IMG/VR virus record: IMGVR_UViG_3300028364_000014
Location: 62,001-126,000 of that record
Reading direction: 5' to 3' (one strand)
Length of the DNA: 64,000 nucleotides
The notes under the pieces were generated by a model, which had not been told where the DNA came from, did no database searches, and saw only the letters and a program-made list of their open reading frames with translations. Within the stretch, counting starts at the first letter, position 1. Every line of letters starts with the position of its first letter. This document shows, one piece after another, positions 1 to 64,000 of this stretch. Both the position numbers and the translations under genes were made by a program.

Positions 1-16
1 AGACAGTGCCAATACA

Positions 17-691
17 TTGCTGGCTTTCTTTAATACGGAAAGTTCAACAGGGATGAAGGATACTGTTAAAAAGTCAATTCAGCACATAGGACTTCCTATG
101 TACAAATTAGATTATGAAAGACTGCAACGTGTTATTGTATTGATTCGTGATACACACCGTATGCATCAAAACTTTAACCCTAATTGGTCTTTAACTAGAA
201 TTAAAGAAGAACATCAAATAACAATAAACGAGCAGTTTGCCTTAAGACACTCTAAAGAGAGGTTTAGTTGGTTAAACCTCATTACTCAGTACTTTGAGGC
301 TAATGGTAATAAAGCTGAACTCATGTGCTCAGCATATGATATAGCTATACTAGGTAAGGACCAAGGACATTACGTAGGTAATTATGCACGTTTCAGTAAA
401 GATGCTAACTACGTTGTATATAGAATTACTGACTGTGAGGGAACGATCTCTACATTAGGGATTAGGCACCCAGATGAAACAAATCACTTATGTGATCAAC
501 ACTACCTGAGATTTAATTATATAGTAGCTAATGAAGCTTGTTTATCCTTTGCAGCTAAAATTACCAGACAAGTAAAAAAGGAATTAGAGTTGATTGATAT
601 ATCCAAAAAACAGGAACCTTTAAAACCTATCACACAAGCTATCGATTTTCCTCAAATTGAAGCTGATGATCCAGAAGACACCCCATTCTAG
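17..691 (+). CDS. PcfJ-like phage protein (probably 5'-truncated by window edge) with acidic ...DDPEDTPF tail
   Basis: LMCSAYDIAILGKDQGHYVGNY...YVVYRI...TLGI...DQH resembles the PcfJ domain pattern (G..Q.HCV..Y). Confidence 0.45.
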   Translation: MLAFFNTESSTGMKDTVKKSIQHIGLPMYKLDYERLQRVIVLIRDTHRMHQNFNPNWSLTRIKEEHQITINEQFALRHSKERFSWLNLITQYFEANGNKAELMCSAYDIAILGKDQGHYVGNYARFSKDANYVVYRITDCEGTISTLGIRHPDETNHLCDQHYLRFNYIVANEACLSFAAKITRQVKKELELIDISKKQEPLKPITQAIDFPQIEADDPEDTPF

Positions 692-737
692 TCAATTATC
701 TGTTTGAGCAGGTACACAGGCCTTAAGCTCAAAGCGT

Positions 738-757
738 CGCCTCACTTCGGTGGGGCG
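738..757 (+). other. GC-rich hairpin with UUCG tetraloop
   Basis: cgcctcac-ttcg-gtggggcg, intergenic. Confidence 0.6.
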
Positions 758-814
758 GGTGGCAAAATGGACATTCCGTCCACAATTAAACCGTAATACA
801 TAGGAGATTACACC

Positions 815-1420
815 ATGACTAACATTATCAAAAAGAATGCTAAAGTACTTAACAATCGTGAACTTATAACTGGAATGGGCGCTAATGGTATTGTGCCCTC
901 TCTTAACAACAAAGGCACACTTATTTTTACTCATTGCCCTATGTGCGAAGCAGAGCTCCTTGCAGATAACCCTGGTTATACTAAAGCTATTCTTAGTAAT
1001 AAACCTTGGTATCAAGCTACGCCAGCTATTGTGTTCAAAATGCCTAATGGCTCTACTCTCAAGGCGTGCTGTTGTGGTTATAGAGAGCTAGTAATTATTA
1101 CACCTAAACCTAGGTGCTCTAACTGCGGTAGTGTTCTTAAGAACGAAGGGGACAGGTGCTATGGTCCTAACTGCCAGCCTCCTACACAACAGGAGCTGGA
1201 CTCCATTGCGACCGAGAAAAAGCAAGCTCAGGAGATAAAGGCTGCTGAATTGAAAGCCAAACAAGAGGCTAAGCAAAAAGCCACTAAACCTCCTGTCAAA
1301 CAGTGCGTAACTCCTGGATGTACAAACCCAGTGCCTGAGAGTCGTTTTGTTAGATGCGAGGCATGTCGTGCAACACGAAGAACCCCAAAGGAGGAGGCTT
1401 GTACTGAAGTTCAGATGTAA
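815..1420 (+). CDS. Cys-rich (zinc-binding) hypothetical protein
   Basis: RBS aggag; CPMC, CSNC, CVTPGC, CEAC motifs. Confidence 0.6.
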   Translation: MTNIIKKNAKVLNNRELITGMGANGIVPSLNNKGTLIFTHCPMCEAELLADNPGYTKAILSNKPWYQATPAIVFKMPNGSTLKACCCGYRELVIITPKPRCSNCGSVLKNEGDRCYGPNCQPPTQQELDSIATEKKQAQEIKAAELKAKQEAKQKATKPPVKQCVTPGCTNPVPESRFVRCEACRATRRTPKEEACTEVQM

Positions 1421-1597
1421 TCTGCTGGCTACCGAAGATGAACTCATCTATCTCATGATAGATGGACTAACCTATATCTACTGCCTTGATAAAGCTAAGC
1501 ATCCATACTTCATTAAAACATTGAAGTATAAACCAGGCAAAGCTATTAACTATATCAAAGCAGAAGCCTATTGGACAGAGATGGGTTAAATTAAACC

Positions 1598-1641
1598 TGG
1601 GCACCTGAGTAATTAAGGTGTCCAAATTAAGGAGAATTATC
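1598..1641 (+). promoter_or_regulatory. Repeated hairpin+RBS leader module, copy 1
   Basis: tgggcacct-gagtaatta-aggtgtcca then aattaaggagaattatc ATG(1642). Confidence 0.75.
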
Positions 1642-1980
1642 ATGCAAAAAGCACTAAAAACTGTTAAACGAGCTACCTATGCACAAAAACGACAAGAGGC
1701 TTTTGATATGTTGAACAACACATATGAGGAAGAAGGTGTTCTTCTGTGCAGTGGGGAATTTAAAATCAATTCTCTGATGGCTATGATGATGGCAAGATCT
1801 GCTTTTAAAGAGACTTATGGAGCACTCGCCCCAAGGTACTTCAACATACCGGCTGACGAGCTTCCAGGAACTGAAGTACACCCAGGTGTATATATTTCAC
1901 GAGATGAGAATTCTCATTATTCTTTGGAGTACGAAGACGGTTTCCAAATGGAGGAATTTATTCAACAATGGGTATGTTAA
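1642..1980 (+). CDS. hypothetical protein
   Basis: ORF; start moved to ATG after RBS aaggag. Confidence 0.7.
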   Translation: MQKALKTVKRATYAQKRQEAFDMLNNTYEEEGVLLCSGEFKINSLMAMMMARSAFKETYGALAPRYFNIPADELPGTEVHPGVYISRDENSHYSLEYEDGFQMEEFIQQWVC

Positions 1981-2024
1981 ATAAATAAACAAGGGGCTCT
2001 GTATGAGCCCCATAAGGAGGCAAT

Positions 2025-2216
2025 ATGGGTAATTTAGATAAAATAGGAATGTGTTCCCACTGTAAACAGCTTTGTACACCTGTTGAATTGGATGAAGATA
2101 AAACTGAAGAAGTGGATTTCTTTGGTGTGGATAGCCTGTCTGAAGTAGACCAGTATATACTGGAAGGTGGAATTTTGTGCGAAAAATGCTACTCAAAAGA
2201 AGGCGGCATAGTATAA
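2025..2216 (+). CDS. small zinc-ribbon protein
   Basis: RBS aaggagg; CSHC...CEKC. Confidence 0.65.
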   Translation: MGNLDKIGMCSHCKQLCTPVELDEDKTEEVDFFGVDSLSEVDQYILEGGILCEKCYSKEGGIV

Positions 2217-2225
2217 ACCAAACAC

Positions 2226-2268
2226 AGGTGTTTGAATAACTCAGACATCTAAACCAAGGAGAAGTGAT
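2226..2268 (+). promoter_or_regulatory. Repeated hairpin+RBS leader module, copy 2
   Basis: aggtgtttga-ataac-tcagacatct then aaaccaaggagaagtgat ATG(2269). Confidence 0.7.
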
Positions 2269-2541
2269 ATGACACAGCGTACAGCAATGAACAACGACAA
2301 ACGAACAGAAGAGGCTACCACTGATTATACACTCCAATTTGAATTAAGGAAATTAGGTTATCGTCGCAAAGATAAACAAGTATGTGAAGCATGTATCGAA
2401 GAAATGGAATACAGCATGCAGTCCGTTGGTTATACAGGTACCAACCCTGCTTGGGCTAACCCAAGATGTGCATATAGATTCGAAAAAGAAGGGTCTTCTA
2501 TGATAGCCTGTAGGTGTGGTTGGAGAAAAACCATAGTTTAA
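2269..2541 (+). CDS. Cys-containing hypothetical protein
   Basis: ORF with RBS; CEAC, CRC. Confidence 0.65.
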   Translation: MTQRTAMNNDKRTEEATTDYTLQFELRKLGYRRKDKQVCEACIEEMEYSMQSVGYTGTNPAWANPRCAYRFEKEGSSMIACRCGWRKTIV

Positions 2542-2570
2542 ATAACACTATTTAATAGTTCCATAACTAA

Positions 2571-2614
2571 TAGGTGCCTGAATAACCAGGGCACCTAAAT
2601 CAAGGAGAATTACC
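2571..2614 (+). promoter_or_regulatory. Repeated hairpin+RBS leader module, copy 3
   Basis: taggtgcctgaataaccagggcaccta then aatcaaggagaattacc ATG(2615). Confidence 0.75.
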
Positions 2615-3220
2615 ATGATAAACAATGCCACTTTTACCCCAAACACTCTTGAAATACTTCCTGAATTCTGTGAACTATCCACCTTAACCTCATCGTTATT
2701 TGGTGATAACAATAGCTTAAGCTTTCAAAGTATTAAACTTAGTGCTGCTATTACCGTAAAAAAAGAGTACTTGGATGATTACTCACTTTCACATGACTGT
2801 AAAGCGTCAATATTGCGACAAACCAGAGACAGGATATCTGTACCAATAATACATTCTAATTTTGACTATGCTCTCAGTCGTGCGAGAGAATTTGATGGTA
2901 AGCTGTATTGTGGTAGCACTAACACAGTACGTTGGCAAGTAGAGTGGATAGAGCTACTTAGTAATTCCACTGGTAATGTGTATAAATTAAAGAGAATTAA
3001 AGACGAGTTACTTTGGCGCATGATGCTTATACAAGTGAATGGTGTGTCTATAGAGGACTCAGGGTTATCCTCGGTTGATTTAGAGGCAGTTCGTATGGAG
3101 CTAATGGATATAATTTACGTAATGTGCTTTCGTTTAAAAGGACATAGAGATAAAGGTAAAGTCTGTCAATCAAGGAAGATGCTTGAAGCGCAGCTCGAAG
3201 ACTTAAATACAGAAGTATAA
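2615..3220 (+). CDS. hypothetical protein
   Basis: ORF with strong RBS. Confidence 0.7.
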   Translation: MINNATFTPNTLEILPEFCELSTLTSSLFGDNNSLSFQSIKLSAAITVKKEYLDDYSLSHDCKASILRQTRDRISVPIIHSNFDYALSRAREFDGKLYCGSTNTVRWQVEWIELLSNSTGNVYKLKRIKDELLWRMMLIQVNGVSIEDSGLSSVDLEAVRMELMDIIYVMCFRLKGHRDKGKVCQSRKMLEAQLEDLNTEV

Positions 3221-3228
3221 TTTAAATA

Positions 3229-3273
3229 TGGGTGCTTGGATAATCCAGGCACCTAAAATCAAGGAGAATTATC
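3229..3273 (+). promoter_or_regulatory. Repeated hairpin+RBS leader module, copy 4
   Basis: tgggtgcttgga-taa-tccaggcaccta then aaatcaaggagaattatc ATG(3274). Confidence 0.75.
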
Positions 3274-3867
3274 ATGGGAGCAGATAGAACTCACCACAAC
3301 GCACACATGAAGAATGAGAATGCAGTAGCTGGAGTACGAATGACTGTTTGGGTTGCAGTGTATGATTTTTACAACCAGATGGGAATAAATTGGGACAATA
3401 TTGATGACTTGGTAAGCCCTTATGAGTATGGTAACACTAGATTCTCAGAAGCTTATCTTCTTCCTTTTTATTTCAAAAACCACTTTAATACGCGTAAAGC
3501 CACACAGATGATAGGATATGCTGGAAGCAATAACAGTCCTCTGGAGTTTCGACTCAAAAGGATGAACCTGCTGAACTTCATTGAGTTAGCCAGAGCACTG
3601 ATGCAAGCCAACATGATTACAAAAAAAGATATTCAAATTATTTTGGAAGCACCTTTCAAAAAGCGTAAAACAACAGGGAGAGGTCCGGAAAGCGGGGGAG
3701 TTTATAAATTCTACGCCAAAACACTTGTTGTTTCTTCCATCAATAAATGGGGAGGATTAAAGAACGCAGCAAGGCAGCTCGAAGTATCCTTGGATGTTGT
3801 TAAGTATTGGAGTACTTTAGTTGTTAAAGATATTAAAGTGAAACCCACCTCATCAGCAAGGAGATAA
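3274..3867 (+). CDS. hypothetical protein with C-terminal helix-turn-helix
   Basis: GGLKNAARQLEVSLDVVKYW is HTH-like. Confidence 0.55.
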   Translation: MGADRTHHNAHMKNENAVAGVRMTVWVAVYDFYNQMGINWDNIDDLVSPYEYGNTRFSEAYLLPFYFKNHFNTRKATQMIGYAGSNNSPLEFRLKRMNLLNFIELARALMQANMITKKDIQIILEAPFKKRKTTGRGPESGGVYKFYAKTLVVSSINKWGGLKNAARQLEVSLDVVKYWSTLVVKDIKVKPTSSARR

Positions 3868-3885
3868 TCATACAGGAGGTACAAC

Positions 3886-4467
3886 ATGTTTATTAAATCT
3901 AAGTACAATGATGGTGTGTGGAACAAATTGGAAAATTGGGAAATGTCAGAAAACTGTGAAATAACAGGTATTGGACCTATGGGACTTGAGGTATACGGAA
4001 TGATAAAGGCAGTAGCCCCATTCGAAAAACTTGAGGCTGGACAGAAGATAGGTATTATGGACTATGGTTGGTGGATACTTGGAGAACCCAAATCATTATC
4101 TAAACAACAGTTGCACACCATCTATACTGCACACTATCGATATCCTGGGTCAGACAGGGTGGATATTACTGTCAAAGGACAGGACCCTAATTGGAAAGAA
4201 TTTGCACCCACTTGGAAGATGGTAATGGGAGTAAAAAATGGTACTATGAGTGAACAGGAGTATGTTGATTTGTATGCGCCTACTGGTAGACAAATCACAG
4301 TCATAGGTAGCGTGTCTGAGGCTACTTGGGAAAGACTGTATCAAATGGAAACAGCGACATTTGTTTGTTTTTGTCCTGAAGGTGCGTTTTGCCACCGAAA
4401 TATCCTACTAAACTACATCCTTGAAATAATGGGAGGCAAAGTAGTCTATGGGGGTTGGAGAAAATAA
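3886..4467 (+). CDS. DUF488-like protein
   Basis: DITVKG...FAPTW..V...Y...Y...FVCFC...FCHR pattern. Confidence 0.6.
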   Translation: MFIKSKYNDGVWNKLENWEMSENCEITGIGPMGLEVYGMIKAVAPFEKLEAGQKIGIMDYGWWILGEPKSLSKQQLHTIYTAHYRYPGSDRVDITVKGQDPNWKEFAPTWKMVMGVKNGTMSEQEYVDLYAPTGRQITVIGSVSEATWERLYQMETATFVCFCPEGAFCHRNILLNYILEIMGGKVVYGGWRK

Positions 4468-4620
4468 ATCGACATTTGTTATTATGATACTATTTTACGG
4501 TAACCGCTTATTTCGTGTTTTAAGTCAGTACAATAACTCGCCCAACTAATGAAACGCCAGAAAGTGCCTGTAAGCAATTTGGAGATGTTTGACGGTAAAT
4601 GCAATTTATACCTACACCTT

Positions 4621-4650
4621 GGGGGACTAGCTTTTAAAAGTTAGTTCCCC
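4621..4650 (+). terminator. intergenic hairpin, possible terminator
   Basis: gggggactagctt-ttaa-aagttagttcccc; weak U-tract. Confidence 0.4.
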
Positions 4651-4963
4651 TTAGTGTTCTCGGAAGAGTGCCACCCACTGGCGCTGGCGCGTGTTCTCGG
4701 TATACTGAAAAACAAGCACCACTTCCGGGACAGTCCTGGATTCGGTAGCCTTCCCTGCTTGAAATCTCATATAGTCTGGAAGTCACGAGTACTGCCTAAG
4801 TATTAATCGTTCTACTAAACCAAAGGATTAAATTATGAGCACTAAACAATGGGTGTGGATGATGGACTACTGCAAAAAACAAAGCATTCCACCCGCAGAA
4901 TCCTGGGCTTGGGGAGATGCCAAGAAAGCCTATGAACTTTCCCGCTTGAAATCCTCTATAGTA

Positions 4964-5022
4964 GGGAGGCCGGGAGTACTGGAGTACCAGGAGGTTCTCG
5001 GGAGACAGGAGTATGAGGGAGA
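4964..5022 (+). repeat. GGAG-repeat cluster containing ccaggaggttctcgggagac
   Basis: 7 GGAG in ~60 nt; core repeated at 7790 and 35132. Confidence 0.7.
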
Positions 5023-5153
5023 CATCAACCAATAACCCTTTAGTAAGGAGAGTAGCACTAACAGGTAAGTAAAGTTGAGTATTAAAAACAGGAGAGGGAG
5101 CCAGGAGGTTCCTTCAATGTAGCATCAATCTATTAAATATAGGGAGTTTTAAC

Positions 5154-5354
5154 ATGGCTAAAATTATTCGTTTTGTAAAAGTTGATGGGTACCAGACAAG
5201 AGCCGGTATTACACAGTCCAACATCTTTAAGAATTCTTGCGAAAAAGCTGCTAAGATTCTCGGACTGGATGTTGTAACCCTCAATACCAAAAGGCAAGCC
5301 TCAAAATTCAAAAGAGGCACCGGTATCGTATTCAACACAGCAATCAACAAGTAA
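5154..5354 (+). CDS. small basic hypothetical protein
   Basis: RBS gggag, ORF. Confidence 0.55.
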   Translation: MAKIIRFVKVDGYQTRAGITQSNIFKNSCEKAAKILGLDVVTLNTKRQASKFKRGTGIVFNTAINK

Positions 5355-5787
5355 TACCAACCAACCAAGGAGAAATACCCATGGCAAGAAATCGAAAGTA
5401 CGGAGCATCCCCAGCAGTCGTGCATTTTTTCAGAGAATGTAATACAGAAGTTGTAAAAATGATAGATGCCCGTGCATCAAAGCCAAAAGCCTGTGGTAAG
5501 GTTACAAGGATTAGCGATAATGTTATTAAACGGAGGAAGCTATATGTTTGAAACCCAAAAACTGATTGTTGATGAAAAGGGAGTATGTAGTCCCCCATAT
5601 AAAGTCATCCCATTAGAGAGGCTCTATCGACATATTCCAACGGCACGTAAGCTGTTGAGGCACAGGAGTATGATGCGGTTGAGTGCACCACCAGTAATAA
5701 AATCATTACCCCTATATATAGGGTAAAATTGATCACAAAGGGGGGCCGTAAGGTTCCCCACAACTAACCAAAGTAAGGAGATACACC

Positions 5788-7512
5788 ATGACAGAAGCAC
5801 AAACTCAAACCAATGAAGTACCGGCAGAAGAAGTTATTGAAGTTCATCAAACAGCAGATGAAGCAGCAGTAAAAGATTCATTTGGTAAAAATTTGACACT
5901 CACTGGTATGCAGACTCGTCAGACAGATACTGGTGATATTACCTTCTTCAATACTGATTATGTATCACCACGAGTACTTGATATCATCCAATGGTACTGC
6001 AATACTCAAGTTAGTGGATTCAATGGTCTCTATTCAGTCATTTTCAGAATGGATGGTCTTCCAAAAGTGGATGTACCTAGCGACACTCCAACATCCTGGA
6101 TGTTCTTCCCTGACACCCTTACTGCAGTATGTAATATCCGTGGGTGTATCGATGTAGCTCTATTTGAGGTAATGTCTGGAGATGTTAAAGAGGCTGCATG
6201 CATTAACACGTGGGCTGTCATTTGGCGCGCAATTGTGCAAAACTTCTTTCACGAAGCACACCATGCACAAACTTTCCTCAACGATAGAGAATTGCTCGAT
6301 TCCAAAGGGCAAAAAGGCTCCAAAGCCAGAGACGATGAAGAACAAGCGGCAATTGTATATGCTCAAACAATGATGATTGAAGCCGCTAAAGCATTAAACA
6401 TAGAACCTGAATTCACGCCTGAAGTAGCCGATATTATTCAGGATCGAATTGCGGATGAGATGGAAGCTATTGATGATGAATCACCCAGCCATCACAAACT
6501 ATGGGCGTCTAACATGAAGTATATGTTGAAACATGGATTCATCGTACATATCAAAACCGATGAAGGATATGAGGATAAAAGCTATTCCACGCTCAAAGAG
6601 TTTATGCATTCACAAAGTGGAGATGCTGAAAATGACCCAGCATGGCTAATCCAACATCCAGATACTACTTGTGTTGGTACAACTACTAACACAATAAACC
6701 CTATAGCAGACTCACCAGCTCCTGTAACCCAAACCGGTGGATTTATGTCTCCTCCTAATAACAACAATGGTTATGTCATTGAGGACGACGATTATAATGA
6801 TGATGATATTGATTATGGGCAAGCACAAAGTCCAACCAATACTATTCATGCTAACAACGCATACCAAACCCCTAACGCAAACGGTATGCAGGGAGCTGCA
6901 AATGTAGCAAACGGTTATGCTGGACCAAACACTACACCGCAAAATCCTGTAGCCGGTCCGCCTGCGCAGTTTAATCAGCCTGCTGTTGTTGGTGGGCAAT
7001 CCGCACAACCATTGAATTGGGACACTGGATACCACCAGGCAATAGTAAAAGGACTCTACCAGAAATTGGCTAATAACATCTTTGGTAAATGTCAGTTTAT
7101 AGTAGGACAAACAGCGAACACCCCATTCTTCATGAATGTTCCGGGTATTGAAGCACCACTACCCCTCAGCCCTGAAGAAGCACAACTGGTGATTGCCCAA
7201 ACCATTACCCAGAACGGTAAGTTCATGAAAGACCAACCTATGCAGAACAACGCTATCGGTGGTTGTACCATTGGTAAAGCAAAACTCATGCCTGGTTATG
7301 AATTGGTATTGAACAACGGACAAGGTGGTCAAATTCGTCGTAAATTCATTCCCCAAAATCCTTGGAAAACTTCCAAAACAGCAGAATGGGCACGTAACGG
7401 ACATCAGATTGTCTGGATTATTGACCCCGACGCCGCTGATAAATCTCTAAGTATGAGAGTAATGGGTGGTATAGTTGAAAGTAATCGAAGTGGACAGTGG
7501 GCAGCAGTCTAA
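5788..7512 (+). CDS. large hypothetical protein with HExxH motif and N/Q/P-rich linker
   Basis: RBS aaggag; FFHEAHHA followed by EEQAA. Confidence 0.6.
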   Translation: MTEAQTQTNEVPAEEVIEVHQTADEAAVKDSFGKNLTLTGMQTRQTDTGDITFFNTDYVSPRVLDIIQWYCNTQVSGFNGLYSVIFRMDGLPKVDVPSDTPTSWMFFPDTLTAVCNIRGCIDVALFEVMSGDVKEAACINTWAVIWRAIVQNFFHEAHHAQTFLNDRELLDSKGQKGSKARDDEEQAAIVYAQTMMIEAAKALNIEPEFTPEVADIIQDRIADEMEAIDDESPSHHKLWASNMKYMLKHGFIVHIKTDEGYEDKSYSTLKEFMHSQSGDAENDPAWLIQHPDTTCVGTTTNTINPIADSPAPVTQTGGFMSPPNNNNGYVIEDDDYNDDDIDYGQAQSPTNTIHANNAYQTPNANGMQGAANVANGYAGPNTTPQNPVAGPPAQFNQPAVVGGQSAQPLNWDTGYHQAIVKGLYQKLANNIFGKCQFIVGQTANTPFFMNVPGIEAPLPLSPEEAQLVIAQTITQNGKFMKDQPMQNNAIGGCTIGKAKLMPGYELVLNNGQGGQIRRKFIPQNPWKTSKTAEWARNGHQIVWIIDPDAADKSLSMRVMGGIVESNRSGQWAAV

Positions 7513-7949
7513 TGTTGCATCGAACCCTTGGTGGTATTGTGCTCGCAAAAAGTAAAGGGTGCAGTACCATCAGACTCGAAACGGGCGAGACCAGGAAAAT
7601 ATTAATTCCTTGTTTATCTCGTATTGGGGATAGAATTCATGTGTATATTAATTGGTCTACTAATAAAGTGACCAAAGTAAGCACTGTAGGATGCCCAGAC
7701 CATTGGAACGGTGATGTGGAGCCGAAACCAGTGGATATCCCCGATGAGACTGAAGATATTCCACATTTAGAGTGCCAGTCACTTGAGGACCAGGAGGTTC
7801 TCGGGAGACCGAGGAGTGAGGGAGTAGGGAGCTTGGAGTTTCCTATGCCCATAAGCGAAGACGATTCTATATTAGATGATGTCTTCGAGGAAGATTATTA
7901 TACCCAGGCTGGAGAACCCAGTCACAAATTATTTAAGGAGCTATTATGA
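7512..7949 (+). CDS. hypothetical protein with acidic C-terminus
   Basis: ATG overlaps upstream TAA; stop overlaps ssb start. Confidence 0.55.
   Translation: MLHRTLGGIVLAKSKGCSTIRLETGETRKILIPCLSRIGDRIHVYINWSTNKVTKVSTVGCPDHWNGDVEPKPVDIPDETEDIPHLECQSLEDQEVLGRPRSEGVGSLEFPMPISEDDSILDDVFEEDYYTQAGEPSHKLFKELL
7790..7839 (+). repeat. GGAG-repeat cluster, second copy
   Basis: ccaggaggttctcgggagac identical to 4987-5006, followed by further GGAGs. Confidence 0.7.
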
Positions 7950-8860
7950 ACCGTTTATCCGTAGTTGGACGTATCGCTGGCATGCCCGTTTATACACCTT
8001 CAGTTGTTGTTAATGGCAAAACTATCAACGCCAAAACTGAACTCACAATCATTGAAAACGACGGTGAGAAGAAAAACTCATTCCGTATTACTGGTTGGGG
8101 CAAACAAGCAGAAAACTTGGCAAAGGGCGGAGCTGTTGGTAAAGCGATCACAATCTTTGGGCGTCTCTCTACATATAAGGGACGTGTATGGCTGGACATG
8201 GGTAATGGTAATCGTCAGCCTGTTCAAAGTCCTCAGGGTGGAGATTTGCTAATTACCAAAACAGGTATTACTCTTGAAAGACTGGATTGGGGAGCAGATT
8301 CAGGTAAAACAATTGCTCAGGAAATTCAGGACTTCCAGAATAGCGGTGGCTCAATGGGTCGTCCGCCAATGTGGCAAATTCCTGGGTCTCCTGATAACCA
8401 GACCTGGAAAAACATTTGTGCTGAGCGTAAAGCAACTGAATTTCAACCTGGAAGTACTCATTTTGGATATGCTGAAGTGCGTATTCCTAATGGTGCTCAG
8501 GTTGCTCCTCCTACACAAAGTGGTAATCAGTATGCAAATAATGGCGGTCATCAGGGTGGATTTCAAGCAGGGCAGCCGAATAATAACGGCGCTGCTCAGT
8601 ATGGTAATCCTCCTCAGCAACCAGCAACTCAGCAGGGCGGATTTCAGGGTGCAGCAAACAATCAACAAGTTCAGTATGGCGGACAGAATATGGGTCAGGC
8701 TATGTCAGGTTATACTGGTACTGGTCAGATGGCAGGTAATCCTGGGCAGGTTCAAGGTGGTTTTCAGGGGGCGCAGCAAGGTAATCCCCCAAACCAGGGT
8801 TATGCTCCTCAGACACAAGGGTACGCACCAAATCAGCAGGCAACTAACGTTCAGATGTAA
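7946..8860 (+). CDS. ssb: single-stranded DNA-binding protein with Q/G/N-rich tail
   Basis: MNRLSVVGRI...ITGWGKQAENLAK...GKAITIFGRL OB-fold signature. Confidence 0.8.
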   Translation: MNRLSVVGRIAGMPVYTPSVVVNGKTINAKTELTIIENDGEKKNSFRITGWGKQAENLAKGGAVGKAITIFGRLSTYKGRVWLDMGNGNRQPVQSPQGGDLLITKTGITLERLDWGADSGKTIAQEIQDFQNSGGSMGRPPMWQIPGSPDNQTWKNICAERKATEFQPGSTHFGYAEVRIPNGAQVAPPTQSGNQYANNGGHQGGFQAGQPNNNGAAQYGNPPQQPATQQGGFQGAANNQQVQYGGQNMGQAMSGYTGTGQMAGNPGQVQGGFQGAQQGNPPNQGYAPQTQGYAPNQQATNVQM

Positions 8861-8875
8861 TTAACCTTTAACTTA

Positions 8876-8919
8876 CCGGTAGGTCAGCTCAATAATGGGT
8901 TGGCTTACCGGGTTTTTTT
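8876..8919 (+). terminator. Rho-independent terminator
   Basis: ccggtaggtcagctca-ataa-tgggttggcttaccgg followed by T-run, directly after ssb. Confidence 0.85.
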
Positions 8920-9505
8920 CTACTTCCTATTAATGGAGGGTACAGAATTTGTTTACATCAATACCGACTTTTTTTGCTTTTAGTTTATTGTTTAATTATT
9001 ACTCTTGTATCTTATGTAGTACCGACTTTATTTGCTCTTCTTGATCCTGGTTCCCTGGAGTAAGGGGAAAATGATGATTAAGAACGGAACATCTATTTAT
9101 ACCCGCAAATATAAATATACAATAATAAATAATACTAGTAGACTAGATACTAACTAGTACTATATAGTTTAGTACTTAATCTATTGGTATTAAAGTACAC
9201 TAGTATCTATTATATGAGTATCCCTACTAGGACTAAAAAACATAAGATGTATAAAAGAATAAAAATGATTATTTATTGGGTACTGCTAGTTTTGATACTA
9301 GTAAAGTATACTATGAGAATTAAGTATTAATTATATAAAAAGTAAAGGAGTTATCATGGATTTTGAAGAAGCAGTAGAGCAACTAGTAGATGAGTATGGA
9401 TGTCCTGAAAATCAAGCAGAAGATATTAAAGAATTTTTAATTGGCGCAGGAAATATGTATGGTATTGTTGAACTATACGAAGCCAGTCAAAAGGAGAATA
9501 AGTAA

Positions 9506-9787
9506 ATGAAAAATTATGAAGGTTTTATTAAAGTATGGCATCCAGGTAAAGAATTACCTATTAAATTTGAAGGGATGGTCAATCTAATAGTTGATCCAGC
9601 GTGCGACGACGACACCCTAACATTTGAATTTAGAGCTAATATACCTGATGCAAAAGTAACTATAGTATCCGTTCCTACCTATAAATTTATGGTACAATAC
9701 TATGAGGATAACGAACTCAGCGGCGAAGATGATATTATTGATTGTGATCCAGACGACTGGTCTGATGTTCTAGACCTAAAAGCATAA
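9506..9787 (+). CDS. acidic hypothetical protein
   Basis: RBS aaggag, ORF. Confidence 0.65.
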   Translation: MKNYEGFIKVWHPGKELPIKFEGMVNLIVDPACDDDTLTFEFRANIPDAKVTIVSVPTYKFMVQYYEDNELSGEDDIIDCDPDDWSDVLDLKA

Positions 9788-10158
9788 TTTTTAAGTCTTT
9801 ATAATTAGATGAGACTATAAATATAATCTAATATACTTCTGGTTTAAACACCTAAGTATACGTGTTCTTTCATAGAGAACTCTCCTGAATAATAGGGATT
9901 AGTGCTTATAGGTTAAGTACTAGTCCCTATTTCTCCTTTTTAATTTTCCCCTGTTCCTTGTTTATTAATCCAATTAGTAAGAAATCCATCCAGTATAAAT
10001 ACTATGGTATCTGTTTTATTAAGTCCTTTCTCTTTCATATACATCTCCAATAAGGACTTGGTTATATTGTTTATTCTAAATGTTACACTACCTACCGATT
10101 TTTTTTCACTCATAATGTTGCTCCTATTATTACTACTATTATTAAATTACACCGTAAC

Positions 10159-10246
10159 TTACAGTGCATATTACAGTGTCTTACAGTGTATAACCCCCTA
10201 CCTATAGAAAAGTTAGTTAATTCAACTTACAGTGCTATTTACAGTG
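10159..10246. repeat. TTACAGTG direct repeats (5 copies)
   Basis: copies at 10159, 10171, 10181, 10227, 10239. Confidence 0.75.
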
Positions 10247-11199
10247 TAGATTACATTTACTCTAATTTACTCCCAGGGACTAAAACATGATACCCCCATA
10301 GGGGGGATTTGAGCCTTTTCTTACTCACTCACATCTACTGAAATCACTAATAGCTACCATTCATGGGGTTATACGCCTATCTGACCCAGGAGACCGCTTG
10401 TTCAGTATCTTAAACAAAAGAGGGTAAAGTAGAGCTTAGTGCCAGTATCTTTTGGCAAAAACACAAAAGGTGCCGTGATTAAGCTTCATTTTTTAACGAA
10501 ACTCATCGATTGACATCGAAAAGTATCGAATTCGACACAAAATCACTCATATTAGTTAAAAAGGGGGTATAATACCCTATATTGCCGTACTACCCACAGT
10601 GCATATTTGAGCCTTTTGCACACAGAGTTAAGTACTATAATCACTGTATCGCCGCTAATACCAGACCTCTTAGCCGTTTTTAGACAAACCGACAATTGAT
10701 TGAGGAAAAAGAATGAACTTAACCCACCAAATATCTATATCAACAATAACTATAATACTATCATGGATACTAGTAATAATAACCCTACTTCCATATACCA
10801 TTAATAGAGCTAAACCCTTAGTATTAGGCGCTATAGCTCTTGCAATCACTTCTTTCGGAGTACTTATCATATAAGAAGAAAAAGAAAAGGAGAAGACAGT
10901 GAGGAATAGACTAAGAGTGTTGGTACTTAGGGCTTTAGCACTAGAAAGGTCTGAACTAAAGTTATTGATACTTAAACTAATAATACTAGTTTGTATGGTT
11001 TTTATAGTACTATTTAGTTCAATACTAGGTATAACTTATATTATCTATGATATCAAGAGTACCGAGAATAGGGGCTCTCAATCAACTATTGAAATGTGTC
11101 GAAAATTATTATCGAAAAATATTGAAATCGATGAAACGTCGAAAAGTGTGTATTTCGGGCACCTTATAGATGTTAATAGAGATATAAGATAAAGATAAA

Positions 11200-11370
11200 C
11201 TAGTATTTATTATGATTAGTATTAGAGAGTATTAGATAGTATTATGATTGGTATTAAAGAATATTAGTATTTATTATGGTAGTATTGATAAGTATTAGTA
11301 TCAAATTAATTAGTATTATAAAACACTTAGTATTTATCGTGAAAGTGTTAGTACCTAATCAACTAGTATT
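11200..11370. repeat. AT-rich (T)AGTATT degenerate repeat tract
   Basis: about ten AGTATT/GTATT units, no ORF. Confidence 0.65.
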
Positions 11371-11893
11371 AATGAAACCCTTACCAGTGCTTACTCTCAG
11401 AGTTCTAAAGAGTTCTTACCTTAACTCAATCAATTAACATAATCTTCTCTCTTGTTTCTATTGTACTACTTCTATTAGACTTAGAGTTAGTTGTATAGTC
11501 ATTATAACTCTTAGGGTTGATTGTGGAACTATTAGTGATGTTATGGGTTTAATTAAGGTTAGGGTTAGGGTTTGTTATTAAAGAGGAGTTAATGACCCAT
11601 TAATGGCGTTTAACGCTGATTGTCGATATTTAGCCCGCCGCCGTATTTTTTACTGTAACAAGGAGGTATAAATGAGTAAAGTATTTAGTTGGCTAGTGTA
11701 CATCCTAATAGTATCGCCAAATAGGGCATACAGCAGATTAAGTATGTATAATACATTGCACAAATTTAGTGTAATTTTAAGTGTAACACTATTGGTCATA
11801 AATGTGGATAATTGTATAATACTGACTAGTTGTTTAATTGGGTTAATTGTATATAGAGCTATTTACTTTCAAATTGATTTTTAAGGGGATAAT

Positions 11894-12121
11894 ATGAAAA
11901 AAATACTACTACTATGTTTAGTTGGTTTAATGCTCCTATTAATGTCTTGTGGCACTGATAGTAATAAGCCTACAGCTCTTCCAACTGAATCTACAAACAT
12001 AACCAACATTGGAAATGGATGGATTGAATTTGATTACGCAGATCAACGTTTTTTATACTATAAAGGTAGAAAAGGTTATTCAGGATATCAAGCATTAACA
12101 GTGGTTAAGAAAATAGAATAG
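11894..12121 (+). CDS. putative lipoprotein
   Basis: MKK + hydrophobic stretch + LMSC lipobox. Confidence 0.65.
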   Translation: MKKILLLCLVGLMLLLMSCGTDSNKPTALPTESTNITNIGNGWIEFDYADQRFLYYKGRKGYSGYQALTVVKKIE

Positions 12122-12566
12122 TATGACTTTATTTATAAAATGTTTAATAATAACCTCTTTTATATTAATAATTATTGTTAATTTATTTATACAGAGTCAA
12201 CTAGTGTTTAATTTCTTATTCGATTTAATATAAGGAAAGTTAAATGTATATATGGGCTAAATGTTTATTAAAAGTAGTAATATTAAATTACATAATTATA
12301 TGGGGATGGATTACTTTTAGTACTATAACTAGTATAATATAAGGAGAACAGCATGCTTTTTGAAATAGTAACTCTAATAGGTTTAGTATCGATATTTATT
12401 GCATTTATTTATTGCGATGGCGGAGATCTTTTTATTATACTTAGAGTGTGGGCTTATTGCACTTTATTCTTATTTGCAGTGGTATTTATAACTATGTTAA
12501 TGGTGGAGATATGTAAATGGGTATTTACTTCTTTGGGCATTATTTAAAAATAAAAAGGAAACTATT

Positions 12567-12953
12567 ATGAAAAAATTATTTGTACTACTATCGTTATTGT
12601 TCATTACTATTATTGTTGGATGTGCTACGGATGCTGACATGGCATCACATAATTTATCTAAAGCGGCTGAAATGTTTGAAGTCAATAGACGTGTTGTATT
12701 TTATAATGGTATAACAGATGCTTATATTCTATCAATTGAGGGTAGATGTTCTGTAGAATTTTTTGTTGATAAATTCACTGTTACTGTAAAAACTGGACCT
12801 AATGAATATAAGAAACATTATTTAGGACGGGCCGATAATGTATTTCCGTTTGTTGAACAATTAGACAGTTCTCCTGTAGGTGTATATCATTACAGAGTTA
12901 TTTTTAAACCTAAAAGCATTATTCCAAATATTGAACTAAGAACAAGTAACTAA
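12567..12953 (+). CDS. conserved phage lipoprotein
   Basis: IVGC lipobox; ADMASHNLSKAAEMFEVNRRVVFYNGITD pattern common in phages. Confidence 0.7.
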   Translation: MKKLFVLLSLLFITIIVGCATDADMASHNLSKAAEMFEVNRRVVFYNGITDAYILSIEGRCSVEFFVDKFTVTVKTGPNEYKKHYLGRADNVFPFVEQLDSSPVGVYHYRVIFKPKSIIPNIELRTSN

Positions 12954-12999
12954 TAATTTTTAGCCGCCAAAAATAAAATCATAACATAAGAGAGAATTT

Positions 13000-13755
13000 A
13001 TGATAACTCATTCAAATTTATACGCGATAATTAAAGAGAATACTCTATATTCAATTGATAATTATTTGAAAACATGGACGGTATTTGAAAAAATTTGGCT
13101 TATCGTCTCAATAGCTCTCCTAACTTGGGCTTCTATTCTCTGGAAAAGCCCTTGGTACGGTTATGTTGCATCAATCAGTGGAATAATTTGTGTTGTATTA
13201 GCAGCAAAAGGAAAAATAGCTAATTATTGGTTTGGTATTATAAACTGTATTTTTTATGCTTATGTAGCGTATAGTTGGCAACTATACGGTGAAGTGATGC
13301 TTAATGCTTTATACTTCTTACCTATGCAGTTTGTTGGTTTATACTTCTGGAATTGTAAAGACAATAAGGACCCAGAAATTAAGGGTAGTATCAAAGTTAA
13401 ATTTTTAACAAACAATAGTAGAATTATACTAAGTATTGTATGTGTTATTAGTGTTTGTATTTATGCTCTGTTTTTGCAGTATTTAAAGGGTAATATACCT
13501 TGGATTGATGCCACTTCAACAGTATTATCAATTATAGCTATGGTATTAATGGCAAAAGTATACATGGAGCAATGGATTCTATGGATTATAGTTGATGTAG
13601 TCAGTATTATTATGTGGGCTATTGTAGTGTTTAAACAAGGATCTAATGATATAGGGTTATTTATTATGTGGTCTGCATTTCTAGTAAACGCTATCTATGG
13701 TTATTATAATTGGGTTAAAATGTATCATAAATCAATAGAAGACAAATATGTATAA
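13000..13755 (+). CDS. pnuC: nicotinamide riboside transporter PnuC
   Basis: multi-TM; GKIANYWFG, WIDA, EQWILWIIVD, NAIYGYYNW; coupled to nadR. Confidence 0.9.
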   Translation: MITHSNLYAIIKENTLYSIDNYLKTWTVFEKIWLIVSIALLTWASILWKSPWYGYVASISGIICVVLAAKGKIANYWFGIINCIFYAYVAYSWQLYGEVMLNALYFLPMQFVGLYFWNCKDNKDPEIKGSIKVKFLTNNSRIILSIVCVISVCIYALFLQYLKGNIPWIDATSTVLSIIAMVLMAKVYMEQWILWIIVDVVSIIMWAIVVFKQGSNDIGLFIMWSAFLVNAIYGYYNWVKMYHKSIEDKYV

Positions 13756-14764
13756 AAAAATTGGATTTATGGGTGGAAAGTTCTTACCCTTCCATTTAGG
13801 TCATTTGTTTGCTGCTCTTGAAGCCCACAATCAGGTTGATAAACTTTACATTATTCTATCTTCTTCTAAAAAAAGAGATACTGAATTATGTGATCGTGAT
13901 GGTATTAAACACATGCCAGGAGACGTTAGAATGTCTTGGTTAGGTCAAGCATTTAATGATTTAGAAAATATTGAAATTATACATATTAAAGACGACCAGT
14001 GGGATAATGATTATGATTGGGAAGCTGGGGCTAGATTAATTACTACTGCGATACCAGAAAAAATTACCCATGTATTTAGTTCTGAACAAGAATATACACC
14101 TTTATTTAAAAAATTTTATCCTTTTGCTAAACACGTAATAGTAGACGATCAACGTAAAACTGTAACTATATCAGCTACTAAACTACGTAAAGATTTGTAT
14201 TCAAATTGGGATAAGTTACCTAATTTTGTAAAGTCTCATTTTGTTAAGAAAGTTCTTATTACAGGTACTGAAAGTGTGGGTAAATCTACTCTAACCACAA
14301 AACTGGCAAAGTTCTATAATACTTGCTTTGCACATGAGGTGGGAAGAGATTACTGTGAGCGTTATAAGAATCATTTAACTGTTCCTATGTTTAATTCCAT
14401 TACAATGGAACATTATATCCTTCAACAACAATTGCTTCCATATTGCGACAAATTACTCCTTGTAGACAGTGATGCAGTGATTACTAGTTATTATTTAAAT
14501 ATGTATTTTGACACCCAATCCAATGCTATTGATAGTATTATACAACTTCAACAATATGATTTATGTTTATACTTGGAACCTGATGTTAAATGGGTACCTG
14601 ATGGTTTTAGATTTGCTGGGGCTATGGATGAAAGAATTAACAATAACAAATGTCTTAAAGCCATGTATACCAAACACATGCAGGAAATGGTTTGTGTGTT
14701 TATTGAAGGTGATTACTCAACTAGGCTATTTAAAGCTAGACAAGAAATCAATAAGTTATTTTAA
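13748..14764 (+). CDS. nadR: NadR-type NMN adenylyltransferase / ribosylnicotinamide kinase (no HTH)
   Basis: GKFLPFHLGH (HxGH), ISATKLR, Walker A GTESVGKS, WVPDGFR. Confidence 0.9.
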   Translation: MYKKIGFMGGKFLPFHLGHLFAALEAHNQVDKLYIILSSSKKRDTELCDRDGIKHMPGDVRMSWLGQAFNDLENIEIIHIKDDQWDNDYDWEAGARLITTAIPEKITHVFSSEQEYTPLFKKFYPFAKHVIVDDQRKTVTISATKLRKDLYSNWDKLPNFVKSHFVKKVLITGTESVGKSTLTTKLAKFYNTCFAHEVGRDYCERYKNHLTVPMFNSITMEHYILQQQLLPYCDKLLLVDSDAVITSYYLNMYFDTQSNAIDSIIQLQQYDLCLYLEPDVKWVPDGFRFAGAMDERINNNKCLKAMYTKHMQEMVCVFIEGDYSTRLFKARQEINKLF

Positions 14765-14775
14765 AGGGGTTAGTA

Positions 14776-15060
14776 ATGGCAAACAGTGACGATTTTTATC
14801 AATTTCTCAATTCTTATAATTGTTTTGAGAATTTCTGTGTAGCACTTGACGAACAACATGCTACAACTTTTAATGATTTAATGCGTGATTCAAAAGATTC
14901 AAAAGATTTAATTAAAATAATAGATTATTCGATAACTTGGGATGAAACACACGAAGGCAGTGATTATTGGTCAAGTATTAATTATGATTGGACTAATTCA
15001 TGTAAAACGGGTATATTTATTAAAACTGGACTAAATTGTAATAATATTTGGGAGCGATAA
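14776..15060 (+). CDS. small protein, paralog family A, ends CNNIWER
   Basis: F..FL...FC..L...W..T.EG..YW pattern. Confidence 0.75.
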   Translation: MANSDDFYQFLNSYNCFENFCVALDEQHATTFNDLMRDSKDSKDLIKIIDYSITWDETHEGSDYWSSINYDWTNSCKTGIFIKTGLNCNNIWER

Positions 15061-15062
15061 AA

Positions 15063-15341
15063 ATGTCAGCTACATTAAAAGATATTACTAATTTTATTGC
15101 TTTTCTTGAACAAAAAGGAGCTTATCACGAATTTTGTGAGGAAAGTAATCGTCAAAAAAACAATTCTTTTACAAAAACAGTTAATGAGAATAAAAAGAAC
15201 CTCGATAGAATAATTGATCGTGCATTTACTTGGGAAAATACTATTAGTGGATCAAATTATTGGGCAAGTAAGTCTAGTGAATGGGAAATTGTTTTTGAGA
15301 AAGGTATTAGTCTTACAGAAGGTTGTAGAAGTATTTGGTAA
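15063..15341 (+). CDS. small protein, paralog family A, ends CRSIW
   Basis: same family pattern. Confidence 0.75.
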   Translation: MSATLKDITNFIAFLEQKGAYHEFCEESNRQKNNSFTKTVNENKKNLDRIIDRAFTWENTISGSNYWASKSSEWEIVFEKGISLTEGCRSIW

Positions 15342-15350
15342 GGAGATAAA

Positions 15351-15632
15351 ATGTCGGCAAGTAAAGAAAAATTTATATCTTTTCTAATTAATGAGGATTA
15401 CTATAAAAATTATTGTGATAATGTATTAATACAAAGGGGTTTAACTTTTACGGGTATACTTGCTCAAAATATAACATTTAATATGACAGACATGATAAGT
15501 ACTTCTTTTGAATGGGATAAAACACCGGAAGGTCAATATTTTTGGCAGAATATAAATAAAAAATGGCTTTGTGTATGTAATAATGATATAAAGCTCAATA
15601 CAGGTAATTTTAATTGTAAAAGTATATGGTAA
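15351..15632 (+). CDS. small protein, paralog family A, ends CKSIW
   Basis: SFEWDKTPEGQYFW. Confidence 0.8.
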   Translation: MSASKEKFISFLINEDYYKNYCDNVLIQRGLTFTGILAQNITFNMTDMISTSFEWDKTPEGQYFWQNINKKWLCVCNNDIKLNTGNFNCKSIW

Positions 15633-15642
15633 GGAGGATCTT

Positions 15643-16650
15643 ATGGGTAAACTTACTATTATTGGTGGAACTAAGAATAGAAAATCAAGTGTTATTGATA
15701 AAATATATAATTCATTCATTGAAACAAACAGCTTTAAATATATTGAACTACATAATGGTAAGATTATCCCAAAAGATATAAGTAATAGTAATCTTACTAT
15801 TTGGATGCCGGACATTGCTAACGAAGAACCAAAACATTATCCCGTTAAAAAACAAGGTTCTGTACTTATATGTTCAAAAGTAATACACAATGATAGAACA
15901 AGAATTGACGCTATAACTCGTATATTTAGAATGCATGGAAATGCTGTTATAGCCATTAGAAAAATAATAAACAATAGTTTTGAATTTGAATTAATTGATG
16001 CGCTTGGAAATACTTGGTGTAGAACTATAGATATACTTGAATTAGTTCATACAATAAACTCTTTGTATAAATGGACCAAAGAATCAGTACGAAAAAGTCT
16101 TAAACATAATGAGCTTCCTGATAATGTTTTTAATGGCGTGGATTATAAAGAACTACAAATTTTTATGAATATTAATCAATTAATAGCACTTAAAGTAGCA
16201 GAAGGTTGTGGTAATAGGTTTTTTGGTAACTATAGTACTAGATGTACAAAATTATTTCCAAGTACAAGAAGGAATAAAAATTATTTTTTCTTTTCTCCAC
16301 GTAATACAGATAAAAGGTTTGTTACGATAAAAGATTTAGTACTTACAGATAACCAATATTATTATGGGAATAGAAAACCGTCTGTAGATACTCCAGCTCA
16401 AATAGAACTATATCAACAGATGCCAAAAATTAATTGGATAATTCATGGTCATGCCTATATTAAAAATGCCCCTATTACTGAAAAATATTTGCCTTGTGGT
16501 GATATGCGTGAAGTAGTTGAAGTTCATCGTGTAATAAGAAAAATTAATACTAATCGAATTAATTTAAAAAATCACGGGTTTTTACTTATAGGGAAAAATG
16601 TCGAAGATATGCAAAATCACCTCGACGATTGTAACTTTCATGCTTTATAA
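15643..16650 (+). CDS. class II aldolase/adducin-like domain protein
   Basis: GNYSTR, KPSVDTP, IIHGH, LKNHGF. Confidence 0.7.
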   Translation: MGKLTIIGGTKNRKSSVIDKIYNSFIETNSFKYIELHNGKIIPKDISNSNLTIWMPDIANEEPKHYPVKKQGSVLICSKVIHNDRTRIDAITRIFRMHGNAVIAIRKIINNSFEFELIDALGNTWCRTIDILELVHTINSLYKWTKESVRKSLKHNELPDNVFNGVDYKELQIFMNINQLIALKVAEGCGNRFFGNYSTRCTKLFPSTRRNKNYFFFSPRNTDKRFVTIKDLVLTDNQYYYGNRKPSVDTPAQIELYQQMPKINWIIHGHAYIKNAPITEKYLPCGDMREVVEVHRVIRKINTNRINLKNHGFLLIGKNVEDMQNHLDDCNFHAL

Positions 16651-16978
16651 TAGTAGAGAGGAGAATTGAAAATGCTTATTGCATTTAGTGTAGTATTATC
16701 ATTAATTCTTACTGTATTAGCTTCAACATCAGTTCTTATTAAATTTATTTCGTTTCTTAATTACAGTGAGCTTGATAAAGAAATTGATAACTACAAAGGT
16801 ATCAAAAAAAATTATAACTCAGTAAAAGAATTATATATTTTTATAATTTGTGGAAGTTGGTTAATAACTGTATTTTTTTTTAATTAAAAGATATAAAAAC
16901 ATAGTATAATGTGATACTCAAAAATATTATTTTCTAAAGGAATACTAAATCCAGTTAGACCAGGTATAAAGGCATATT

Positions 16979-17245
16979 ATGGATACTAAAACTAATTTTA
17001 AAAATTTCTTAATTCAAAAAGATTACTTTGAAAAATATTGTTTGAATTTAAAAAAACAAAAAAATAAAACATTTGATGAGTTTATAAGTACTCAACAAAG
17101 ACCACTATTAGGCGTAATAAATAGCTCATTTACTTGGTATAAAGCCCTAGAAGGGGGAGATTTTTGGAGAAATGTTAATGATGAATGGGATTCAGCACTA
17201 ATGAATAAAGTAATTTTTAATCTTAAATATAGGAGTATTTGGTAA
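16979..17245 (+). CDS. small protein, paralog family A, ends YRSIW
   Basis: SFTWYKALEGGDFW. Confidence 0.8.
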   Translation: MDTKTNFKNFLIQKDYFEKYCLNLKKQKNKTFDEFISTQQRPLLGVINSSFTWYKALEGGDFWRNVNDEWDSALMNKVIFNLKYRSIW

Positions 17246-17476
17246 AGTAAATACTATATTTAAAAATTATTTTAATAATCATAGAAAATTTAATAAAGGT
17301 TTTAATTTAAAATTTGCTATGAACAAAGCACTAGAGCTTGCGCAAATTATACTTATGTATGAAGATTTAGAAGAATGTGTAATTACACATAAATTTATAT
17401 GTCCACATAAAATTATTAGTGGTAAACATTGTATTTATTGTAAAATACCAGACTTATTTCCTTTAGGGAGGTAATT

Positions 17477-17728
17477 ATGTCAAAAGAGCTTGAAATAATT
17501 GAAATGTATAAAACCCATCATAGATCTTTTAGAATAACTATTAAATATGAAGATATTGATGATTATTATAATTCTACTACTGAAAAAGTATTCAAGAATG
17601 TTTGTCTTTGGGGTGGACCAGATGGATATGATATTAAAGAAAAAACTATATCTTATGAAATGGATGCTCTAATTATGCCATGGATAAAGAAAAGATTTTC
17701 TATGTATATTAGTGATAAATTATTATGA
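17477..17728 (+). CDS. hypothetical protein
   Basis: RBS ggagg, ORF. Confidence 0.6.
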   Translation: MSKELEIIEMYKTHHRSFRITIKYEDIDDYYNSTTEKVFKNVCLWGGPDGYDIKEKTISYEMDALIMPWIKKRFSMYISDKLL

Positions 17729-19038
17729 GATAGATATATTACTAGAAACTTAGATAATAAAAGAATTTTATCTTCTAAAAGAATTAAGGATTAATTATGC
17801 AGTTTAAAAATTTTATAGGTAAAACAATACTAGATATAGATGAAACTAGTGTTAATTGTATTGGTGTTATATTTACAGATGGTACTTGTAAGAATATTTT
17901 TGCTGAGCCTGTGAATAATATACCTGAACTATATGTAGAAAAAGCTGACTCAATTTCTATGCATGTAGTAAATATTTTTAATTTTAGTAAAGATTTTGAT
18001 AGAATCATGACTATAGCTAAAAGTATTGGTAATATTACTACAGAAAGTACAATATACAGAACAGTGGAGTTTAAAGATAGAAGTAAAATATGTATAAATA
18101 AAAAGAAAAGGCTTATTATAGAGGATTTTTAAATTAAGGAGATATAAATAATGTCTAGAAAAGAACTAAACAATATTTTAAATCAAATTGATGCAGAAAG
18201 AAAAAAAGAAGAATTAAAAAAACAAAGTGAGAATGAAAATAAAAAATAATCTTTCTAGAAAACTATCACGTGTAAACTAATATACATAAATAGGTGAAAT
18301 AAATTACATGACAAAAAAGAAAGTATATAAAAATAATTTTATTAATGATGGAGAAACAGTGTCAGTATTGCCTACTATTTGCAGAACTTGTTACGGTTTT
18401 AGTAATTGGAACGGTGATCGAAGTAAGGTTATATATGAAGATCGAGATTGTGTAAATTGTAAAAATAAAAGAACAATAATATGTTAATAATTAATACAGG
18501 AGTAAATTAGATGTATAAGTTTTTTATATTTATTATGGTAGTACTAATATATATATTTTCTGTAGGAACAGCAATATTTGGTATTCATTGTTTAATGCAG
18601 TCATTAATGATATAGGTATTCTTAAAGGATTGTAATGAAAAATAAAGTATATGGTATAGTGAATAATGATAAAAAATCTGTAGGTATCGTACATAATAAT
18701 AATTACAGTGAAATTTTATTACTAACTAATTTTTCGCCCAAAAATAAAGCATTGGAAATTATCAGTGAGTATTGTAGAAAGAAAAATATAAGTTATTTTT
18801 ATTTTACATGTACATATACAAAAGACAATGAAACTATTTATAAATCCTGTGATACTTGTGGAACATATGGTCCTATAATTGCATTTAAATATTTATTTAA
18901 TCCTTATGCTTGTAATGAATATAATTTTACTTGTGAGTATTGTATGAATATACTAAAATTAGAAAGAGAAGAGTTGAATTATATAGAGTATGAAAATTAT
19001 TATTATGATTAAAAAAAATAAAAGGAGGAGAAAGTAAA

Positions 19039-19332
19039 ATGGATTTTGAAAACGATGATATAGTCGTTAAATTAAAAGATTTTAAATGCGCAGAAAAAGG
19101 ATATAATATAGGAAAAAGTAATCCAGCAATTAATACTAAATACGAGTGTTGTGGTAAAATTATAGATTTAGAAGACCATAATATAACAAGAGAAGAAACG
19201 ATTAATGTTATAGAAAAAGGAAAAATAATTGATAATTATGGATTTGAAGTACAATGGGAAAATGAAAGTATTAATTCATATGAACTAGATGATTTAGTTT
19301 TAGTGTATAAAAAATACAGAACAATATGGTAA
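19039..19332 (+). CDS. small protein, family B (SH3/MIB-HERC2-like), ends YRTIW
   Basis: KSNP..YEC.G.I...VQWEN..NSY..DDL shared with 25886..26176. Confidence 0.7.
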   Translation: MDFENDDIVVKLKDFKCAEKGYNIGKSNPAINTKYECCGKIIDLEDHNITREETINVIEKGKIIDNYGFEVQWENESINSYELDDLVLVYKKYRTIW

Positions 19333-19463
19333 TAAGGAGAAATAAAATGAATGAACATCAAGACGATGATAAACTTGATATTATAGACACACAAACGTGT
19401 ACATGTGGTTATCCATTAGATGAGTGTGGTTCTTGTACTGATGGTATGTGCGAGGAAGATTAA

Positions 19464-20609
19464 ATGGCTGAACATAGATTAGTAACAATTGAAAAAATAA
19501 CTAAAGTTACTGAACATCCAAACGCGGACAAACTTGATATTGTAGATATACAAGGATGGCAATGTGTCACACAAAAAGGAGTATATAAAAAAAATGAAAT
19601 TGTAATATATTTTCATATTGATTCTATATTACCAGTAGACATCGAAAAAAGAATATTTGGTCCCGACGCAAAAATAACATTAAATAAACATAGAATACGT
19701 GCTATAAAAATACGCAGTATGCTTTCTTATGGACTAGTAGTACCGATAAGTCTTTTTAGTGATTTAATTAAAGATGAAAAAGTCAATGATGATGTTACAA
19801 ATATCTTTAAAGTTACAAAATACGAACCTATAATAAATAAAAAGAACATTTTATATGTAAATAGACAGAAAAAAAGATATGAAAATCCAAACTTTAAAAA
19901 AGTAAGAAAACCAGAAAGACTTTCAAACTATAAAGGGTGTTTTGATGGCAAAGAAGTAATGATAACTGAAAAAATCCATGGAACATCATGTAAAGTAGGC
20001 TGGGTTCTAAGACCTAACAATACTTGGAAAGAAAAACTTATTGTTAAACTTTTTGGTAATTATCAATTTGTATATAGAACTATGAAAGTACAATTACAAA
20101 AACATGACACGATCATGGATAAAATTTTAACTAAAATAGGAATAAGAAAATATAAAGGGTATTATAAAGATATAAATCATGGTAATGTTTATGCAAAAAT
20201 GGTTAATCAATATGAATTAAAAGAAATTATTTCATCTGGTTATGAAATAGCGTTTGAAATATATGGGAGTAGAATTCAAAAAAATTATACTTATGGATTA
20301 AAGCATAATGAACATAAAATGGTAGTATATGCAGTAATAAAAGATGGTAAATATTTACCTCCACATGATGCGTATGCTTTCTGTGAAATTCATAAATTAC
20401 CACATGTTCCTATATTATATATAGGCATATTCTCTAATGACGAACTGAATAGATGTACAGTTGGAGTAAGTGTATTAGATCCAAATACAAAAGTAAGAGA
20501 AGGATGTTGTATTGTACCACTAGACGGAAAACCATTATGGATGGGAAAAGAAGTAATGAAATCAATCAATCCATACTATGAACTTAAAAATCAAACAGAA
20601 TATAATTAA
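19464..20609 (+). CDS. RNA ligase, Rnl2/DRB0094 family with N-terminal OB domain
   Basis: HPNADKLD N-terminus, motif I TEKIHGTS, FEIYG..IQKNY, REG, KSINP. Confidence 0.85.
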   Translation: MAEHRLVTIEKITKVTEHPNADKLDIVDIQGWQCVTQKGVYKKNEIVIYFHIDSILPVDIEKRIFGPDAKITLNKHRIRAIKIRSMLSYGLVVPISLFSDLIKDEKVNDDVTNIFKVTKYEPIINKKNILYVNRQKKRYENPNFKKVRKPERLSNYKGCFDGKEVMITEKIHGTSCKVGWVLRPNNTWKEKLIVKLFGNYQFVYRTMKVQLQKHDTIMDKILTKIGIRKYKGYYKDINHGNVYAKMVNQYELKEIISSGYEIAFEIYGSRIQKNYTYGLKHNEHKMVVYAVIKDGKYLPPHDAYAFCEIHKLPHVPILYIGIFSNDELNRCTVGVSVLDPNTKVREGCCIVPLDGKPLWMGKEVMKSINPYYELKNQTEYN

Positions 20610-20640
20610 CAATATGAAAAATTTTAAAAGATAGTAAATT

Positions 20641-20910
20641 ATGACCAAAAATCAAATAAAAAGACTCTATGATTTTCTTATTCAAAATAATTGCTATAAT
20701 GAGTATTGTATAGCCTTAGTAAAAGCAAAAGACACAACATTTGAGCAATTTACAAACAACCATTACTCGGCTCCTGCGGCATTAAGTTCACCATTTTCTT
20801 GGGCAAATACAAATGAAGGATTTAATTTTTGGATAAAATTAAGTCGTTTATGGCATGATGAGTGCGAATTGACTAAAAAAGCACATTCAATTTGTAAAAG
20901 TATTTGGTAA
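20641..20910 (+). CDS. small protein, paralog family A, ends CKSIW
   Basis: FSWANTNEGFNFW. Confidence 0.8.
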   Translation: MTKNQIKRLYDFLIQNNCYNEYCIALVKAKDTTFEQFTNNHYSAPAALSSPFSWANTNEGFNFWIKLSRLWHDECELTKKAHSICKSIW

Positions 20911-21168
20911 TTAATTATAATTTATAATCAATGAGGAGAATTAAAATGGAAAAACAAATTGAAAATCAAAAAAAAATCTTTAGTGTAGTTAAATGTTTAA
21001 ATAAACTAGATAATTGTGATAAAAAATGTCATGTTTGTGCAGTACAAGAAGGATGTGATAATCTATGTAGTTATGCAGTAAAAAACAATATAAATGAAAA
21101 AACCCAATGTATTTATTGGGAAAAATAACAAAAAGAATTTAAAAATACCAGAGACAAAGGAAATTATT

Positions 21169-21606
21169 ATGTTTAATAGTAAAAAATTAGTACTATCTCT
21201 ACCAGCACACGAAATAGAATCTGGTGCAGTACAACAAATATCTCAATGTATTGGGGTAGACGTACTTGAAAAATTAGTAATACTACCAGATGTACATCAA
21301 GGATACGATATTCCAATTGGGTCTGTAGCCTTAATAGATGGGTATGTTTGGCCAGGAGCTGTTGGAGTTGATATCGGATGCGGGATGGGAAGTATAAATA
21401 CCCATCACACATTAGAAGAATTGAGTATGTTTAATAAAAATGATCGTATTGAGGTTTTTAAGGAAATACAAAAAATTATTCCTACAGGATATAGCACAGG
21501 AAATGGATATGATTTTAAATCATTTACTAATTATATAAATGATAAAGACTTCAACACTAATGTTATGAGTAGAATGAATATATCTATTGGTACTCTTGGG
21601 GGTGGT
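21169..21606 (+). CDS. rtcB: RtcB RNA ligase, exon 1
   Basis: LPDVHQGYDIPIG, VGVDIGCGM, ends GTLGGG. Confidence 0.9.
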
Positions 21607-21867
21607 AAAATGGTTGCTTCCAGCCCAAGAGGATAATATAAATATACTGAAATCTTTTCTAATTGACTTGGAATCCCACTATAGTAATTATATTGTGGGA
21701 GACAGGGGCGAACCCGAAAGGGACGTTGAGAGACTAAACGAAAAGATATCATCGAAATGGTAAAGCGATAGTCCGAACATCCGGTATAAGGTTTTCCGAA
21801 GCCGGAGAGATAGGCAGAAATGACCTATCCTTTATTTAGATCTATTAAATAAAGTAACAAATAACTG
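21607..21867 (+). ncRNA. group I self-splicing intron (261 nt, no ORF) in rtcB
   Basis: exon ends in U, intron ends in G; R-like gagagactaaacg and S-like aagcgatagtcc; P10 atggtt pairs with exon 2 aatcat; removal restores GTLGGG|NHF in frame. Confidence 0.9.
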
Positions 21868-22557
21868 AATCATTTTCAAAATATTGGAATAAATAATAAA
21901 GGGGAAGTAGGAGTTACTTTACATACAGGAAGTCGTAATCCTGGTAATATAGTAGGTAAATATTGGATGAATAGAGCAAAAAAGGACGGTATAAATTTTA
22001 ATGGTCTATATATGTATCCAATAAACTCTGAACTTGGTCAAGCTTATTATAATGATATGCTATGGGCAATTGATTACGCAGAGTTCAATAGATTTATTAT
22101 TATGAAAAACACTCTTAAACTATTGGGTCTTGATATAAAAAATTATATTAAAGATATGATAAATGAAACTCATAATCATGCAATTCTACTTCCCAATAAT
22201 AAACTTCTCCATAGAAAAGGAGCTACTCAAGCTGAAAAAGGTATAATGGGGGTAATTCCTGCTAATATGAGAGATGGTGTGTATATTACTAAAGGATTGG
22301 GTAATGCAGAATTTCTATCGTCAGCTAGTCACGGCGCTGGTAGAAAATTTTCAAGAACACAAGCAAAAAAGGTTGTGGATTTTGATGCTGTAGTAAATGA
22401 ATTAGAAGAACTAGATATTATTGTTAATATTACTCCTAAAAATAGTGATGAAAATCCAGGAGCATACAAAGACATTAAACACGTATTAAAATTACAAGAT
22501 GGTATTGTTGTAGATATTATTGATCATTTTATACCTAAAATAGTACATATAGGTTAA
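21868..22557 (+). CDS. rtcB: RtcB RNA ligase, exon 2
   Basis: NHF...LHTGSR, HN, HRKGAT, SASHGAGR, DENPGAYKDI; in frame with ORF 21967. Confidence 0.9.
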   Translation, partial: NHFQNIGINNKGEVGVTLHTGSRNPGNIVGKYWMNRAKKDGINFNGLYMYPINSELGQAYYNDMLWAIDYAEFNRFIIMKNTLKLLGLDIKNYIKDMINETHNHAILLPNNKLLHRKGATQAEKGIMGVIPANMRDGVYITKGLGNAEFLSSASHGAGRKFSRTQAKKVVDFDAVVNELEELDIIVNITPKNSDENPGAYKDIKHVLKLQDGIVVDIIDHFIPKIVHIG

Positions 22558-22727
22558 TTATTAAGATGGAGATATAATATCATGCATATTTCAGAAGCAC
22601 TAAAATTAAAACCAGGACAAAAAGTTCTTAGAGAAAAAGGTCGTAAAGAAGAACATGATGACTATATAAAAGATATGGAATATATGATGTCTTATGATGA
22701 TGATCATTAATTAAAGGAGTACAAAAT

Positions 22728-23207
22728 ATGTTTTATACTGGTGTAGGAAGTAGAAAAACTCCTCATAATATACTTACATTAATGACTTCAATTGCCCGTA
22801 AAATGAACTGGATGGGATATACTCTTAGAAGCGGTGGGGCAGAAGGTGCCGATAAAGCGTTTGAAGCAGGAGCAGATAATAATAAAAGTATATTTTATGC
22901 AAAAGATGCCACGTCAGAGGCAATGACAATAGCTGGTTCATTTCATCCAGCATGGCACAAATGTAGTAATTTTGCTAAGAAATTACATGGTAGAAACGCA
23001 TTTCAAGTACTAGGCTCACAATTAAACCACCCGTCTATATACTGTATATGTTGGACACCTGATGGGTGTAATAGTCATGCAACTAGACAATTTAGTACTG
23101 GAGGTACAGGTACAGCAATCAGTATCGCTGATGCCCGTGGTATCTATGTAACTAATCTCCAACGACCTGAAGAGTTTAAGAAATGGGCTGACTGGGTAAG
23201 GAAATAG
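22728..23207 (+). CDS. DprA/Smf-like (SLOG superfamily) protein
   Basis: YTGVGSRKTP, LRSGGAEGAD, GGTGTA. Confidence 0.75.
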   Translation: MFYTGVGSRKTPHNILTLMTSIARKMNWMGYTLRSGGAEGADKAFEAGADNNKSIFYAKDATSEAMTIAGSFHPAWHKCSNFAKKLHGRNAFQVLGSQLNHPSIYCICWTPDGCNSHATRQFSTGGTGTAISIADARGIYVTNLQRPEEFKKWADWVRK

Positions 23208-23335
23208 TATGATAGCACTAAACATCGTTAACTTATTGTGGTATCTTTTTGTATGGCTGCTTATACAGGTCAGTAAGGTGAATATATACACATTGAATTT
23301 AAGCTAATAAGTTGTAAGAGTGCCTGGAGGGCTTA

Positions 23336-23587
23336 ATGAAACGCGGTAATAACTATGTATGGACTAGAACTATAGGTAACAAAAAAATAGGTTCAGTAAG
23401 ATTATTTGATATGGAGGATATTTATTTAAGTAATTGCTTAGATTATGTTTATCGGCAAGTAAGGAGTGATGGTAAATATATAAAAGATAGTATTACTGGA
23501 TATATGTGGATACGATCTATTAAAAATGAATTAAAATGGAGGCATACTTCTAAGAAAACCAGTGGTTGTGATAGTATTTGGAGATAA
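23336..23587 (+). CDS. small protein, ends CDSIWR
   Basis: RBS ggagg, ORF. Confidence 0.7.
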   Translation: MKRGNNYVWTRTIGNKKIGSVRLFDMEDIYLSNCLDYVYRQVRSDGKYIKDSITGYMWIRSIKNELKWRHTSKKTSGCDSIWR

Positions 23588-23608
23588 TTTAAAAGAGGTA
23601 TATAATTA

Positions 23609-23899
23609 ATGGAGTCCTTACGATTACTTATTGTTATTTTAACAACCATTGCTCTTTTATTTATAATAATTATCTCAGTGTATAACATAGGAAATTTAAC
23701 TATAAAAAAAACACAAAATGAATTAGATAAAAATTCTAAAGATAATTACAAATTACTTTTAGAAATTAAAAAACTTAGAGATGAATTGGAAAAAGATATA
23801 AAAAAAGCTCATTTAGTAGAACAAAACATTCAAGAACAAGAATTAACTTTATTTAATAAAAACAACACAGATAGTTTTGAATATAGAAGCATTTGGTAA
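23609..23899 (+). CDS. membrane-anchored coiled-coil protein, ends YRSIW
   Basis: N-terminal TM helix then heptad-rich segment. Confidence 0.7.
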   Translation: MESLRLLIVILTTIALLFIIIISVYNIGNLTIKKTQNELDKNSKDNYKLLLEIKKLRDELEKDIKKAHLVEQNIQEQELTLFNKNNTDSFEYRSIW

Positions 23900-23917
23900 A
23901 ATCAAAGGGAATAAATA

Positions 23918-24202
23918 ATGAAACCTAAACTTATTGGTATGTATAAATCAATTTTTGATGAGAAAGAAATAGAAATGCAAGTATTAGATTTAGTTTATAC
24001 TTTAAGTAAAGAAAGACTTTATTTAACTAATTCAAATACTATATTTGATTTAATTATGTCTAGTAACAAATTCTATTCTAAAAAATATAATCTTTTTTGT
24101 ATGTCTGTTAAAACTGGTAATACTACTATAACTTCATTACATTCTTTAGATAATTTGAAATTTATTAATATCGATAAGAAAGGATGTAAAACTATTTGGT
24201 AA
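23918..24202 (+). CDS. small protein, ends CKTIW
   Basis: ORF. Confidence 0.7.
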   Translation: MKPKLIGMYKSIFDEKEIEMQVLDLVYTLSKERLYLTNSNTIFDLIMSSNKFYSKKYNLFCMSVKTGNTTITSLHSLDNLKFINIDKKGCKTIW

Positions 24203-24212
24203 AAGGAAAATT

Positions 24213-24476
24213 ATGAAATCGTATTATAGTAATACAAAAATTTATTTAACTAATTACACAAAAAATTCAATAATATCTAAAATTATTATTATTATACTAT
24301 TATGGGTTGTTGCTACTATTCCTTGTTGGATAGCTATCGGTATCAGTTCTCTACTTGGTGTTACCTCAGGAATAACCGCAGTAATTGCTTTTGGTATATT
24401 TATATTTTTTGCTGGGTCATTTCAAATACTTTTATGGGTATTGGCTATATTTTTAACAGTAACTATATTTCATTAA
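24213..24476 (+). CDS. small membrane protein
   Basis: hydrophobic helices. Confidence 0.6.
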   Translation: MKSYYSNTKIYLTNYTKNSIISKIIIIILLWVVATIPCWIAIGISSLLGVTSGITAVIAFGIFIFFAGSFQILLWVLAIFLTVTIFH

Positions 24477-24941
24477 TTAAAAATAATACTGATTAGTGCA
24501 AGGAAATCTTATGCTTGGTTATGAAAATATAATAAAAATAAAATTATTTGCACAAATATCTTCTGCAATATTAATAATGTTTATATCATTAGTTTATGTG
24601 TTAATTATACCTTTTTTAAAAAAAATACACAATTCCATAAAACTAGAATCTTTTGATTATACACCTAAACTTAATGAGCTGAATACAGGGAATAGTATTA
24701 TGTTTAGAAATTGGGGACAAAATAACATGGAGATACCAGTTAGAACTTATACTTTACTAGATAATAAATTATCAGTAGAGTTTACTAAAGGAGATTACCC
24801 ATATGTTAGCGGCGGTCCAAGTCCAGAATACTCATGGGTTTGGATATCTGAAAAAAATAGAATGGGATGGTCTAATAAAGAACCAAATTCAGTTGTTACG
24901 TTAATATTAAGTGATGGATTTGGTGATATTTGTGATAAAAT

Positions 24942-25883
24942 ATGCAAAGGTGTGTTATGAAATTTGATGTAACAAATTTAGGAATACGTGTTATAGCAAA
25001 TTCGGCAATGTCTAGGTATCCGTCATTATATCGTCCACAAGGAATAGAAGGTACTGTTTTATTTATAAAAAGTAATTTAGATTATTATGAAAAAATACGT
25101 TATATGGTTAAAATGGGCATGGTAATAGAATTAGCTTGTGCTCCTGAAATCGATGTTATAGCAGAAATAAAAGTACGTTGGGATAATAACAGATGTGCTT
25201 GGCATAATCAAGGATCGCTTGTTTATAGATACAGTAAAGGACCCAGATGTAATAGAATATGGTTTAATAATAAATTTCTAATTTCTGAAAGTAATGTACC
25301 GATAAGTATGTTAAAAATTAAAACTATTAATAGAATCCCAAGAAAATTTAAAACTGACTGGGAAGAAAAAGAATACTCATCTTCGATACGAAATATTAGT
25401 ACTTTAACATATTCAAAGTCCAGAGGAACATCTCCTAGTTACTTAGAACGTGGTTTAAAAACCACATATCAACTTAATAGACCTAATAAAAAATACACTT
25501 GCTACCTTGAGGACGAATCTACAGTATCACATAAAAAGCTAGCTAGTTCAAATTTTTTTAAAAAGTATGCAATAAAAAAAGAACCTAATCCATGTATAGA
25601 GATTAATGAATTAGACTTTTCAAAAGAATTAGAATCAATAGTTGAACCAGAATTACCTCATTACTCTTTAAAGAAAGAAACTTTTAATCCGTTTATTACT
25701 GCTACTAAAGATTCTAAAAATTCTAAGAAAATCAAGTCTACTTTAGAGATCAATAAACTTATAAAAAAACCAGTAATTAATCCAATCTCTCCTGAAGAAA
25801 TGAGGAAAATTAAGAAAGCAAACAGTACTTCTTTACGTGAATTTTTAAATAAAAAAGAGAAAAAAAGGAGACGTAAAGTATAA
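24942..25883 (+). CDS. hypothetical protein, N-terminal family B-like domain with internal CNRIW
   Basis: IKVRWDNN; Lys-rich C-terminal half. Confidence 0.6.
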   Translation: MQRCVMKFDVTNLGIRVIANSAMSRYPSLYRPQGIEGTVLFIKSNLDYYEKIRYMVKMGMVIELACAPEIDVIAEIKVRWDNNRCAWHNQGSLVYRYSKGPRCNRIWFNNKFLISESNVPISMLKIKTINRIPRKFKTDWEEKEYSSSIRNISTLTYSKSRGTSPSYLERGLKTTYQLNRPNKKYTCYLEDESTVSHKKLASSNFFKKYAIKKEPNPCIEINELDFSKELESIVEPELPHYSLKKETFNPFITATKDSKNSKKIKSTLEINKLIKKPVINPISPEEMRKIKKANSTSLREFLNKKEKKRRRKV

Positions 25884-25885
25884 TC

Positions 25886-26176
25886 ATGTTTAAAGTAATA
25901 TTAAATACTCGTCGACATGGAATTTCTAAAAGTAATCCAGTATTTGGATCTGAGTATCAATGCGAAGGTATTATAGACAGTTATTACACAAGCGGTTCTG
26001 GTAGAAACATTGGTTGTCCTACCTTAAAAGAATTTATAGATTTAAATACTGAAGGGACTATTAAAGGACTTAACATTCAATGGGATAATGGTACTAATAA
26101 TTCATATAGAATTGATGATTTAACTATTTCAACCACTGATGAATCCGTGACAGGTATATGTAATACTATTTGGTAA
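25886..26176 (+). CDS. small protein, family B (SH3/MIB-HERC2-like), ends CNTIW
   Basis: IQWDNGTNNSYRIDDL. Confidence 0.7.
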   Translation: MFKVILNTRRHGISKSNPVFGSEYQCEGIIDSYYTSGSGRNIGCPTLKEFIDLNTEGTIKGLNIQWDNGTNNSYRIDDLTISTTDESVTGICNTIW

Positions 26177-26186
26177 AGAGGATAAT

Positions 26187-26636
26187 ATGGACTGGAAACC
26201 AGAACAAGATGGATATACACATATTAATATATACTCTAAAGGAAAAACTGTATTAGGATGTTTTTTAACTAACTTTTCTTTTTCTCCTATAATTACTAAT
26301 GATGGTAATTTTCAATCTATTGAAGGTTATTGGTATTGGCTAAGTACTCATGATGAAAGATTACGTACTCTTGTTGGTTGGGATGCCAAAAAACGAGGAA
26401 GAGCGTTGGATAGGCACTTTGAATTTACTGATATAGAATTTCAACAAAAAATAAGAGAAGCGTGTTGGATTAAAATTCACTCTAATCAAGCAATGTTTAA
26501 TTTATTCAAAGAATCTACTATACCATTTACTCATTATTACGTATTCCATAATGGTTTTGCTAAAACTGTTGGGTTTGAATGGCAAGTTGAAATGTGGGAA
26601 CAATTTAGAGTCTATATAAGGAATGGTTATCAATGA
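26187..26636 (+). CDS. conserved large-phage protein, possibly NADAR-related
   Basis: DGYTHINIYSKGKT.LG.FLTNF...F.SIEGYW. Confidence 0.5.
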   Translation: MDWKPEQDGYTHINIYSKGKTVLGCFLTNFSFSPIITNDGNFQSIEGYWYWLSTHDERLRTLVGWDAKKRGRALDRHFEFTDIEFQQKIREACWIKIHSNQAMFNLFKESTIPFTHYYVFHNGFAKTVGFEWQVEMWEQFRVYIRNGYQ

Positions 26637-26868
26637 GTTATTTAATTAAAAAAACATTTAGCTCAATGATAGTTCTCAAGTACGGTGAAAAAGAACGAAA
26701 AATACTAGATGATGTGGTTGCTTTCGATATAATACATTGTATAGAATTAACTTTCTCTTCACTTAATGAATATAATAATAGTAAACATATTAAGGAATTA
26801 AAATTATTTTTACCTGATTATTTTACAATTTTGAATATTAAAAACAAATTAAAGGATAAATTAATAGA

Positions 26869-27798
26869 ATGACTAAAGATATATCAAAACTACCACTAAA
26901 AAAAGTAAAAATTGGGGTAAGTCAGCCAAGTTATAAGGTTAAATGGGCTTTATATCATGATCCTGTGACGGTATTTGAAAATCAAGAATTATCTTTCCCT
27001 AAAGCCATTAATGATGGCACAGAAATACATGATTCAGTGTGTTACTCGTCTGTAATTCATCATTACAAATCACTTAGTAAAGAAAAAAATATACCTAATA
27101 GAATTTACACAGAATTAGATTTAAATCCAGATCCAACCAATAAAAACCTTCCTTATCTTTTAAGAAAAGAGATGAGGGAATGGCTTGAGATTTGTATAGC
27201 CAATTTTACACTCCCAAAAAATATAAACCCTATTAAATCCGTACCTTCTACTAAAAAAGGTATAATGGTTCTTGACTTGGAAACTGCAGATAGTACTTTT
27301 ACTTATCTTTATTTAGCTATGTTCAGACATATTAGAGAATCACCGTCATTAGTAAAATCTGTATTATTTCTTCATAAAGAACATAAATTAGACTTTTATA
27401 TTGCTTATGTTTTAGCGTCCTCTTTTAATGTCACCGGTGAAGGGCATCATCCTATAAAGGTTAATAATAGTCCTTATTGTCATAATAAACCTATACCAAA
27501 ACAGATGTCAGATAACATTAACCTTAAAGCTGCTTGTAGTTTATATAGGGCAGTAAATGAAGAAGGTTTGGTAGATGTAGTTCCTTTAAGTGATGCTACT
27601 AACTGGCTTTGTGGTAATAAAATCAGTGAACTATGTAAAAAAGATTTTATAGTACCAATTTCTGATTTACTAGATGAAGAACTTATTAAAGTAGTTCATT
27701 CTTCTAATGATGAGGAAGCTATTAAACACTTTGAACTTTATAGTCAATTACCCAAACCTAAAGGATTTGGGCTTGCAGTTAATCGCAAGCTGATTTAA
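26869..27798 (+). CDS. hypothetical protein whose 3' end is replaced by the IscB element
   Basis: last codons read into the element left end at 27743. Confidence 0.65.
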   Translation: MTKDISKLPLKKVKIGVSQPSYKVKWALYHDPVTVFENQELSFPKAINDGTEIHDSVCYSSVIHHYKSLSKEKNIPNRIYTELDLNPDPTNKNLPYLLRKEMREWLEICIANFTLPKNINPIKSVPSTKKGIMVLDLETADSTFTYLYLAMFRHIRESPSLVKSVLFLHKEHKLDFYIAYVLASSFNVTGEGHHPIKVNNSPYCHNKPIPKQMSDNINLKAACSLYRAVNEEGLVDVVPLSDATNWLCGNKISELCKKDFIVPISDLLDEELIKVVHSSNDEEAIKHFELYSQLPKPKGFGLAVNRKLI

Positions 27799-28005
27799 TT
27801 CAGGATTGAACAGACGTTTAATCAAAGGCTCACCTACGGATGCCACTCCCAGTCCGTAGCAATGGAGGTAAGCGGAGCATTACAAGTCCTCATTGCTGAT
27901 TAGTAGGTAACGAAGATCAGTATTACTTTTGATTAAGTCGGGGGAGACGAACCGAACTATTGAACTATTCTTAGTTTGCCCGATCAATGGGTTTTTATTA
28001 AGAGG
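27743..28005 (+). ncRNA. omegaRNA (HEARO-like) scaffold
   Basis: structured non-coding leader of iscB: gtcaa...ttgaacagac, ctacggatgccactcccagtccgtag hairpin, gtcgggggagac. Confidence 0.8.
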
Positions 28006-28010
28006 TAAAA

Positions 28011-29501
28011 ATGATTTACATTATAGACGCAAGGAACAAGATAGGTCACCCGACCAAGAAACATGATATGATAGGTCGATTGATCCGAAACGAGAAAGCA
28101 AAGATTATTAAGAGATTGAACAAGGATGTTATGATCGTTCAATTATTAACAAAGGTTTTTTCTAAAAGTGAAACAATTGATTGTGAATTTAGGATAGGTA
28201 TTGATCCTGGATATGCAAATATTGGATTTGCTGTGTTTAAAATACATGGCAACATTATCACTAAACTTATTAATGGAGAGGCATATTTACGAACAAAAAA
28301 AATCAAAGAAGGGCTTGATGCTAAGAGAATGTATCGCCGTAATCGAAGATATATAGCTCGAAAGAATATTAAAAAGAAACATGGAATAGGTCAAGCCAAA
28401 TTCAAACATCCTGTTTGGAAAAATCGAAACAAACATAAGTTTCAACCTACTCATCTTCATTTAATTCAATCGCATGAAAATGTGCTGGCAAAATTGTTGA
28501 AACTAATTCCAATCGAACAAGTTAAAATTCATTTGGAATATAATAACTTTGATTTTCATAAAATGATTAATCCTAAGATACAATCTTTTTGGTATCAAAA
28601 AGGGTTACAGTTTGGTTTTGAGAATATAAAAAGTTATGTGAGGAATCGAGACAACTATCAATGTCAAATTTGCAAAAAGGATGTTGGTAATATCAGGAAT
28701 GAAGTTCACCATATCAAATGGAAAAGTAATGGTGGATCAGATCGACCTGAAAATTTAATATTGTTGTGTGAAGGCTGCCACAACAAGGTCCATAAAAAAG
28801 GATTGAGTTGTCCAGATAGATCTATTTCAGTAAATGGATACCGTAATGCTGGAGTTTTAAATTCAGTTATGGAAACAATATGGAGTAAGTTTGAAGATCA
28901 ATGTCCAGTTCAAGACACCTATGGTTATATCACAAGTGGTGTTCGGAACCGAGACAACATTATTAAATCTCACGACAATGACGCAAGCGTTATTGCCTTC
29001 AACGATAGCTTGGGAAGTCAAAACTTTGAGGATTGTTCTTGGAAGGATTATAGCTCTAAATTAAATATGAATCAGTTCCCCAAGCATACCCGATCATTCA
29101 CATTAAGACATACTGACCGTAGATATGTAATTTTAAATTCTAAATTGCCTGAAAAGAAGAGAACTATAGTGGCTTGGAATCGCAAACGAAGGGCGGGCCA
29201 AGATCCTAAGAAGCAAAGCCTTGCCGAGTTGAAGCAATCTCTTATGATTGATGGAAGATTGAATTCAACGGTTATTGTTGTAATCCCAGGGCAGAAGGTA
29301 ATGAGAAGTTTGATCACTGATTACAAAATTCGAAAAGGTGATGTTGTCAATGTGGAATCAACAATACGAGTCTGTAAAGGTGTGCAAAACAAAGGTACGG
29401 TTGTTACTTTTGAAAATGATTTAAACCCAAAGAAATTAGATACATTTGGAACTAAAAAATGTCATAAAATGATAAACAATTGTGGATTGGTGACTTATTA
29501 A
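28011..29501 (+). CDS. iscB: IscB RNA-guided endonuclease (RuvC + HNH)
   Basis: IGIDPG (RuvC-I), RMYRRNRR bridge helix, HLE (RuvC-II), RDNYQCQIC..HHI..GGSDRPENLILLC..CH (HNH), SHDNDA (RuvC-III). Confidence 0.92.
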   Translation: MIYIIDARNKIGHPTKKHDMIGRLIRNEKAKIIKRLNKDVMIVQLLTKVFSKSETIDCEFRIGIDPGYANIGFAVFKIHGNIITKLINGEAYLRTKKIKEGLDAKRMYRRNRRYIARKNIKKKHGIGQAKFKHPVWKNRNKHKFQPTHLHLIQSHENVLAKLLKLIPIEQVKIHLEYNNFDFHKMINPKIQSFWYQKGLQFGFENIKSYVRNRDNYQCQICKKDVGNIRNEVHHIKWKSNGGSDRPENLILLCEGCHNKVHKKGLSCPDRSISVNGYRNAGVLNSVMETIWSKFEDQCPVQDTYGYITSGVRNRDNIIKSHDNDASVIAFNDSLGSQNFEDCSWKDYSSKLNMNQFPKHTRSFTLRHTDRRYVILNSKLPEKKRTIVAWNRKRRAGQDPKKQSLAELKQSLMIDGRLNSTVIVVIPGQKVMRSLITDYKIRKGDVVNVESTIRVCKGVQNKGTVVTFENDLNPKKLDTFGTKKCHKMINNCGLVTY

Positions 29502-29659
29502 TACTCTTATTACGGTAAATAAATCATATCTAACAAAAACTGCTAAAGCAAAGGCTTATATCCCAAAGCTGAAGCATTGGGTTTTACGGCCTAAAGGCCG
29601 AACCGATAAAAACAATGAAAACAAAGATTTGTAATTTTAAATAAAAAAGGTGGGGTTTA

Positions 29660-30205
29660 ATGAACACAATTTTCGCAATAGAAAAAATTAATAAAACAAG
29701 AGAATATCTTGATAGCATCGAAAAACATATTCTAAATGTAAAAAAAGCATTTGAAATTGTTAAAAACAAATGTTCAGATTTGCCTTTTATGGATAATCTT
29801 TTTTTGCATCATCTTAATATAGAAGTTAGATGTCAAGACAGCACAAAACTTTCTGAGGATGTCTTTATTAAAGATCGTCAAACTTTATATCCAACAAGCT
29901 ATGAGAATTTTCCTGATATAATTGACAACTTAAACGAAATTGATTATCATTATACAAAAGTATGGCCTAAAACTTGTGAAAAACATCCTAAGAGTAAAGA
30001 TATGTATAAACTATATTGCACTCATATGGTTATTAATTGGATGGCAAAAGGATTTGAAAGTAATGAGTCTATTCAAGAATATTATTTAAGAAATCAATCA
30101 GAGATAGAAATTCCCACATATGCAAAAAAATTTGTAGACGAATTAATTTTTCATATCGAATCTCAAATCGAAGAAGACCTCGAAACTTATAGACCGTCTA
30201 TGTAG
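29660..30205 (+). CDS. DUF5662/HD-like protein, degenerate
   Basis: KHILNV..., QDSTKLS in place of HD.SK.S, MVINWMA. Confidence 0.4.
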   Translation: MNTIFAIEKINKTREYLDSIEKHILNVKKAFEIVKNKCSDLPFMDNLFLHHLNIEVRCQDSTKLSEDVFIKDRQTLYPTSYENFPDIIDNLNEIDYHYTKVWPKTCEKHPKSKDMYKLYCTHMVINWMAKGFESNESIQEYYLRNQSEIEIPTYAKKFVDELIFHIESQIEEDLETYRPSM

Positions 30206-30400
30206 TTTTTATTATTGATATTAAACGAAGTGTTTTTATAGGAAGGTCAATGGGCGTTAATTATATTATCAAAGATATTGAATCAAAAGAGGTCAACGGC
30301 ATAAAATGTCCACTAGTAACAATAAAGTTTATTTTATGCCATTAGAAGCAATGAGAAATCCAGCTATACTTATTGGTGCTATGCAAAAGTGAGGTAAAAT

Positions 30401-30790
30401 ATGTTTGATTTGAATTCTTTTATTATTGACGGTATAAAACTCTTTATTCTTGCAATTTTTATTTTTTCATTCATGTCTTTTTGTTTTAAACTTAAAATTT
30501 CTATAGAAAATAATGATTCAGGTAATTTTAGCAGGATTATTTGGAATAAGCGATGGTATATATTTATTATTATAATTTCACTTATTAGTATGATTTCTGT
30601 TTTTAATTTAGAACAAGCGTATCGACCTAAGAATATTTTAACCACTAACACTTCTCCTACAATTATGGGATCAAATGAGTCTCGTAAAATACCTATTAAA
30701 AATATAGAACCAATAAATCGTGAATTAATTTATAAAAAAAATAAACAACAAGGAGAATACGCCAAAAAGATTTTTAAAGACCTTAAATAA
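30401..30790 (+). CDS. membrane protein
   Basis: two hydrophobic helices. Confidence 0.6.
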   Translation: MFDLNSFIIDGIKLFILAIFIFSFMSFCFKLKISIENNDSGNFSRIIWNKRWYIFIIIISLISMISVFNLEQAYRPKNILTTNTSPTIMGSNESRKIPIKNIEPINRELIYKKNKQQGEYAKKIFKDLK

Positions 30791-30829
30791 TTAAATTAAA
30801 AAATTAAAATTTTATTACAGGAGTTAATT

Positions 30830-31276
30830 ATGAAAGGTAATTTAATAGATTTTGCAGAACAAGGTGTTTTTAATGTAATTATACACGGTTGTAATTGTTT
30901 TCATGTTATGGGGGCAGGCATAGCAAAAGAAATCAAATGCAGGTATCCTAAAGCATATGAAGCTGACATTACACACACCATTAAAGGAGATGAAACAAAA
31001 TTAGGGCATTATTCTTACGCACTTATTGAAACTGTAGATAGACCTTTTACTATAATTAATGGTTATACTCAATATGCTTATGGAAAAGGGGGACCACATA
31101 TAAACTATAAAGCTATTCAATCAGTATTTCGTCGTGTAGCAAAACAGTATTTTACTTCTGTTATAGGATACCCTTATATCGGGGCTGGACTGGGTGGAGG
31201 AGATTGGTCAATAATCCAAAAAATTATAAATGAAGAATTAAAAAATATATCTCATCATCTAGTAACATTTAAATAG
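30830..31276 (+). CDS. macro domain (ADP-ribose) protein
   Basis: IHGCNCFHVMGAGIA, YPYIGAGLGGGDW. Confidence 0.9.
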   Translation: MKGNLIDFAEQGVFNVIIHGCNCFHVMGAGIAKEIKCRYPKAYEADITHTIKGDETKLGHYSYALIETVDRPFTIINGYTQYAYGKGGPHINYKAIQSVFRRVAKQYFTSVIGYPYIGAGLGGGDWSIIQKIINEELKNISHHLVTFK

Positions 31277-31306
31277 GAATAATGTAATTAATACTTTATA
31301 TTAAAA

Positions 31307-31594
31307 TTGGTGATTATAATGGGTGATGTCTTTATCGATGTATTTTTCTATGACGATGACTCTGAGGATGAAATCTCAGAATGTGTAGCAGAGTACAATA
31401 AGGTAGATTGGAAGCGTATTGAAAAAAGAATAGTAGTAACTATAGCTGAAGATGGGGATTTTCCTATTAATACAATAAATAGGATTGAAATATACTCAGA
31501 AGATGCTAGTGATGTAATTAAAGTGTATGAATATAGAAACTTAATGAGTTTATTAAAATATGGTTTAGAAAAATGTAACTCTATTTGGCGCTAA
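31307..31594 (+). CDS. small acidic protein, ends CNSIWR
   Basis: ORF. Confidence 0.65.
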   Translation: MVIIMGDVFIDVFFYDDDSEDEISECVAEYNKVDWKRIEKRIVVTIAEDGDFPINTINRIEIYSEDASDVIKVYEYRNLMSLLKYGLEKCNSIWR

Positions 31595-32773
31595 AGGGGA
31601 TAAGTGTGAAAAACAACTCAGTATATGATGATAGTTGGGTAAGTAAGTTTATAGGTACTATAATTTTTGTTTGTATTACATCAATCATAGCTTTTTATGT
31701 AATTAATGGTTTATATTATAAAAATAACCCAACTGTTAAAAAACAAATAAATTATCACGCAAATTCAGTATTAATTAAAACTTTGGTAGAAATACCACCG
31801 GGAGCTTTTATTCATAGATTTATAGATTATGATTTAGAAAGGGTATGTTATATTAATAGTGCTGGTGGAGGCATTTGGTGTGAACCATTAAATCGTATTT
31901 TAGAAAATAAAGATCCAGAATTAATAGAAGATGTTCTCTCAGATGTTAGATCATTATATACTAGTAAAAATGTACCAAAATGGGAACATAATACGAAAAA
32001 GTATTATCCTAAAGATTATAAATTTCAAGTAGAAACGTACAATTATCGTCACAAATAGTTAAAATTATACAAAATCAAACAATAAATAAATTAATGAGGA
32101 AAACATGACACAATCATTAAAACAAACAGTAGAACTGGTTATAACAGAGATTAAAATTAACTATTCCAATGATAAAGTATCAATTAATGTAGTGGGATCT
32201 ACTAAACTAAAAGAAGAAAATCTATTAGTAAAATTTTTTTGGACTACAGATTTAGGAGCATCAACATTAACTATAACTAACGATGTGTGTATTGATAAAT
32301 ATTTTAAAAACGCTTTACAAACTGTTCTTTCAGGATATACCAATGGTATACTTCATAGTACTAAAATAGGTTTTACATTTAACACCTCCGAAAATGGACA
32401 ACTAGAAAGGTAGGATAATGGATATTGTATCAATTTTTATTGTATATTTTATAATCATAAGTCATAGTATAATGGGTATTATTACATTTGGTAGAGTAAG
32501 AATAATTTTATCTCAGGAATCTTCAAATAAAACTAATTATCAAAAATGGTACATAGATATGGCTATAGCTTTACTACTAGCTGTATTTTTACCTATACCT
32601 TTTATTATTTTTCATGAATTTATAGAAGAGTATGGAAATTTTAAAGGAATAAATTTTAAGATAAAAAGACCGGCATTTGATGACATAGCTTGGCAAGAAT
32701 GTAATACAGCCTCTATTAACACAATTTGGCCTAATATTAATTACAATATGGAAATTTATTTAAGGACATTATA

Positions 32774-33214
32774 ATGAAAATACTAACAATAACTTCTGGA
32801 TTACCAACAACTCCTGCAATACCTGTAAAATTACCACTATCAGAAGAAATGAAGTTTTTAATTGATGAGATGATATTAACTAGTAAAGAGGTTGGCGGGT
32901 ATGGTCTTGCAGCTCCTCAAATAGGTATCAATAAACAACTGTTTGTATGTCGTACATCCTCTGATGGAGAGAATTATACAGTAATCATTAACCCAACAAT
33001 CACAGCATCATCTGGAAAAATAATATCAAAATCAGAAGGGTGTTTAAGTGTTCCTGGAGTTAGAAAAAATATTAAACGATCAAAAGTGTTTAATCTTTCT
33101 TATATTGATGAAAATGGTAAATTTTCTAAAATTAGACCAATTACTAAAAAATTAGCTATCATACTTCAACATGAGTTTGATCACTTGTTTGGAAAAACAA
33201 TACTTGATAAATAA
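32774..33214 (+). CDS. def: peptide deformylase
   Basis: GYGLAAPQIG, EGCLS, QHEFDHL. Confidence 0.95.
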   Translation: MKILTITSGLPTTPAIPVKLPLSEEMKFLIDEMILTSKEVGGYGLAAPQIGINKQLFVCRTSSDGENYTVIINPTITASSGKIISKSEGCLSVPGVRKNIKRSKVFNLSYIDENGKFSKIRPITKKLAIILQHEFDHLFGKTILDK

Positions 33215-33893
33215 GGATTTATTATGCCATTTAGAATTCTTAGAGAATCTCCATTAGAAATTGAGGATAAAACCAGTAAAGTAGAAGAATTAATTAAAGG
33301 AGGTTATTGGAGTGAAAAAATTACACGTAATGAATTAATAGCTGGTTTATTAGAATTTTTTGTCGTTATTCCAATACTTATAACTGGTATTTATATTGTA
33401 GTCAAATGTGTTATTATATTAAATGTAAGGTATACCATTAATATTATTGGATGTTTTTTAAATATTGGCCTATTAGGTATTATTGGAATTGGTATTTTAT
33501 TTCTAATAATGTATTATAGAAGACTTCTTACTTTAATATATTTTAGTTGTATAAAAATTAAATTTTATCATTTAAAAGATAATAATACAACAAAAGAAGT
33601 TAAGAATTTATTAAATCAGTATATTCGAATAGAATGGGATTACTAAAATAATTTATTGAGGATACAAAAAACATGACAAAATTAAATAGTAAATATTCTG
33701 TATCTTTATTATTAAAATTAATGATTGGTTCTATTATAATAAGTATTATTGTTCCTATAATAGTTAGTGCTTGTTATACTATTCCACCAATAATTAGAAT
33801 ATATATTAGTGCTGGATTTGTAATATTAAGTATACTAAGTTATATCACTTCTTTTTTTTCAATTGTATATTTAACTATTAGGAAACAATAAAA

Positions 33894-34109
33894 ATGATAA
33901 GAATAGGAGCTTGGCTTACTAATAGAACTATAAATAAATCAACAAGTAAACCTATACTTACTTATAAATGCTCATTTTGTGGTAATGAGGATATTGCAAT
34001 GACAAATACAAAATTTTGTGGCAAATGTTATGAATTAGTTCCAAACATAGACCTATTATTTGAAGATGGGGATATGAGAGTACTTTATCATATTTACGGA
34101 GAATATTAA
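33894..34109 (+). CDS. zinc-ribbon protein (tandem set 1 of 4)
   Basis: CSFC...CGKC. Confidence 0.65.
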   Translation: MIRIGAWLTNRTINKSTSKPILTYKCSFCGNEDIAMTNTKFCGKCYELVPNIDLLFEDGDMRVLYHIYGEY

Positions 34110-34304
34110 ATGATAGTATTTATGAAACCAGTCAATTTTCTTCTTACACAAGTAATTTGTCCAGATTGTGGGCAAGTAGTCACTTTAACTGTGGCAAAAG
34201 AAGTAACATGTAAATGTTGCAATGCGTTAATGTATCCTGAAATGGCTTATATGTCCCACAGAATATTTTTTCGACAACAATACTATAATGAAAAAAGTAC
34301 TTAA
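34110..34304 (+). CDS. zinc-ribbon protein (2 of 4)
   Basis: CPDC...CKCC. Confidence 0.65.
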   Translation: MIVFMKPVNFLLTQVICPDCGQVVTLTVAKEVTCKCCNALMYPEMAYMSHRIFFRQQYYNEKST

Positions 34305-34356
34305 TTAAAAATATAATTTATACACGTATACCTCCATAGGAGCAAAGAATTAAACT

Positions 34357-34620
34357 ATGCTAATGTTTAAAAGAGATATTTATGGTAATAATTCAAATTC
34401 TAAAATACTAAATAACATACCATGGGAATTTATGTGTCCTGGTTGTGGTAAAATTGTATACATAATGGAAGAAATTCCTTACGAGTCTTGTTGGAGATGT
34501 GGTACTGTACTTACTATCGGAACTAAAATTATAGATACTAAGACTTCACTAGCACGTATTAATTACTACAGTACTGGATGGTCATTAAATGATAGACAGA
34601 TTAACGAGATGGTATCATGA
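34357..34620 (+). CDS. zinc-ribbon protein (3 of 4)
   Basis: CPGC...CWRC. Confidence 0.65.
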   Translation: MLMFKRDIYGNNSNSKILNNIPWEFMCPGCGKIVYIMEEIPYESCWRCGTVLTIGTKIIDTKTSLARINYYSTGWSLNDRQINEMVS

Positions 34621-34880
34621 TTACAGTACTAAAAAATAACAACAGGCAATATATAACTTGCTCATGTGGAATAAAAAATCAAATAGTGTCTTCTATTTAT
34701 GGAAGATGTCCAAGTTGTAGGGTCGATTTAAAATTCTCTAATTCTTTTATTCAAAAAAGAAGTTGTAGAACTGGAGTAATGGCGTATTACAAATTTGGAT
34801 TTTATGATTATGACAGTGTAGATCAAAATAAAGCAACAAAGTTGATTTACAATAAATTACTTAAAAATAACTTGTTATAG
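34617..34880 (+). CDS. zinc-ribbon protein (4 of 4)
   Basis: CSC...CPSC. Confidence 0.6.
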   Translation: MITVLKNNNRQYITCSCGIKNQIVSSIYGRCPSCRVDLKFSNSFIQKRSCRTGVMAYYKFGFYDYDSVDQNKATKLIYNKLLKNNLL

Positions 34881-35131
34881 TTTATATTCAGTGCTGACTT
34901 AATTATAACAAGAAATTTAGAATAAAGAGGTTGGTATCCCAAACTGACCTCAAATGGTGATATAATGAGACAAATAAGAATAACTATAAATGACGGTACA
35001 TGTATGTTGTCACTAACAAAATTTGTAGTGGATTTAGCTTCCTGTATTGAAAGTGCTTTTACAGAAGAGAATCAATTAAATAAAAGAACAACAAGAAATA
35101 CACAAAATATAAAATTAGAATTTAAAGATGG

Positions 35132-35148
35132 GGAGGTTCTCGGGAGAC
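35132..35148 (+). repeat. third copy of ggaggttctcgggagac
   Basis: 17-nt exact match to copies at ~4990 and ~7793. Confidence 0.7.
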
Positions 35149-35204
35149 TGGGGTGGGAAGGAGTTTAGAAATATAAATCTTAAAATATAAAAGAGAGTAC
35201 GAGT

Positions 35205-35588
35205 ATGAATAAGTTTTTTGTATACGGAACATTAAAAATTGGTGGTGGATTTGCAAAACAGTTTGATTCAGTAAGAAAGTCCTCTACTAAAGCTGTCCTC
35301 AAAGGATTTGATCTTTATGGTATCGGTGCTTCAGGAAGCGCAAGTTTTCCTGGGATAGTACCAGGAGACGGTGAAGTTCATGGAGAAGTTCATGAATTTT
35401 CAAAAGATAAACTAGCTATGGTAACAAGAACTATGGATTACATTGAAGGAGAAGGTAGTCTCTACCATCGTAGAAAACATTTAGTAACTTACGCAGATGG
35501 GACAGAAGAGTTAGTCAATGTCTACGTATTCGGCCCAAAAATGCACTCTGAATACCCAAAGATTGAATCAGGGGTCTGGGAGATTTAA
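35205..35588 (+). CDS. gamma-glutamylcyclotransferase (AIG2-like)
   Basis: FFVYGTLK.G, VHGEV, D.IEG...Y.R. Confidence 0.85.
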   Translation: MNKFFVYGTLKIGGGFAKQFDSVRKSSTKAVLKGFDLYGIGASGSASFPGIVPGDGEVHGEVHEFSKDKLAMVTRTMDYIEGEGSLYHRRKHLVTYADGTEELVNVYVFGPKMHSEYPKIESGVWEI

Positions 35589-35715
35589 GTTAATGCGGCA
35601 CTTTGGTATAGAGGGTTACATATACCCTTTCTAATCTACTTGTCTATAAAGACCTACTTGGGAAGATTATAAAAGTTAGATTAATATAAACTTGTTCTTA
35701 AAAGGAGAACCGAAA

Positions 35716-37338
35716 ATGGATTACACCAAACATTTTTCAGCTAAGAAAACACCACAAACACAAGCAATCCCTGGTAAAAAGATGATTAAAAACGCAGCAG
35801 GGGGCTTTGGTTTTAAAGTCTCGCCCATGCATCAATTGGAAAGATTTTTAATTCTTGGTACAGAGGGAGGCTCTTATTATGCTGGTGAACATGAGATGAC
35901 TATTGACAACGCAACTAACCTTGTTGCTACCATTAAAAATGAAGGAGTTAGGGTTGTAGATAAAATATTGGAAATTTCTGATTCAGGTAGAGCCCCAAAG
36001 AATAATGCAGCTCTTTTTGCATTGGCTGTATGTACATCACCAGAGATTGCTGATGTAGAAACAAGAAGAGCCGCTTTTAAAGCGTTACCTAAGATAGCTA
36101 GGATAAGTACCCATCTTTTTCAATTCATTGATTATATGAAACATTTCAGAGGATTTGGGAAGCTAGCACAACAAGGAGTACAGGATTGGTATCAGCTAAA
36201 AGATGCAAAACAGTTAGAATTTCAGATGGTTAAATATCGTCAACGCTTAGGGTGGACACATAATGACGTACTACGCCTTGCTAAGCCAGTACCAATCTCC
36301 CATGAACATGATCAATTATATGAGTTTGCAAAGAATGGTGTTATTGAAAGTGAACACCAATTCAATTTGATTGAAGGATTCATTAGAATCCAACAAGCAG
36401 AGACAGTAAAGGAGGCTGTAAAGCTTATTAGTGACTTTAGGCTACCGATGGAAACTGTTCCAACACAATTCAAAAAAGATCCTGCAATATGGGAAGCATT
36501 GTTGCCACAACTACCAATTACTGCCACCATCCGTAACTTGAGAAACATGGCTAAATCTGGATTTCTTACTCAATTTAGTGATGCTTCTAAGACAGTTGCA
36601 GATAGAATTGCTAGTCCTGAAGGCATTAGAAAAGGTAGAGTACACCCAATTCAGTTTCTTAATGCTATTTTAAATTACCCTATAGGTAAAGTAAGACTTG
36701 TAGGTTCTGCCTTTGGGAATATTGGACATGCTGTTGATAGTGAGTTCCCTGTATGTACTAATGTAACTGAAGCATTAAATGAAGGATTTCATCTTGGTTT
36801 TGGTAATGTAACACCATCCAACAAAAATACTATGTTGGCTTTGGATATTTCAGGGTCAATGGGTTGGAATTGGGCTATCGGTATGAAAGGAATAACACCA
36901 GCCGAAGCTTCTGCTGCTATGGCTTTAATTACAGTTAATGTTGAGCCTAATCATATGATAGGGGTATTTGAGGGAACTTTTAAACCATTTAATAAAATAA
37001 AAAAGGGTATGCAAGTTGATGCTGCTGTAAAAGCGCTAAAAGGGTTACCTTTTGGAGGTACTGATTTAGCATCCCCGATTTATTGGGCTTTAGCGAATAA
37101 AGTACCTGTTGATATGTTTCAATGTTATACAGATAATGAAACTTGGGCTGGTAGTATACATCCATCACAAGCTCTTGATAATTTTTGTGTTAAAATGGGA
37201 CGTCCTGCAAAATTTGCATCAGTCGCTATGACAGCCACTGAAAATTCAGTTGCAGACCCTAATAACCCTCAAATGCTGGATATAATAGGCTTCGATACAG
37301 CTACCCCTGAGATATTATCACGTTTTGCAGAAATGTAA
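35716..37338 (+). CDS. Ro60/Rsr TROVE-VWA RNA-binding protein
   Basis: NAAGGFGF, RFLILGTEGGSYY, KYRQR.GW.H.D.LRL, ALDISGSM MIDAS, TDNETW. Confidence 0.92.
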   Translation: MDYTKHFSAKKTPQTQAIPGKKMIKNAAGGFGFKVSPMHQLERFLILGTEGGSYYAGEHEMTIDNATNLVATIKNEGVRVVDKILEISDSGRAPKNNAALFALAVCTSPEIADVETRRAAFKALPKIARISTHLFQFIDYMKHFRGFGKLAQQGVQDWYQLKDAKQLEFQMVKYRQRLGWTHNDVLRLAKPVPISHEHDQLYEFAKNGVIESEHQFNLIEGFIRIQQAETVKEAVKLISDFRLPMETVPTQFKKDPAIWEALLPQLPITATIRNLRNMAKSGFLTQFSDASKTVADRIASPEGIRKGRVHPIQFLNAILNYPIGKVRLVGSAFGNIGHAVDSEFPVCTNVTEALNEGFHLGFGNVTPSNKNTMLALDISGSMGWNWAIGMKGITPAEASAAMALITVNVEPNHMIGVFEGTFKPFNKIKKGMQVDAAVKALKGLPFGGTDLASPIYWALANKVPVDMFQCYTDNETWAGSIHPSQALDNFCVKMGRPAKFASVAMTATENSVADPNNPQMLDIIGFDTATPEILSRFAEM

Positions 37339-38214
37339 ATATAAAACACGAAGGATGGTTTATAAGGAGATTGATATATATTATTCTTATTATAAACCCC
37401 TTCGTAAGCGTTATTTACTTACTTTATTTCGTAATGATTTTGAAACAATACCTGAAATAGAAAAGCTTTCTTCCGTAATAGAAAAAGCATTGGAGGAACC
37501 ATTTGTATCAAATATTCAAAATATAAAGATAACCATTTAAATAACTTTAAAGTATCACGTTTTCCAGTAAATATTAGATTTAAAGCAAATGGTTATGAAC
37601 ATTCACATTCTTCCTCTTCTTGGCATGATGCCACATCAATAATACATTGTATAAAAGATACACTTGTAAGAGAATCAGTGGCACAAACTATTTATGATGT
37701 TGAACAAGTATCAATAACTTTACCAAAGGAGTTGCGTTTTGATGGGCAAAGTTAGTACAGAATTAATTACCATTGATTCTATAACTAAAACAATACGTTA
37801 TAAATACCACAAAATACAAATAATGCCTTTAGAAGAAATATTGTCTAAATTATTAGAACATACTGATAAAGGGCATAAAGTAATGTCATTAAAAATAACC
37901 TCAAAAATTAGTCTATTAAATGAATTTAACAACTAAGGAGTATTAGTAGTGAAAGAAAATTGGACGTCAGCACAGTTAACAAAAACGGATATTATTAGGT
38001 CTTTGGTATTGAATCTTAAACAAGTTTCTTTTGAATCTGATAATATAGATCTTGTATTTGTAACTAATACTAAAGGCACAAAGACTGGAGTTATAGTTGA
38101 GTGTACTGATGGAACTAAAATTGCTTTAGATATAAAAAATATTAATTAGTTAATCAATACAAAGGGAAGAAGCTTTTACTGGTTCTTCCCTATTTCTCCT
38201 TTAAGGGTATTATT

Positions 38215-38964
38215 ATGAAAGAAAATAAGGATATTATAGTTTGTGGAGATATCCATGGAATGTGGAGATATCTAAACACTTTAATAAATAAAAAAAAGCC
38301 AGAACTTATTCTTCAAGTAGGAGATTTTGGTTGGTTTCCTAATTTGGATGGACATACAGCACGTCTTTCTTATGGTATGCATGGTGTTAAAAAAATACCT
38401 TGGAAACTTAAAGGAATTAAAAATCCAAACACAGAAATTCTTTGGTGTGACGGAAATCATGAAGATCATGAAGAATTGGCTCTACGTAGTAAATATTCAG
38501 AAGTAATGCCTCGTGTATATTATATGCCAAGAGGAACTACACATACTTTACCTGATGGACGTGTTGTATTATTTATGGGAGGTGCTGCTTCAATAGATAA
38601 AGATTCACGAACTCAAGGAATAGATTGGTTCCCACAAGAAATGATTTCTATAAATGAACTATATAAACTTGAAAAACGTGAATTAAAACATGTTGATATT
38701 ATTATTAGTCATACTTGCCCGCAAGAATTTAATCCACTGCTTAATCCAAAAAAACCGTACTCTGGGTGGGAATATAAATTTTGGGACTCAAGTCAAGAAG
38801 TATTATCGGAGTTACTTTATATGTACAAACCCAGTCTTTGGTATTTTGGACACTTCCATGTGTATACCAAAGGATTTTTTAAAGAAACAAATACTAAATG
38901 GGCATGTTTAAACATGATTCCAGAGACTAATTGGTGGAAATACTTATCAAATTATGGCACGTAA
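38215..38964 (+). CDS. calcineurin-like metallophosphoesterase
   Basis: GDIHG, VGDFG, DGNHE, SHTCP, FGHFH. Confidence 0.9.
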   Translation: MKENKDIIVCGDIHGMWRYLNTLINKKKPELILQVGDFGWFPNLDGHTARLSYGMHGVKKIPWKLKGIKNPNTEILWCDGNHEDHEELALRSKYSEVMPRVYYMPRGTTHTLPDGRVVLFMGGAASIDKDSRTQGIDWFPQEMISINELYKLEKRELKHVDIIISHTCPQEFNPLLNPKKPYSGWEYKFWDSSQEVLSELLYMYKPSLWYFGHFHVYTKGFFKETNTKWACLNMIPETNWWKYLSNYGT

Positions 38965-39108
38965 AAAAAATAAAAAATCATCTAGAAAGAGAAGAAAAGA
39001 TCGTAAAGATGCTATTCCTATGAGTCATGTAAGAAAACAAATTCCTCCTCCAGGAGGACCAATGGAAGATAAAACAATCTATAAACGAACTTCAAAATAC
39101 AAAAAGGA

Positions 39109-39567
39109 TTGGAAATAATGCATTATGCACCTACCAATACAAGGATTGAAGATCTTAGTAAAGTATTTAATGTTAATTTAGAAGAATTTCCAACCGCAGA
39201 ATCAGGAAATGCAGCCAAATCCTACCACTTTGTTGCAAGAGTTAGAGAAAGACCAGTACTATCAAGAAAAGTATTTAAATGTAATATTCATACCTTGAAT
39301 AGTAGTAAAACATTGGCTATTATGAAATTTAAACCGTATGAAGATGCTCAATTTACAGATGACCGAGAAAAAGAAGCATACATGTGTTTAGCTATAAAAA
39401 CTGCAGAACAAGTAGCTATAAATAAAGGGTTTAATATACTAAGAGTATCAAGCCCTATTAGAATGATAGAAGATGTTATGTTAGACAATGGGTTTTTTAC
39501 TGTAACTAAAAATAGTATCCCTGGAAGTGATGAATTTGTTTATCGCGGATGCAAAAAATTAAATTAG
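39109..39567 (+). CDS. hypothetical protein, possibly GNAT-like fold
   Basis: AEQVAINKGFNILRV...LDNGF resembles a GNAT C-terminus. Confidence 0.35.
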   Translation: MEIMHYAPTNTRIEDLSKVFNVNLEEFPTAESGNAAKSYHFVARVRERPVLSRKVFKCNIHTLNSSKTLAIMKFKPYEDAQFTDDREKEAYMCLAIKTAEQVAINKGFNILRVSSPIRMIEDVMLDNGFFTVTKNSIPGSDEFVYRGCKKLN

Positions 39568-39587
39568 AGGAGAGAATAAATAATTAA

Positions 39588-40388
39588 ATGAGAACTATAG
39601 AGATTATAAGCAGTAGATATATAGGAAGAAATAATTTTCCAACAACTAATTTTAAAGATAGTCAATTTCAATTAGGCATTCCTTCAGAATTCAATAAGTT
39701 TGGAAATATAACAAAAATAATGGGAACTTTAAAGTGTAGAGAATCTATAACTCATCATTTTGTAAATACAGTAAATAGCAGCAAGGCTTTTGTAAAAACA
39801 TTAAATAAAGCTAGAGTAATAATAACAGGATTTAATGTAGAAGAAGCAAAAGTATTAAGATTGAAGAAAACCTTAAATTTTATTCATAGAATTGAGAAGG
39901 AATCTAATATATCTCCTCTTACTAGTATAAAAGAGGTTATTACTCCATGGAAATTACCATACAAAGTATTTATGTTTGAAGGTTCAAATAAATGGTATCG
40001 TTCTTCCCACACCATGTCACTTTGGCATTTAATTTTAAGATCTTGTTCTAGAGATGAAGGACTTGCTTCAACAACTACAAAAGAGGAGGTTCTAAAATAC
40101 ATAAATAAGTGGAAAGCAGAAGTTAAAACTAATGGGCAGTTTTGGGAAAAAGAAGATCAAGCACATATTAAAAGTACTTATAATAATTGGGTAAATTTGA
40201 TGAAAAATATTAATGAAATATTTCCTAAAAATGTGCATTGGGCAAATAGATACAAGGCAGATAAAACATTTAATAAACCTTCTGCCGATTGTTACTATCC
40301 TTCAACACATAGGGATGGAATAAGAAATTTTATAACCGGAAATTCTCCACATAAAGCTTTAAAAGCGTTTGAAAAATTTAAGGAGTAA
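39588..40388 (+). CDS. paralog family C protein
   Basis: CRE, LNFIHRIEK, W....HTMSLWHLILR, HRDGI. Confidence 0.65.
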   Translation: MRTIEIISSRYIGRNNFPTTNFKDSQFQLGIPSEFNKFGNITKIMGTLKCRESITHHFVNTVNSSKAFVKTLNKARVIITGFNVEEAKVLRLKKTLNFIHRIEKESNISPLTSIKEVITPWKLPYKVFMFEGSNKWYRSSHTMSLWHLILRSCSRDEGLASTTTKEEVLKYINKWKAEVKTNGQFWEKEDQAHIKSTYNNWVNLMKNINEIFPKNVHWANRYKADKTFNKPSADCYYPSTHRDGIRNFITGNSPHKALKAFEKFKE

Positions 40389-40391
40389 TAA

Positions 40392-41165
40392 ATGAAATCA
40401 TTAAATCCACTAATAACAATGTTTCTAATAGTTATTTTAATAGGATCTGCAACAATTGCATTAATTCATTTTATTATCGTACCATTCTCCTCGGAATATT
40501 CAAAACTTCAACTTAAATACGAAGAACAAACCAATGACCTTCAATCTATGACTAAGCAATACCAATTGGCTAAAGTACTTGTACAAAATAAACAAGATGA
40601 ATTAAGTTTATTAAGTTTAAAAGCATATATTGAAGATACAGTGGATAATCTCTCATTAAATGCAATAGAGCTAGTTTCTAAAGCTATTACAGGATATCAT
40701 CGTGAATTTGGTATACCTATTAGTATATTAGTAGGTATGATTGAAGTAGAAAGTATGTTTAATACCACTGCGTATAATAAGTCAGGTGCTAGGGGACTAA
40801 TGCAAGTTATACTCCGATACCATGAAGAAACTTTGAACGGGGTTGTAAAGATAGGAAAAGAACTACACGATCCTTCCATAGGAATTAGAGCAGGCATAAC
40901 AGTACTTAATAATTATTTATCTATAGAAGAGAATAATTTAGAAAAAGCTCTTCATAGGTATAATGGATTAAATGGCGAAAAGGGAGTATACTCATCAAAG
41001 GTGTATGCTGTAGCTTGTAAATATGAAATGTTTAGAACCAAGTACTTTTTCCGTAATGACCACACTCTTAATACTGCAAATATAATGAAAGAACTACAAG
41101 AAAATAACACTGAAGTAAAAACTTCTAGCGAAGAGGAAATGTTTAAGGAGGATGAAATTGAATGA
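40392..41165 (+). CDS. membrane-anchored lytic transglycosylase (SLT domain)
   Basis: N-terminal TM; IEVES.FN, GARGLMQV, ALHRYNG. Confidence 0.88.
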   Translation: MKSLNPLITMFLIVILIGSATIALIHFIIVPFSSEYSKLQLKYEEQTNDLQSMTKQYQLAKVLVQNKQDELSLLSLKAYIEDTVDNLSLNAIELVSKAITGYHREFGIPISILVGMIEVESMFNTTAYNKSGARGLMQVILRYHEETLNGVVKIGKELHDPSIGIRAGITVLNNYLSIEENNLEKALHRYNGLNGEKGVYSSKVYAVACKYEMFRTKYFFRNDHTLNTANIMKELQENNTEVKTSSEEEMFKEDEIE

Positions 41166-42358
41166 GGGCTATACAAAAAGTAGCTAAAAATTTTAGTGGT
41201 TTAACTTCTTTAGCTGGAGAATTACGAAATCATTATGGCTTATCTGCTAAATTTAATAGCTTTAATGGAGAAGAAATACTACACGTTTCTATAAATTCAG
41301 ATATAACACCAAAACTTCCCGCATCAGATGACGCTAATCCAATAATATTCAATAGTAAAGCAAAAATTATTGCAGTAGGACTTCCTAAAATACATCAGTT
41401 ACTATCAGACAATTCTAAAATGTGGTTTGATGCCGGAATGTCTGGTGCTACTATTGAAAAAATGTATAAAGGCACTAAAGTAATAGCCTCACAAGACAAT
41501 GATAAACTTATTGTTTGTACTAAATTAGATCCTCATGGTTGTAACATGATTCCAGAAACAAACATTTCGGTATATTCATTATTTACCTATCTTATAGATC
41601 AAAGTGAAGGTAGTATACAGGATTTGTTTGATAGTAATTATCGATATAATAACCTTAGTTGGGAATTTATGGCAGTAAAGAAAGAATTCATGCCGCCAAA
41701 TTCTAAATTAAGTTACGAATTATTTTTAATTGGCGCAATCAATAAAGCAACTACAAACCCACTTCCTTCCCTTAGACTAGATTATGTGGCTGAAAATATA
41801 GGAATACGTAGACCAGAAAGAAAAATAGTTTCTTCCTATGAAGAAGCCCATACTATTTTTAAAAAGTGGACTTTAGAAAATAAAAATCTTAAAGGTGTAG
41901 TGATATCTGACTCAATAGGTAATGTGGCTTCTATTTTAACTAAAAAACATAACAAGTCCTATGGCTATTGTAAAGCTCCTGCAAGACATAACTTACTAAA
42001 AATATTAGAATGGATGATGGAAGGGGAGGAGGACAAGGCTGTTTGCTTTGACCTTAGGTATAGGGTACTAGTAAACTCAATGAGGTATGTGTTCGAAAAA
42101 GCAATAAAAGAATTGATAGTATTACAGGGTGATTACGGTAAAGCAAGAACTAGGAAACATTTAGCCTCTAAAATCGCAAATCATGATTTAGCAGTTGTTT
42201 TATTTGCTCTGCACTCAAATAAAATTGAATCATTTAATGATATTAGTAAAGTACTTAAACCACATTACTTATTAAAAGTAATAGAAAATAGGGATAAATT
42301 AAGAATGCAAGGAGTGCTTAATTTAAGTAAAGGAGTTTTATGTCAGAAAAAATTGTAA
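41162..42358 (+). CDS. T4 Rnl1-like protein with degenerate motif I
   Basis: IIAVGLPKI, EKMYKGT in place of EKxDGS, WEF, L.LIGA, KGVVI. Confidence 0.45.
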   Translation: MRAIQKVAKNFSGLTSLAGELRNHYGLSAKFNSFNGEEILHVSINSDITPKLPASDDANPIIFNSKAKIIAVGLPKIHQLLSDNSKMWFDAGMSGATIEKMYKGTKVIASQDNDKLIVCTKLDPHGCNMIPETNISVYSLFTYLIDQSEGSIQDLFDSNYRYNNLSWEFMAVKKEFMPPNSKLSYELFLIGAINKATTNPLPSLRLDYVAENIGIRRPERKIVSSYEEAHTIFKKWTLENKNLKGVVISDSIGNVASILTKKHNKSYGYCKAPARHNLLKILEWMMEGEEDKAVCFDLRYRVLVNSMRYVFEKAIKELIVLQGDYGKARTRKHLASKIANHDLAVVLFALHSNKIESFNDISKVLKPHYLLKVIENRDKLRMQGVLNLSKGVLCQKKL

Positions 42359-43194
42359 ATTGGTTTACACGTAATTATGGTGGATTTTTAAATGAAGACT
42401 ACCAACCAACTGGAATGAAATTTTCTTTTTACACAGAAAAGGATAATAAATTAACACAATGTCATGAATGGGTAAAGTGTAAAGATTATTTACATGATGT
42501 GATAAGAACTTCTTTAACCGGAGAAGATACAAAAATATACGGATTTCAATTTTCTAAAGAAAACAACCCCTGCATTGATCTTACTAAAACTAGAATGCTT
42601 GTCTCCTGGGCTGGTTTTAAAGACGCTAATCTTGTAGAGCCAAGTCTTATCAATGGGGTGAAATTACTTAATCATCTAGAAAAGATAGCTAATGTCAAAC
42701 TAAGTAAATTTGAAAAAGTTATGGGGGACAAGGAGAACTCATTTTATCATGTTTGGGCGATTGAAAGTCCAAAGTTTTGGATGACACACCCACACCTTAT
42801 TTCATTATATTCTTTTTTGTTAAGGTTAGGAGATAAAAAACTTGAATTTACTGATGAGAAATCTTTTGATGAAGTCATTAATGGGTTATTTATTAAATAT
42901 AAAAATCAGCCCGAAAAAGATGTAGATTATTTAATAGAAATTTATGAAAACATGCATAATTCTATTACTAAAAAAGAAATACTATCTAATGTAAATAAGA
43001 ATGGTTTTTCAGTAATGTATTCAGAGTTAATGAGTATTAATGCATTTCATAATAGATCTGGTATTGTAAGTACCTGTCAAGGAATTACTGGATCTGAAAA
43101 TTTAAATTTATTAGTAAAAAAACATTTTAAAAACACTTTAAGGAGTAGTACACATGACAAAAGAAGTAAAGAAAGAAAAGAAAAAACTTATTAG
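42340..43194 (+). CDS. paralog family C protein
   Basis: CKDYLHD, LLNHLEK, W....HLISLYSFLLR, HNRSGI. Confidence 0.65.
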   Translation: MSEKIVNWFTRNYGGFLNEDYQPTGMKFSFYTEKDNKLTQCHEWVKCKDYLHDVIRTSLTGEDTKIYGFQFSKENNPCIDLTKTRMLVSWAGFKDANLVEPSLINGVKLLNHLEKIANVKLSKFEKVMGDKENSFYHVWAIESPKFWMTHPHLISLYSFLLRLGDKKLEFTDEKSFDEVINGLFIKYKNQPEKDVDYLIEIYENMHNSITKKEILSNVNKNGFSVMYSELMSINAFHNRSGIVSTCQGITGSENLNLLVKKHFKNTLRSSTHDKRSKERKEKTY

Positions 43195-43957
43195 AGTAAG
43201 AATGGCTCCTGCTTTAATAAAAGCTAATCCATATCGGTCAAGTATAACTGACCATAACTTGCATTTTTCTTTAGTAGGACCTCAGGTTTTGAAAAAAGAC
43301 GATATTCAATTTAGGCATCAAATAAGTAAATTTGTTACTTGTCGAGAAGAATTGTGCTGCATGCCTAGGCAGTATATAAACAAAACTAGTAAATATGTTG
43401 CTAGTGAAAAAGAAGATCATCTAGATTTGGAAAAATTTCGTCTACTAATGGCTAGTAAAGGAAATAAAGAAGTTAGAAAACGTGGTATTTTTTCAGCAAA
43501 GCGAGTTTTAAATATTCTAGAAGAAAAAGCGGGCTGGGAAAAAAGTGTTATTACTACCGTTATATATGAACCAGCAAAAGACGCTAACGTGTATCTTTTA
43601 ACTGGAGATAAACGATGGACAATGGCTCCGCAAATGATGTCTTTAGCTACTTTAATCATACGTATTGGGTGGAAAGGGTTAGGGTTTTCTTCAGAAAATA
43701 TTGAAGAAGTACAAACGGAATTTGCAAAAATTTCAGAAGATGAAGAAGAAAATGATAATCGTTATATGAAATCCTGTCAGAAATACATAATCCCTTTAAT
43801 GGCTAATGTAGAAAAAGTTTTTTCTGGAGAAATTAACCAATATTTTCCAGAAGACGCTGATTTCGGATTTAGAGGGCATGGCGGTATATACACCTTTTTT
43901 ACAGAACGTAGTGGTAATGAAAAATTAGATGAACGTCTAACAAAGTATGTTAAATAA
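43154..43957 (+). CDS. paralog family C protein
   Basis: CREE, VLNILEEK, W....QMMSLATLIIR, HGGI. Confidence 0.65.
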   Translation: MTKEVKKEKKKLIRVRMAPALIKANPYRSSITDHNLHFSLVGPQVLKKDDIQFRHQISKFVTCREELCCMPRQYINKTSKYVASEKEDHLDLEKFRLLMASKGNKEVRKRGIFSAKRVLNILEEKAGWEKSVITTVIYEPAKDANVYLLTGDKRWTMAPQMMSLATLIIRIGWKGLGFSSENIEEVQTEFAKISEDEEENDNRYMKSCQKYIIPLMANVEKVFSGEINQYFPEDADFGFRGHGGIYTFFTERSGNEKLDERLTKYVK

Positions 43958-43969
43958 GGATTAAAAAAA

Positions 43970-44899
43970 ATGACATCAAAAATTATGATGGGAACCGATC
44001 CAGAGTTTTTCATGAGAAGACTAGAAGACAACAAACTTATTTCAGCAGTACCATTTATTGCTGGAGGTAAACATGACCCTATTAAGTTAGAAAAATCTGG
44101 AGGAACACTTCAACATGACAATGTAGCAGTAGAGTTTTCAACAGTTCCAGCAAATTCTCCGCAAACTTTTGTTGACATTCTCCGCGCTACTCTACAAGAA
44201 ACGATTTCTAAGTTGCCTCCTGGTCATGAACTATTGGCTTCAGCTTCTGCTGTATTTGATGATAATCAGCTTAATACTCCTGAAGCGCAGGAGTTTGGAT
44301 GTACACCTGATTATGATGCGTGGGAAGTAAAAGAGAATGACTCACCGACCCATCCAAACGCTAAATTTAGGTCATGTGGTGGACATTTACATATTGGATG
44401 TCTTGATATGGAAGGTAAACTTACACATGAGGATGCAAAATTTCTATTAACTTTTGAAGGTAAGCTCGATATGGTAAAAGGTATGGACCTATTTTTAGGC
44501 ATTATCTCTACTGTACTCGATAGTTCACCTGAAGCAGTTGAGCGCAAGAAGCTTTATGGTAGAGCTGGGTGTCATCGAGGTACACTATATGGTGTAGAAT
44601 ATAGGGCATTGAGTAACTTTTGGACTAAATCACCCATGCTATCCATGCTAATGACTTCTCTTTCGGAAGATGTAGTAGAAGTTATTATCAACGAAAAACT
44701 TGAAGCTTTAATTGAAGAAGTAGGCGCTGAGGATATCCAACGAATCATTAACACTGGTGCAGTAAAAGATGCTGAAAAGATCATAGAAAATGTTCTAACA
44801 GCGTATCTTAGCGAAGATTCAAAGTTCTATCTAGAAGAATGTCTTATTAAATTAGATAAAACAGATACAATTGAGAAGGAATGGTCAATTGGGGCTTAA
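43970..44899 (+). CDS. phiEco32-like COOH.NH2 ligase type 2
   Basis: GTDPEFF, DNVAVEF, GCTPD, RSCGGHLHIG, YGRAG..R...YGVEYR.LSNFW. Confidence 0.88.
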   Translation: MTSKIMMGTDPEFFMRRLEDNKLISAVPFIAGGKHDPIKLEKSGGTLQHDNVAVEFSTVPANSPQTFVDILRATLQETISKLPPGHELLASASAVFDDNQLNTPEAQEFGCTPDYDAWEVKENDSPTHPNAKFRSCGGHLHIGCLDMEGKLTHEDAKFLLTFEGKLDMVKGMDLFLGIISTVLDSSPEAVERKKLYGRAGCHRGTLYGVEYRALSNFWTKSPMLSMLMTSLSEDVVEVIINEKLEALIEEVGAEDIQRIINTGAVKDAEKIIENVLTAYLSEDSKFYLEECLIKLDKTDTIEKEWSIGA

Positions 44900-45639
44900 T
44901 TTTTACACCTAAGCTCATAATACCCACATCCTGGAAGCTTGTGTGCCTTCTTATGACATGTTTTGCATAAAGTAATGGTGTTAGCCACATCATTTCCTAA
45001 ACGTGGATTCTGGGTGTATCCTTCGATGTGATGGCAATGTAGTGGAGCTTCATTTTGAGTTGCTCCACAGATTTGGCACGTCCAGTTATCTTTTTCAAAA
45101 CACATTTGTCTAACTAGTGGATTTACTTCGCGAGAAGATGCAGGTTTGAATCCTTTAGGGTATTTAATTTGTTTGTACACAGGGCAAGCCTCTTTACAGT
45201 TATTTGAGCAGTAAAGAAAATGGTCTTTACCTATAGAGTCTAAAGCCTTTACTCTACTATTAACACTGCATCTATTAGGGATAAAGTATTTTCCGCAATA
45301 CCTACATTTTACTTCTAAAGAAACACCGTCATTAGCTAATCTAGGGAATTCTTCTTTAGTTAATTCACCAATAAATAATTTATATTTTGCATTAGAGTTT
45401 TGGTATGATTTACATCTTATAGAAGTACTAATTTTATTTTCCTTATAGTACTTTTTATATTGTTTTTTATGTTTATTTTTATTTTTTAATCGGTAATTAA
45501 TGATATAATTTTTATTATTCTCACGATCAATTTTTATACATTTTTTACAATAACTAGTTACTCCATCCTTAGTGTTTTTATTTTTATTAAATTCACTATA
45601 ACTTTTTAATTCTTTACATTTACTACACATTTTTTTCAT
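44896..45639 (-). CDS. HNH endonuclease (homing-type)
   Basis: CSKC N-terminus; DNWTCQICG...HCHH...N.ITLCKTCH. Confidence 0.88.
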   Translation of the reverse strand: MKKMCSKCKELKSYSEFNKNKNTKDGVTSYCKKCIKIDRENNKNYIINYRLKNKNKHKKQYKKYYKENKISTSIRCKSYQNSNAKYKLFIGELTKEEFPRLANDGVSLEVKCRYCGKYFIPNRCSVNSRVKALDSIGKDHFLYCSNNCKEACPVYKQIKYPKGFKPASSREVNPLVRQMCFEKDNWTCQICGATQNEAPLHCHHIEGYTQNPRLGNDVANTITLCKTCHKKAHKLPGCGYYELRCKN

Positions 45640-45679
45640 AATTAATTTCCAAATAAGTTTTTTTTATTTATGTGATTAA

Positions 45680-45744
45680 ATGATTGTATCTTAATTACAA
45701 TCAAGTTACATTAAATATAATAACTTTATTGAATAAGTCAATAG
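45680..45744 (-). promoter_or_regulatory. sigma70-like promoter and palindrome upstream of HNH gene
   Basis: minus strand TTGACT-N16-TATATT then tgattgta..tacaatca; same layout at 55509-55590. Confidence 0.6.
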
Positions 45745-45781
45745 ATTAATTAATTGATAAATAAAACGGAGAAATAAACAC

Positions 45782-46660
45782 ATGATTATTGCTATACCCA
45801 CAAATAACGGAGATACCTACAAAGAAGTACCAGTAAGAAAACAAAACGCTTCTTATTGCAAACACGTAGAAAATGCTGGATTTGATCCAATCCTCATTCC
45901 TATGGAGTGTTCTATTGAAGCAGTAGCAGACATGTCCGATGGGCTTCTACTGGCAGGAGGGCTAGATATAAGTCCAATGTATTATGGTTTTAGTAATTTG
46001 GCGTCATTTGGTGTAGACCCTGACAAAGACGCACATGAAAGAGCTCTACTACATGCTTTTATTGCGCTAGGTAAACCAGTGTTTGGAATATGTAGAGGAC
46101 ATCAGCTTATTTTAAGGGAGTTTATGCATGTTACTAATGACATGGATAATATCCTTGAATATGAAGAACATATTAAATATCACGCACAAACAGGTGAGTT
46201 AAATATGGGAAGAAAACACCCTTCTCATATGACGCAGACAGTAATTAATTCTTTATTTACTGAGTCTATAGTAGATAATGATGAAGCTATAGAAAATTTT
46301 CCAGTAAATAGTATGCACCATCAAGCTGTAACCGCAAATATTGTAAAAATGGCAGTCGGTAATGGGAATGTTCCACATGATTTTCAGTATAATATTCCTC
46401 CAGTAAAGGTATATGAGAATTTTGAACTAATTTCCTGGACTAAAAGAGGATATACACAGCCTGATGTACATTCTAAAAATTTCGATAGAACTGATCATAG
46501 AGTAGTTGTTGAGGCAATGAAAATTGATTGGAATAACTCAAAAATTATGGGAGTACAATGGCATCCAGAATGTCTTGGTGATGTTCGTATTATACGTAAT
46601 TTCTTTTTAAATGCTGTTGAAAACATAAATGATGATGCAGCAATTGCAGCTCTAGGCTAA
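45782..46660 (+). CDS. class I glutamine amidotransferase (peptidase C26 family)
   Basis: GLLLAGG.DI, GICRGHQ, VNSMHHQA, QWHPE. Confidence 0.9.
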   Translation: MIIAIPTNNGDTYKEVPVRKQNASYCKHVENAGFDPILIPMECSIEAVADMSDGLLLAGGLDISPMYYGFSNLASFGVDPDKDAHERALLHAFIALGKPVFGICRGHQLILREFMHVTNDMDNILEYEEHIKYHAQTGELNMGRKHPSHMTQTVINSLFTESIVDNDEAIENFPVNSMHHQAVTANIVKMAVGNGNVPHDFQYNIPPVKVYENFELISWTKRGYTQPDVHSKNFDRTDHRVVVEAMKIDWNNSKIMGVQWHPECLGDVRIIRNFFLNAVENINDDAAIAALG

Positions 46661-46907
46661 TGGTACGTGGTTGGTCTACTAAAATTACTACTACTTATGG
46701 AACTCAACTACACCATTATATAACTTTAAAAGCATTAAAAAATACCATTAAACGATTAAAAAACAGCAGAATTAGTCCTTTAGCCATAAGATTTTATAGA
46801 CCAATGCTTCCATGGTTAATAGAAAATGTAACAGAAGATTCAGCTGTTTCTGGCGATATATCAAATATTAAAATAGAAGTTTCATTGTTAAATATAGGAG
46901 AAATAAA

Positions 46908-47216
46908 ATGAGTAAAAAATCAATAATTACGTCAATTCTTATGGATAATACAAAAATTCCCGCAATAGCTGCTGTACATTACGGTGTAGGGGATGTTCCT
47001 AAAACGAGTACTGGGGATGACGCTGGACAGCATGCAGTTACTTCAATTAAATTTGCAAGAAAATGTTTTGGTCAGGGGGCAGTAATAGATATTCCTTGTT
47101 ATGTAATTGAATTTGAAGATGTAGATGAAAAAGTAATTCTTGCAACTAATAGTATTGCTAGATGGACAATTGGAAACGAAGAAATAGATGCCGTTCCCCC
47201 TTTGGCTGCAGAATAA
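46908..47216 (+). CDS. hypothetical protein
   Basis: RBS aggag, ORF. Confidence 0.65.
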   Translation: MSKKSIITSILMDNTKIPAIAAVHYGVGDVPKTSTGDDAGQHAVTSIKFARKCFGQGAVIDIPCYVIEFEDVDEKVILATNSIARWTIGNEEIDAVPPLAAE

Positions 47217-47223
47217 GGAAATA

Positions 47224-47931
47224 ATGAATAATAAAATACTCGTGTTAAATGGTTCTTCTTACGCAACACCTTTTAAGGGGTTGGGTGAAATTGTTATCGA
47301 TATTGATGTGTTTTTGGAAAATCCAGGTGATTTTAAATTAGTGATGTTTACTGGAGGAGAAGACGTTACTCCTTCTTGGTATGGTGAAACAAGCCCTAAT
47401 CATGTATGCTATTATAATGAGCGAAGAGATAAAGAAGAAGCTATTGTATTTAAGTTAGCAGAAAGACGTGGAATACCTATGATGGGTATTTGTAGGGGAA
47501 TTCAATTTCTAAATGTTATGCATGGTGGAAAAATATTCCATAATGTTACTAATCACGCTGGTCCTAGACACATGATGACTCTTGGTAATGGTGAGGAATT
47601 TGTTGTGAATTCTTTTCATCATCAAATGGTAATACCTCCTGAAGATTCAATTGTAATAGCCTACTCGTCTACCCGTAAATCTACAAGCTATATAGGAGAT
47701 AAAGATCTAGAAGTATCTCCTCCTAATGTAGAGGTAGAAGCAGTAGCTTATCCTAATACCAAAAGTGTGGCAGTCCAATATCATCCTGAAATGATGGATA
47801 CGACTTCTAAAGGGTTTCTTTGGTTTAGAGAACTAGCGACTACCCTATTAACAGAAGAAGGTTTCGCTGAAATTATTGAAAAATATTCCTCGGTGAATAA
47901 ATGTCTAAAACAAAGTACGCATCAGCTATAA
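47224..47931 (+). CDS. second class I glutamine amidotransferase (C26 family)
   Basis: FTGGEDV, GICRGIQ, VNSFHHQ, QYHPE. Confidence 0.9.
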   Translation: MNNKILVLNGSSYATPFKGLGEIVIDIDVFLENPGDFKLVMFTGGEDVTPSWYGETSPNHVCYYNERRDKEEAIVFKLAERRGIPMMGICRGIQFLNVMHGGKIFHNVTNHAGPRHMMTLGNGEEFVVNSFHHQMVIPPEDSIVIAYSSTRKSTSYIGDKDLEVSPPNVEVEAVAYPNTKSVAVQYHPEMMDTTSKGFLWFRELATTLLTEEGFAEIIEKYSSVNKCLKQSTHQL

Positions 47932-48330
47932 TTATACTACCTGACTCCCGGCTATTGATACACTCTCTAGCTGGGAGTTACTACGAGCAAAGTAACAAAT
48001 CAGAATTAACAGTAGAGACGCATGTTACTGCGGAAGAAGTTCCTTATATAGAAATAATACACCAATTAAAAGAAACTCTTGGTATTGAATATATAAATAA
48101 GTACTTTAATCTTAGATATAGTTTTAAAATGGATACGAAAACAAAATTAGGATTAGATAGAGAAGTACACTTATTTTTTTTGCAACAAAAAGCACAATGC
48201 CAATTTAAAGTTAAAAAACCAAACGCATTAGATATATTAACAATAGAACATGCTTTTATAGAAAAAAATAATGGTAGATTAAAACTTGGTTTAATAGGTT
48301 CAATGGCGTTAAAGGTAGTAAAAAACATGT

Positions 48331-48870
48331 TTGATAATAATCTATCTAATTAAGGACAAAAAAATGCCAATTTTTTCAAAAGAAGTTTTTGTTATTGTCT
48401 CGGATGCCTCTGGGGATGAGATAATTAAAGATATATATGTATATGAAGGAATAGAGGAGGTTAACAGTTGTTTAGAGGACTTAACTTTTGCTAATCTTGA
48501 TCCTGAAGGTAATAAAATTTATCATGGGGCTTTAATACCTGGACATACTATTCCTGAAAGTTTTCAAGGCTGCACTCCTTATATAATAATAAAAAACCCT
48601 GAGCGATATCATATTTCTGTACTTGAAAATGAAGCTATGTTTTTAAAAGAAGAGTGTTCACCTGATAAGGTAGCTAATACTATTACATCGCTTTTAACAG
48701 GTAGTAATGTTTTTAGTGATGACTCTATCAAATTAGATATTGAGGATATATATATATTTTTTGGAAGAGAAGTGCTTCCTGTATTACAAATTACTGAAGA
48801 TTCAGTTTTTGAAGATGAGGAATTTGCTGATAGAGTTACTAATATGGTAGAAAAATTTAAACAAATGTAA
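48331..48870 (+). CDS. acidic hypothetical protein
   Basis: ORF in dense operon. Confidence 0.6.
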   Translation: MIIIYLIKDKKMPIFSKEVFVIVSDASGDEIIKDIYVYEGIEEVNSCLEDLTFANLDPEGNKIYHGALIPGHTIPESFQGCTPYIIIKNPERYHISVLENEAMFLKEECSPDKVANTITSLLTGSNVFSDDSIKLDIEDIYIFFGREVLPVLQITEDSVFEDEEFADRVTNMVEKFKQM

Positions 48871-48881
48871 AGGAGTAATTA

Positions 48882-49304
48882 ATGGGAAAAAGAACAGTAA
48901 CTCTAAAATTTTGGGAAATTGATAACCCGGATTCTAAAAAACCTAGTCAAGCTATGAAAGCACGTTTACTAGGAGTTCTTTCTAGTGAAGAAGTTGCTGC
49001 AACTCTCGCTAATTTTGAAATAGCAGAAAAATTATTTACTAAACCTACTATTAATTTGGATGAAGCAGTGCAAGCGATAGAGGAATTAAATAGTACAAAA
49101 AATAGTACTAATTACGGCCACTTGTTATTTGCAGCCAAGGAATTCAATGAAGTTGAATCATATGGAAAAAGACTGTGTATAACGGGTGCTGTTGACATAC
49201 TTAATCAAACTAGATTTGATAAACTTACCAGACTTATGGATTTAGATGCTACACTTATGGATGGTACGCTTATAAATGTAAAGGAATATAGAAAAGATGA
49301 ATAA
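48882..49304 (+). CDS. hypothetical protein
   Basis: RBS aaggag. Confidence 0.65.
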   Translation: MGKRTVTLKFWEIDNPDSKKPSQAMKARLLGVLSSEEVAATLANFEIAEKLFTKPTINLDEAVQAIEELNSTKNSTNYGHLLFAAKEFNEVESYGKRLCITGAVDILNQTRFDKLTRLMDLDATLMDGTLINVKEYRKDE

Positions 49305-50160
49305 AAACTTACTAACATGTAGCCTACATGCCCCAGGTACCCCATTCACAGTTAAAGAAACTATTAAAGACAATACATTTATTCCAGGTACTTATGGTTT
49401 CATTTCTCTTTTGAGTGGTCCAGACTACACACTGCATAATATTGGTTTTTTAAAAGTTATAATTCTCAGAAAAGGTAAAAAAGGAAAGGCTCGTATAAAT
49501 ACTAATAATATTCTTACTCCTTTGTTTCAGTTACCGGAAGATAAATACCCAGAAAAACTAATTCCAACTGAAGAAGAATTAAAATACCTAGTAGGTATTG
49601 AAACGGAAGAAAATCGTGTTATAAATATGTGTGATAAAAATACTTCAGACGATGAGTTTTTAGGGTGGTTATTGGCGCGTACTTTATTTGCTTATGAGTT
49701 AAGTAAAGTCACCTATCCAAGCGATAATAAGATTATGCGGGTATTAGGCATTAATGGTGGACAACGTATGGTTGCATGGTGCAATAAAGGCGCACTTCTT
49801 GAAAAATTCCGTAAAGAAATAGAAAATCGTTTTAATGATGGTGAAATGGATAGAATGTATGGTAAGTATTGTACTCAAGAGGCTAAATTTGAATTACTAA
49901 CGCAATTAAGAAAAGTAGAAGCAAGACTTATTATTCCAAGACTTGAGTATCAAAGACGGGTTAATGAGGTGTTAATGGGCGCACTTAAAATGATGGAGGT
50001 TACAATCCAAGAAGAAAAGGATTTTAATAATAAAGAAAATACCGTAGAAAAAATCATAGCCACCAAAGAATGGGTTAAAACTAATGGTGATGTTATTAAA
50101 TCCGCTATTTATCAGCGTGTTGGATTAATTTCTAAAAACAGAGAAATTTTAAATTTTTAG
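49297..50160 (+). CDS. hypothetical protein, probable paralog of next gene
   Basis: PGT.F.V...PGTYGF...KGKKGKAR...EFLGWL. Confidence 0.65.
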   Translation: MNKNLLTCSLHAPGTPFTVKETIKDNTFIPGTYGFISLLSGPDYTLHNIGFLKVIILRKGKKGKARINTNNILTPLFQLPEDKYPEKLIPTEEELKYLVGIETEENRVINMCDKNTSDDEFLGWLLARTLFAYELSKVTYPSDNKIMRVLGINGGQRMVAWCNKGALLEKFRKEIENRFNDGEMDRMYGKYCTQEAKFELLTQLRKVEARLIIPRLEYQRRVNEVLMGALKMMEVTIQEEKDFNNKENTVEKIIATKEWVKTNGDVIKSAIYQRVGLISKNREILNF

Positions 50161-50169
50161 GAGAAAATT

Positions 50170-51033
50170 ATGCTTATGACTGTTGGGACTAAAGTAGAAG
50201 TAATTGCTTCTACTATTAAAAAAAAGGGAGCTAAACCAAGGGCTGGCAGTCAAGGGTATTGTATAACGAGTGATAAACTTTGTCATATAAATGGACCTAA
50301 TGTAATAGCGGTACCTGCTTCTATTGTTTTTACAAAATTTGGACATCAAACTAAACGTAGAAGTGAATTAAAAAATGTATGCCTTATATACCCTAAAGAT
50401 AAAAGACCAATAAAAAATGTTAAACCATACTTAAATAAATTATTAAAAAACACAAAAGACTATGCATCAATAAATTTTATTATGCGTTCCCTTTGTAATA
50501 AAAAAATGACATCAGCAACAGACTTAATGATAATTAAACCAATAGTAACTTCAGAGAATATCAAAAATTCATCAAACGAATTTAATTCTTGGTTAAGATG
50601 TGTTCTTTATAGTACTAAAGTACGTCAACTATTTATAAGTAAATATAAGGATGAAAGAGCCCTTGTAAGTAAAAATTTTCTAAAAGGATTACCCTTTTCT
50701 ACTGATGTTTTAATAGATATAATTCGCAATAAACATAAATTTATAAAATTAGCAAGTTTTCTATTTAAACACCCGTATAATAAAGTATTAATGAAAAATA
50801 TCGCAGGACTAAATCAATATTTGTTACAAGACGCCATTAATAAAGCAGTATACCAATTAACCGTTACATGGAAAACTGAACAAAATGTAATTAATTCGGC
50901 ATTAACATTAGGTAATTTAGATAGACACTTAACTCAGAAGGAGATAGAGAAATTTAAAGTTCGGTTAAGTCCATCGGCACTTCATGCCTATGAGACTGTA
51001 TGGAACTGGTTAGACGTATTAAAAACATTATAA
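50170..51033 (+). CDS. hypothetical protein, probable paralog of previous gene
   Basis: VGTKVEV...AGSQGY...KFGHQTKRR...EFNSWL. Confidence 0.65.
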   Translation: MLMTVGTKVEVIASTIKKKGAKPRAGSQGYCITSDKLCHINGPNVIAVPASIVFTKFGHQTKRRSELKNVCLIYPKDKRPIKNVKPYLNKLLKNTKDYASINFIMRSLCNKKMTSATDLMIIKPIVTSENIKNSSNEFNSWLRCVLYSTKVRQLFISKYKDERALVSKNFLKGLPFSTDVLIDIIRNKHKFIKLASFLFKHPYNKVLMKNIAGLNQYLLQDAINKAVYQLTVTWKTEQNVINSALTLGNLDRHLTQKEIEKFKVRLSPSALHAYETVWNWLDVLKTL

Positions 51034-51068
51034 AATCAGTAAATGCTATTAAAGGGAGATCAATATCC

Positions 51069-54000
51069 ATGACCAGTATTGAAATAACTACACAAGTAGA
51101 AACTATGGCAAATTTGATTAGAGACCAATTTACTTCTAGAACAGAGATTGAAGGTCGTAGGACTGGTAAAGATTTTCGTGGTGCTAAAATGGATATCACT
51201 TTTACTAATGGTCAAATGTGGATTACTGTTGTATTAGAAGATGAAGCACATACTATTACTGTGCCCATTCCTTATATCGAAAATGGGGTTGAATTAATTA
51301 AATCCAATGAAGTTAAACGATCAATATGCAAACATTTTGACGTTACGAATAATATTGAAATTTCATATCTGGATGTTATTCAAAAAATCTTCATTGGTGA
51401 CCCTATTGGGCTTGTTACTAATATAAAAGTAAAGAAAAGTTCCTTTGTTCAACAAATTGCTTATTCAATTTTAAATAAAAATACCTCCATTATCATATAT
51501 AATCTTCAAAAAGCAATCAGTGAAATTGTTAATAAAATGCCTTTACATGAGACATTTATGAACAGTTATATCATGAACCAAAGACTTATGATGGTAGATC
51601 CGGTATTTAATCGTATGTCTTCTCCACAAGATCTTTTAGATTATCAAATCGATAAAAATAAGTATTATTTCAATAACGGATGGACATCTGTTGGATTATC
51701 GGATGGAACTCTTGCGAATAAGAATTATATTTTAAAGAAAGATATCAAAGCTTTAACGGTGTTTGGTATACATCACCATAACCCGCAAAGAAATCTATTT
51801 TCAACCCTTGGTATGAGAGGAGATGAGCTCCCACAATTAAGGTCAGCTTCTGCACAAGAGTTGATTGAATCAGGCATTACACGCACAGGTTGGAATCTGT
51901 TTACTCTTTTTGCGGATGTTCCAGATAATTTTGAGGATCAAGTATTAGTGGATATTTCTCACAAAGATAAAGCTATTATTTCTGAACGGAGATTCCAATG
52001 CTTTGGAGAGATTCTGGTAAAAGAAGGGCAAAGAATTAAATTAGGTGATTCATTAGTTAAATGTTCAGATGGTGAAATTACTTCTTATCAAGTAAAAGCT
52101 GACGAGTCCTGGATACACAAGATTATTAAATCTCACACAGTAGTTGGAGGTGTTAAAACTGAGGTTTATAATGTACTTATAAAATTTAAAAGATTTCTTA
52201 AAGATGCGACTAAACTTACCAACACTCATGGTAATAAGGGTGTAATTAGATTATTTGATCTTGGGTATGCAATTGATCCGGCTACAGGTAAACCCCGTAA
52301 GATAGATGTTATTGTGTCAGCTAAATCTGTAAAGAGACGTAAAAATTATGGTCAAATATTTGAAGCTTTAGTAAATGTAGTACATGAACGTAATACTGCT
52401 GAAGTAAATACACCAGAAATAAGTTCTATCAGTAATTGGTCAAAAAGAGGAGTTGCAGTTACTTCTAAAATTACCTCTAAAGTATTACCAATTAAACCGT
52501 TAATATATGCAGACAATTATACATTCGATGATGAAAAAGAAGCGCAGCTTAAACAAAACTTGATAGATTCTGGTATACCCGAGGATGGTACTTGGAGATG
52601 TGATACTTATGTTGGAGAAATCTACGGAGTTTGTGGTACGGTATTCTGGGGGGTTACCAAAGAACCTGAAGATCAATTGTGGGCAGAGGGGGCTACTGAA
52701 AGAACCAATGGTAAAGATCTTAGAGTTGCTGGTTTAAAATTTTCAACTGTAGAATTTAAAGCACTGGAAACACATTTTGGTATTGACAATGCTGTGTCAA
52801 GAGAAGTTCTTTCTTATACACAAGGTATTGAAAATATTGATGAAACTCTACAGATTCTTAGAAGTCAGTTTGGAATTATTACCAAAAATGTACCAACAAA
52901 GAAAGTATATGAAATAAAATCCGTTGATCAGAGTAACGGTACTATTTTTACTAAAGAATCTTTACTAGATACAGTAGCAGATGAAAATATGTTGAGGGAT
53001 GGGTTTATTTTACATTTACCTGTACAATTTCAAACTGCTGTAGGAATAAAGAACAGTGATTCTTATGAAGGTGCTCCAGTATTTGATCCCGCTATGATGG
53101 ACTGGTCTGTGTTTAAAGTATTATATACTACCGATAAGATATACATTCCAGAAGGCAGTATGCGTAGAAATTGGCGACATAGTACTGGTATGTACGGCAT
53201 GAGTGAAATAGCTGTATTAATAAATAATATTATTATGTTTTCTAATAATTATCTTGCAGAGCCGAATGAGGCCCATCATATTAGAATGTTGTATAACGCA
53301 CTTAGAAATTATTTCTTTAGAATGTCTAGTTCTGTAGGTACAAAGAAAGGAGATGTATCTAGTTATGCGATGTCAGTAAGATATCCTTATTCAGCTAAAG
53401 CTGTTGCAACACTATCTACTACAATACCACCACAAACAATCCAAATTCATAGTGATATGGCAAATTCTCTTAAAGTGACTGAAGGAGATGTAGTAATAGT
53501 TGAAAGGTTCCCTTGTCTTGGTTTTATGGGAATACGTCCTCAAAAAGTAACAATAACAGATGATCCAATGTGTAAATACACAATCAGAGCATCAGGCAAT
53601 AGTTTAGTATCTACTAATTTAGATTTTGATGGTGATGTGATTTATATTGCGGCTTTTCATACACCAGAGGCAGTGGCATTACTACAAAAAGAGTGGCTTA
53701 CTCCTAATCCCGAAACTTGGAAATATATCGATCAATTGAATAAACGAAAGGGAGAACCTTGCATTAATCTTTTAAGTCTCCCTGAGTACGAAATGACTCC
53801 TTTTACAGCCCTAACTTGTGAGGACCAAGCAGGTATTGTTAGAAAATTAACAGGAGTTAAAGCACAAACAGGTCCTGTAATTGCAATGGCCTATAATATC
53901 ATGCGTATTATGGAAAATTCAGGTAATGAGTTAACTAATGCCCAGCAAGCATCTATCGAAATGTTTATTGAAAAGACAGGACAATCTGTATTTGAGCAAA

Positions 54001-54536
54001 AACATGGTGGCATTTCATTGTGTGAAATTGTACTTGAAGCTGTATGTACGGGTGATATTGACACACTAGTAAAAGAAGGTTATGATGCAGAAGTAACTAC
54101 TCTTATCTGTAAAACCATTGATAGAAAAGCCAAGAGTATAGGAATCAATGACCTTAAAGATTATCATTACAAAATAGGTATCCACGGTTCCAATATTGTA
54201 AATCGCATTGTGAAAACTGAAAATAAAGTCTATTTTGCGAGCCGTTCAGATTTAGATACCTATAGTCTTTTAGAATGCCTTTCTTCACCGGTTGTGGATC
54301 TCCCTAGTCGTATATTTGCACTTACTATGTCTGGTAAATACAATAACGAACGTAATTTCTTGATTGAGGAAAAAGAAAGAAAGATGTTATCAGCAATTAA
54401 AGATGATGATTTGAGAAAAGGTTGTACAGATTTGTTTGGACTTATTGATAAAATGATGGGTAATGTTAAAAAAGGAGCAACAATTAGCAATAATGTTAGG
54501 CTAGGTTCTTGCTTGTTGAAAAAAAGTATAAAATAA
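51069..54536 (+). CDS. single-chain two-barrel DNA-dependent RNA polymerase (beta-like + beta'-like)
   Basis: beta-like HHNPQRNL, NFEDQV, TKLTNTHGNKGV, IDVIV; beta'-like VERFPCL and NLDFDGD; start at ATG after gggag. Confidence 0.88.
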   Translation: MTSIEITTQVETMANLIRDQFTSRTEIEGRRTGKDFRGAKMDITFTNGQMWITVVLEDEAHTITVPIPYIENGVELIKSNEVKRSICKHFDVTNNIEISYLDVIQKIFIGDPIGLVTNIKVKKSSFVQQIAYSILNKNTSIIIYNLQKAISEIVNKMPLHETFMNSYIMNQRLMMVDPVFNRMSSPQDLLDYQIDKNKYYFNNGWTSVGLSDGTLANKNYILKKDIKALTVFGIHHHNPQRNLFSTLGMRGDELPQLRSASAQELIESGITRTGWNLFTLFADVPDNFEDQVLVDISHKDKAIISERRFQCFGEILVKEGQRIKLGDSLVKCSDGEITSYQVKADESWIHKIIKSHTVVGGVKTEVYNVLIKFKRFLKDATKLTNTHGNKGVIRLFDLGYAIDPATGKPRKIDVIVSAKSVKRRKNYGQIFEALVNVVHERNTAEVNTPEISSISNWSKRGVAVTSKITSKVLPIKPLIYADNYTFDDEKEAQLKQNLIDSGIPEDGTWRCDTYVGEIYGVCGTVFWGVTKEPEDQLWAEGATERTNGKDLRVAGLKFSTVEFKALETHFGIDNAVSREVLSYTQGIENIDETLQILRSQFGIITKNVPTKKVYEIKSVDQSNGTIFTKESLLDTVADENMLRDGFILHLPVQFQTAVGIKNSDSYEGAPVFDPAMMDWSVFKVLYTTDKIYIPEGSMRRNWRHSTGMYGMSEIAVLINNIIMFSNNYLAEPNEAHHIRMLYNALRNYFFRMSSSVGTKKGDVSSYAMSVRYPYSAKAVATLSTTIPPQTIQIHSDMANSLKVTEGDVVIVERFPCLGFMGIRPQKVTITDDPMCKYTIRASGNSLVSTNLDFDGDVIYIAAFHTPEAVALLQKEWLTPNPETWKYIDQLNKRKGEPCINLLSLPEYEMTPFTALTCEDQAGIVRKLTGVKAQTGPVIAMAYNIMRIMENSGNELTNAQQASIEMFIEKTGQSVFEQKHGGISLCEIVLEAVCTGDIDTLVKEGYDAEVTTLICKTIDRKAKSIGINDLKDYHYKIGIHGSNIVNRIVKTENKVYFASRSDLDTYSLLECLSSPVVDLPSRIFALTMSGKYNNERNFLIEEKERKMLSAIKDDDLRKGCTDLFGLIDKMMGNVKKGATISNNVRLGSCLLKKSIK

Positions 54537-54545
54537 TTAATTTAA

Positions 54546-55475
54546 CTAATCTCTGATGCATTGAAGTTCGTGATAATTGCATCCTGGGAGCTTATGTACC
54601 TCTTTATGACATGTTTTGCATAAAGTAATGGTGTTAGTCACATCATTTCCTAAACGTGGATTCTGGGCGTATCCTTCGATGTGATGGCAATGAAGTGGAG
54701 CTTCCTTTTGGGTGGCTCCGCAAATTTGACATCTCCAATTATCTCGCTCGAAACACATTTGTCTAACTAGAGGATTAACCTCACGGGAGGATGCGGGTTT
54801 GAATCCTTTAGGATAAAGTACTTTTTTATAAATTGGACAAGCTTGTTTGCAGTGGTCAGAGCAATATAAAGACTGTTCTCCAAGTACTTGACCTAATAGT
54901 GATTGAATTCTACGATAAGTTTGTGCCATATAAGGAATAAAATATTTACCGCAGTATCTGCACTTGACTTCTAAAGAAGTACCATTTTTAGCAAGCCTTG
55001 GTGCTTCATCAGTAGTTAATTTATCTTTAAATACTTCATATGTAGCATTAATATTATTACGTTGCTTGCTACGGATAGATATTTCTTCTTTATTATTAAT
55101 TCGATATTGTTTATCTCTTATAGCTATTCTTTCTTTATTATCTTGATAATATTGATCCATTTGTGCTTTTCTTTTTTTTCTCACTAAAGTGAATTTTTCT
55201 GTGTTATCGTCATAATATTGTTTTCGTTGCTTTGCAATTTTTTCCTTATTATCAATGTTATATTGTTTAGCCTTTTTTGCAATACTTTCTTTGTTACTAA
55301 TTTGATATTGTCGTTTTCGTTTAGTTATTTTTTCTTTATTATCAATTTGATATTGTTTTCTTTTTATAAGTATACATTCCTTACATTCTTTTCTATAATC
55401 ATCGATACTATTTTTTCTTTTATAAAACTCGCTTAAATCTTTTAACTCTTTACATTTAGTGCAAATTTTTTTCAT
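54546..55475 (-). CDS. HNH endonuclease (homing-type), paralog of 44896..45639
   Basis: near-identical C-terminal YPKGFKPASSREVNPLVRQMCFE.DNW.CQICG...HCHH...LCKTCH. Confidence 0.88.
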   Translation of the reverse strand: MKKICTKCKELKDLSEFYKRKNSIDDYRKECKECILIKRKQYQIDNKEKITKRKRQYQISNKESIAKKAKQYNIDNKEKIAKQRKQYYDDNTEKFTLVRKKRKAQMDQYYQDNKERIAIRDKQYRINNKEEISIRSKQRNNINATYEVFKDKLTTDEAPRLAKNGTSLEVKCRYCGKYFIPYMAQTYRRIQSLLGQVLGEQSLYCSDHCKQACPIYKKVLYPKGFKPASSREVNPLVRQMCFERDNWRCQICGATQKEAPLHCHHIEGYAQNPRLGNDVTNTITLCKTCHKEVHKLPGCNYHELQCIRD

Positions 55476-55508
55476 AATAATCTCCTTAATAGATTTTTAA
55501 TTGGAGGG

Positions 55509-55590
55509 ATGATTGTAATTAAGGTACAATCAAATTACGCCGATCAAACGACCTCTTAAATATAAGGAGGTTAATTAAAAAGTCAATAGA
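55509..55590 (-). promoter_or_regulatory. sigma70-like promoter and palindrome upstream of HNH gene
   Basis: minus strand TTGACT-N16-TATATT, palindrome tgattgta..tacaatca. Confidence 0.6.
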
Positions 55591-55656
55591 CATAGTATAA
55601 TAACTAATTAAGTTGTTGTACAAAGAATAAACTTATAACTAATAAATAGGAGAATT

Positions 55657-56040
55657 ATGGCAGTACTTTTAAACATTAATATTTTGAGTGGTACGGTTAT
55701 GGAAGATCCAGTCATCGTAGGTGAGGGTGACGGGGCTTGGGGGTTTTTAAAGCTCATGACTAATTATGTTGGCAGAACACCGGATGGCGGCTATACAGAC
55801 GTGGATCAGATTATTCCACTAGTAGCGGATGAATCTCGTCATGTAAATACAATTAGGAATTATGTCAAGAAAGGCAAAGCTTTGACGGTAGAGACTTATT
55901 ATAGAAGCTGGGTGTCTAATGGACAGGATCAGCATGGATTCTTTATAAAGAAACTCACATTTTCTAAAGCGAATTGGGGATCTGAAAACAACAATAACAA
56001 CCAACGAGGTGGAAATCACCCAGGACTACCGAACAATTAA
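55657..56040 (+). CDS. second SSB-like OB-fold protein
   Basis: NINILSGTVMEDP...YVKKGKALTVE. Confidence 0.7.
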   Translation: MAVLLNINILSGTVMEDPVIVGEGDGAWGFLKLMTNYVGRTPDGGYTDVDQIIPLVADESRHVNTIRNYVKKGKALTVETYYRSWVSNGQDQHGFFIKKLTFSKANWGSENNNNNQRGGNHPGLPNN

Positions 56041-56048
56041 CTAGTATT

Positions 56049-56077
56049 CTATGGGGTTATTACTTATAGCCCCATAG
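56049..56077 (+). terminator. hairpin after SSB-like gene
   Basis: ctatggggttat-tactt-atagccccatag; no clear U-tract. Confidence 0.45.
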
Positions 56078-56104
56078 TATAATAATATACAGGATTAGGT
56101 TTGT

Positions 56105-56572
56105 ATGAAAAAACTTATTATTACCGCATTGAATAGTGCAATAATTAAACTTGATAGTATAATACCTAAAACTAAAAAAGAAACAAAAAGCGTAGATATC
56201 TCTGATATAAATCCTTGGGATATTGTTGGCTACACGCAGATAAATAATATTCCCAAAAATGTAGCTTTTCACCACGGTATGCAGAGTCCAATTGAGGAGA
56301 GTGCGTTTTGGAACACATACGGTGCCTGCCTGGTTTGGGAAATTGATGTACCTACTACAGACAGAGACACGTTAAAGTACAAGAGAAAAAAATTCTCTAA
56401 TCTAGCTTGGGTAGCGTTATATGACACTCTTATTAACAACGAATATAAAAGGGTTGGGTTTAATAGTGGATTATTAGAAGAATTTAATAATACTACGATT
56501 TATGACATGTACTGTAATAAAGAGTTTGATAGGCTTATTAAATATTATTCACTTTATTTTATAAAAGTATAG
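56105..56572 (+). CDS. hypothetical protein
   Basis: ORF. Confidence 0.6.
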   Translation: MKKLIITALNSAIIKLDSIIPKTKKETKSVDISDINPWDIVGYTQINNIPKNVAFHHGMQSPIEESAFWNTYGACLVWEIDVPTTDRDTLKYKRKKFSNLAWVALYDTLINNEYKRVGFNSGLLEEFNNTTIYDMYCNKEFDRLIKYYSLYFIKV

Positions 56573-56604
56573 ATAGAAAAAATTATTTAGAGTTAAAGGA
56601 AGTT

Positions 56605-56955
56605 ATGTCAGAAATAAGGAAGTTAAGTGATACATTGATGATTGTTACTGAAGCCTTAGGTGACGTTAATGCAAGACTAAAAAAGCTTGAGAACCCAGAT
56701 AAGAAAAATAAACATGGTTTGCCAATAGGGATGGAGATATTTGGAAAAACACAAGATGATCAAAAAGTGTCTCTTATTGTAAATCCTGAAAGTTATCAGA
56801 TTGTATCATTAGGCGAACAACATATATTAAATGGGAAAGAATTTAACTCACTATCTAAAGCAGCTGAATTTTTTAGTGGAATAAAAAGAAAAAGTGGTTG
56901 GGTTTTCTGGAAAGATGCTAACGGCATTAAGTTAAAAGAAACATTTAAAGGATAA
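56605..56955 (+). CDS. RAMA-like DNA-binding domain protein
   Basis: F.SLSKAA...SG...SGWVFWK. Confidence 0.65.
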   Translation: MSEIRKLSDTLMIVTEALGDVNARLKKLENPDKKNKHGLPIGMEIFGKTQDDQKVSLIVNPESYQIVSLGEQHILNGKEFNSLSKAAEFFSGIKRKSGWVFWKDANGIKLKETFKG

Positions 56956-56958
56956 CCC

Positions 56959-57510
56959 ATGTATAAAAACAATAGACGTAAGAAAAAGAAACAAAAACTA
57001 TTACATAAAGCTAAATTTAAACAGATGTTTTGTACTAAATGCGGTATTTGTCCTATCGGAAGTAACCCGAAATTTTGTTATGGTGTATTGTATAAAAACA
57101 ATCCAGAACAATTTACTAATGTAGTTTTTCCTAAAATGATGGAGAATCATGATATATTAAAAGATCAGATAGTTCCAGATTTTGAGGGAAATACACTTTT
57201 AATTACCGCATTTTTTAATAATATACTGTGTGATGACGAAATATGTACAAAGTGTACAAAAAACAAAGATACGGATAAAATATTAAATTGTTTAGCTAAA
57301 TTCAGATTACAGTGTAAACCGGGGTATCAAACTGTACAAGAAATTAAGAATCAATCAAAAAAGGAACGAAAAGCTCAAAATAAAATTAAACAGGCAAATA
57401 ATTTAAAACTTAAAGCTAATGCTACGGTTACTGTATTAATGAGTACTGACGCAGAGTTCCTTGAAGCGGTGGAAAAAATACTTGGAAATAATAATAAGCA
57501 ACAAAATTAA
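56959..57510 (+). CDS. Cys-rich hypothetical protein
   Basis: FCTKCGIC, C...CTKC. Confidence 0.6.
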   Translation: MYKNNRRKKKKQKLLHKAKFKQMFCTKCGICPIGSNPKFCYGVLYKNNPEQFTNVVFPKMMENHDILKDQIVPDFEGNTLLITAFFNNILCDDEICTKCTKNKDTDKILNCLAKFRLQCKPGYQTVQEIKNQSKKERKAQNKIKQANNLKLKANATVTVLMSTDAEFLEAVEKILGNNNKQQN

Positions 57511-59962
57511 AATTAAAGATCCGCACCCAGTCATAAAAGAAATTCTTCTTGAACAATTAAAGCACAATAATCCTAAGTATGTAGACGCAGAGAAAATGGG
57601 CAAAAGTACTTATAAGATTGATGAATTTCTATGCAATTATGAATTTGACGAGGATAGTAGCATGTACATACCAAGAGGTATGCGAGGTCCTTTATTAGAG
57701 CATTTAAATGCTTTAGGACTACCGACTCAAATAAGTGATGAACGTGCTATGAACTTTATAGGGTATCTAGACGGATCTAAAATAAATTATCGTAAATACC
57801 AACAACCTGCTATAGAAAAATTGTTACATGAAGGGCCAGAAGGAGTTTTAGTGGCTCCACCAGGGAGTGGTAAAACTGTTATGGGATTAAGTTTAATTCC
57901 TGTACTATTACAAAATACATTATGGTTAACTCATACAGATAGACTATTTAAACAAACTTATGAAAGGTGTTTAGAATTTTTACCAGGACTTAAAGAAGAT
58001 GATATCGGTATGATTGGAGGAGGAAAATGGAAAATTGGTAAAGTACTTACTATAGGAATGATTCCTACACTAGTAAGAAACATTGAAAAATTAAGTGAAT
58101 TAAAAAATCACTTTGGTCTTGTTGTCTTGGATGAGTGTTTAATAGCTGGTACTAAAATAACCATGCTTGATGGTACTTCTTGTAATATAGAAAATGTAAA
58201 AAATGGAGATGTTACGACCTTTGGAAAAGTAACTAATAAATTTGAAAGAAAAACAGATTCGTTAGTAAAACTGAGATGTTCTATAGAAGAACTCGTTGGT
58301 ACGCCTACACATCAATTACCTTTTATATCGAGAAATAAAGTATCAATTAATAAACATACTAATTCGTGGGAGCCTTTCAATGAAAAAGATGTAACTTTTG
58401 AAGAAATAAAAAATATAAATAAAAATGATTATTTATTAGTGAAGGAAGATGCACCACATACAGAGAGATTTAATATAGGAAAAAGAAAAGCAAGATTACT
58501 GTCTTTAATAGCGTGTGATGGACACATAGAAAAGAATTTAAGGTGTCTTCAGGTAGGTATTACAAAAGATAAAGATTGGTTCTTATCCGAAATGTGGCAA
58601 AACACTTTAATCTATAATGATCATAACATACACTTTAGCGACTGTGCTAGAGGAGATTTAATAATAAGAAGTTATTCAAAGAAGTCTATTGCAGATATGC
58701 ATCATTATATTCCAAAAGGTAACAAATCAAAAAACATTCGAGTTCCTCATATAATAATGAATGGAAGTTACGAAGATATAATTAATTACTTACAAGTAGC
58801 TTTTGATTGTGAAGGCAGTGTGACAGACCAAATAACAATAACTATGGCAGGTAAAGATTTTATTAAAGATATACAGTCCTTATTACGTAAATTTGGTATT
58901 ATAGGTAGATTAATTCCTATACCATCTAAAGACCATTTAAGACTGGCAATGACTGGTTATGATGCGTTTTTATTTTGGAAAAAAATAGGATTTTCCATGC
59001 CAAGAAAACAACAAAAATTAAAAGAGCTGTTAAACAAAGCTAGTAAATATCGAAAAATAATAAAATTTCGTGGCATTTCGTATAGATGTGTAAGAGTACT
59101 AAACAAAGAAATAATAAACAAAAGTACAACAGTATATGATTTCACCACGGAACAGCACTTATTTATTGCTAATGGGATATTAAGTTCAAATTGTCATCAT
59201 TGTCCAGCTTCAACATTTTTATCGGTTATCTCGCAATTAAACCCTTATTTCTTGTATGGACTAACAGCTACTGCTTATCGAAGAGACAAGTTAGAGTCTA
59301 TGATGTTTCAATGTCTAGGTCCTATAAGATCAAAAATTACTAAAGATACAGTTGCTGCACATAAGGGTATTATATCTCCTAAAATTATATACACAGCTAT
59401 TAAGCATTTACATAAAGTAGATGGTAATGATATTCCAACTATCTTTAAAAATCATATTATATATAATCATAAGCGTAATGCTCAAATAGTGAAGGATGTA
59501 GTAAGAGAAGCTAAATTAGGTAATTTTTGTATCATAGCTTCTGGGAGGAAAGTCCATTGTGATTTGCTACATGAAATGATTAAAAAAGAGTGGAGTAGGA
59601 CAGGGGTTGCTACTGGAAATTATAGTAAGAAAATAATTGATGGTCAAATTGAGGCATTTAACAACAACGAAATAACGGTACTAATAACAACCTCAGAATT
59701 ACTTGGAGAAGGTTTTGATGTTGATTTTTTAAATAGGTTATTTATTACAACACCCTTTAGAACAGAAGCTAGGGTAGAACAGTTAGTAGGCAGAATTCAG
59801 CGTTTTCACAAAGATAAAAAGGACGCAATTGTTTATGATTATGTCGATGAAGGCATAGGTGTATTAGTTAATCAATTCTATTCTAAGTACGGAGAATGTA
59901 GGAGTAAAGTTTATAAGAGATTGGGACTCGAAATGCTATCCTACGATCAACACGTATTATAA
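57461..59962 (+). CDS. superfamily 2 DExH helicase containing an intein
   Basis: YQQ, APPGSGKT, DE|CHH after splicing, GLTAT, GEGFD, QLVGRIQR. Confidence 0.9.
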   Translation: MKRWKKYLEIIISNKIKIKDPHPVIKEILLEQLKHNNPKYVDAEKMGKSTYKIDEFLCNYEFDEDSSMYIPRGMRGPLLEHLNALGLPTQISDERAMNFIGYLDGSKINYRKYQQPAIEKLLHEGPEGVLVAPPGSGKTVMGLSLIPVLLQNTLWLTHTDRLFKQTYERCLEFLPGLKEDDIGMIGGGKWKIGKVLTIGMIPTLVRNIEKLSELKNHFGLVVLDECLIAGTKITMLDGTSCNIENVKNGDVTTFGKVTNKFERKTDSLVKLRCSIEELVGTPTHQLPFISRNKVSINKHTNSWEPFNEKDVTFEEIKNINKNDYLLVKEDAPHTERFNIGKRKARLLSLIACDGHIEKNLRCLQVGITKDKDWFLSEMWQNTLIYNDHNIHFSDCARGDLIIRSYSKKSIADMHHYIPKGNKSKNIRVPHIIMNGSYEDIINYLQVAFDCEGSVTDQITITMAGKDFIKDIQSLLRKFGIIGRLIPIPSKDHLRLAMTGYDAFLFWKKIGFSMPRKQQKLKELLNKASKYRKIIKFRGISYRCVRVLNKEIINKSTTVYDFTTEQHLFIANGILSSNCHHCPASTFLSVISQLNPYFLYGLTATAYRRDKLESMMFQCLGPIRSKITKDTVAAHKGIISPKIIYTAIKHLHKVDGNDIPTIFKNHIIYNHKRNAQIVKDVVREAKLGNFCIIASGRKVHCDLLHEMIKKEWSRTGVATGNYSKKIIDGQIEAFNNNEITVLITTSELLGEGFDVDFLNRLFITTPFRTEARVEQLVGRIQRFHKDKKDAIVYDYVDEGIGVLVNQFYSKYGECRSKVYKRLGLEMLSYDQHVL
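58136..59191 (+). mobile_element. intein (352 aa) with LAGLIDADG homing endonuclease
   Basis: starts CLIAGTKI, block B TPTHQ, LSLIACDG and LQVAFDCEG, ends VYDF...ANGILSSN before +1 Cys. Confidence 0.9.
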
Positions 59963-59996
59963 AACAGAAGTCAGCACAAAAATAAAGGACTTCAAT

Positions 59997-61193
59997 TTGG
60001 ATAATTTTAAAATAAAAATTTCAAACACAATGACAGAACAAATGGGTTTATATGGTAATGAGAATCATATGATCCGAATACCTAAGGTTTTACGTACTAA
60101 TTTACAACGCAATCTAGGAGAACGTATCCCATTTACCTGTGTTCAAGGTAAGCCTGTGGTATTAGAAATATCAGAAGCATTTAAACATGACTCAGAGCAA
60201 GATAGTAGTGTTTGTTATGTAACTGAAGAAACATTTAATACAATAAATATTGAACGTACTCCGATATACATACCTAAGCAAATAGAAACTATAACTTTGG
60301 GATGTGACCCAGAATTCTTTTTATTGGATAGACAATCGAAAAAATTACTTAGGGCTTATATGTTTTTTAAGAAATTTGGTGAAGTTGGTAATGATGGAAT
60401 ATTAGCAGAATTTAGACCTAAACCAACATTAACCCCACAAGATCTTACTAATAATATTTACAAACTAATTGTGAAAACAAAAAAGCTTTTAAGTACAAAT
60501 TCAATACATAATCCTGATGATATTATACTACATGCAGCTTCAAGTTATGAAGGATATACTGCGGGATTTCATTTACACTACGGATTACCTAAAGAGATGC
60601 TGGGTAGAAAATCAGATAGACTAGTGGTTATTAAAAAAATAATGAGAGCTCTAGATTATTATATAGGTATTCCAGCTATTATGGCGGAAGAAGTAACTGA
60701 TTTTAAACGAAGAGTGAATACATATGTGTCTTATGGTAAACCCAGTGATTTTAGAATTGATCATAGAACTTTAGAATATCGAGTTCCAGGAGGAAGTCTT
60801 TTAAGACATCCTGATCTAACATTAGGATTAATTGCTTTAGGATCTACTGTAATTACTGACCTCATGATTAAAGTGAAGTCTATAACTAATGAATTTAAAC
60901 ACTTAAGTTTTATGAATAATGATGATCGTTTGCAAGAAATATACCCGAATACACCAAGAATAATGACTATGTATGAAATTATATGCTCTCCAAACACAGA
61001 TAGAGCTAAAACATATTTGGATAGTATATATAATGATATAACTAGAATGATTGATTTTAATAAAAACAGCAAGGCAATTAATAAATTATTTACTATTTTG
61101 TCTAATAATAAAGAACTAATTGACCAAGGAATGGAATTAAACTGGAGGAATACCTATGAACAACGACATCACTTTCACCAAACATCCAATTAG
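59997..61193 (+). CDS. second COOH.NH2 ligase type 2 with extra N-terminal domain
   Basis: LGCDPEFF, DG..AEFRP, TAGFHLHYG, YGKP..FR....LEYR. Confidence 0.82.
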   Translation: MDNFKIKISNTMTEQMGLYGNENHMIRIPKVLRTNLQRNLGERIPFTCVQGKPVVLEISEAFKHDSEQDSSVCYVTEETFNTINIERTPIYIPKQIETITLGCDPEFFLLDRQSKKLLRAYMFFKKFGEVGNDGILAEFRPKPTLTPQDLTNNIYKLIVKTKKLLSTNSIHNPDDIILHAASSYEGYTAGFHLHYGLPKEMLGRKSDRLVVIKKIMRALDYYIGIPAIMAEEVTDFKRRVNTYVSYGKPSDFRIDHRTLEYRVPGGSLLRHPDLTLGLIALGSTVITDLMIKVKSITNEFKHLSFMNNDDRLQEIYPNTPRIMTMYEIICSPNTDRAKTYLDSIYNDITRMIDFNKNSKAINKLFTILSNNKELIDQGMELNWRNTYEQRHHFHQTSN

Positions 61194-62844
61194 AGACTGT
61201 CTTAACGCCGCAGATGTTGCTTATTGGCGAAGGTCTTTACCCAGACTACTAAAAGTTGGTTTGGAATTTGAATTTAATCTACCAGACAAAGATAACGGTA
61301 CTTGTAAAGGTAAAAGTTTTACTTGTCCTTGTGTAAGTTTTGGTAAAGAAGAACTAACTTGTTGGCAAAAATGTTTGAGAGAGAAAACATGTAGCGCAGA
61401 CAAAAATACTACAAAGTGTAAAAATTTTGATTCTTCTGTATGCACCGATGAAATGTGTGCTGCTTGTGATAAGTATGATTTTCTATGTTCTACATATAGT
61501 TGTTCAAATTACGTATCAGCGTGTAGTACATGTACTGATTTTAAAATGAATTGTAACGATTGCCAGTACCGATTTGATCCAAATAAAAACCCTGAAGCAA
61601 TTAGATCCGCGTGCATTAATGAATTTAATCCTAGTGGAACTTATGGTAAAATTGCAAAATCAGGAGTACATAAAGTTGTAACAGACGGATCTTTGTTAGG
61701 TGGAAAAGGAATGGAAGTTATAACTACTGGAAGAAGAGTAGACTATTGGGAATTTTTCAAGATGTCTGATAAAATTATTAATAATGCTGTTGCTCGTGGT
61801 GCTTATGTAAATGAAAGATGTAGTATTCATATGCATGGATTAGCATCTTATTATGGGCAAGTCAAAGGATTGGACCCTTCTTCTAATTCAAAAATTGATG
61901 AACTAGAAAGATCTGTTCCTGAAATTGTATTGGCTAATTTCCATCAATTGATTAGACGTTACCAAAACGCCATGACTTGGATGTCGGTTGGTTTAGATGA
62001 CCCAGCACATATTACTAGATGGGAAAAATTTAGAATGTCTGTTCTTGATGTCCCGGCTGTAACAGAACATATGAGAAAAGTTAAAGATGCTATTGTTCAA
62101 AAAAGTGGTGGAACCAAGTATGGGCTAGCTAATTATAAATTTTGTGGATTTGACAGTAGTGGACAAGTTAATAGACTACATGTTGAATTACGAGTAATGG
62201 ATGGGTTATTGTCTCCAAGTGCTGTAGCCGCTTTTTCATGTCTATATTATGCACTATTCATAAAAGCTGTGGAATTATCTAGGTATGGTGTAATGGATGC
62301 AGGTAACGAGGCTTGGCTAAAACAATCTACTATTATCAAGAATGCAATAATGAATGGTGCGTCTTCTTGGGATGAAGCGCGGGATACAGGAAGGTTTAGT
62401 GATACTTCCGAATTACATAAATACACAGATATTTTAGTAGCTGAATCGTACGAGATGATTTCAATGCTTAAGCACATACTAAGTTCGATTGGTCCAGCTT
62501 ATGAGGTTCTTGAAAAATTGGCAGAGGCTCCTTGTGGTATTAGAAGATGTGAAGGCAAATCTTGGGAGGATATTGAAAAAGATCTTGCTGTGGAGCTTAC
62601 TGAAGAAGGAGCTACTGAGTATGAGATACAAAAAATTATTGCTACACGCGCAGTTATAAAATCCGCATCTCTTGAAGAGTGGACAAAATGTGTAGCTAAG
62701 CTTCTTAAAGAAAAAAATGAGTTAGAAATTTCAAAGGAATCTGAAGAAGAAATAGCTGATAGAGTCGCTATACATATTGAAGATAGTTATGCTAATGGAA
62801 ATATGTTGTGGGCTGATAAAATTGGTTCAGTTATAGCAGTTTAA
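61156..62844 (+). CDS. putative amidoligase with Cys-rich insertion
   Basis: VGLEFEF, TDGSL...GMEV, CSIHMH, VELR. Confidence 0.8.
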   Translation: MNNDITFTKHPIRDCLNAADVAYWRRSLPRLLKVGLEFEFNLPDKDNGTCKGKSFTCPCVSFGKEELTCWQKCLREKTCSADKNTTKCKNFDSSVCTDEMCAACDKYDFLCSTYSCSNYVSACSTCTDFKMNCNDCQYRFDPNKNPEAIRSACINEFNPSGTYGKIAKSGVHKVVTDGSLLGGKGMEVITTGRRVDYWEFFKMSDKIINNAVARGAYVNERCSIHMHGLASYYGQVKGLDPSSNSKIDELERSVPEIVLANFHQLIRRYQNAMTWMSVGLDDPAHITRWEKFRMSVLDVPAVTEHMRKVKDAIVQKSGGTKYGLANYKFCGFDSSGQVNRLHVELRVMDGLLSPSAVAAFSCLYYALFIKAVELSRYGVMDAGNEAWLKQSTIIKNAIMNGASSWDEARDTGRFSDTSELHKYTDILVAESYEMISMLKHILSSIGPAYEVLEKLAEAPCGIRRCEGKSWEDIEKDLAVELTEEGATEYEIQKIIATRAVIKSASLEEWTKCVAKLLKEKNELEISKESEEEIADRVAIHIEDSYANGNMLWADKIGSVIAV

Positions 62845-62864
62845 ATAATAAATAAAGGAATTAT

Positions 62865-63719
62865 ATGTGTTCAATATTTGGAATGGGGTTTTTCAAGAAA
62901 GATAGGATAAACTCCTTTTTACTAAGAAATGCACTAAAGTCATTAACTTTGAATGCTCAAGCTCGTGGTAGAGATGCGACTGGCTTAGCATTCACTACTA
63001 AAACATCAACTGATGTTTTTAAACATAATGTGTCAGCTAAAAAATTCATTGAATTGGAAAATTATCGCGAAGTAGTACGAAAACATACCAAAGATAACAT
63101 ACCCCTTTATTCAATTCTTGGGCACTGCAGAGCTAAGACTTTAGGTACACAATTAAACCCTCTTAATAATCACCCGATCACTACCAATAATATAGTTGGT
63201 GTACATAACGGTGTAATAAGTAACCATGATGGTGTATTTACTACATTAGAAGCAACAGCAGCTAATTATGATGTCAAAAGAGCTGGGCAAGTAGATAGTG
63301 AGGCTATTTTTAGAGCCATTGACCTTTATGCTCATCAGTATAAAAACCCTACTGACTCAGCAGGAAAAGTATTACTTGGGCATATTGCTAATCCGGTAAC
63401 TAAAGCCATACAGTCCGCAACTAGACTACTGAATGGATCGTTTACTTGTGCTATAGTAGATATCGAAAATCCAGAGTGTTTATGGGTATTTAAGCACTCT
63501 AACCCAGTTACTATTTATTTGTATAAAAAAGAAGGATTTTTAGTATTTGCTTCTCTTGAAAATTTTTTAGAAGCTTCTTTAGGGTCTATAGGCTTATCAG
63601 TACCAGAAAAAATAGAACTTACTAATGATACTGGGATTTGTTTTAATTTAATGAAAGGGGTATTTAGTAAATTTAATTTAGCAGAAAGTAGTAATGACTC
63701 AAAAGTCTTAAGTAAATAA
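62865..63719 (+). CDS. class II (Ntn) glutamine amidotransferase
   Basis: N-terminal MC, RGRDATG, GHCRAKT, NNHP, HNG, DSE. Confidence 0.9.
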   Translation: MCSIFGMGFFKKDRINSFLLRNALKSLTLNAQARGRDATGLAFTTKTSTDVFKHNVSAKKFIELENYREVVRKHTKDNIPLYSILGHCRAKTLGTQLNPLNNHPITTNNIVGVHNGVISNHDGVFTTLEATAANYDVKRAGQVDSEAIFRAIDLYAHQYKNPTDSAGKVLLGHIANPVTKAIQSATRLLNGSFTCAIVDIENPECLWVFKHSNPVTIYLYKKEGFLVFASLENFLEASLGSIGLSVPEKIELTNDTGICFNLMKGVFSKFNLAESSNDSKVLSK

Positions 63720-63751
63720 ATAAACACTTTGGGTTATTAGGGAGTATTAAA

Positions 63752-64000
63752 ATGGAAATTAATAGATTATTAGGTATTAACGAGTCTTTAGTTGAGGTAT
63801 TCACAGCAGTAGAGTCTGGCATTGTAATTGATGATTTAGGTACTGGAATTCGAACCGGAACTCCTTGTTTAATTCTAACAACTGGCTCAGATAAAGATGG
63901 TGGGGAGATAAAGTCTTTAGGTAATAAAGCTGCGTTGTTTATAGGACCGCATTGTCCAGGGGCTCCTCCAAGGCATATATTTGATATCAATCCAGGCTGC
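63752..64000 (+). CDS. hypothetical protein, truncated by window end
   Basis: RBS gggag then ATG GAA ATT, open to the edge. Confidence 0.55.
   Translation, partial: MEINRLLGINESLVEVFTAVESGIVIDDLGTGIRTGTPCLILTTGSDKDGGEIKSLGNKAALFIGPHCPGAPPRHIFDINPGC

What the first reader, a model, noticed from the sequence alone, without database searches (positions are those of the whole stretch)
1598..3273. Repeated covarying hairpin+RBS module heading early-type genes
Seen: four leaders (1598, 2226, 2571, 3229) share a 9-12 bp stem around a TGRRTAAY-like core, then A-rich spacer and AAGGAGAA, with ATG 17-18 nt after the stem. Copy 1 has swapped arms (gggcacc/ggtgtcc vs ggtgcc/ggcacc) yet still pairs, so structure is conserved. 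No U-tract follows. Looser hairpin+RBS units occur at ~1993 and ~5740. Inference: hairpin promoters for the phage RNAP (by analogy with N4 virion RNAP), mRNA processing/stabilising stems, or cassette-shuffling sites like the PeSL elements of T4-like phages.
Basis: partly seen in the sequence, partly recalled or inferred. Interest (0 to 1): 0.72.

Follow-up and report, generated by a model that had tools for sequence, protein, structure and literature searches.

The report
Repeated intercistronic RNA hairpin in phage
Four copies of a conserved RNA stem-loop sit between small genes of a 238-kb lake phage, in an operon whose other gene junctions hold self-cleaving ribozymes; they most likely control mRNA processing or stability, and one pair has mediated loss or gain of a gene in wild populations.

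Summary
Four about 45-nt modules (hairpin, A-rich spacer, AAGGAGAA, ATG 17-18 nt after the stem) lie at window 1598, 2226, 2571 and 3229. They are the only four in the 238-kb genome, against 0.06 expected by chance.

The hairpin is a real family. Five more members head or flank homologous genes in four unrelated metagenomic phage lineages. Across the nine hairpins, 8 of 10 stem pairs show compensatory changes. All 12 non-Watson-Crick pairs are G.U on the sense strand, with no A.C, which points to an RNA structure in the mRNA rather than a DNA palindrome or a template-strand hairpin.

The setting is a GC-richer island of orphan genes with no host-type promoters. Its other stop-to-RBS slots hold a near-threshold hammerhead match, two pistols and a weak twister-like match. 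The four relatives' contigs with real context also carry ribozyme matches.

Natural strains differ by exactly one unit (spacer, 201-aa gene, hairpin), with the crossover in the 10 nt that copies 3 and 4 share.

Best reading: an intercistronic mRNA processing or stability stem-loop that also serves as a homology patch for cassette gain or loss. An N4-type hairpin promoter, an intrinsic terminator and a strict PeSL are not supported. No RNA data exist, so the RNA-level mechanism is inferred.

The parts
1598..1644 (+). Module copy 1: hairpin 1598-1624 (arms GGGCACC / GGTGTCC, the 'swapped' type), SD 1629-1636, ATG 1642; heads a 112-aa orphan gene (1642-1980)
2226..2271 (+). Module copy 2: hairpin 2226-2250 (10 bp, two G.U pairs), SD 2256-2263, ATG 2269; heads a 90-aa gene (2269-2541)
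2571..2617 (+). Module copy 3: hairpin 2571-2597, SD 2602-2609, ATG 2615; heads the 201-aa orphan gene 2615-3220
3229..3276 (+). Module copy 4: hairpin 3229-3255 (12 bp), SD 3261-3268, ATG 3274; heads a 197-aa gene (3274-3867) with about 60 distant homologues and weak HTH signals
2590..3247 (+). 658-nt presence/absence unit (spacer and SD of copy 3, gene 2615-3220, hairpin of copy 4). It is absent from most strain contigs. The crossover lies in the 10 nt GGCACCTAAA shared by copies 3 and 4
1993..2011 (+). Unrelated 7-bp G/C hairpin in the same slot, 13 nt before the ATG of the 63-aa gene 2025-2216
5740..5759 (+). G-run/C-run hairpin, then ACAAC and an SD, before the 574-aa gene 5788-7512. A 34%-identical homologue on another contig (L024) has a different hairpin followed by the same ACAAC and an SD
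698..764 (+). Pistol self-cleaving ribozyme in the equivalent stop-to-RBS slot before gene 815-1420; context for the modules

Best explanation
The modules are copies of a sense-strand RNA stem-loop family. Its arms are built on GGYRCC, and a U.G wobble sits a few pairs above the base in eight of nine members. The hairpins occupy the short spacers between cistrons of a long plus-strand transcription unit of small orphan genes.

In that unit every junction seems to need an RNA device. Some junctions carry self-cleaving ribozymes (a near-threshold hammerhead match, two pistols, a weak twister-like match). The four junctions studied here carry this hairpin.

My reading of the mechanism is as follows. 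The hairpin forms in the mRNA just after the upstream stop codon. It acts as a decay barrier or processing landmark, protecting the 3' end of the upstream cistron and/or forming a structured 5' end for the downstream one after cleavage in the AU-rich flanks. It also keeps the A-rich spacer and the strong Shine-Dalgarno single-stranded whatever gene lies upstream.

Because the whole 45-nt module is repeated in direct orientation, it is also a patch of homology. Recombination between copies 3 and 4 has removed or added exactly one gene in wild populations.

Shown: the structure, its strand bias, its conservation and covariation, its position, the ribozyme neighbourhood, and the recombination junction. 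Inferred: that it acts on stability, processing or translation, and which nuclease is involved.
For: Structure and strand.
- The nine family members have 94 predicted pairs: 82 Watson-Crick, 12 G.U and 0 mismatches on the sense strand. The antisense fold is weaker in 8 of 9.
- On alignment A4, 87.5% of cells pair. Eight of 10 pairs change on both sides. No shuffle out of 500 reaches the observed score. The score is 0.63 against at most 0.26 when the partners are slid.

Conservation.
- Hairpins with the same arms stand directly before homologues of gene 3274 (35-41% identity) in L033, L035 and L037, and before nearby genes in L037 and L039.

Position.
- The hairpin starts 5-14 nt after the upstream stop codon in 8 of 9 cases.
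- No T-tract follows, and no promoter-like or terminator-like site is called at the modules.

Context.
- The same island holds a hammerhead II match (36.6 bits, just under the 37-bit gathering score), pistols at 71.3 and 49 bits, and a weak twister-P1 match (24.5 bits against a 67.2-bit gathering score) in equivalent slots.
- Relatives' contigs carry pistol (L037, two copies; L039), hammerhead II (L038) and a sub-threshold twister-P1 match (L033, 38 bits).
- In strain L022 the hammerhead slot holds a different structured leader.
- The island has no host-type promoter. The first plus-strand terminator-like sites are at window 4621-4650 and 8876-8911, consistent with long polycistronic transcripts.
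- A review notes that phage-associated ribozymes have been proposed to process polycistronic transcripts (PMC6765202).

Recombination.
- Ten strain contigs (L006-L009, L012, L014-L016, L018, L022) and runs X3 and X16 lack 658 nt. Their junction joins the copy-3 hairpin to the copy-4 spacer.

Not duplication.
- The four downstream genes are not paralogues.
Against: - No transcript data: no RNA run holding this phage was listed. No 5' or 3' end, cleavage or stability effect has been seen.
- The fixed 17-18 nt from stem to ATG holds only within this phage. It is 26-39 nt in relatives, so tight coupling to the ribosome-binding site is not a family feature.
- Two homologues of gene 3274 (L038, L039) have no room for a hairpin directly upstream.
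- All strain variants of this phage carry identical modules. The covariation therefore rests on nine sequences from five lineages, some of them related.
- The family's link to a gene with weak HTH signals leaves protein-binding explanations open.
Confidence: 0.5

Rival explanations
1. RNA operator. The hairpin, with its conserved GGYRCC arms, U.G wobble and AUAAC-type loop, is the binding site of a phage protein that represses translation, cleaves the RNA or modifies the polymerase. Comparable known pairs are lambda N with boxB, T4 RegA, or Cas6-type hairpin nucleases. Under this reading the four genes form a small regulon.
For: - Sequence as well as structure is conserved between phages whose adjacent proteins are only 35-41% identical.
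- A U.G wobble sits at an equivalent height in 8 of 9 members.
- The family is repeatedly found beside homologues of gene 3274, which has a confident but unmatched fold (pLDDT 91.7).
Against: - No RNA-binding domain was recognised in the island proteins.
- The loops differ widely between the two arm types (UGAAUAAC against AUGG or ACGG).
- The complex prediction was not run by the tool.
- This rival is compatible with the best explanation, not exclusive of it.
Confidence: 0.17
2. PeSL-like composite signal. Each module is a weak -10-only promoter overlapping the upstream stop codon (AGTATAAT before copy 4, AGTATAAA before copy 2), followed by a stem-loop. The stem-loop attenuates read-through and forms the 5' end of a new transcript.
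For: - TATAAT-like hexamers end about 7 nt before the hairpin base in copies 2 and 4, and TTAAAT in copy 1.
- CATAGTATAAT recurs in other plus-strand intergenic regions.
- PeSL stem-loops without U-tracts terminate efficiently, and PeSLs mediate indels (PMC2839356).
- An indel maps to the module.
Against: - No site with both hexamers is called at any module, and promoter-like sites in the region are not enriched (45 found against 44.6 in shuffles).
- Copy 3 and several relatives lack a good -10 box.
- The phage's genuine strong promoters have a clear -35 and -10 and occur elsewhere.
- AT-rich stop-codon contexts produce TATAAT-like strings by chance.
Confidence: 0.13
3. Double-stranded DNA operator. 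The inverted repeat is bound by a dimeric helix-turn-helix protein, perhaps the gene 3274 product regulating itself and its neighbours.
For: - Family members of gene 3274 give weak HTH hits: HTH_23, MerR, Cro, and the terminase small-subunit HTH at E 0.003.
- Hairpins precede four of the six homologues whose upstream context was examined; a seventh, L034, sits on a 700-nt contig with only 47 nt upstream.
- Palindromes also co-vary.
Against: - For a DNA palindrome, G.T and A.C asymmetries should be equally common. Observed: 12 G.U and 0 A.C on the sense strand.
- The two arm types are not interconvertible by inversion.
- Spacing between the arms varies from 3 to 9 nt.
- The HTH hits are all below family cut-offs, and the fold search gave nothing at E below 0.7.
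Confidence: 0.08
4. Factor-independent terminators or pause sites, for the host or the phage RNA polymerase.
For: Stable GC-rich hairpins directly after stop codons.
Against: - An A-rich rather than U-rich 3' flank in all four copies, and no consistent U-tract in relatives.
- None is called by the terminator scan.
- Four terminators within 1.7 kb, each 17 nt before a strong RBS, would silence the genes they head.
Confidence: 0.06
5. N4-type single-stranded hairpin promoters for a phage RNA polymerase.
For: Hairpins at a fixed distance before genes. The genome has an ORF (window 51000-54536) with weak similarity to beta and beta' segments of multisubunit polymerases.
Against: - The geometry is wrong (9-13 bp stems, variable loops), and the hairpin is weak on the template strand.
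- The only polymerase-like ORF is of the multisubunit type, not the T7/N4 type.
- No PF00940 match (control silent).
- N4 features are taken from PMC4496689.
Confidence: 0.02

Closest known systems
PeSL (promoter-early stem-loop) cassettes of T4-type phages (Arbiol et al. 2010, PMC2839356; Comeau et al. 2014, PMC4122927)
   Same: - Repeated short intergenic motifs with a stem-loop and a Shine-Dalgarno at the 3' end.
- Concentrated before orphan genes in a plastic region.
- Indels between close strains have their breakpoints in the motif.
   Different: - No sigma-70-type promoter in the module.
- No T4 capsid or portal Pfam match in the genome, although those searches' control genomes were silent too.
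- Only four copies instead of about 50.
- The neighbouring slots hold ribozymes.
Intercistronic RNase III sites of phage T7 early mRNA and of Bacillus phage SP82 early mRNA (Panganiban & Whiteley 1983, cited in PMC4838370)
   Same: From my own knowledge: sequence-related hairpins repeated between cistrons of a phage polycistronic mRNA, just upstream of ribosome-binding sites, whose cleavage leaves protective hairpins.
   Different: - Stems here are 9-13 bp without the internal loop and about two helical turns typical of RNase III substrates.
- No cleavage has been shown.
- No phage RNase III gene was found.
Self-cleaving ribozymes used as intercistronic processors or insulators (phage-associated hammerhead, twister and pistol; synthetic RiboJ)
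   Same: They occupy the same stop-to-RBS slot in the same operon. They are expected to uncouple a cistron's leader from upstream sequence.
   Different: A plain hairpin has no known catalytic core. It matches no Rfam family. Any cleavage would need a protein nuclease.
Lambda-type nut boxB hairpins
   Same: From my own knowledge: a short conserved RNA hairpin in early leaders, and a loop resembling CUGAAnAA.
   Different: Longer stem, no boxA identified, no N-like arginine-rich protein identified. Not tested further.

Membership tests
PeSL (T4-type promoter-early stem-loop) | Strong sigma-70-like -35 and -10 promoter within the motif | tested here: not met
   No promoter-like site at any module. 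The phage's own strong host-type promoters all lie elsewhere.
PeSL (T4-type promoter-early stem-loop) | Stable stem-loop, with an SD and start codon at the 3' end, upstream of orphan genes in a hyperplastic region | tested here: met
   (gene 2615 has no homologue).
PeSL (T4-type promoter-early stem-loop) | Indels between close relatives with breakpoints in the motif | tested here: met
   One event: the 658-nt unit, with its junction in the shared 10 nt.
PeSL (T4-type promoter-early stem-loop) | Host genome is a T4-type phage | tested here: inconclusive
   No Gp23 or T4-portal Pfam match, but the control genomes were silent as well.
N4 virion-RNAP hairpin promoter | 5-7 bp stem around a GC-rich heptamer centred at -11, with conserved -17 to +1 | tested here: not met
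   Stems are 9-13 bp and loops 3-9 nt of varied sequence. Definition from PMC4496689.
N4 virion-RNAP hairpin promoter | The hairpin forms on the template strand | tested here: not met
   The template-strand fold is 5-7 kcal/mol weaker in c1, c2 and c4, and weaker in 8 of 9 family members.
N4 virion-RNAP hairpin promoter | The phage encodes a T7-like single-subunit virion RNA polymerase | tested here: inconclusive
   No PF00940 match in the genome. The control was silent, and the record is estimated 87% complete.
Intrinsic (rho-independent) terminator | GC-rich hairpin immediately followed by a U-tract | tested here: not met
   The 3' flanks are A-rich. None was called by the scan.
RNase III processing site (T7 R1.1 / SP82 type) | About 20 bp of coaxial duplex, often with an internal loop; cleavage by RNase III | tested here: inconclusive
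   The stems are only 9-13 bp. Cleavage is not testable here.
Any Rfam 15 family | Covariance-model match | tested here: not met
   No match at the modules at gathering scores or at E up to 1.

The most novel reading that the evidence does not exclude
In these phage islands every intercistronic junction must be cut. The slot can be filled interchangeably by a hammerhead, pistol, twister or HDV-like ribozyme, or by this GGYRCC hairpin. The hairpin would then be the protein-dependent member of the set: the recognition site of a dedicated, still unidentified phage- or host-encoded endonuclease or RNA-binding factor, possibly the product of the conserved adjacent 197-aa gene. This would give phage self-cleaving ribozymes a defined biological role, namely modular and portable cistron boundaries.
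Probability: 0.2. Interest if true: 0.8.

Novelty: new variant of a known kind. Interest (0 to 1): 0.55.

Why it matters
Why phages carry clusters of self-cleaving ribozymes is an open question. Here a protein-free device (a ribozyme) and a plain conserved hairpin occupy equivalent gene junctions in one operon, and the same association recurs in four other phage lineages.

That makes a concrete hypothesis testable with simple reporters and RNA end-mapping: these elements are interchangeable cistron boundaries that make orphan-gene cassettes portable.

The natural one-gene polymorphism at the module also shows how such leaders drive gene turnover in a wild phage population.

Tried and rejected
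Searches for relatives and RNA data that gave nothing useful
- Nucleotide searches of the phage collection found nothing, in both near and distant modes.
- Exact-pattern scans for the module in viral and metagenome contigs returned only this phage's own populations plus chance hits without hairpins.
- Protein-seeded scans of viral contigs with gene 3274, the polymerase-like ORF, P0021 and P0022 found no relatives. The alignment A3 was too divergent for that tool.
- Gene 2615 has no homologue anywhere.
- No RNA run was listed.
- Pattern scans for the two arm types in viral contigs returned unrelated elements: a promoter-proximal terminator-like hairpin in gut phages, and coding regions of GC-rich phages. 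They were discarded.
- The protein-DNA complex job was not folded by the tool and gives no evidence.

Ideas considered and dropped
- Tandem gene duplication as the source of the repeat: the four genes are not paralogues.
- A pseudoknot between the loop and the region around the start codon: complementary only in c1 and c4, by reading the sequence.
- Inversion as the origin of the swapped arms: a palindrome keeps its arms on inversion.
- Integron attC-like sites: no resemblance in size or motifs, and no integrase was looked for.
- A loop that supplies stop codons in all three frames: true only for c1.
Full report
**What the window is.** The window is bases 62,001-126,000 of a single 237,910-bp virus record with 33% GC. 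It was assembled from lake and salt-lake metagenomes, and CheckV estimates it 87% complete.
- GC skew flips at about genome 58 kb, roughly 3.5 kb before the window starts.
- The first 14 kb or so of the plus-strand block (genome 58-72 kb) has 38-44% GC, against about 30% elsewhere.
- The finding lies in this island. The island is packed with small genes that have no family assignment.

- Each folds into one hairpin of 9-12 bp. AAGGAGAA begins 4-5 nt after the stem, and the ATG follows 17-18 nt after the stem.
- The fixed-spacing pattern matches three copies in the window, against 0.06 expected by chance. The fourth copy differs by one extra A in the spacer.
- A covariance model of the four scores them at 70-75 bits. 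The next best place in the whole genome scores 23.6 bits. There are therefore exactly four copies, all within 1.7 kb.
- The four genes they head are not paralogues, so gene duplication does not explain the repeat.
- Among the four copies, 4 of 8 stem pairs change on both sides and every cell stays paired.

**The hairpin is a family that extends beyond this phage.** Strain variants from about a dozen other assemblies are 99% identical and carry identical modules, so they add no covariation. An exhaustive protein search with the 197-aa gene behind copy 4 found about 60 homologues at 25-43% identity. I examined the contigs of six of them.
- Three have a hairpin with the same GGYRCC-type arms directly upstream: L033 1859-1881, L035 1221-1247 and L037 5830-5855.
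- Two more such hairpins stand before nearby genes: L037 4865-4894 and L039 3272-3293.
- Two homologues (L038, L039) follow the preceding gene too closely to have a hairpin directly upstream.
- The sixth (L034) is a 700-nt contig with only 47 nt upstream and shows no hairpin.

Both arm orientations occur: GUGCC...GGCAC as in copies 2-4, and GGCAC...GUGCC as in copy 1.

On the nine-sequence alignment A4, 87.5% of cells pair even though two rows are misaligned by one column. Eight of 10 pairs show changes on both sides. No shuffle out of 500 reaches the observed score. Sliding the partners drops the score from 0.63 to at most 0.26.

**RNA or DNA, and which strand?** The nine predicted stems contain 82 Watson-Crick pairs, 12 G.U pairs and no mismatch when read on the coding strand. 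On the other strand every G.U becomes a C.A mismatch, and the fold is weaker in 8 of 9 cases, typically by 4-8 kcal/mol.
- A double-stranded palindromic protein site has no reason to prefer G.T over A.C asymmetries.
- A template-strand hairpin of the N4 type would prefer the opposite bias.
- Some of the wobbles are shared by descent, so the count overstates the number of independent events. Even five or six independent events, all in one direction, are unlikely by chance.
- A U.G wobble also sits at an equivalent height in eight of the nine stems.

I take this as good evidence that the structure matters in the sense transcript.

**Position.** The hairpin begins 5-14 nt after the upstream stop codon in eight of nine cases. 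The distance to the downstream ATG is 17-18 nt in this phage but 26-39 nt in the relatives. No U-tract follows, and neither the promoter scan nor the terminator scan calls the modules.

**The neighbourhood is the most telling clue.** In the same island, the equivalent stop-to-RBS slots of other genes match self-cleaving ribozyme families.

| Element | Place | Score |
|---|---|---|
| Hammerhead type II | L001 3962-4028 | 36.6 bits, just under the 37-bit gathering score |
| Pistol | L001 4433-4501 | 71.3 bits |
| Twister-P1-like | L001 5823-5882 | 24.5 bits, far below the 67.2-bit gathering score |
| Pistol | window 698-764 | 49 bits |

(L001 coordinate minus 6727 gives the window coordinate)

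- The four relatives' contigs with real context also carry ribozyme matches: two pistols in L037, a pistol in L039, a hammerhead II in L038 and a sub-threshold twister-P1 match in L033.
- In a more divergent strain (L022), the hammerhead slot is filled by an unrelated leader of about 130 nt. By my own reading it can be drawn as an HDV-like nested fold. Its only Rfam signal is 13.4 bits, and its fold energy is no better than that of shuffled sequence (z -0.86).
- The island contains none of the phage's roughly 20 strong host-type promoters; all of those lie on the minus-strand arms.
- The first plus-strand terminator-like hairpins with T-runs are at window 4621-4650 and 8876-8911.

The simplest picture is a long polycistronic transcript whose junctions each carry an RNA device. 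It has been suggested that phage-associated ribozymes process polycistronic mRNAs (PMC6765202).

**Recombination.** Ten strain contigs lack gene 2615-3220. They align to the window up to 2617 and again from 3228, overlapping by the length of the module.
- Their single junction module consists of the hairpin of copy 3 joined to the spacer of copy 4.
- Laying contigs of four further runs gave the same 658-nt skip, with 10 nt of ambiguity, in X3 and X16. X4 and X20 keep the gene, and X3 holds both forms.
- Gene 2615 is on 5 contigs, against 22-31 for its neighbours' clusters, and it has no homologue anywhere.
- However, another strain (L017) has an extra gene of about 70 aa inserted elsewhere in the island, with junctions in bare Shine-Dalgarno repeats and no hairpin.

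Repeated leader sequence of any kind seems to be enough. I regard the shuffling as a consequence of the repeat rather than its purpose.

**What it most likely does.** I read it as an intercistronic stem-loop acting in the mRNA. It would block exonucleases, mark a processing site in the AU-rich flanks, and keep the strong ribosome-binding site exposed whatever lies upstream. This is the protein-dependent or passive counterpart of the ribozymes next door. The reading is inferred from anatomy and context, and I put it at about 0.5.
- The main rival is that the hairpin is the binding site of a specific protein on RNA. That rival could coexist with the best explanation.
- Gene 3274 gives weak helix-turn-helix hits and has a confident but unmatched predicted fold. 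This keeps a DNA-operator reading alive, at low probability because of the strand bias.
- A weak -10-only promoter overlapping the stop codon (AGTATAAT before copy 4, AGTATAAA before copy 2) cannot be excluded.

**Comparison with known systems.**
- It works like the PeSLs of T4-type phages in that it marks plastic orphan-gene junctions and mediates indels. It lacks their defining promoter, so I do not file it as one.
- From my own knowledge, it resembles the repeated RNase III sites of T7 and SP82 early mRNAs in placement. Its stems are too short for a typical RNase III substrate, and no cleavage is known.
- It is not an N4-type promoter (for the definition).
- It is not an intrinsic terminator.
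- It matches nothing in Rfam 15.

I rate it a new variant of a known kind.

**Limits.**
- There are no RNA data of any sort.
- The family comprises nine sequences from five lineages.
- The host is unknown.
- The polymerase-like ORF at 51000-54536 matches beta and beta' segments only weakly (E 1e-4 to 2e-6, below the Pfam cut-offs).

Noticed in passing
window 698-764; L001 3962-4028, 4433-4501, 5823-5882 (window = L001 minus 6727): A ribozyme-rich operon. Two pistol ribozymes (49 and 71.3 bits), a hammerhead type II match just under its gathering score (36.6 against 37 bits) and a weak twister-P1-like element (24.5 bits) each sit between a stop codon and the next ribosome-binding site, within 3.6 kb.
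   Followed up: partly
L022 1590-1720 (contig Ga0136555_1000208), orthologous to L001 3957-4055: In a strain about 94% identical in this region, the hammerhead slot holds an unrelated structured leader. By manual reading it can be drawn as an HDV-like fold: P1 AUCCUAC/GUAGGAU, P2 AUAAAAC/GUUUAAU, P3 GCC/GGC, P1.1 CC/GG, a P4 hairpin, and J4/2 CUAA. Rfam gives only 13.4 bits to an HDV-like family, and the fold energy is no better than that of shuffled sequence (z -0.86). This may be a swap of ribozyme class at one gene junction.
   Followed up: partly
L033, L037, L038, L039 (metagenomic phage contigs carrying homologues of gene 3274): All four relatives' contigs with real context also carry pistol, hammerhead II or (sub-threshold, 38 bits) twister-P1 matches, together with DUF488-N3a and Macro-domain genes. 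This island type recurs in otherwise unrelated phages.
   Followed up: partly
L017 (reverse strand) 1535-1753, against genome 60847-60863 (window about -1150): Another strain has an extra ORF of about 70 aa inserted between two small genes, with both junctions inside Shine-Dalgarno repeats. This is cassette gain or loss without any hairpin.
   Followed up: yes
genome 43-54 kb and 165-231 kb, minus strand: About 20 near-identical strong host-type promoters (A-rich upstream, CTTGACAAA, about 17 bp, a TG-extended TATATTAT). None lies in the plus-strand island, so host-polymerase early genes are probably on the arms rather than here.
   Followed up: partly
L001 3305-3426 (window about -3420 to -3300), at the strand switch: A tandem array of a 31-bp unit (3.9 copies, built of two related 15-16-bp halves starting AGTACTAA) lies in the divergent intergenic region. 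It may be a set of binding sites for a regulator or a replication protein.
   Followed up: no
window 4468-4834 and 4937-4981: A 367-nt non-coding gap holds a 13-bp terminator-like hairpin (4621-4650). A 45-nt segment (4750-4794) is repeated at 76% identity inside the next small ORF.
   Followed up: no
window 19464-20609 and 35692-37338: The phage encodes an RNA ligase (PF09414 with a PHA02142 OB domain) and a Ro60/TROVE RNA-binding protein. A tRNA-rich region also seems to lie downstream of the window; that is only my reading of intergenic sequence, and no tRNA scan was run. These RNA-repair and RNA-quality functions may relate to the many RNA ends the ribozymes create.
   Followed up: no
window 9942-10487, against L006 8088-8840: Strain contigs carry a different segment here, with a T5orf172/MUG113-type gene on the minus strand. 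This is another variable spot at the edge of the island.
   Followed up: no
window 824-1135: One contig in run X3 suggests a variant in which the gene behind the second pistol differs from 10 nt after its ATG. Support is weak (23 nt on one side) and may come from paralogous leaders.
   Followed up: no

What the first reader, a model, noticed from the sequence alone, without database searches (positions are those of the whole stretch)
4939..5112. Dense GGAG arrays with a dispersed 17-20 nt core (ggaggttctcgggagac)
Seen: 7 GGAG at ~8-10 nt spacing in 4964-5022, 3 more at 5090-5108, 6 in 7790-7839, and the exact core again at 35132, 27 kb away in very AT-rich DNA. All three cores lie in ORFs reading EVLGR with identical codons, favouring a nucleic-acid signal. 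GTTCTCGG also occurs at 4656 and 4693. Established: repeated GGA motifs are how CsrB/RsmZ RNAs titrate CsrA/RsmA, and GGAG is the Shine-Dalgarno core. Inference: CsrA sponge, ribosome decoy, or binding site for a phage protein.
Basis: partly seen in the sequence, partly recalled or inferred. Interest (0 to 1): 0.62.

Follow-up and report, generated by a model that had tools for sequence, protein, structure and literature searches.

The report
Conserved jumbo-phage GTTCTCGG regulatory motif
The GGAG-rich repeats are real, and they surround a roughly 27-base signal that one group of uncultured giant phages keeps on the gene strand just upstream of a few early genes such as the single-strand DNA-binding protein gene; it is most likely a phage-specific transcription signal and not a CsrA or ribosome sponge.

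Summary
The 17-mer GGAGGTTCTCGGGAGAC occurs exactly three times in the 238-kb phage genome, always on the + strand. The two GGAG arrays are the only such clusters in the genome.

The 17-mer is the local form of a wider motif: GTTCTCGG, 2-3 nt, AC(A/C/T)G, 5 nt, TGAG, flanked by purine-rich, C-poor tracts.

- **Distribution.** Related jumbo phages (31-42% protein identity in neighbouring genes) carry 4-5 copies per 20-kb early region. All are on the gene strand and none on the other strand.
- **Position.** Copies sit 69-160 nt upstream of the next start codon where the downstream gene is called, and always before the SSB gene.
- **Not a peptide.** The motif is read in all three frames, is sometimes intergenic, and once supplies the stop codon.
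- **Nucleotide constraint.** In orthologues of the 150-aa ORF, synonymous change is suppressed across the repeat (22/23 against 29/65 codon columns, p=1e-5).
- **No shared RNA fold, and no Rfam match.**
- **Arrays are accessory.** They are not conserved in AT-rich relatives, and GGA is not presented in loops.

The phage encodes two two-barrel RNA-polymerase-like proteins.

Best reading: a clade-specific promoter-like signal (confidence about 0.4). The main rival is a linear RNA-level protein-binding or processing site (about 0.3). The CsrA sponge or ribosome decoy reading is poorly supported.

The parts
4621..4650 (+). Conserved 13-bp hairpin immediately upstream of box A, in the long non-coding leader after the DUF488-like gene (3886-4467)
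   Evidence: Flagged as terminator-like. The stem is kept with compensatory changes in L013 and L021.
4656..4663 (+). Box A: GTTCTCGG without the downstream ACNG/TGAG half
   Evidence: Same position in L021; ACCTCGG in L013.
4693..4716 (+). Box B: GTTCTCGG-tat-ACTG-aaaaa-CAAG, a weak version of the full motif
   Evidence: It is the first box of a 'two-box unit' that is contiguous in L013 and L021 (64-74 nt between boxes). In the window the two boxes are separated by about 300 nt.
4750..4794 (+). Direct repeat D1, copy 1 (76% identical to 4937-4981). It aligns with the place where L013 and L021 carry the GGAG array and core.
4835..5035 (+). 66-aa ORF whose 3' third overlaps D1 copy 2, GGAG array 1 and core 1. 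No homologue in relatives, so probably lineage-specific or spurious.
   Evidence: No Pfam or PHROG hit. No tblastn hit in L115, L117, L119, L013 or L021.
4965..5021 (+). GGAG array 1: 7 GGAG at 7-11 nt spacing, in all three codon phases
4990..5021 (+). Motif copy 1: core 17-mer (4990-5006), then ACAG, 5 nt, TGAGGGAG. It lies 160 nt upstream of the ATG at 5154.
   Evidence: Top hit of an HMM trained only on relatives (E=0.03).
5091..5111 (+). Third small GGAG cluster with a partial core copy (CCAGGAGGTTC, 5101-5111). It is not constrained.
   Evidence: A strain SNP G>A at 5105 destroys one GGAG.
5154..5354 (+). 66-aa ORF downstream of copy 1. Homologue present in L119.
7512..7949 (+). ORF of about 145-150 aa carrying copy 2. 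It has an N-terminal five-stranded beta-barrel (weak OB/IF1-like matches) and a low-confidence, probably disordered acidic tail that holds the repeat.
7793..7824 (+). Motif copy 2: core 17-mer (7793-7809), then ACCG, 5 nt, TGAGGGAG. It lies 149 nt upstream of the SSB start. GGAG array 2 spans 7793-7838.
   Evidence: The nucleotides are invariant in 9 instances across 5 orthologues.
7824..7846 (+). 10-bp RNA hairpin (GUAGGGAGCU / UGG / AGUUUCCUAU) just after copy 2, inside the coding region
   Evidence: 97.5% of cells are paired in 4 orthologues, 2 pairs show compensatory double changes, and slid controls give 40-65%. Its several G-U pairs fit only the + strand RNA.
7946..8860 (+). SSB-like gene (OB domain plus Q/G-rich tail). 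The gene downstream of the motif in all four lineages.
34965..35168 (+). 67-aa ORFan whose last 12 codons carry copy 3
   Evidence: Only a near-identical relative was found.
35132..35163 (+). Motif copy 3: core 17-mer, then ACTG, 5 nt, GGAA (variant second half), in AT-rich DNA. It lies 69 nt upstream of the GGACT-like gene (35205-35588), which precedes the Ro60 gene.

Best explanation
The 17-mer and its GGAG surroundings are the local form of a clade-specific, strand-specific cis-acting signal about 27-30 nt long: (GGAG[T]) GTTCTCGG, 2-3 purines, AC(A/C/T)G, 5 nt, TGAG(G), set in purine-rich, C-poor tracts.

I think it most likely works at the DNA level as a promoter for a small class of early/middle (replication-type) genes. 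Transcription would start in or just after the motif. That would give purine-rich 5' leaders, here followed by a stabilising hairpin, ahead of the SSB gene, the 557-574-aa gene, the gene after the DUF488 leader, and (in this phage) the GGACT/Ro60 pair.

Where the upstream ORF runs long, the signal sits in its 3' end, in a disordered tail that tolerates it. The EVLGR peptide and the QE(S/Y) 9-nt repeats are by-products of that overlap.

What is shown: the motif, its strand bias, its position, its conservation across diverged phages, its frame independence, and the suppression of synonymous change. What is inferred: that it is a promoter, and which polymerase reads it.
For: Motif and strand bias:
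- The composite motif is found 2(+1 variant)/4/4/5 times on the gene strand in the own genome, L115, L117 and L119, and 0 times on the other strand.
- GTTCTCGG occurs 5-6 times per 20-kb locus, where about 0.3 is expected, and its complement never.
- An HMM built only from the distant relatives ranks window copies 1 and 2 first and second in the 238-kb genome.

Position:
- In the 12 cases tabulated, the motif lies 69-160 nt before the next start codon.
- It is intergenic in L117 (15145, 10556) and L119 (3774), and inside ORF 3' ends elsewhere. All three codon phases occur, and two different phases occur within one ORF.
- It precedes the SSB gene in all four lineages and the 557-574-aa gene in three, even though those proteins are only 31-42% identical.

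Nucleotide constraint:
- 22 of 23 conserved-residue degenerate codon columns are identical inside the repeat, against 29 of 65 outside (Fisher p=1.2e-5).

Structure and spacing:
- No common RNA fold was found over ten two-box units.
- The first spacer varies by 1 nt while the second is fixed, as in two-part DNA sites.
- No sigma-70-like promoter accompanies the sites.

Polymerases and precedent:
- The phage encodes a 1178-aa protein with both RNAP double-psi barrels, and a 3325-aa-or-longer ORF with a beta'-type barrel.
- Thermus phage P23-45 has virion and non-virion two-barrel RNAPs, each with its own short conserved promoter motif (bioRxiv 10.1101/2022.12.01.518664).
Against: - There are no transcript data: no RNA run holds this phage.
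- Only three full copies exist in 238 kb, and none lies in the divergent region where rightward transcription must begin in this phage. It cannot therefore be the general early promoter.
- The motif has no AT-rich melting element.
- Boxes often come in pairs 54-78 nt apart, with a partly conserved purine-rich array between them. That is unusual for promoters.
- In L115 and L119 the leader boxes lie 300-480 nt from the next called gene.
- The RNAP assignments rest on weak hits (E about 1e-4 to 1e-6).
- The hairpin with G-U pairs after copy 2, and the box's wobble complementarity to GGAG units, fit an RNA-level role equally well.
Confidence: 0.4

Rival explanations
1. The motif is an RNA-level linear signal. 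In this reading, a phage or host RNA-binding protein or endoribonuclease recognises it in single-stranded, purine-rich stretches of the early polycistronic transcripts. It would act as a processing site, a stability or translation operator, or a boxA/nut-like site that modifies the elongating polymerase.
For: - The motif is strictly on the sense strand.
- Its flanks are C-poor and purine-rich, so weakly structured.
- A + strand hairpin with G-U pairs and compensatory changes follows copy 2.
- The box pairs with GGAG units only through G-U wobble, that is, only as + strand RNA.
- Early transcripts of this clade are evidently processed: pistol or hammerhead ribozymes sit between early genes in all four lineages.
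- A few copies per genome and a pyrimidine-rich 8-mer recall boxA of nut sites (my own knowledge).
- P23-45 has a 26-nt sequence-type terminator motif for its virion RNAP.
Against: - No conserved secondary structure accompanies the motif.
- There is no Rfam match.
- Several copies lie 21-152 nt before the stop codon of the ORF that hosts them. Cleavage or termination there would truncate that message.
- At 69-160 nt from the next start codon, the motif is too far away for direct occlusion of the ribosome-binding site.
- No RegB-like nuclease was found in the phage.
Confidence: 0.3
2. The arrays act as a CsrA/RsmA sponge or ribosome (anti-SD) decoy: the GGA/GGAG repeats titrate host CsrA or 30S subunits.
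For: - GGA/GGAG density is very high and unique in the genome: 13 GGA in 4900-5160, and 7 GGAG within 60 nt.
- CAGGAG units resemble the A(N)GGA core of CsrA sites (my own knowledge).
- The leader arrays in L117 and L119 are also GGAG-rich.
Against: - The invariant nucleotides are not GGA.
- Orthologous sites in L117 (13125, 15145) and L115 (10737) have only A-rich purine tracts with 0-2 GGA.
- Only 6 of 47 GGA motifs lie in predicted hairpin loops, and in four of five regions tested they are no more unpaired than their surroundings.
- There is no shared fold.
- Two of the three copies lie in translated ORFs.
- A strain SNP removes a GGAG in the 5091-5107 cluster.
- The phage has no CsrA, and the host is unknown.
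Confidence: 0.07
3. The sites form a replication-origin or R-loop priming element. Tandem motif copies would fire purine-rich transcripts that form stable RNA:DNA hybrids next to an AT-rich stretch, as at the T7 primary origin or T4 oriF/oriG.
For: - The sites lie 5-8 kb from the gene-strand switch and the cumulative GC-skew minimum.
- They lie next to the SSB gene.
- In L115, L117 and L119 the SSB-proximal copy is followed by a hairpin and a 30-50-nt AT-rich run.
- Purine-rich RNA favours hybrid stability (my own knowledge).
Against: - The sites are several kb from the skew minimum, and the skew here may simply follow gene orientation.
- Copy 3 lies 30 kb away, before unrelated genes.
- In the window the AT-rich run is replaced by coding sequence.
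- No initiator gene was identified.
Confidence: 0.07
4. The repeats are a relic of duplication or recombination, or a conserved peptide (EVLGR), with no nucleic-acid function.
For: - The window shows a local 187-nt duplication (D1).
- Orthologues carry expandable 9-nt repeats between two cores.
- In this phage all three copies share one frame.
Against: - The motif is conserved across lineages that share only 31-42% protein identity.
- Synonymous sites are frozen.
- All three frames and intergenic copies occur.
- The strand bias is absolute.
Confidence: 0.03

Closest known systems
[quoted passage not shown]
   Same: A short (about 20-30 nt) motif is conserved within a phage clade. It lies strictly on the gene strand, up to about 160 nt upstream of genes, may overlap the 3' end of the preceding ORF, and sometimes occurs in tandem. 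The phage encodes its own non-canonical RNAP-like proteins. GGGAGAC after GTTCTC recalls the GGGAGA initial transcribed sequence of T7-group promoters (my own knowledge; possibly coincidence).
   Different: No transcription start has been mapped. There are very few copies per genome. The first spacer varies by 1 nt. The motif sits in purine-rich tracts and has no AT-rich melting region. No T7-like RNAP is present. There is no sequence similarity to any published promoter that I could check.
Lambda-type nut sites (boxA plus boxB) and other RNA elements that modify elongating polymerase
   Same: A few copies per genome, on the sense strand only, with a linear pyrimidine-rich 8-mer followed within about 20 nt by further conserved bases and often a hairpin. 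They are located between early genes.
   Different: No conserved boxB-like hairpin. No N-like or Q-like protein was identified. Some copies lie inside ORFs.
CsrB/RsmY/RsmZ CsrA-titrating sRNAs
   Same: Dense repeats containing GGA, and CAGGAG-like units.
   Different: GGA is not presented in hairpin loops. The arrays are not conserved among relatives, whereas a non-GGA box is. Two of the three copies lie inside ORFs, and no independent transcript has been shown.
PeSL-type regulatory cassettes of T4-like phages (promoter plus stem-loop units flanking variable ORFs; my own knowledge)
   Same: Short regulatory repeats at gene boundaries in the early region. Gene content differs between relatives on either side of them. 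The window shows a duplication or insertion between two boxes.
   Different: PeSLs are sigma-70 early promoters with terminator hairpins and occur in dozens of copies. This motif is neither.

Membership tests
CsrB/RsmZ-type CsrA sponge RNA | Many GGA motifs in one RNA | tested here: met
   13 GGA in window 4900-5160, 8 in 7740-7900, 11 in each of the L119 and L117 leaders.
CsrB/RsmZ-type CsrA sponge RNA | GGA motifs presented in the loops of short hairpins | tested here: not met
   6 of 47 GGA lie fully in MFE hairpin loops. Mean unpaired probability of GGA is close to that of other bases in four of five regions.
CsrB/RsmZ-type CsrA sponge RNA | The GGA repeats are the conserved feature among relatives | tested here: not met
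   The invariant part is GTTCTCGG..ACNG..TGAG. Orthologous sites in L117 and L115 have 0-2 GGA.
CsrB/RsmZ-type CsrA sponge RNA | A CsrA partner is present | tested here: inconclusive
   No CsrA (PF02599) in the phage record. The host is unknown.
Shine-Dalgarno site / ribosome decoy | GGAG complementary to the anti-SD, with a start codon 5-9 nt downstream (true RBS), or shown 30S binding (decoy) | tested here: inconclusive
   The GGAG core is present many times. An NTG stands before 'AG' of the TGAG box in most copies, but the resulting ORFs are 3-25 codons long and not conserved (read by eye). 30S binding cannot be tested here.
Phage-specific promoter | Conserved motif on the gene strand only, shortly upstream of genes, kept at orthologous positions | tested here: met
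Phage-specific promoter | A phage-encoded polymerase or specificity factor that could read it | tested here: inconclusive
   Two two-barrel RNAP-like ORFs, supported only by weak hits. A weak sigma region-2 hit (E=0.015). No T7-like RNAP (the control was silent, so this is not informative).
Phage-specific promoter | Primary transcript 5' ends map to the motif | not testable with these tools
   No RNA run holds the phage.
Lambda nut-like antitermination site | Linear boxA followed by a conserved boxB hairpin | tested here: not met
   No common hairpin over ten units. Hairpins after the SSB-proximal copies differ in sequence and distance.
Any Rfam family (including self-cleaving ribozymes and Y RNA) | Covariance-model match at the element | tested here: not met
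   Nothing at the gathering score, and nothing meaningful at E<=10 in window 4400-5200, L013 or L021.
T4 RegB GGAG cleavage system | RegB endoribonuclease gene in the phage | tested here: not met
   No PF10715 match at E<=1.
Conserved peptide motif (EVLGR) | Same reading frame and residues wherever the sequence occurs | tested here: not met
   Codon phases 0, 1 and 2 all occur; some copies are intergenic; the TGA of the motif serves as the stop codon in L119 and L115.

The most novel reading that the evidence does not exclude
The 'two-box unit' (GTTCTCGG box, then a 45-60-nt purine-rich GGAG/GAGUUAG array, then a second box) could be a new kind of RNA device in the early transcripts of a jumbo-phage clade that also uses pistol and hammerhead ribozymes between early genes. 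One possibility is a sequence-defined processing or polymerase-modifying signal. In that case its pyrimidine box would pair in sliding registers with SD-like GGAG units, gating ribosome or regulator access to downstream replication genes.
Probability: 0.2. Interest if true: 0.7.

Novelty: new member of a known kind. Interest (0 to 1): 0.45.

Why it matters
Uncultured jumbo phages with non-canonical two-barrel RNA polymerases have almost no known regulatory signals. This work gives a well-defined, strand-specific motif that survives about 60-70% protein divergence and marks SSB and neighbouring early genes. That is a concrete handle for three things: assigning promoters (or RNA signals) to these polymerases, splitting the genome into temporal classes, and designing in-vitro transcription or binding assays.

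It is also a clean example of a regulatory signal written through a coding region, with measurable suppression of synonymous change. It warns against reading dense GGA/GGAG repeats as CsrA sponges from composition alone.

Tried and rejected
- **Similarity to known phages.** Megablast of window 4000-9000 against GenBank phages found no match.
- **tRNA or tmRNA.** None found.
- **Rfam at the element.** No match.
- **Host mimicry.** The 17-mer gives 41 scattered single hits in 596 Gb of prokaryote genomes. That is at or below chance, so I rejected host mimicry.
- **Metagenome scan with the 17-mer.** Of 59 loci, only the phage's own lineage plus L013 and L021 are related. The rest are chance hits in GC-rich contigs.
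- **Viral-contig scans.** Scans with two leader or composite patterns found only the phage's own lineage plus chance hits.
- **The search for related loci with single proteins.** These returned only the near-identical contig.
- **Homologues of the copy-3 ORF.** Only a 99%-identical strain was found, so conservation of copy 3 could not be tested.
- **Whole records of the relatives.** L115, L117 and L119 are not held, so genome-wide motif counts there were impossible.
- **RNA evidence.** No RNA runs were found. Laying DNA contigs of four salt-lake runs on 5,201 letters showed about 0.5% strain divergence, no change inside either array or core, and one SNP in the 5091-5107 cluster. That is too few differences to be informative.
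- **Common RNA fold.** None was found over ten two-box units. Consensus folding of the three close leaders supports only the hairpin upstream of box A.
- **Sigma-70 promoter and intrinsic terminator scans.** Nothing is associated with the motif.
- **Candidate trans-acting genes in the phage.** No CsrA, RegB or T7-type RNAP gene.
- **Readings considered and dropped.** A DGR variable repeat (no search for a reverse transcriptase was run; the copies share only 17-40 nt), a CRISPR-like mini-array (wrong spacing; the 'spacers' are conserved), TRAP-type GAG repeats (wrong spacing), integron attC or invertase sites (direct orientation; no fit to the core sites), and a new self-cleaving ribozyme (no covarying stems).
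- **Side job.** The structure of the 150-aa ORF was predicted. The weak OB/IF1-like matches (E about 7e-3) do not bear on the motif's mechanism.

Full report
**Setting**

The window is bases 62001-126000 of a 237,910-bp IMG/VR virus record, an uncultured jumbo phage estimated 87% complete. It occurs in lake and salt-lake metagenomes.

Genes switch from the - strand to the + strand, and the cumulative GC skew reaches its minimum, at about genome 58-60 kb. That is right at the start of the window. The first ~10 kb of the window form a GC-richer island, about 40% against about 31% elsewhere. The island holds small ORFans, a DUF488-like gene, a 574-aa ORF and an SSB-like gene.

**Observation**

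- The 17-mer GGAGGTTCTCGGGAGAC is at 4990, 7793 and 35132 on the + strand, and nowhere else in the genome on either strand, even with 2 mismatches.
- GGAG clusters of 5 or more per 60 nt exist only at 4942-5049 and 7769-7863.
- Dinucleotide shuffles of the island never reach 7 per 60 nt and reach 6 once in 500.
- GGAG falls in all three codon phases.
- GTTCTCGG also stands at 4656 and 4693. These five are the only copies in 238 kb, and the complement never occurs.

**Nucleic acid, not peptide**

The 150-aa ORF that holds copy 2 has orthologues at 57-70% identity. These carry two cores separated by (CAGGAGTNC)n 9-nt repeats. In all 9 instances the 17 nucleotides are identical, while flanking codons vary freely.

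Counting codon columns whose residue is conserved and degenerate, 22 of 23 are nucleotide-identical inside the repeat region, against 29 of 65 outside (Fisher p=1.2e-5).

The region lies in a tail that AlphaFold models with low confidence and no secondary structure, behind a small beta-barrel domain. Protein constraint there is therefore weak.

More distant relatives were reached through homologues of the DUF488-like protein. They keep the gene order DUF488, long leader, small genes, 536-563-aa gene, small ORF, SSB, at only 31-42% protein identity. In them the same signal is read in codon phases 0, 1 and 2, and in two different phases within one ORF. It lies outside any ORF in L117 (15145, 10556) and L119 (3774). 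In L119 14074 and L115 12850 it provides the stop codon. In L021 the element has no start codon upstream in the EVLGR frame. The peptide reading is refuted.

**What is conserved**

Aligning 31 instances on GTTCTCGG gives this pattern: purine-rich (often GGAG[T]), GTTCTCGG, 2-3 purines, AC(A/C/T)G, 5 nt, (T)GAG(G). C is almost absent for about 12 nt after ACNG.
- The composite pattern occurs 2, 4, 4 and 5 times on the gene strand of the own genome, L115, L117 and L119, and never on the other strand. Copy 3 is a variant that this pattern does not match.
- An HMM trained only on the L115, L117 and L119 instances ranks window copies 1 and 2 first and second in the whole genome. Box A follows, with copy 3 and box B further down the list.
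- The window's 17-mer is therefore the local dialect of an older motif.
- The GGAG arrays are not part of the invariant core. In AT-rich L117 the orthologous sites before the 536-aa gene and before SSB have A-rich purine tracts with 1-2 GGA.
- A strain SNP also destroys a GGAG in the 5091-5107 cluster.

**Position**

In the 12 cases tabulated, the motif lies 69-160 nt before the next start codon. It precedes SSB in all four lineages and the 536-574-aa gene's orthologue in three. It marks the long non-coding leader after the DUF488 gene in all lineages. In L119 it also stands in the divergent intergenic region, before the first rightward gene. In this phage a third copy precedes the GGACT-like gene and the Ro60 gene.

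Boxes often come in pairs 54-78 nt apart, with a purine-rich array between them. In the distant relatives that array shares a GAGTTAG(A/G)G centre, read by eye from the alignment.

In the window the leader pair (box B at 4693, core at 4994) is split by about 300 nt. That stretch includes a 45-nt duplication (D1) and the 5' part of a lineage-specific 66-aa ORF.

**Structure**

- Rfam finds nothing at the element.
- Ten two-box units fold differently from one another. The box pairs with whichever GGAG unit is nearby, always through G-U wobbles.
- Two local hairpins are supported. One lies upstream of box A (4621-4650). The other lies just after copy 2 (7824-7846): 97.5% of cells are paired in four orthologues, two pairs show compensatory double changes, and slid controls give 40-65%. 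Its G-U pairs fit only the + strand RNA.
- GGA motifs are not preferentially in loops (6 of 47). In four of the five regions tested they are no more unpaired than other bases.

**Candidate readers**

- The phage has no CsrA, RegB or T7-type RNAP.
- It does encode a 1178-aa protein with weak matches to both catalytic barrels of multisubunit RNAP (Rpb2_6 and Rpb1_2, PHROG RNAP beta, PhiKZ gp71).
- This pairing resembles the virion plus non-virion two-barrel RNAPs of Thermus phage P23-45. Those use their own short promoter motifs, and even a 26-nt sequence-type terminator (bioRxiv 10.1101/2022.12.01.518664).
- For the crAss-like phage phi14:2, no common motif was found upstream of early transcripts made by its virion RNAP (bioRxiv 10.1101/2020.03.07.982082). 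Such signals are still poorly known.

**Interpretation**

The sequence evidence points to a cis-acting signal read in one orientation. The points that fit a promoter are these:
- It lies upstream of genes.
- It tolerates sitting inside the 3' end of the preceding ORF.
- No RNA fold travels with it.
- Its first spacer varies by 1 nt.
- One copy stands in a divergent intergenic region.
- The phage has its own polymerases.
- No sigma-70-type promoters lie nearby.

I therefore favour a promoter for a small class of early/middle genes (confidence about 0.4). A terminator or cleavage site is less likely, because several copies lie 21-152 nt before the stop codon of the ORF that hosts them.

An RNA-level linear signal remains a serious rival (about 0.3), whether a protein-binding site, a processing site or a nut-like site. 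Four things support it: the purine-rich unstructured context, the + strand hairpin, the wobble complementarity between the box and GGAG units, and the ribozyme-rich early transcripts of this clade (pistol in the window, L115 and L119; hammerhead II in L117).

The CsrA sponge or ribosome decoy reading keeps only a small probability (about 0.07). An origin or R-loop role is speculative (about 0.07).

**Limits**

- No transcript data exist for this phage.
- Strain variation is too low to test constraint.
- Copy 3 has no diverged orthologue.
- The full genomes of the relatives are not held.
- The motif family appears confined to a rarely sampled clade. IMG/VR, as held here, has only this lineage.
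- The RNAP assignments are weak.

**Verdict**

The feature is real, non-random and evolutionarily conserved. The feature is best filed as a new, clade-specific phage transcription (or RNA) signal whose mechanism needs 5'-end mapping.

Noticed in passing
window 698-764 (+); L115 4516-4583; L119 4135-4191 and 4650-4717; L117 6870-6937: There is a pistol ribozyme between two early ORFs (49 bits, above the gathering score). Relatives carry pistol ribozymes, or in L117 a type II hammerhead, at equivalent early intergenic positions. The early polycistronic RNAs of this clade therefore appear to be self-cleaved between cistrons.
   Followed up: partly
window 35205-35588 and 35692-37338 (+): The phage encodes a Ro60 orthologue (TROVE plus Ro60 vWA domains, E 1e-37 to 1e-50) directly after a GGACT/AIG2-like gamma-glutamyl cyclotransferase gene. 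Rfam found no Y RNA or YrlA in the window at the gathering score. Motif copy 3 sits just upstream of this pair.
   Followed up: partly
window 51000-54536 (+); genome 1 to ~10 kb (- strand, outside the window; L123): A 1178-aa ORF gives weak hits to both RNAP catalytic barrels (Rpb2_6 and Rpb1_2), which suggests a single-chain two-barrel RNAP. A second ORF of at least 3325 aa, with a beta'-type barrel, lies at the left end of the contig and may be a virion RNAP.
   Followed up: partly
window 57461-59962 (+): A ResIII/DEAD-type helicase is interrupted by an intein with a LAGLIDADG domain (Intein_splicing and LAGLIDADG_3 hits between the helicase motifs).
   Followed up: no
window 1-10000 and genome 58-60 kb: The island has 40% GC, against about 31% for the rest of the genome. 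It starts at the point where gene orientation flips and the cumulative GC skew is lowest. This may be the early region or a replication origin neighbourhood.
   Followed up: partly
window 33894-34880 (+): Four consecutive small ORFs (64-87 aa) each carry paired CxxC motifs. They look like a tandem family of zinc-ribbon-like proteins just upstream of the copy-3 ORF.
   Followed up: no
window 7512-7949 (+): The ORF before SSB has a five-stranded beta-barrel N-domain (pLDDT about 85-89) with weak Foldseek matches to IF1, aIF1A and eIF5A OB or SH3-like barrels (E about 7e-3). Its tail is acidic and modelled with low confidence. Orthologues vary from 88 to 173 aa, mainly through expansion of the QE(S/Y) repeat.
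   Followed up: partly
window 4468-4834 (+); L115 9367-9932; L117 10351-10630; L119 10348-11027: A long (279-679 nt) non-coding leader follows the DUF488-like gene in every lineage. It contains the two-box unit. In the window lineage it also holds a covarying hairpin (4621-4650) and a GCACCCACTGG segment between boxes A and B. It could encode a small RNA.
   Followed up: partly
window 19464-20609, 28011-29501, 59997-61193 (+): Other RNA or nucleic-acid enzymes are present: an RNA ligase with an OB domain, an RRXRR-HNH endonuclease, and a phiEco32-like COOH-NH2 ligase.
   Followed up: no
L008, L009, L011, L012 against window 7793: Orthologues hold two cores flanking 60-78 nt of 9-nt repeats, whereas the window has a single core. 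That fits a deletion, or an expansion in the others, by recombination between the direct cores.
   Followed up: partly

What the first reader, a model, noticed from the sequence alone, without database searches (positions are those of the whole stretch)
14776..31594. Shared C-terminal [C/Y]-x-[S/T/N]-I-W tag on 11 small proteins from unrelated families: candidate tagging or docking system
Seen: ORFs end CNNIWER (15060), CRSIW (15341), CKSIW (15632), YRSIW (17245), YRTIW (19332), CKSIW (20910), CDSIWR (23587), YRSIW (23899), CKTIW (24202), CNTIW (26176), CNSIWR (31594). The bodies are 5 family A paralogs, 2 family B proteins, a TM/coiled-coil protein and 3 singletons, so whole-gene duplication does not explain it. 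Codons vary (Ser agt/agc/tct, Thr act/aca, Ile att/ata), pointing to protein-level selection, and the tag usually follows a short flexible linker. Inference: variable target-binding domains plus a constant terminal peptide, i.e. an adaptor library docking on one partner (a host AAA+ protease or a phage hub), a virion-loading or export signal, or the recognition site for the phage's carboxylate-amine ligases or a Cys/Trp modifier. I know of no described system with this tag.
Basis: partly seen in the sequence, partly recalled or inferred. Interest (0 to 1): 0.92.

Follow-up and report, generated by a model that had tools for sequence, protein, structure and literature searches.

The report
Shared C-terminal tag on phage proteins
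Eleven small, mostly unrelated proteins of an uncultured jumbo phage all end in the same five amino acids (Cys/Tyr, a polar residue, Ser/Thr/Asn, Ile, Trp); related phages carry the same ending on dozens more proteins, so it looks like an undescribed address label read by one still unknown partner.

Summary
In all six frames of the 64-kb window, [CY]x[STN]IW occurs exactly 11 times. Every hit lies 0-2 residues before a stop, in + strand ORFs of 83-97 aa, where about 0.005 is expected by chance.

The bodies are 5 family A paralogues, 2 family B proteins and 4 singletons. The same ending, [C/Y/F/L][K/R/N][S/T]IW, closes 59 ORFs in at least 30 BLAST-level families across 8 loci from independent metagenomes (about 7 phage lineages, 9-15 per long locus). 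It also closes 35 of 60 single-domain family A homologues in a 1.84-billion-protein library.

Ser is coded by both AGY (30) and TCN (15), and all Ile codons and all three stop codons occur. Selection therefore acts on the peptide, not on a DNA element. The tag follows a polar linker of variable length, and more distant relatives, including a Lak megaphage, lack it.

My reading is a C-terminal docking or address peptide. The receptor is not identified. I rank virion or prohead cargo loading (as in T4 and encapsulins) first and delivery to a protease second. A link to the amidoligase genes is not supported.

I found no description of this tag in the literature. Interest is high and the idea is directly testable.

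The parts
14776..15060 (+). Tagged ORF 1, family A (94 aa). Ends CNNIW plus ER.
15063..15341 (+). Tagged ORF 2, family A (92 aa from the ATG; the ORF opens at TTG 15048). Ends CRSIW.
15351..15632 (+). Tagged ORF 3, family A (93 aa). Ends CKSIW.
16979..17245 (+). Tagged ORF 4, family A (88 aa). Ends YRSIW.
19039..19332 (+). Tagged ORF 5, family B (97 aa; weak Mib/Herc2- or SH3-like beta domain). Ends YRTIW.
20641..20910 (+). Tagged ORF 6, family A (89 aa). Ends CKSIW. The AF2 model is all-helical, with lower confidence over the last 9 residues.
23336..23587 (+). Tagged ORF 7, singleton (83 aa, basic). Ends CDSIW plus R.
23609..23899 (+). Tagged ORF 8, singleton (96 aa) with an N-terminal hydrophobic helix and a coiled-coil-like body. 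Ends YRSIW.
23918..24202 (+). Tagged ORF 9, singleton (94 aa). Ends CKTIW.
25886..26176 (+). Tagged ORF 10, family B (96 aa). Ends CNTIW.
31307..31594 (+). Tagged ORF 11 (likely start ATG 31319), acidic. Ends CNSIW plus R. Orthologues in three other phages at 24-29% identity keep C-x-S-I-W invariant.
24942..25883 (+). 313-aa protein with the tag motif in an internal position. Its family-B-like N-terminal domain ends in CNRIW (residues 103-107, nt 25248-25262), followed by a long low-complexity tail. Orthologues in L126 (CMSIW) and L146 (CKTIW) keep the motif at the same domain boundary.
5788..7512 (+). Lead only. A 574-aa protein with an invariant FFHEAHHA block (HExxH) and a conserved Glu-Glu about 26 residues downstream: a candidate zinc metallopeptidase. 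It is conserved upstream of the tag arrays in three tag-bearing phages and lies next to an SSB-like gene (7946-8860). No link to the tag has been shown.

Best explanation
The pentapeptide [C/Y/F/L]-[K/R/N]-[S/T]-I-W at the carboxy terminus is a short linear docking or address motif selected at the protein level. It is attached by a polar, variable-length linker to many unrelated small domains, so that one common receptor can handle all of them.

Shown:
- The motif is real and hugely enriched.
- It is restricted to the C-terminus.
- It is modular, found on at least 30 body families.
- Its codons vary synonymously.
- It is conserved across phage lineages and absent from more distant relatives.

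Inferred: that it docks on a receptor through the terminal Ile-Trp, with the Ser and the hydrophobic residue at -4 facing the same side of an extended strand. I put this general docking-tag reading at about 0.8.

The specific use I commit to, at about 0.3-0.35, is cargo loading. The tag would recruit a hypervariable repertoire of small effector proteins (83-182 aa, probably host-takeover or anti-defence factors) to a phage-built assembly, most likely the prohead interior, so that they are delivered together with the DNA. The logic matches the capsid targeting sequence of T4 internal proteins and the cargo-loading peptide of encapsulins.
For: - Enrichment and position: 11 of 11 hits are at ORF ends and none elsewhere in six frames.
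- Peptide-level selection: among 49 tags Ser is coded AGY 30 times and TCN 15 times; Ile is ATA 22, ATT 20, ATC 7; Arg uses AGR and CGN; stops are TAA, TAG and TGA.
- Modularity: 56 tagged ORFs fall in 30 BLAST families, and no family mixes tagged and untagged members. Three more tagged ORFs are in L146.
- Family A outside this clade: the domain exists widely without the tag (2417 hits). The tag is on 35 of 60 single-domain hits and on 0 of 90 multi-repeat hits.
- The PHROG profiles for family A end before the tail.
- Tagged family A members cluster on a tree built without the tag columns: 4 changes are needed against 19.3 in shuffles.
- Linker: enriched in K, S, G, N and T; hydrophobic fraction 0.27 against 0.39 in the bodies; variable in length. 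AF2 confidence falls to about 60 over the last 9 residues.
- Orthologues at 24-29% identity keep the tag invariant.
- Arrays of 9-15 tagged genes occur in related phage contigs.
[quoted passage not shown] The encapsulin C-terminal cargo-loading peptide is sufficient for loading unrelated cargo (PMC7355545). An invariant C-terminal Trp docks McdB on carboxysome shells (PMC11321042).
Against: - No receptor has been identified, and no structural (capsid, portal or scaffold) gene was recognised in the 84 kb of this genome that I examined.
- The tagged genes sit among auxiliary genes (NadR, RNA ligase, RtcB, macro domain), not in a recognisable head module.
- Tagged proteins are not uniformly basic (pI 4.1-10.4), unlike T4 internal proteins.
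- Two tagged proteins carry N-terminal hydrophobic helices that fit poorly with encapsidation.
- The T4 targeting sequence is N-terminal and is cleaved off. Here the tag is C-terminal.
- No expression-timing or proteomic data exist, because the phage is uncultured.
Confidence: 0.4

Rival explanations
1. Delivery to a protease. The tag would be either a C-terminal degron that times the removal of early proteins, or the docking end of an adaptor library in which each body binds a different host protein and the tag hands the complex to a host AAA+ protease (ClpXP, Lon, FtsH), a tail-specific or PDZ protease, or a phage peptidase.
For: - The tag is strictly C-terminal: W is the last residue in about 88% of tags, and the few extensions are 1-3 mostly basic residues.
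- The pattern S/T at -2 with a hydrophobic residue at 0 fits the class I PDZ ligand rule (established knowledge).
- Both soluble and TM-anchored proteins carry the tag.
- A candidate HExxH metallopeptidase is conserved upstream of the arrays in three tag-bearing phages.
- The motif is internal at a domain boundary in one conserved protein, which would fit cleavage after Trp.
Against: - No PDZ, Clp, Lon or S41 domain was found by Pfam in the roughly 60 window proteins scanned.
- The ending does not resemble known ClpX, Lon or ssrA-type C-terminal signals (established knowledge).
- I know of no precedent for a phage tagging dozens of its own proteins for degradation.
- The host is unknown.
- The HExxH protein lies next to an SSB-like gene and may serve DNA metabolism instead.
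Confidence: 0.25
2. Enzyme recognition site. The tag would be the substrate motif of a modifying or processing enzyme. Candidates are an amidoligase acting on the terminal carboxylate, modification of the conserved Ser, or cleavage after Trp that exposes the terminus in precursors with extensions.
For: - The window encodes two COOH-NH2 ligases, a GAT-II, two Peptidase_C26 proteins and a GGACT.
- An amidoligase-like gene directly precedes the array in L129.
- Ser at -2 is nearly invariant, 43 of 47.
- Extended or internal variants of the motif exist.
- A macro-domain gene lies within or beside the tag cluster in all four long tag-bearing loci.
Against: - The ligase genes are 12-30 kb from the tags in the window and are absent from the fetched parts of L126 and L136.
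- Such ligase, GATase and C26 sets have other plausible roles in phages.
- Cys is replaceable by Tyr, Phe or Leu.
- Macro domains are common phage accessories.
Confidence: 0.15
3. Common descent or intrinsic role. All tagged proteins would be diverged members of one family whose C-terminus alone stayed conserved, or the pentapeptide would be part of each fold or an oligomerisation or membrane-contact element, with no shared partner.
For: - The size range is narrow, with a median of 91 aa.
- The genes lie in one cluster.
- In the AF2 model of family A the last helix runs into the tail.
Against: - Family A is all-helical, while family B is beta-rich and SH3-like.
- One tagged protein is a TM plus coiled-coil protein.
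- There is no detectable similarity between the families.
- Family A and its PHROG relatives exist widely without the tail.
- Linker length varies within families.
Confidence: 0.05
4. Nucleic-acid element. The conserved 3' end would be a DNA or RNA signal (a recombination boundary for gene cassettes, a translational coupling signal or a terminator) that merely happens to be translated.
For: The tag is usually followed at once by TAA and a Shine-Dalgarno sequence (TAAGGAG), and the genes are tightly packed.
Against: - Ser uses both codon boxes (AGY 30, TCN 15). All three Ile codons, both Arg boxes and all three stop codons are used, and some tags have 1-3 extra residues before the stop.
- The motif is always in frame at ORF ends.
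- The DNA string is not enriched elsewhere in the window.
- An IMG/VR scan for the commonest DNA form returned almost only out-of-frame chance hits.
Confidence: 0.02

Closest known systems
Capsid targeting sequence (CTS) of T4-type internal proteins
   Same: A cluster of small, highly diverse phage proteins share only a short terminal peptide that addresses them to one assembly. The locus is hyperplastic between related phages (PMC3012670).
   Different: The CTS is N-terminal, about 10 residues long, and is removed by the prohead protease. Here the tag is C-terminal, five residues long and usually the true end of the protein. The number of tagged genes per genome (9-15) and of families (at least 30) is much larger. 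Presence in the virion is untested.
Encapsulin cargo-loading peptide (CLP)
   Same: A short, conserved peptide, mostly C-terminal, follows a flexible linker on unrelated cargo proteins. It is sufficient for loading into an HK97-fold shell (PMC7355545).
   Different: The sequence is different. In encapsulins the cargo genes sit in an operon with the shell gene, whereas no shell gene was recognised near the arrays here. Encapsulins have few cargo types per system.
C-terminal docking on AAA+ proteases and adaptors (ssrA tag, XB peptide of SspB), and class I PDZ ligands (S/T-x-hydrophobic-COOH)
   Same: Recognition of the extreme C-terminus on a flexible tail. The S/T at -2 and hydrophobic last residue fit the PDZ class I rule.
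   Different: The ending is not LAA-like. No PDZ, Clp or Lon partner was found in the window. Degradation is untested.
PTS1 peroxisomal signal, and the invariant C-terminal Trp of McdB
   Same: A minimal C-terminal signal on unrelated proteins directs them to a compartment (PTS1). A terminal Trp is needed to bind a protein shell (McdB; PMC11321042).
   Different: PTS1 is a eukaryotic system and McdB is a single-family bacterial system. There is no evidence that this phage builds a compartment, and no chimallin-like match was found for the proteins tested.

Membership tests
T4-type internal protein / CTS system | Unrelated small proteins in one variable locus share only a short terminal peptide. 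| tested here: met
   at least 30 families, one cluster per genome.
T4-type internal protein / CTS system | The peptide is N-terminal and is followed by a prohead-protease cleavage site. | tested here: not met
   The tag is C-terminal. The N-termini are not conserved between families.
T4-type internal protein / CTS system | The proteins are packaged in the capsid and ejected with the DNA. | not testable with these tools
   The phage is uncultured and no proteomics are available.
Encapsulin cargo-loading peptide | A short C-terminal peptide follows a flexible linker on unrelated cargo. | tested here: met
Encapsulin cargo-loading peptide | The cargo gene is adjacent to an HK97-fold shell gene. 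| tested here: not met
   No capsid or encapsulin Pfam or PHROG hit among the proteins scanned in the window and the related loci. Only part of the genome was seen.
ssrA-like / ClpX C-terminal degron | An extreme C-terminal non-polar ending of the Leu-Ala-Ala type. | tested here: not met
   The ending is Ser-Ile-Trp in 43 of 47 tags.
ssrA-like / ClpX C-terminal degron | Tag-dependent degradation. | not testable with these tools
   Needs an experiment.
Class I PDZ ligand | S/T at -2, a hydrophobic last residue and a free carboxylate. | tested here: met
   S or T at -2 in 46 of 47 tags. W is the last residue in about 88%.
Class I PDZ ligand | A PDZ-domain partner is present. | tested here: inconclusive
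   No PDZ hit in the window proteins scanned. The rest of the 238-kb genome and the host were not seen.
CaaX prenylation box | An invariant Cys exactly four residues from the C-terminus. | tested here: not met
   The Cys is five residues from the end and is replaced by Y, F or L in 11 of 47 tags.
RiPP precursor peptides | A conserved leader with a variable core, a short peptide, and an adjacent maturase. | tested here: not met
   The bodies are folded domains of 83-182 aa from unrelated families. No maturase is consistently adjacent.
Ubiquitin-like / Pup-like modifiers | One small-protein family with a Gly-Gly or Gly-Gly-Gln/Glu C-terminus, ligated by a dedicated enzyme. | tested here: not met
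   There are many unrelated families and the ending is Ile-Trp. Ligase genes are not linked to the arrays.

The most novel reading that the evidence does not exclude
The tagged proteins form a phage-encoded adaptor library. Each variable body binds a different host protein, such as a defence or housekeeping factor. The constant Ile-Trp end plugs the complex into one protease or one modifying enzyme (host AAA+ protease, or the phage's HExxH peptidase or amidoligases). This would be a modular targeted-degradation or targeted-modification system in a virus of bacteria.
Probability: 0.15. Interest if true: 0.95.

Novelty: new variant of a known kind. Interest (0 to 1): 0.85.

Why it matters
Terminal address peptides shared by unrelated proteins are rare and have been very useful. 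The T4 targeting sequence and the encapsulin loading peptide became protein-packaging tools, and ssrA and PTS1 defined whole pathways.

Here a five-residue C-terminal signal marks 9-15 small proteins per genome in a clade of uncultured jumbo phages, covering at least 30 protein families of unknown function. Finding its receptor would assign a common fate to a large block of phage 'dark matter' in one step. That fate could be packaging, degradation, modification or localisation.

It would also show how the phage deploys a fast-evolving effector repertoire, and it would give a minimal portable tag for engineering. The claim is directly testable with reporter fusions and peptide pull-downs.

Tried and rejected
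1. Cultured relatives. Megablast and tblastn against INPHARED phages found nothing for the tag region, the 1178-aa polymerase-like protein, a family A protein or the 574-aa protein. Only the 335-aa marker matches, at 42% identity, in the Lak megaphages. The one examined (Lak-B5) has no tags within 20 kb on either side of the marker.

2. DNA-pattern scan of IMG/VR for the commonest tag codons. This did not work as a way to find relatives.

3. The search for related loci with the broad family A alignment failed because no conserved stretch was available. A narrower alignment found nothing in IMG/VR but found six metagenome loci.

5. Body function. Pfam and PHROG gave no functional hit for any tagged protein. 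The family A fold has no PDB match and only uncharacterised phage proteins in BFVD.

6. The 335-aa aldolase-II-like protein embedded in the arrays was rejected as a tag-specific partner, because tag-less relatives also have it.

7. Amidoligase adjacency is not consistent between loci.

8. The sigma-70 promoter and terminator scan was uninformative, with fewer sites than in shuffles.

9. The AF2 model of the 313-aa internal-motif protein is too poor to use (pLDDT 40).

10. The genome-contig scan gave only 27-41% identical relatives of the marker and no host clue.

11. The search for homologous proteins for family A and for the 309-aa neighbour returned only near-identical copies.

12. Tag-less relatives show no alternative shared C-terminus.

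Full report
**1. The observation**

A regex scan of all six frames of the 64-kb window for [CY]x[STN]IW finds these 11 hits and nothing else. Every hit is on the + strand, 0-2 residues before a stop, in an ORF of 83-97 aa. With the window's own amino-acid frequencies, 0.29 hits are expected anywhere in 19,144 residues and 0.005 at the C-termini of 114 ORFs. In 2000 composition-preserving draws no trial gave more than one.

All-against-all BLASTP with the tags removed confirms the grouping of the bodies:
- Family A: the ORFs ending at 15060, 15341, 15632, 17245 and 20910.
- Family B: the ORFs ending at 19332 and 26176.
- Four singletons. One of them (23609-23899) has an N-terminal hydrophobic helix.

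**2. Where the window comes from**

The window is part of a 237,910-bp IMG/VR contig, IMGVR_UViG_3300028364_000014. This is an uncultured, AT-rich jumbo phage. It has no near relative among 50,697 deposited phage genomes.

All 11 tags lie in a 17-kb segment. The remainder of the window and about 9-10 kb of contig on either side of it have none. The segment also holds these genes:
- PnuC and a NadR-like gene just upstream
- an RNA ligase
- a split RtcB
- a DprA-like gene
- a macro-domain gene
- an IscB-like RRXRR-HNH gene preceded by a HEARO-like RNA

**3. Selection acts on the peptide, not on DNA**

I collected 49 tags from the window and eight related loci and tabulated their codons:

| Position | Codons observed |
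|---|---|
| Ser | AGY 30, TCN 15 (two boxes that share no first or second base) |
| Ile | ATA 22, ATT 20, ATC 7 |
| Arg | both AGR and CGN |
| Cys | TGT and TGC |
| Stop | TAA 30, TAG 12, TGA 1 |

Six tags are followed by 1-3 extra residues before the stop.

In the window, ATHTGGTAA occurs 11 times. Eight of these are tags and the other three match the chance expectation of 4.75. A scan of IMG/VR for the commonest DNA form returned almost only out-of-frame chance matches.

**4. The tag is not peculiar to this phage**

A profile of the five family A paralogues, searched against 1.84 billion representative proteins, found 2417 relatives. Of the best 150:
- 35 of the 60 single-domain proteins (135 aa or less) end in the tag. 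CKSIW and YKSIW are the commonest forms.
- None of the 90 longer, multi-repeat proteins does.

I built a tree with the tag removed. On it the tagged proteins cluster: 4 changes are needed, against 19.3 in label shuffles, and 0 of 500 shuffles are as low. A single origin is not excluded. So the homologues do not lack the tag at random.

Contigs carrying such proteins show the same ending on other, unrelated small ORFs:

| Locus | Tagged ORFs |
|---|---|
| L126 | 15, within 7 kb |
| L129/L134 | 11 |
| L136/L146 | 12 |
| L122/L124 | 4-5 |
| L123 | 3 |
| L121 | 2 |
| L127 | 2 |

In total I count 59 tagged ORFs. Clustering 56 of them gives 30 BLAST-level families, and no family mixes tagged and untagged members.

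These loci share synteny with the window. The shared genes are:
- the macro-domain gene
- a 335-aa aldolase-II-like gene
- the peptide deformylase
- GGACT
- Ro60

Orthologues of window ORF 31307-31594 are only 24-29% identical but keep C-x-S-I-W invariant.

More distant relatives share the 335-aa marker at 42-49% identity. These are L130, L132, L133 and Lak megaphage Lak-B5. They have no tags within 10-20 kb of the marker and no alternative shared ending.

**5. Anatomy of the tag**

Position counts from 47 tags, with W as position 0:

| Position | Residues |
|---|---|
| -4 | C 36, Y 8, F 2, L 1 |
| -3 | K 27, R 11, N 8, D 1 |
| -2 | S 43, T 3, N 1 |
| -1 | I 47 |
| 0 | W 47 |
| -5 | often G, N or K |

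The ten residues before the tag are enriched in K, S, G, N and T and depleted of hydrophobic residues (0.27 against 0.39 in the bodies). Their length varies within families.

The PHROG profiles that match family A end before this tail. The AF2 model of family A is a confident helical bundle (pLDDT 85), and confidence falls to about 60 over the last nine residues.

W is the true last residue in about 88% of tags. The extensions are short and mostly basic: R, ER, KY, QRR.

One conserved single-copy protein carries the motif in an internal position. It is 313 aa in the window, 421 aa in L126 and 255 aa in L146. The motif lies exactly at the end of a family-B-like N-terminal domain and is followed by a low-complexity tail. 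Either a free carboxylate is not strictly required, or this protein is cut after Trp.

**6. What the tag most likely does**

The features point to a short linear docking motif read by one receptor:
- a constant terminal peptide on a flexible linker
- many unrelated small domains
- one hyperplastic cluster per genome
- conservation across lineages
- loss in more distant relatives

I put this general reading at about 0.8.

The alternating pattern is hydrophobic, basic, small-polar, Ile, Trp. It fits binding as an added beta-strand with the residue at -4, the Ser and the Trp on one face. The pattern also satisfies the class I PDZ ligand rule. This step is inference.

For the use of the tag I rank cargo loading into a phage assembly first, at about 0.3-0.35. 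[quoted passage not shown] Two further precedents are the encapsulin C-terminal cargo-loading peptide (PMC7355545) and the invariant C-terminal Trp that docks McdB on carboxysome shells (PMC11321042).

Against cargo loading:
- No structural gene was recognised nearby.
- The pI values are mixed.
- Two tagged proteins have TM-like helices.

**7. Rivals**

Delivery to a protease, as a degron or an adaptor library, is nearly as likely (0.25). It fits the strict terminal position. It also gains a lead from a 574-aa protein (5788-7512) with an invariant FFHEAHHA block and a conserved Glu-Glu about 26 residues downstream. This protein is conserved upstream of the arrays in three tag-bearing phages. 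It is one of only two HExxH proteins in the window; the other is the peptide deformylase. It has no Pfam, PHROG or PDB match. It also sits next to an SSB-like gene, so its role is open.

An enzyme-recognition role (0.15) rests mainly on the presence of two COOH-NH2 ligases, a GAT-II, two Peptidase_C26 proteins and a GGACT in the window. These genes are not linked to the arrays, except for one distant amidoligase homologue in L129.

Common descent or an intrinsic structural role (0.05) and a nucleic-acid element (0.02) are disfavoured by the evidence in sections 3 to 5.

**8. Novelty**

A full-text search for the motif strings and for related phrases found no description of this tag. No Pfam or PHROG family captures it.

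In kind, it belongs with terminal address peptides. It differs in its sequence, its C-terminal position in a phage, the number of families it marks, and its restriction to one clade of uncultured jumbo phages.

Limits of this work:
- The receptor, the host and the expression timing are unknown.
- Only about a third of the genome was read.

Noticed in passing
window 27743-27957 and 28011-29501: A HEARO-like RNA lies directly upstream of a 496-aa RRXRR + HNH ORF. The RNA match is to Rfam RF02033 at 45 bits, E 7e-7, which is below the gathering score. This is the arrangement of an IscB / omega-RNA (OMEGA) element, here inside a jumbo-phage genome.
   Followed up: partly
window 698-764: A Pistol ribozyme (RF02679, 49 bits, above the gathering score) lies between two + strand ORFs.
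   Followed up: no
window 21094-22557: RtcB is split into pieces (21094-21636, 21587-21763, 21967-22557) around a 200-nt GC-rich spacer (21764-21966). This could be an intron, a frameshift or a pseudogene. There is no Rfam intron hit at E 0.1 or below. A related phage (L136 14162-15295) has an intact 377-aa RtcB.
   Followed up: partly
window 51000-54536: A 1178-aa single-chain protein has weak matches to both the beta (Rpb2 domain 6) and beta' (Rpb1 domain 2) double-psi barrels. It looks like a very divergent fused multisubunit-type RNA polymerase.
   Followed up: partly
window 57461-59962: A ResIII / Helicase_C helicase is interrupted by an intein with a LAGLIDADG domain.
   Followed up: no
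window 5788-8860: A conserved module is present in three tag-bearing phages. It consists of the 574-aa HExxH protein (candidate zinc peptidase with a long Q/N/P/A-rich linker), a 150-aa protein, and a 304-aa SSB-like protein with a low-complexity tail. The first 9 kb of the window is about 40% GC, against 25-31% for the rest.
   Followed up: partly
window 35205-37338, 43970-47931, 59997-63719: A set of genes for gamma-glutamyl or amide-bond chemistry: GGACT, two COOH-NH2 ligases, two Peptidase_C26 / class I GATase proteins, and a GAT-II. A Ro60/TROVE protein is also present, with no Y-RNA hit in Rfam.
   Followed up: partly
window 45003-45113 and 54656-54766: Two similar 36-codon ORFs (both begin MDSG.ILRCDGN) sit at the edge of the two largest gene-poor stretches (45114-45781 and 54537-55656). 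They may mark a repeated non-coding element.
   Followed up: no
window 20931-21128: A 65-aa Cys-rich ORF ends in QCIYWEK. It may be a degenerate or unrelated look-alike of the tag. I did not count it.
   Followed up: no
window 15643-16650; L147 (Prevotella phage Lak-B5): The 335-aa aldolase-II-like protein has 379 homologues in metagenomes and is 42% identical to a gene of the 540-550-kb Lak megaphages. It is a useful marker gene linking this clade to other huge phages.
   Followed up: partly
L126 2595-3860, L146 6080-6847: The orthologues of the internal-motif protein end in acidic-aromatic tips (…FDDF, …DDNF), reminiscent of SSB-type C-terminal tips. The window copy instead ends in a basic run.
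   Followed up: no

What the first reader, a model, noticed from the sequence alone, without database searches (positions are those of the whole stretch)
21169..22557. RtcB RNA ligase interrupted at its GGG|NH active-site motif by an ORF-less group I intron
Seen: the two ORF-track fragments join exactly if 21607-21867 is removed (ggt ggt | aat cat ttt), with U at the 5' splice site, terminal G, P7 elements (gagacta / tagtc), an internal guide and P10 (atggtt with aatcat). Established: NH here are RtcB metal/GTP-site residues; phage group I introns mostly sit in DNA-metabolism or structural genes and RtcB is better known as an intein host. Inference: unusual host gene; both splicing and RtcB use guanosine nucleotides, so coupling is conceivable. 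No endonuclease inside, so any mobility is in trans.
Basis: partly seen in the sequence, partly recalled or inferred. Interest (0 to 1): 0.72.

Follow-up and report, generated by a model that had tools for sequence, protein, structure and literature searches.

The report
Self-splicing intron inside phage RtcB ligase
The RNA-repair ligase gene (RtcB) of this uncultured 238-kb lake phage is split, exactly at a catalytic motif, by a 261-base group I self-splicing intron. The same intron sits at the same spot in at least 20 other environmental phage RtcB genes, so it is a real but fairly ordinary selfish element in a host gene not reported for group I introns in the papers I could search.

Summary
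RtcB (Pfam PF01139) is split into 21169-21606 (146 aa, ends LGGG) and 21868-22557 (229 aa, starts NHF). Removing 21607-21867 gives a 375-aa protein that aligns without a gap to intact 375-377-aa homologues.

The insert is a compact group I intron with no ORF:
- U·G pair at the 5' splice site, terminal G, and P1, P10, P3-P9.2.
- No P2 and no P7.1/P7.2.
- Rfam RF00028 scores it only 19.6 bits (cut-off 50).

Comparative evidence is strong:
- At least 21 distinct RtcB loci (29-67% protein identity to the window's RtcB) carry it at the same codon boundary.
- On 25 aligned cores, 98.6% of pair cells are paired and 18 of 25 pairs show compensatory changes.
- The guide sequence changes together with synonymous exon changes.
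- All 20 junctions read are GGT|AAT.

Relatives carry three unrelated endonuclease genes in the P9.2 or P6 loops, so the window's copy is the ORF-less form of a homing intron. The same core also splits ribonucleotide reductase and major head protein genes, including the reductase of cultured Roseobacter phage CRP-118, where it is not annotated.

No RNA data exist, so splicing is inferred. The proposed GTP coupling has no support. This is a new member of a known kind, of moderate interest.

The parts
21169..21606 (+). RtcB exon 1 (146 aa). Holds the PDVHQGYD and DIGCG (Asp/Cys metal ligand) motifs and ends LGGG.
   Evidence: Pfam PF01139 at 5.5e-18; aligned to homologues; motifs checked. The ATG at 21169 matches the MFN start of the homologues.
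21593..21606 (+). P1 5' strand, which is the last 14 exon bases. U21606 forms the U·G pair at the 5' splice site.
   Evidence: The U·G pair is present in 10 of 10 sequences, and exon wobble changes are matched by changes in the guide sequence.
21607..21867 (+). Group I intron, 261 nt, with no ORF. Read unspliced, the exon 1 frame stops after 9 codons at TAA 21634-21636.
21611..21615 (+). P10 part of the guide sequence (UGGUU, in the P1 loop). It pairs with the first bases of exon 2, 21868-21872.
   Evidence: Two of the five pairs (at exon bases 21871-21872) hold in all 10 aligned sequences; the pairs at 21868 and 21870 hold in 9 (the tenth row has a gap) and the pair at 21869 in 6.
21616..21631 (+). 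P1 3' strand (internal guide sequence).
21632..21652 (+). Single-stranded linker between P1 and P3 with a nearly invariant CUGAAA. There is no P2 hairpin.
   Evidence: Alignments A2 and A3. Locus L007 has only about 10 bases here.
21653..21659 (+). P3 5' strand. Its partner is 21740-21746.
   Evidence: 6 of 7 pairs show compensatory changes.
21667..21706 (+). P4 (21667-21670 with 21703-21706) enclosing P5 (21674-21678 with 21696-21700).
   Evidence: P4 is invariant. P5 has 3 of 4 pairs compensatory.
21707..21727 (+). P6 and P6a hairpin with a GAAA loop. In relative L005 this loop holds a LAGLIDADG_2 gene.
   Evidence: 5 of 6 pairs compensatory.
21730..21736 (+). P7 5' strand (G-A(bulge)-GACUA), proposed guanosine-binding helix. 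Its partner is 21769-21774, forming a pseudoknot with P3.
   Evidence: The outer pair is AU, GC or UA and is paired in 10 of 10 sequences. Aligned to the RF00028 P7 consensus.
21740..21746 (+). P3 3' strand.
21747..21762 (+). P8 hairpin, the only hairpin between P3' and P7'. There is therefore no P7.1/P7.2.
   Evidence: All 4 pairs compensatory.
21769..21774 (+). P7 3' strand.
21778..21807 (+). P9 hairpin.
21809..21829 (+). P9.1 hairpin (GAUAGG ... CCUAUC).
21830..21854 (+). P9.2 hairpin. Its loop is where most relatives carry a 226-276-aa LAGLIDADG gene; here it is empty.
21867..21867 (+). Terminal G at the 3' splice site.
   Evidence: G in all 21 RtcB introns examined.
21868..22557 (+). RtcB exon 2 (229 aa plus stop). 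Starts NHF and holds HTGSR, NETHNH and SASHGAGR (the last His aligns with His404 of P. horikoshii RtcB, the GMP-accepting histidine).
   Evidence: Pfam at 1.8e-46.

Best explanation
Bases 21607-21867 are a self-splicing group I intron in the phage's RtcB gene.

Proposed splicing, in the standard two steps:
1. The primary transcript folds so that the last 14 exon bases pair with the guide sequence (P1), with U21606·G21616 marking the 5' splice site. A free guanosine bound in P7 attacks after U21606.
2. The first bases of exon 2 dock on the adjacent guide segment (P10). The terminal G21867 replaces the free G in P7, and the exon 1 3'-OH attacks after G21867.

This joins GGU to AAU and restores the 375-aa enzyme with its GGGNHF motif (second-Mn and GTP site). 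Without splicing, only a 155-aa fragment can be made, because of the stop at 21634-21636, and exon 2 has no start codon of its own at the junction.

The element is a selfish homing intron. Relatives encode endonucleases that would cut intron-less RtcB alleles at this conserved sequence during co-infection, after which repair copies the intron in. The window's copy has no endonuclease gene, so it can spread only with an endonuclease supplied by a co-infecting relative, or by recombination. It persists because it splices.

Shown here: exon continuity, the fold, covariation, conserved site, endonuclease-bearing relatives, and conserved catalytic residues in intron-bearing alleles.

Inferred: actual splicing, guanosine dependence, and homing.
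For: Exon continuity
- The exons abut with no gap against intact homologues.
- N and H map to Asn202 and His203 of P. horikoshii RtcB (PMC9745838).

Fold and covariation
- RNAalifold on 10 ORF-less homologues recovers P1, P3, P4, P5, P6, P6a, P8, P9 and P9.1. Of 59 pairs, 33 are compensatory.
- The P7 pseudoknot's outer pair covaries through AU, GC and UA in 10 of 10 sequences; the U·G pair is present in 10 of 10.
- On 25 RtcB-hosted cores, 98.6% of pair cells are paired, against 74.9% when shuffled and about 50% when slid. 18 of 25 pairs are compensatory. The covariation score is 0.677 against 0.223, reached by 0 of 500 shuffles.
- The single-sequence MFE fold gives the same helices, z = -4.27.
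- RF00028 aligns end to end with the P7, J8/7 and J6/7 consensus.

Conserved site and function
- At least 21 RtcB loci have the intron at the same boundary, and all end in G.
- 20 of 20 junctions are GGT|AAT. Four intron-less alleles use GGA, GGT or GGC with AAT or AAC.
- Both exon frames are open wherever the contig allows, NHF/NHY and H[ST]GSR are present in all 21 intron-bearing alleles, and DxxCG and HGAGR in all but two and one of them.

Mobility
- Endonuclease genes sit in the same intron elsewhere: LAGLIDADG in P9.2 (eight loci, 38-48% identical to each other), LAGLIDADG_2 in P6, and a protein with an I-TevI-type zinc finger and weak Vsr/DUF559-like matches.

Not an artefact
- The intron is present, identical, in contigs from three other DNA runs.
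Against: - There is no RNA evidence. No RNA run was listed, so no spliced junction has been seen.
- RF00028 scores 19.6 bits, below its cut-off of 50. It is not reported at gathering threshold in the window, nor at E <= 1 in the whole genome.
- The intron lacks P2 and the P7.1/P7.2 hairpins of the classical phage IA2 introns, so splicing efficiency without protein help is unknown.
- No intron-less allele of this same phage was found in the runs examined, so recent mobility is not shown.
Confidence: 0.9

Rival explanations
1. The insert is a decayed, splicing-dead group I remnant, and RtcB in this phage is a pseudogene.
For: The intron has no endonuclease gene. RF00028 scores below its cut-off. 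There is no RNA evidence.
Against: All core helices are intact and fit the family covariation. The custom model scores the window copy 127 bits, in the middle of the family range. The U·G pair, the terminal G and P10 are intact. Both exons are open and keep every catalytic motif. The same arrangement is kept in more than 20 diverged lineages.
Confidence: 0.04
2. Splicing is a regulatory gate. The need for guanosine, or conditional folding, would tie RtcB production to the cell's GTP or RNA-damage state, so the intron would be co-opted rather than merely selfish.
For: Only circumstantial. Both reactions use guanosine nucleotides. The intron lies in an RNA-repair neighbourhood, with a second RNA ligase at 19464-20609. 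The ORF-less form is stably kept.
Against: The same intron core sits equally in ribonucleotide reductase and major head protein genes, so nothing is specific to RtcB. Insertion at a conserved catalytic motif is what endonuclease target choice predicts. Close RtcB relatives do without the intron. No extra sensor element is present in the 261 nt.
Confidence: 0.05
3. The gene is a true two-piece gene, or the insert is removed at the protein level (an intein) or skipped by the ribosome, without RNA splicing.
For: RtcB is a known intein host. Split phage reductase genes that assemble from separate pieces are known (PMC3045599, listed).
Against: The insert has an in-frame stop after 9 codons, so it cannot be an intein. 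Exon 2 has no start codon at NHF; the first ATG, at 21967, would lose NHF and HTGSR. A 261-nt ribosomal bypass has no precedent. The RNA fold and covariation would be left unexplained.
Confidence: 0.01

Closest known systems
Classical phage group I introns (T4 td/nrdB/nrdD, SPO1 DNA polymerase, Twort orf142 and nrdE; subgroup IA2)
   Same: A self-splicing group I intron in a conserved phage gene, at a catalytic motif, often with a homing endonuclease gene in a peripheral loop. The 3' domain (P9.1 hairpin GAUAGG..CCUAUC, then GUAACA...G) resembles my recollection of the Twort intron. The custom core model R1 gives its only weak classical match inside a Twort orf142 intron (19.4 bits, E = 0.044).
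   Different: There is no P2 and no P7.1/P7.2, and only one hairpin (P8) between P3' and P7'. R1 finds nothing in T4 or SPO1. RF00028 scores the Twort introns 64-101 bits but this class below its cut-off. The host gene, RtcB, is not among the reported hosts in the papers searched.
The same intron class in ribonucleotide reductase and major head protein genes of environmental phages, including cultured Roseobacter phage CRP-118 (reductase gp44/gp45)
   Same: Same core: the ATTGACTTGGAA / GACAGGG / GAGAGACT / AGTCCGA blocks. R1 scores the CRP-118 reductase intron 106.7 bits, L184 (reductase) 107 bits and L093 (head protein) 102 bits, against 127 bits for the window.
   Different: The host gene and guide sequence differ: the reductase is split at TNP|C and the head protein near ..LIDLE. 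In a tree of cores, 20 of 23 RtcB introns group together with weak support, and three sit inside a head-protein-hosted clade. The CRP-118 genome paper does not mention an intron.
RtcB inteins (archaea, actinobacteriophages, Anaeramoeba)
   Same: A selfish splicing element with a homing endonuclease that targets a conserved active-site motif of RtcB.
   Different: Inteins splice at the protein level and sit elsewhere. The one site given in the papers read is FGST/CHGE, in Anaeramoeba RtcB, which by its CHG motif corresponds to the SASHGAGR motif near the C-terminal end of exon 2 here. This element splices at the RNA level, between the equivalents of Gly201 and Asn202, and contains in-frame stops.
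Group I introns of jumbo gut (Jug) phages (PMC12880540)
   Same: Many short (about 206 nt), mostly ORF-less group I introns split essential jumbo-phage genes. Splicing was confirmed by metatranscriptomes for 37 of 76 predicted introns.
   Different: RtcB is not mentioned in that paper's main text. This phage has a single detectable intron of this class, not about 18.

Membership tests
Group I self-splicing intron | P1 helix between the end of the 5' exon and an internal guide sequence, with a U·G pair at the splice site | tested here: met
   U21606·G21616. The U·G pair is present in 10 of 10 sequences, and the guide sequence covaries with exon wobble bases. T precedes the intron in 20 of 20 RtcB introns.
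Group I self-splicing intron | Terminal G at the 3' end of the intron, and P10 pairing with the 3' exon | tested here: met
   G is the last base in all 21 introns. P10 is UGGUU with AAUCA; its five pairs hold in 6 to 10 of the 10 aligned sequences.
Group I self-splicing intron | Conserved core of the P4-P6 and P3-P8 domains, supported by covariation | tested here: met
   98.6% of pair cells paired; 18 of 25 pairs compensatory; 0 of 500 shuffles reach the observed score.
Group I self-splicing intron | P7 helix (guanosine site) forming a pseudoknot with P3 | tested here: met
   G-A(bulge)-GACUA with UAGUCC. The outer pair is AU, GC or UA in 10 of 10 sequences. Aligned to the RF00028 P7.
Group I self-splicing intron | Score at or above the Rfam RF00028 gathering cut-off (50 bits) | tested here: not met
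   19.6 bits, E = 0.009 in a 451-nt search. Nothing at gathering threshold or at E <= 1 in the genome. Other members of the class are missed too. This is a limit of the model, not of the fold.
Group I self-splicing intron | Guanosine-dependent self-splicing that gives precisely ligated exons | not testable with these tools
   No RNA run was listed. Precise restoration of the reading frame is shown only in silico.
Subgroup IA2 (T4 and Twort type) | P7.1 and P7.2 hairpins between P3' and P8. This criterion is recalled from Michel & Westhof 1990, not checked in a paper here. | tested here: not met
   Only one hairpin of about 16 nt lies between P3' (21740-21746) and P7' (21769-21774). R1 gives no match in T4 or SPO1. 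The subgroup is left unassigned.
Mobile (homing) group I intron | Encodes its own homing endonuclease | tested here: not met
   No ORF with any Pfam match lies in 21607-21867. Relatives at the same site do encode them.
RtcB 3'-phosphate/5'-OH RNA ligase (PF01139) | Pfam match above the cut-off, plus the metal, GTP and GMP-accepting residues (Asp95, Cys98, Asn202, His203, His234, His329, His404 in P. horikoshii numbering) | tested here: met
   Both pieces score above the 27-bit cut-off. DIGCG, NHF, HTGSR, NETHNH and SASHGAGR are all present. Residue roles come from PMC9745838.
Intein | An in-frame, stop-free insert with Hint splicing motifs | tested here: not met
   The frame stops at TAA 21634-21636, 9 codons into the insert. 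The ORFs inside it have no Pfam match.

The most novel reading that the evidence does not exclude
The intron is more than a passenger. Because RtcB cannot be made without splicing, the phage would use guanosine-dependent or folding-dependent splicing as a timer or sensor. This would delay or tune production of its RNA-repair ligase according to the GTP or RNA-damage state of the infected cell. The ligase could in turn act on RNAs cut by the phage's own pistol ribozyme at 698-764, which leaves the end types that RtcB seals. The evidence does not exclude this, but nothing specific supports it.
Probability: 0.05. Interest if true: 0.75.

Novelty: new member of a known kind. Interest (0 to 1): 0.45.

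Why it matters
- It adds RtcB, an RNA-repair enzyme, to the list of phage genes invaded by group I introns. It also defines a recurrent homing site, between the equivalents of Gly201 and Asn202, that differs from the RtcB intein site given in the papers read.
- Gene callers split such genes into two 'RtcB' fragments, so the finding corrects the annotation of this and many metagenomic phage genes.
- It exposes an abundant, compact intron class (no P2, no P7.1/P7.2). That class falls below the Rfam RF00028 cut-off and is unannotated even in a cultured phage, CRP-118.
- The family offers natural examples of one ribozyme core retargeted to three genes and colonised by three unrelated endonuclease types. 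That is useful for studying intron and endonuclease evolution, and as a source of small ribozymes.

Tried and rejected
- Rfam at gathering threshold over the window found only a pistol ribozyme and no intron. RF00028 over the whole genome at E <= 1 found nothing. Rfam on relatives L001, L003 and L004 found nothing.
- An exact 20-mer from J8/7-P7' had no match in viral contigs.
- A protein-based locus search in viral contigs confirmed no relative.
- blastn of the gene region against cultured phages found no match. blastn of the intron alone found only a 26-nt match to Lysinibacillus phages LysYB1 and LysYB2. That match lies just 3' of an unannotated intron after the major capsid gene which RF00028 detects; the custom model does not detect it.
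- L006 looked like a split RtcB, but its two ORFs overlap (a frameshift) with no insert.
- Rhodococcus phage Weasels2 RtcB is intact. Gut-phage scaffold MT835597 has no match to the model.
- No RNA sequencing run was listed. DNA runs showed no intron-less form of this phage.
- The regex and the custom model found no second intron of this class in the 237,910-bp genome.
- The scan of cellular genomes gave six hits, all in metagenome-assembled genomes. At least five are in reductase genes and none is in RtcB.
- Comparing intron and exon identities was only weakly informative, because global alignment saturates near 70%.
- I did not fold or search the joined protein, because the tools take only unaltered window sequences; the pieces were searched apart.
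- Subgroup assignment was not possible, since no subgroup-specific models are available here.
Full report
**1. The observation**

The window is bases 62001-126000 of a 237,910-bp, 32.8% G+C uncultured virus record. Its completeness is estimated at 87%. It is held by lake-water and salt-lake DNA metagenomes.

Two adjacent ORFs on the + strand both match Pfam RtcB PF01139:
- 21169-21606 (146 aa) scores 5.5e-18 over profile positions 11-86.
- 21868-22554 (229 aa) scores 1.8e-46 over positions 172-412.

Exon 1 ends ...IGTLGGG and exon 2 begins NHFQNIG. Aligned with intact 375-377-aa homologues (P0002 at 63% identity, P0005, P0009 and others), the two pieces abut at LGTLGGG|NHF with no gap or overlap.

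A profile alignment to solved structures places N and H at Asn202 and His203 of Pyrococcus horikoshii RtcB. His203 is a ligand of the second Mn ion. Asn202 hydrogen-bonds the GTP phosphates (PMC9745838).

Read unspliced, the exon 1 frame stops 9 codons into the insert, at TAA 21634-21636. The first ATG in the exon 2 frame is at 21967, past both NHF and HTGSR.

Contigs from three other DNA runs cover both junctions with no differences, so the insert is not an assembly artefact.

**2. What the 261-nt insert is**

Rfam does not report it at gathering threshold. A permissive local search gives RF00028 at 19.6 bits against a cut-off of 50, with E = 0.009. That match is an end-to-end alignment that picks out P3, P4-P6, P7 and J8/7.

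The elements in window coordinates:

| Element | Coordinates | Note |
|---|---|---|
| P1 | 21593-21606 with 21616-21631 | U21606·G21616 at the splice site |
| P10 | 21611-21615 with 21868-21872 | |
| P3 | 21653-21659 with 21740-21746 | |
| P4 | 21667-21670 with 21703-21706 | |
| P5 | 21674-21678 with 21696-21700 | |
| P6/P6a | 21707-21727 | GAAA loop |
| P7 | 21730-21736 with 21769-21774 | bulged A; pseudoknot with P3 |
| P8 | 21747-21762 | |
| P9 | 21778-21807 | |
| P9.1 | 21809-21829 | |
| P9.2 | 21830-21854 | |
| Terminal G | 21867 | |

There is no P2. A 21-nt linker with a nearly invariant CUGAAA joins P1 to P3. There is also no P7.1/P7.2. The minimum-free-energy fold of the single sequence gives the same helices, with z = -4.27.

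**3. Relatives settle it**

The homologue search returned short (181-240 aa) as well as full-length RtcB proteins. Their contigs show the same insert at the same place:
- Without an ORF: L001-L003.
- With a LAGLIDADG gene in the P9.2 loop: L004, L007, L008.
- With a LAGLIDADG_2 gene in the P6 loop: L005.

A tblastn search of the window's exons against all fetched loci found more RtcB hosts. Wherever exon 2 aligned from its N-terminus, it began at the N of NHF, including RtcB proteins only about 29% identical to the window's.

I mapped 21 RtcB introns precisely:
- All 21 end in G.
- All 20 junctions read are GGT|AAT.
- Four intron-less alleles use GGA, GGT or GGC with AAT or AAC.
- Both exon frames are open wherever the contig allows. 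NHF/NHY and H[ST]GSR are present in all 21; DxxCG was not matched in two and HGAGR in one, where the contig ends.

Keeping a working enzyme in so many lineages implies that the insert is removed.

**4. Covariation**

RNAalifold on 10 ORF-less introns with short exon flanks predicts 59 pairs, of which 33 show compensatory changes. It recovers P1, P3, P4, P5, P6, P6a, P8, P9 and P9.1.

The guide sequence changes together with synonymous changes in the Gly, Leu and Thr codons of the exon. P7, which RNAalifold cannot draw because it is a pseudoknot, has an outer pair that is AU, GC or UA and is paired in 10 of 10 sequences.

A covariance model of the P3-to-P7' core (R1) aligned 25 RtcB-hosted copies. 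On that alignment:
- 98.6% of pair cells form a standard pair, against 74.9% after shuffling and about 50% when partners are slid.
- 18 of 25 pairs show compensatory changes.
- The covariation score is 0.677 against 0.223, reached by 0 of 500 shuffles.

An alignment fitted to the model leans towards that structure. The independent MAFFT and RNAalifold result agrees with it.

**5. Mobility**

Three unrelated endonuclease types occupy this intron in RtcB:
- A 226-276-aa double-motif LAGLIDADG in P9.2, in eight loci that are 38-48% identical to each other. In L004, L007, L126 and L223 the ORF ends one base past the 3' splice site.
- A 211-aa LAGLIDADG_2 in P6 (L005).
- A 276-aa protein in L026, with a 96-aa relative in L164. 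It has an I-TevI-type zinc finger (29.5 bits, above the cut-off), and below-cut-off NUMOD3 and Vsr/DUF559-like matches.

The P9.2 stem of the window's intron matches that of L004, whose loop holds the gene. The window therefore carries the ORF-less form. No intron-less form of this phage was seen in the runs examined, so current mobility is not shown.

**6. Wider context**

By all-against-all blastp of the upstream reading frames, the 186 distinct core-pattern hits fall into three main host genes:
- The ribonucleotide reductase large subunit, split at TNP|C (93 of 186).
- A major head protein (33 of 186; phrog_1357).
- RtcB (24 of 186).

A motif-based count of the 142 cores short enough to extract labelled fewer of them (37 reductase, 20 head protein, 23 RtcB, 62 unassigned).

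In a tree of cores, 20 of 23 RtcB introns group together with weak support. Three (L026, L062, L194) sit inside a head-protein-hosted clade with 100/99 support. This hints at more than one entry into RtcB, but the tree rests on only 132 columns.

In about 185,000 species-representative cellular genomes the pattern occurs only six times. All six are metagenome-assembled genomes, at least five of the hits are in reductase genes, and none is in RtcB.

Tests against classical phage introns and cultured phages:
- R1 finds no second copy in the window's own genome.
- R1 does not recognise the T4 or SPO1 introns. It touches a Twort orf142 intron only weakly (19.4 bits, E = 0.044).
- RF00028 detects the Twort introns (64-101 bits) and a Lysinibacillus phage capsid-gene intron (58 bits), but not this class.
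- One cultured phage has the class. Roseobacter phage CRP-118 has its reductase annotated as two CDSs (gp44, gp45), and R1 scores 106.7 bits between them. Its genome paper does not mention an intron.

**7. Literature**

Full-text searches combining RtcB with group I intron, homing endonuclease and phage found no report of an intron inside rtcB. RtcB is reported as an intein host; the one insertion site given in the papers read lies elsewhere, at FGST/CHGE. Frequent short group I introns in jumbo phages, validated by metatranscriptomes, are already published (PMC12880540). A 42,459-intron database exists whose host-gene table I could not query (PMC11835236). 'Not found in the searched literature' is as far as I can go.

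**8. Mechanism and rivals**

The best explanation (confidence about 0.9) is a conventional two-step, guanosine-initiated self-splicing intron that restores RtcB. It is kept as a selfish homing element whose endonuclease has been lost here.

The rivals are:
- A dead remnant or pseudogene (about 0.04). The intact core and exons argue against it.
- A regulatory gate linked to GTP (about 0.05). It is not excluded, but the same core in reductase and capsid genes and the existence of intron-less relatives argue against anything specific to RtcB.
- Protein-level or two-piece solutions (about 0.01). The in-frame stop and the missing start codon rule these out.

**9. Verdict**

It is a new member of a known kind: a new host gene and homing site, in an abundant intron class that standard models miss. 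It is of moderate interest. Direct proof of splicing is still missing.

Noticed in passing
window 698-764 (+): Pistol self-cleaving ribozyme (Rfam RF02679, 49 bits against a cut-off of 34.5). It lies between two + strand ORFs (17-691 and 815-1420), so it would cut a polycistronic transcript. Pistol cleavage leaves a 2',3'-cyclic phosphate and a 5'-OH, which are the ends RtcB seals. A link to the RtcB gene 20 kb away is speculation only.
   Followed up: partly
window 19464-20609 (+): A second, unrelated RNA ligase lies 560 bp upstream of RtcB (Pfam RNA_ligase PF09414 plus the PHA02142 OB-fold; phrog_968). Together they suggest an RNA-repair module. No tRNA genes are in the window.
   Followed up: partly
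window 22728-23207 (+): A DprA-like protein (phrog_768, 6e-50) lies just downstream of RtcB.
   Followed up: no
L269 (Roseobacter phage CRP-118, OR420741.1 35056-35455): The class II ribonucleotide reductase of this cultured phage is annotated as two CDSs (gp44, gp45). An intron of the same class lies between them (R1 106.7 bits). It is not annotated, and the genome paper does not mention it.
   Followed up: partly
L261 (Lysinibacillus phage LysYB2, OP628076.1), locus 2216-2503: An unannotated group I intron (RF00028, 58 bits) starts at the 3' end of the annotated major capsid CDS (906-2267), with an HNH nuclease gene after it (2719-3342). A 26-nt stretch just 3' of the RF00028 match (locus 2501-2526) is identical to the P9.1-P9.2 region of the window's intron.
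   Followed up: partly
L004 2954-2956; L007 3002-3004; also L126 and L223: The stop codon of the intron-encoded LAGLIDADG gene straddles the 3' splice site (in L004 and L007 the TGA uses the terminal G and the first exon base). The end of the endonuclease ORF therefore overlaps the P9.2 3' strand and the splice site.
   Followed up: partly
L093 (viral contig), 8995-10710 (-): Besides the strong head-protein intron (102 bits), three further weak R1 matches (21-28 bits) lie within 1.7 kb. There may be several introns in or near one capsid gene. L039 also has two exact core-pattern matches 245 bp apart.
   Followed up: no
L006 60-1173: This RtcB homologue is called as two overlapping ORFs with no insert. 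It is a frameshift or sequencing error, not an intron.
   Followed up: partly
L026 782-1609; L164: A third endonuclease type occupies RtcB-site introns. It has an I-TevI-type zinc finger (above the Pfam cut-off), plus NUMOD3 and Vsr/DUF559-like nuclease matches below their cut-offs. L164 holds only a 96-aa relative, possibly a decaying copy.
   Followed up: partly
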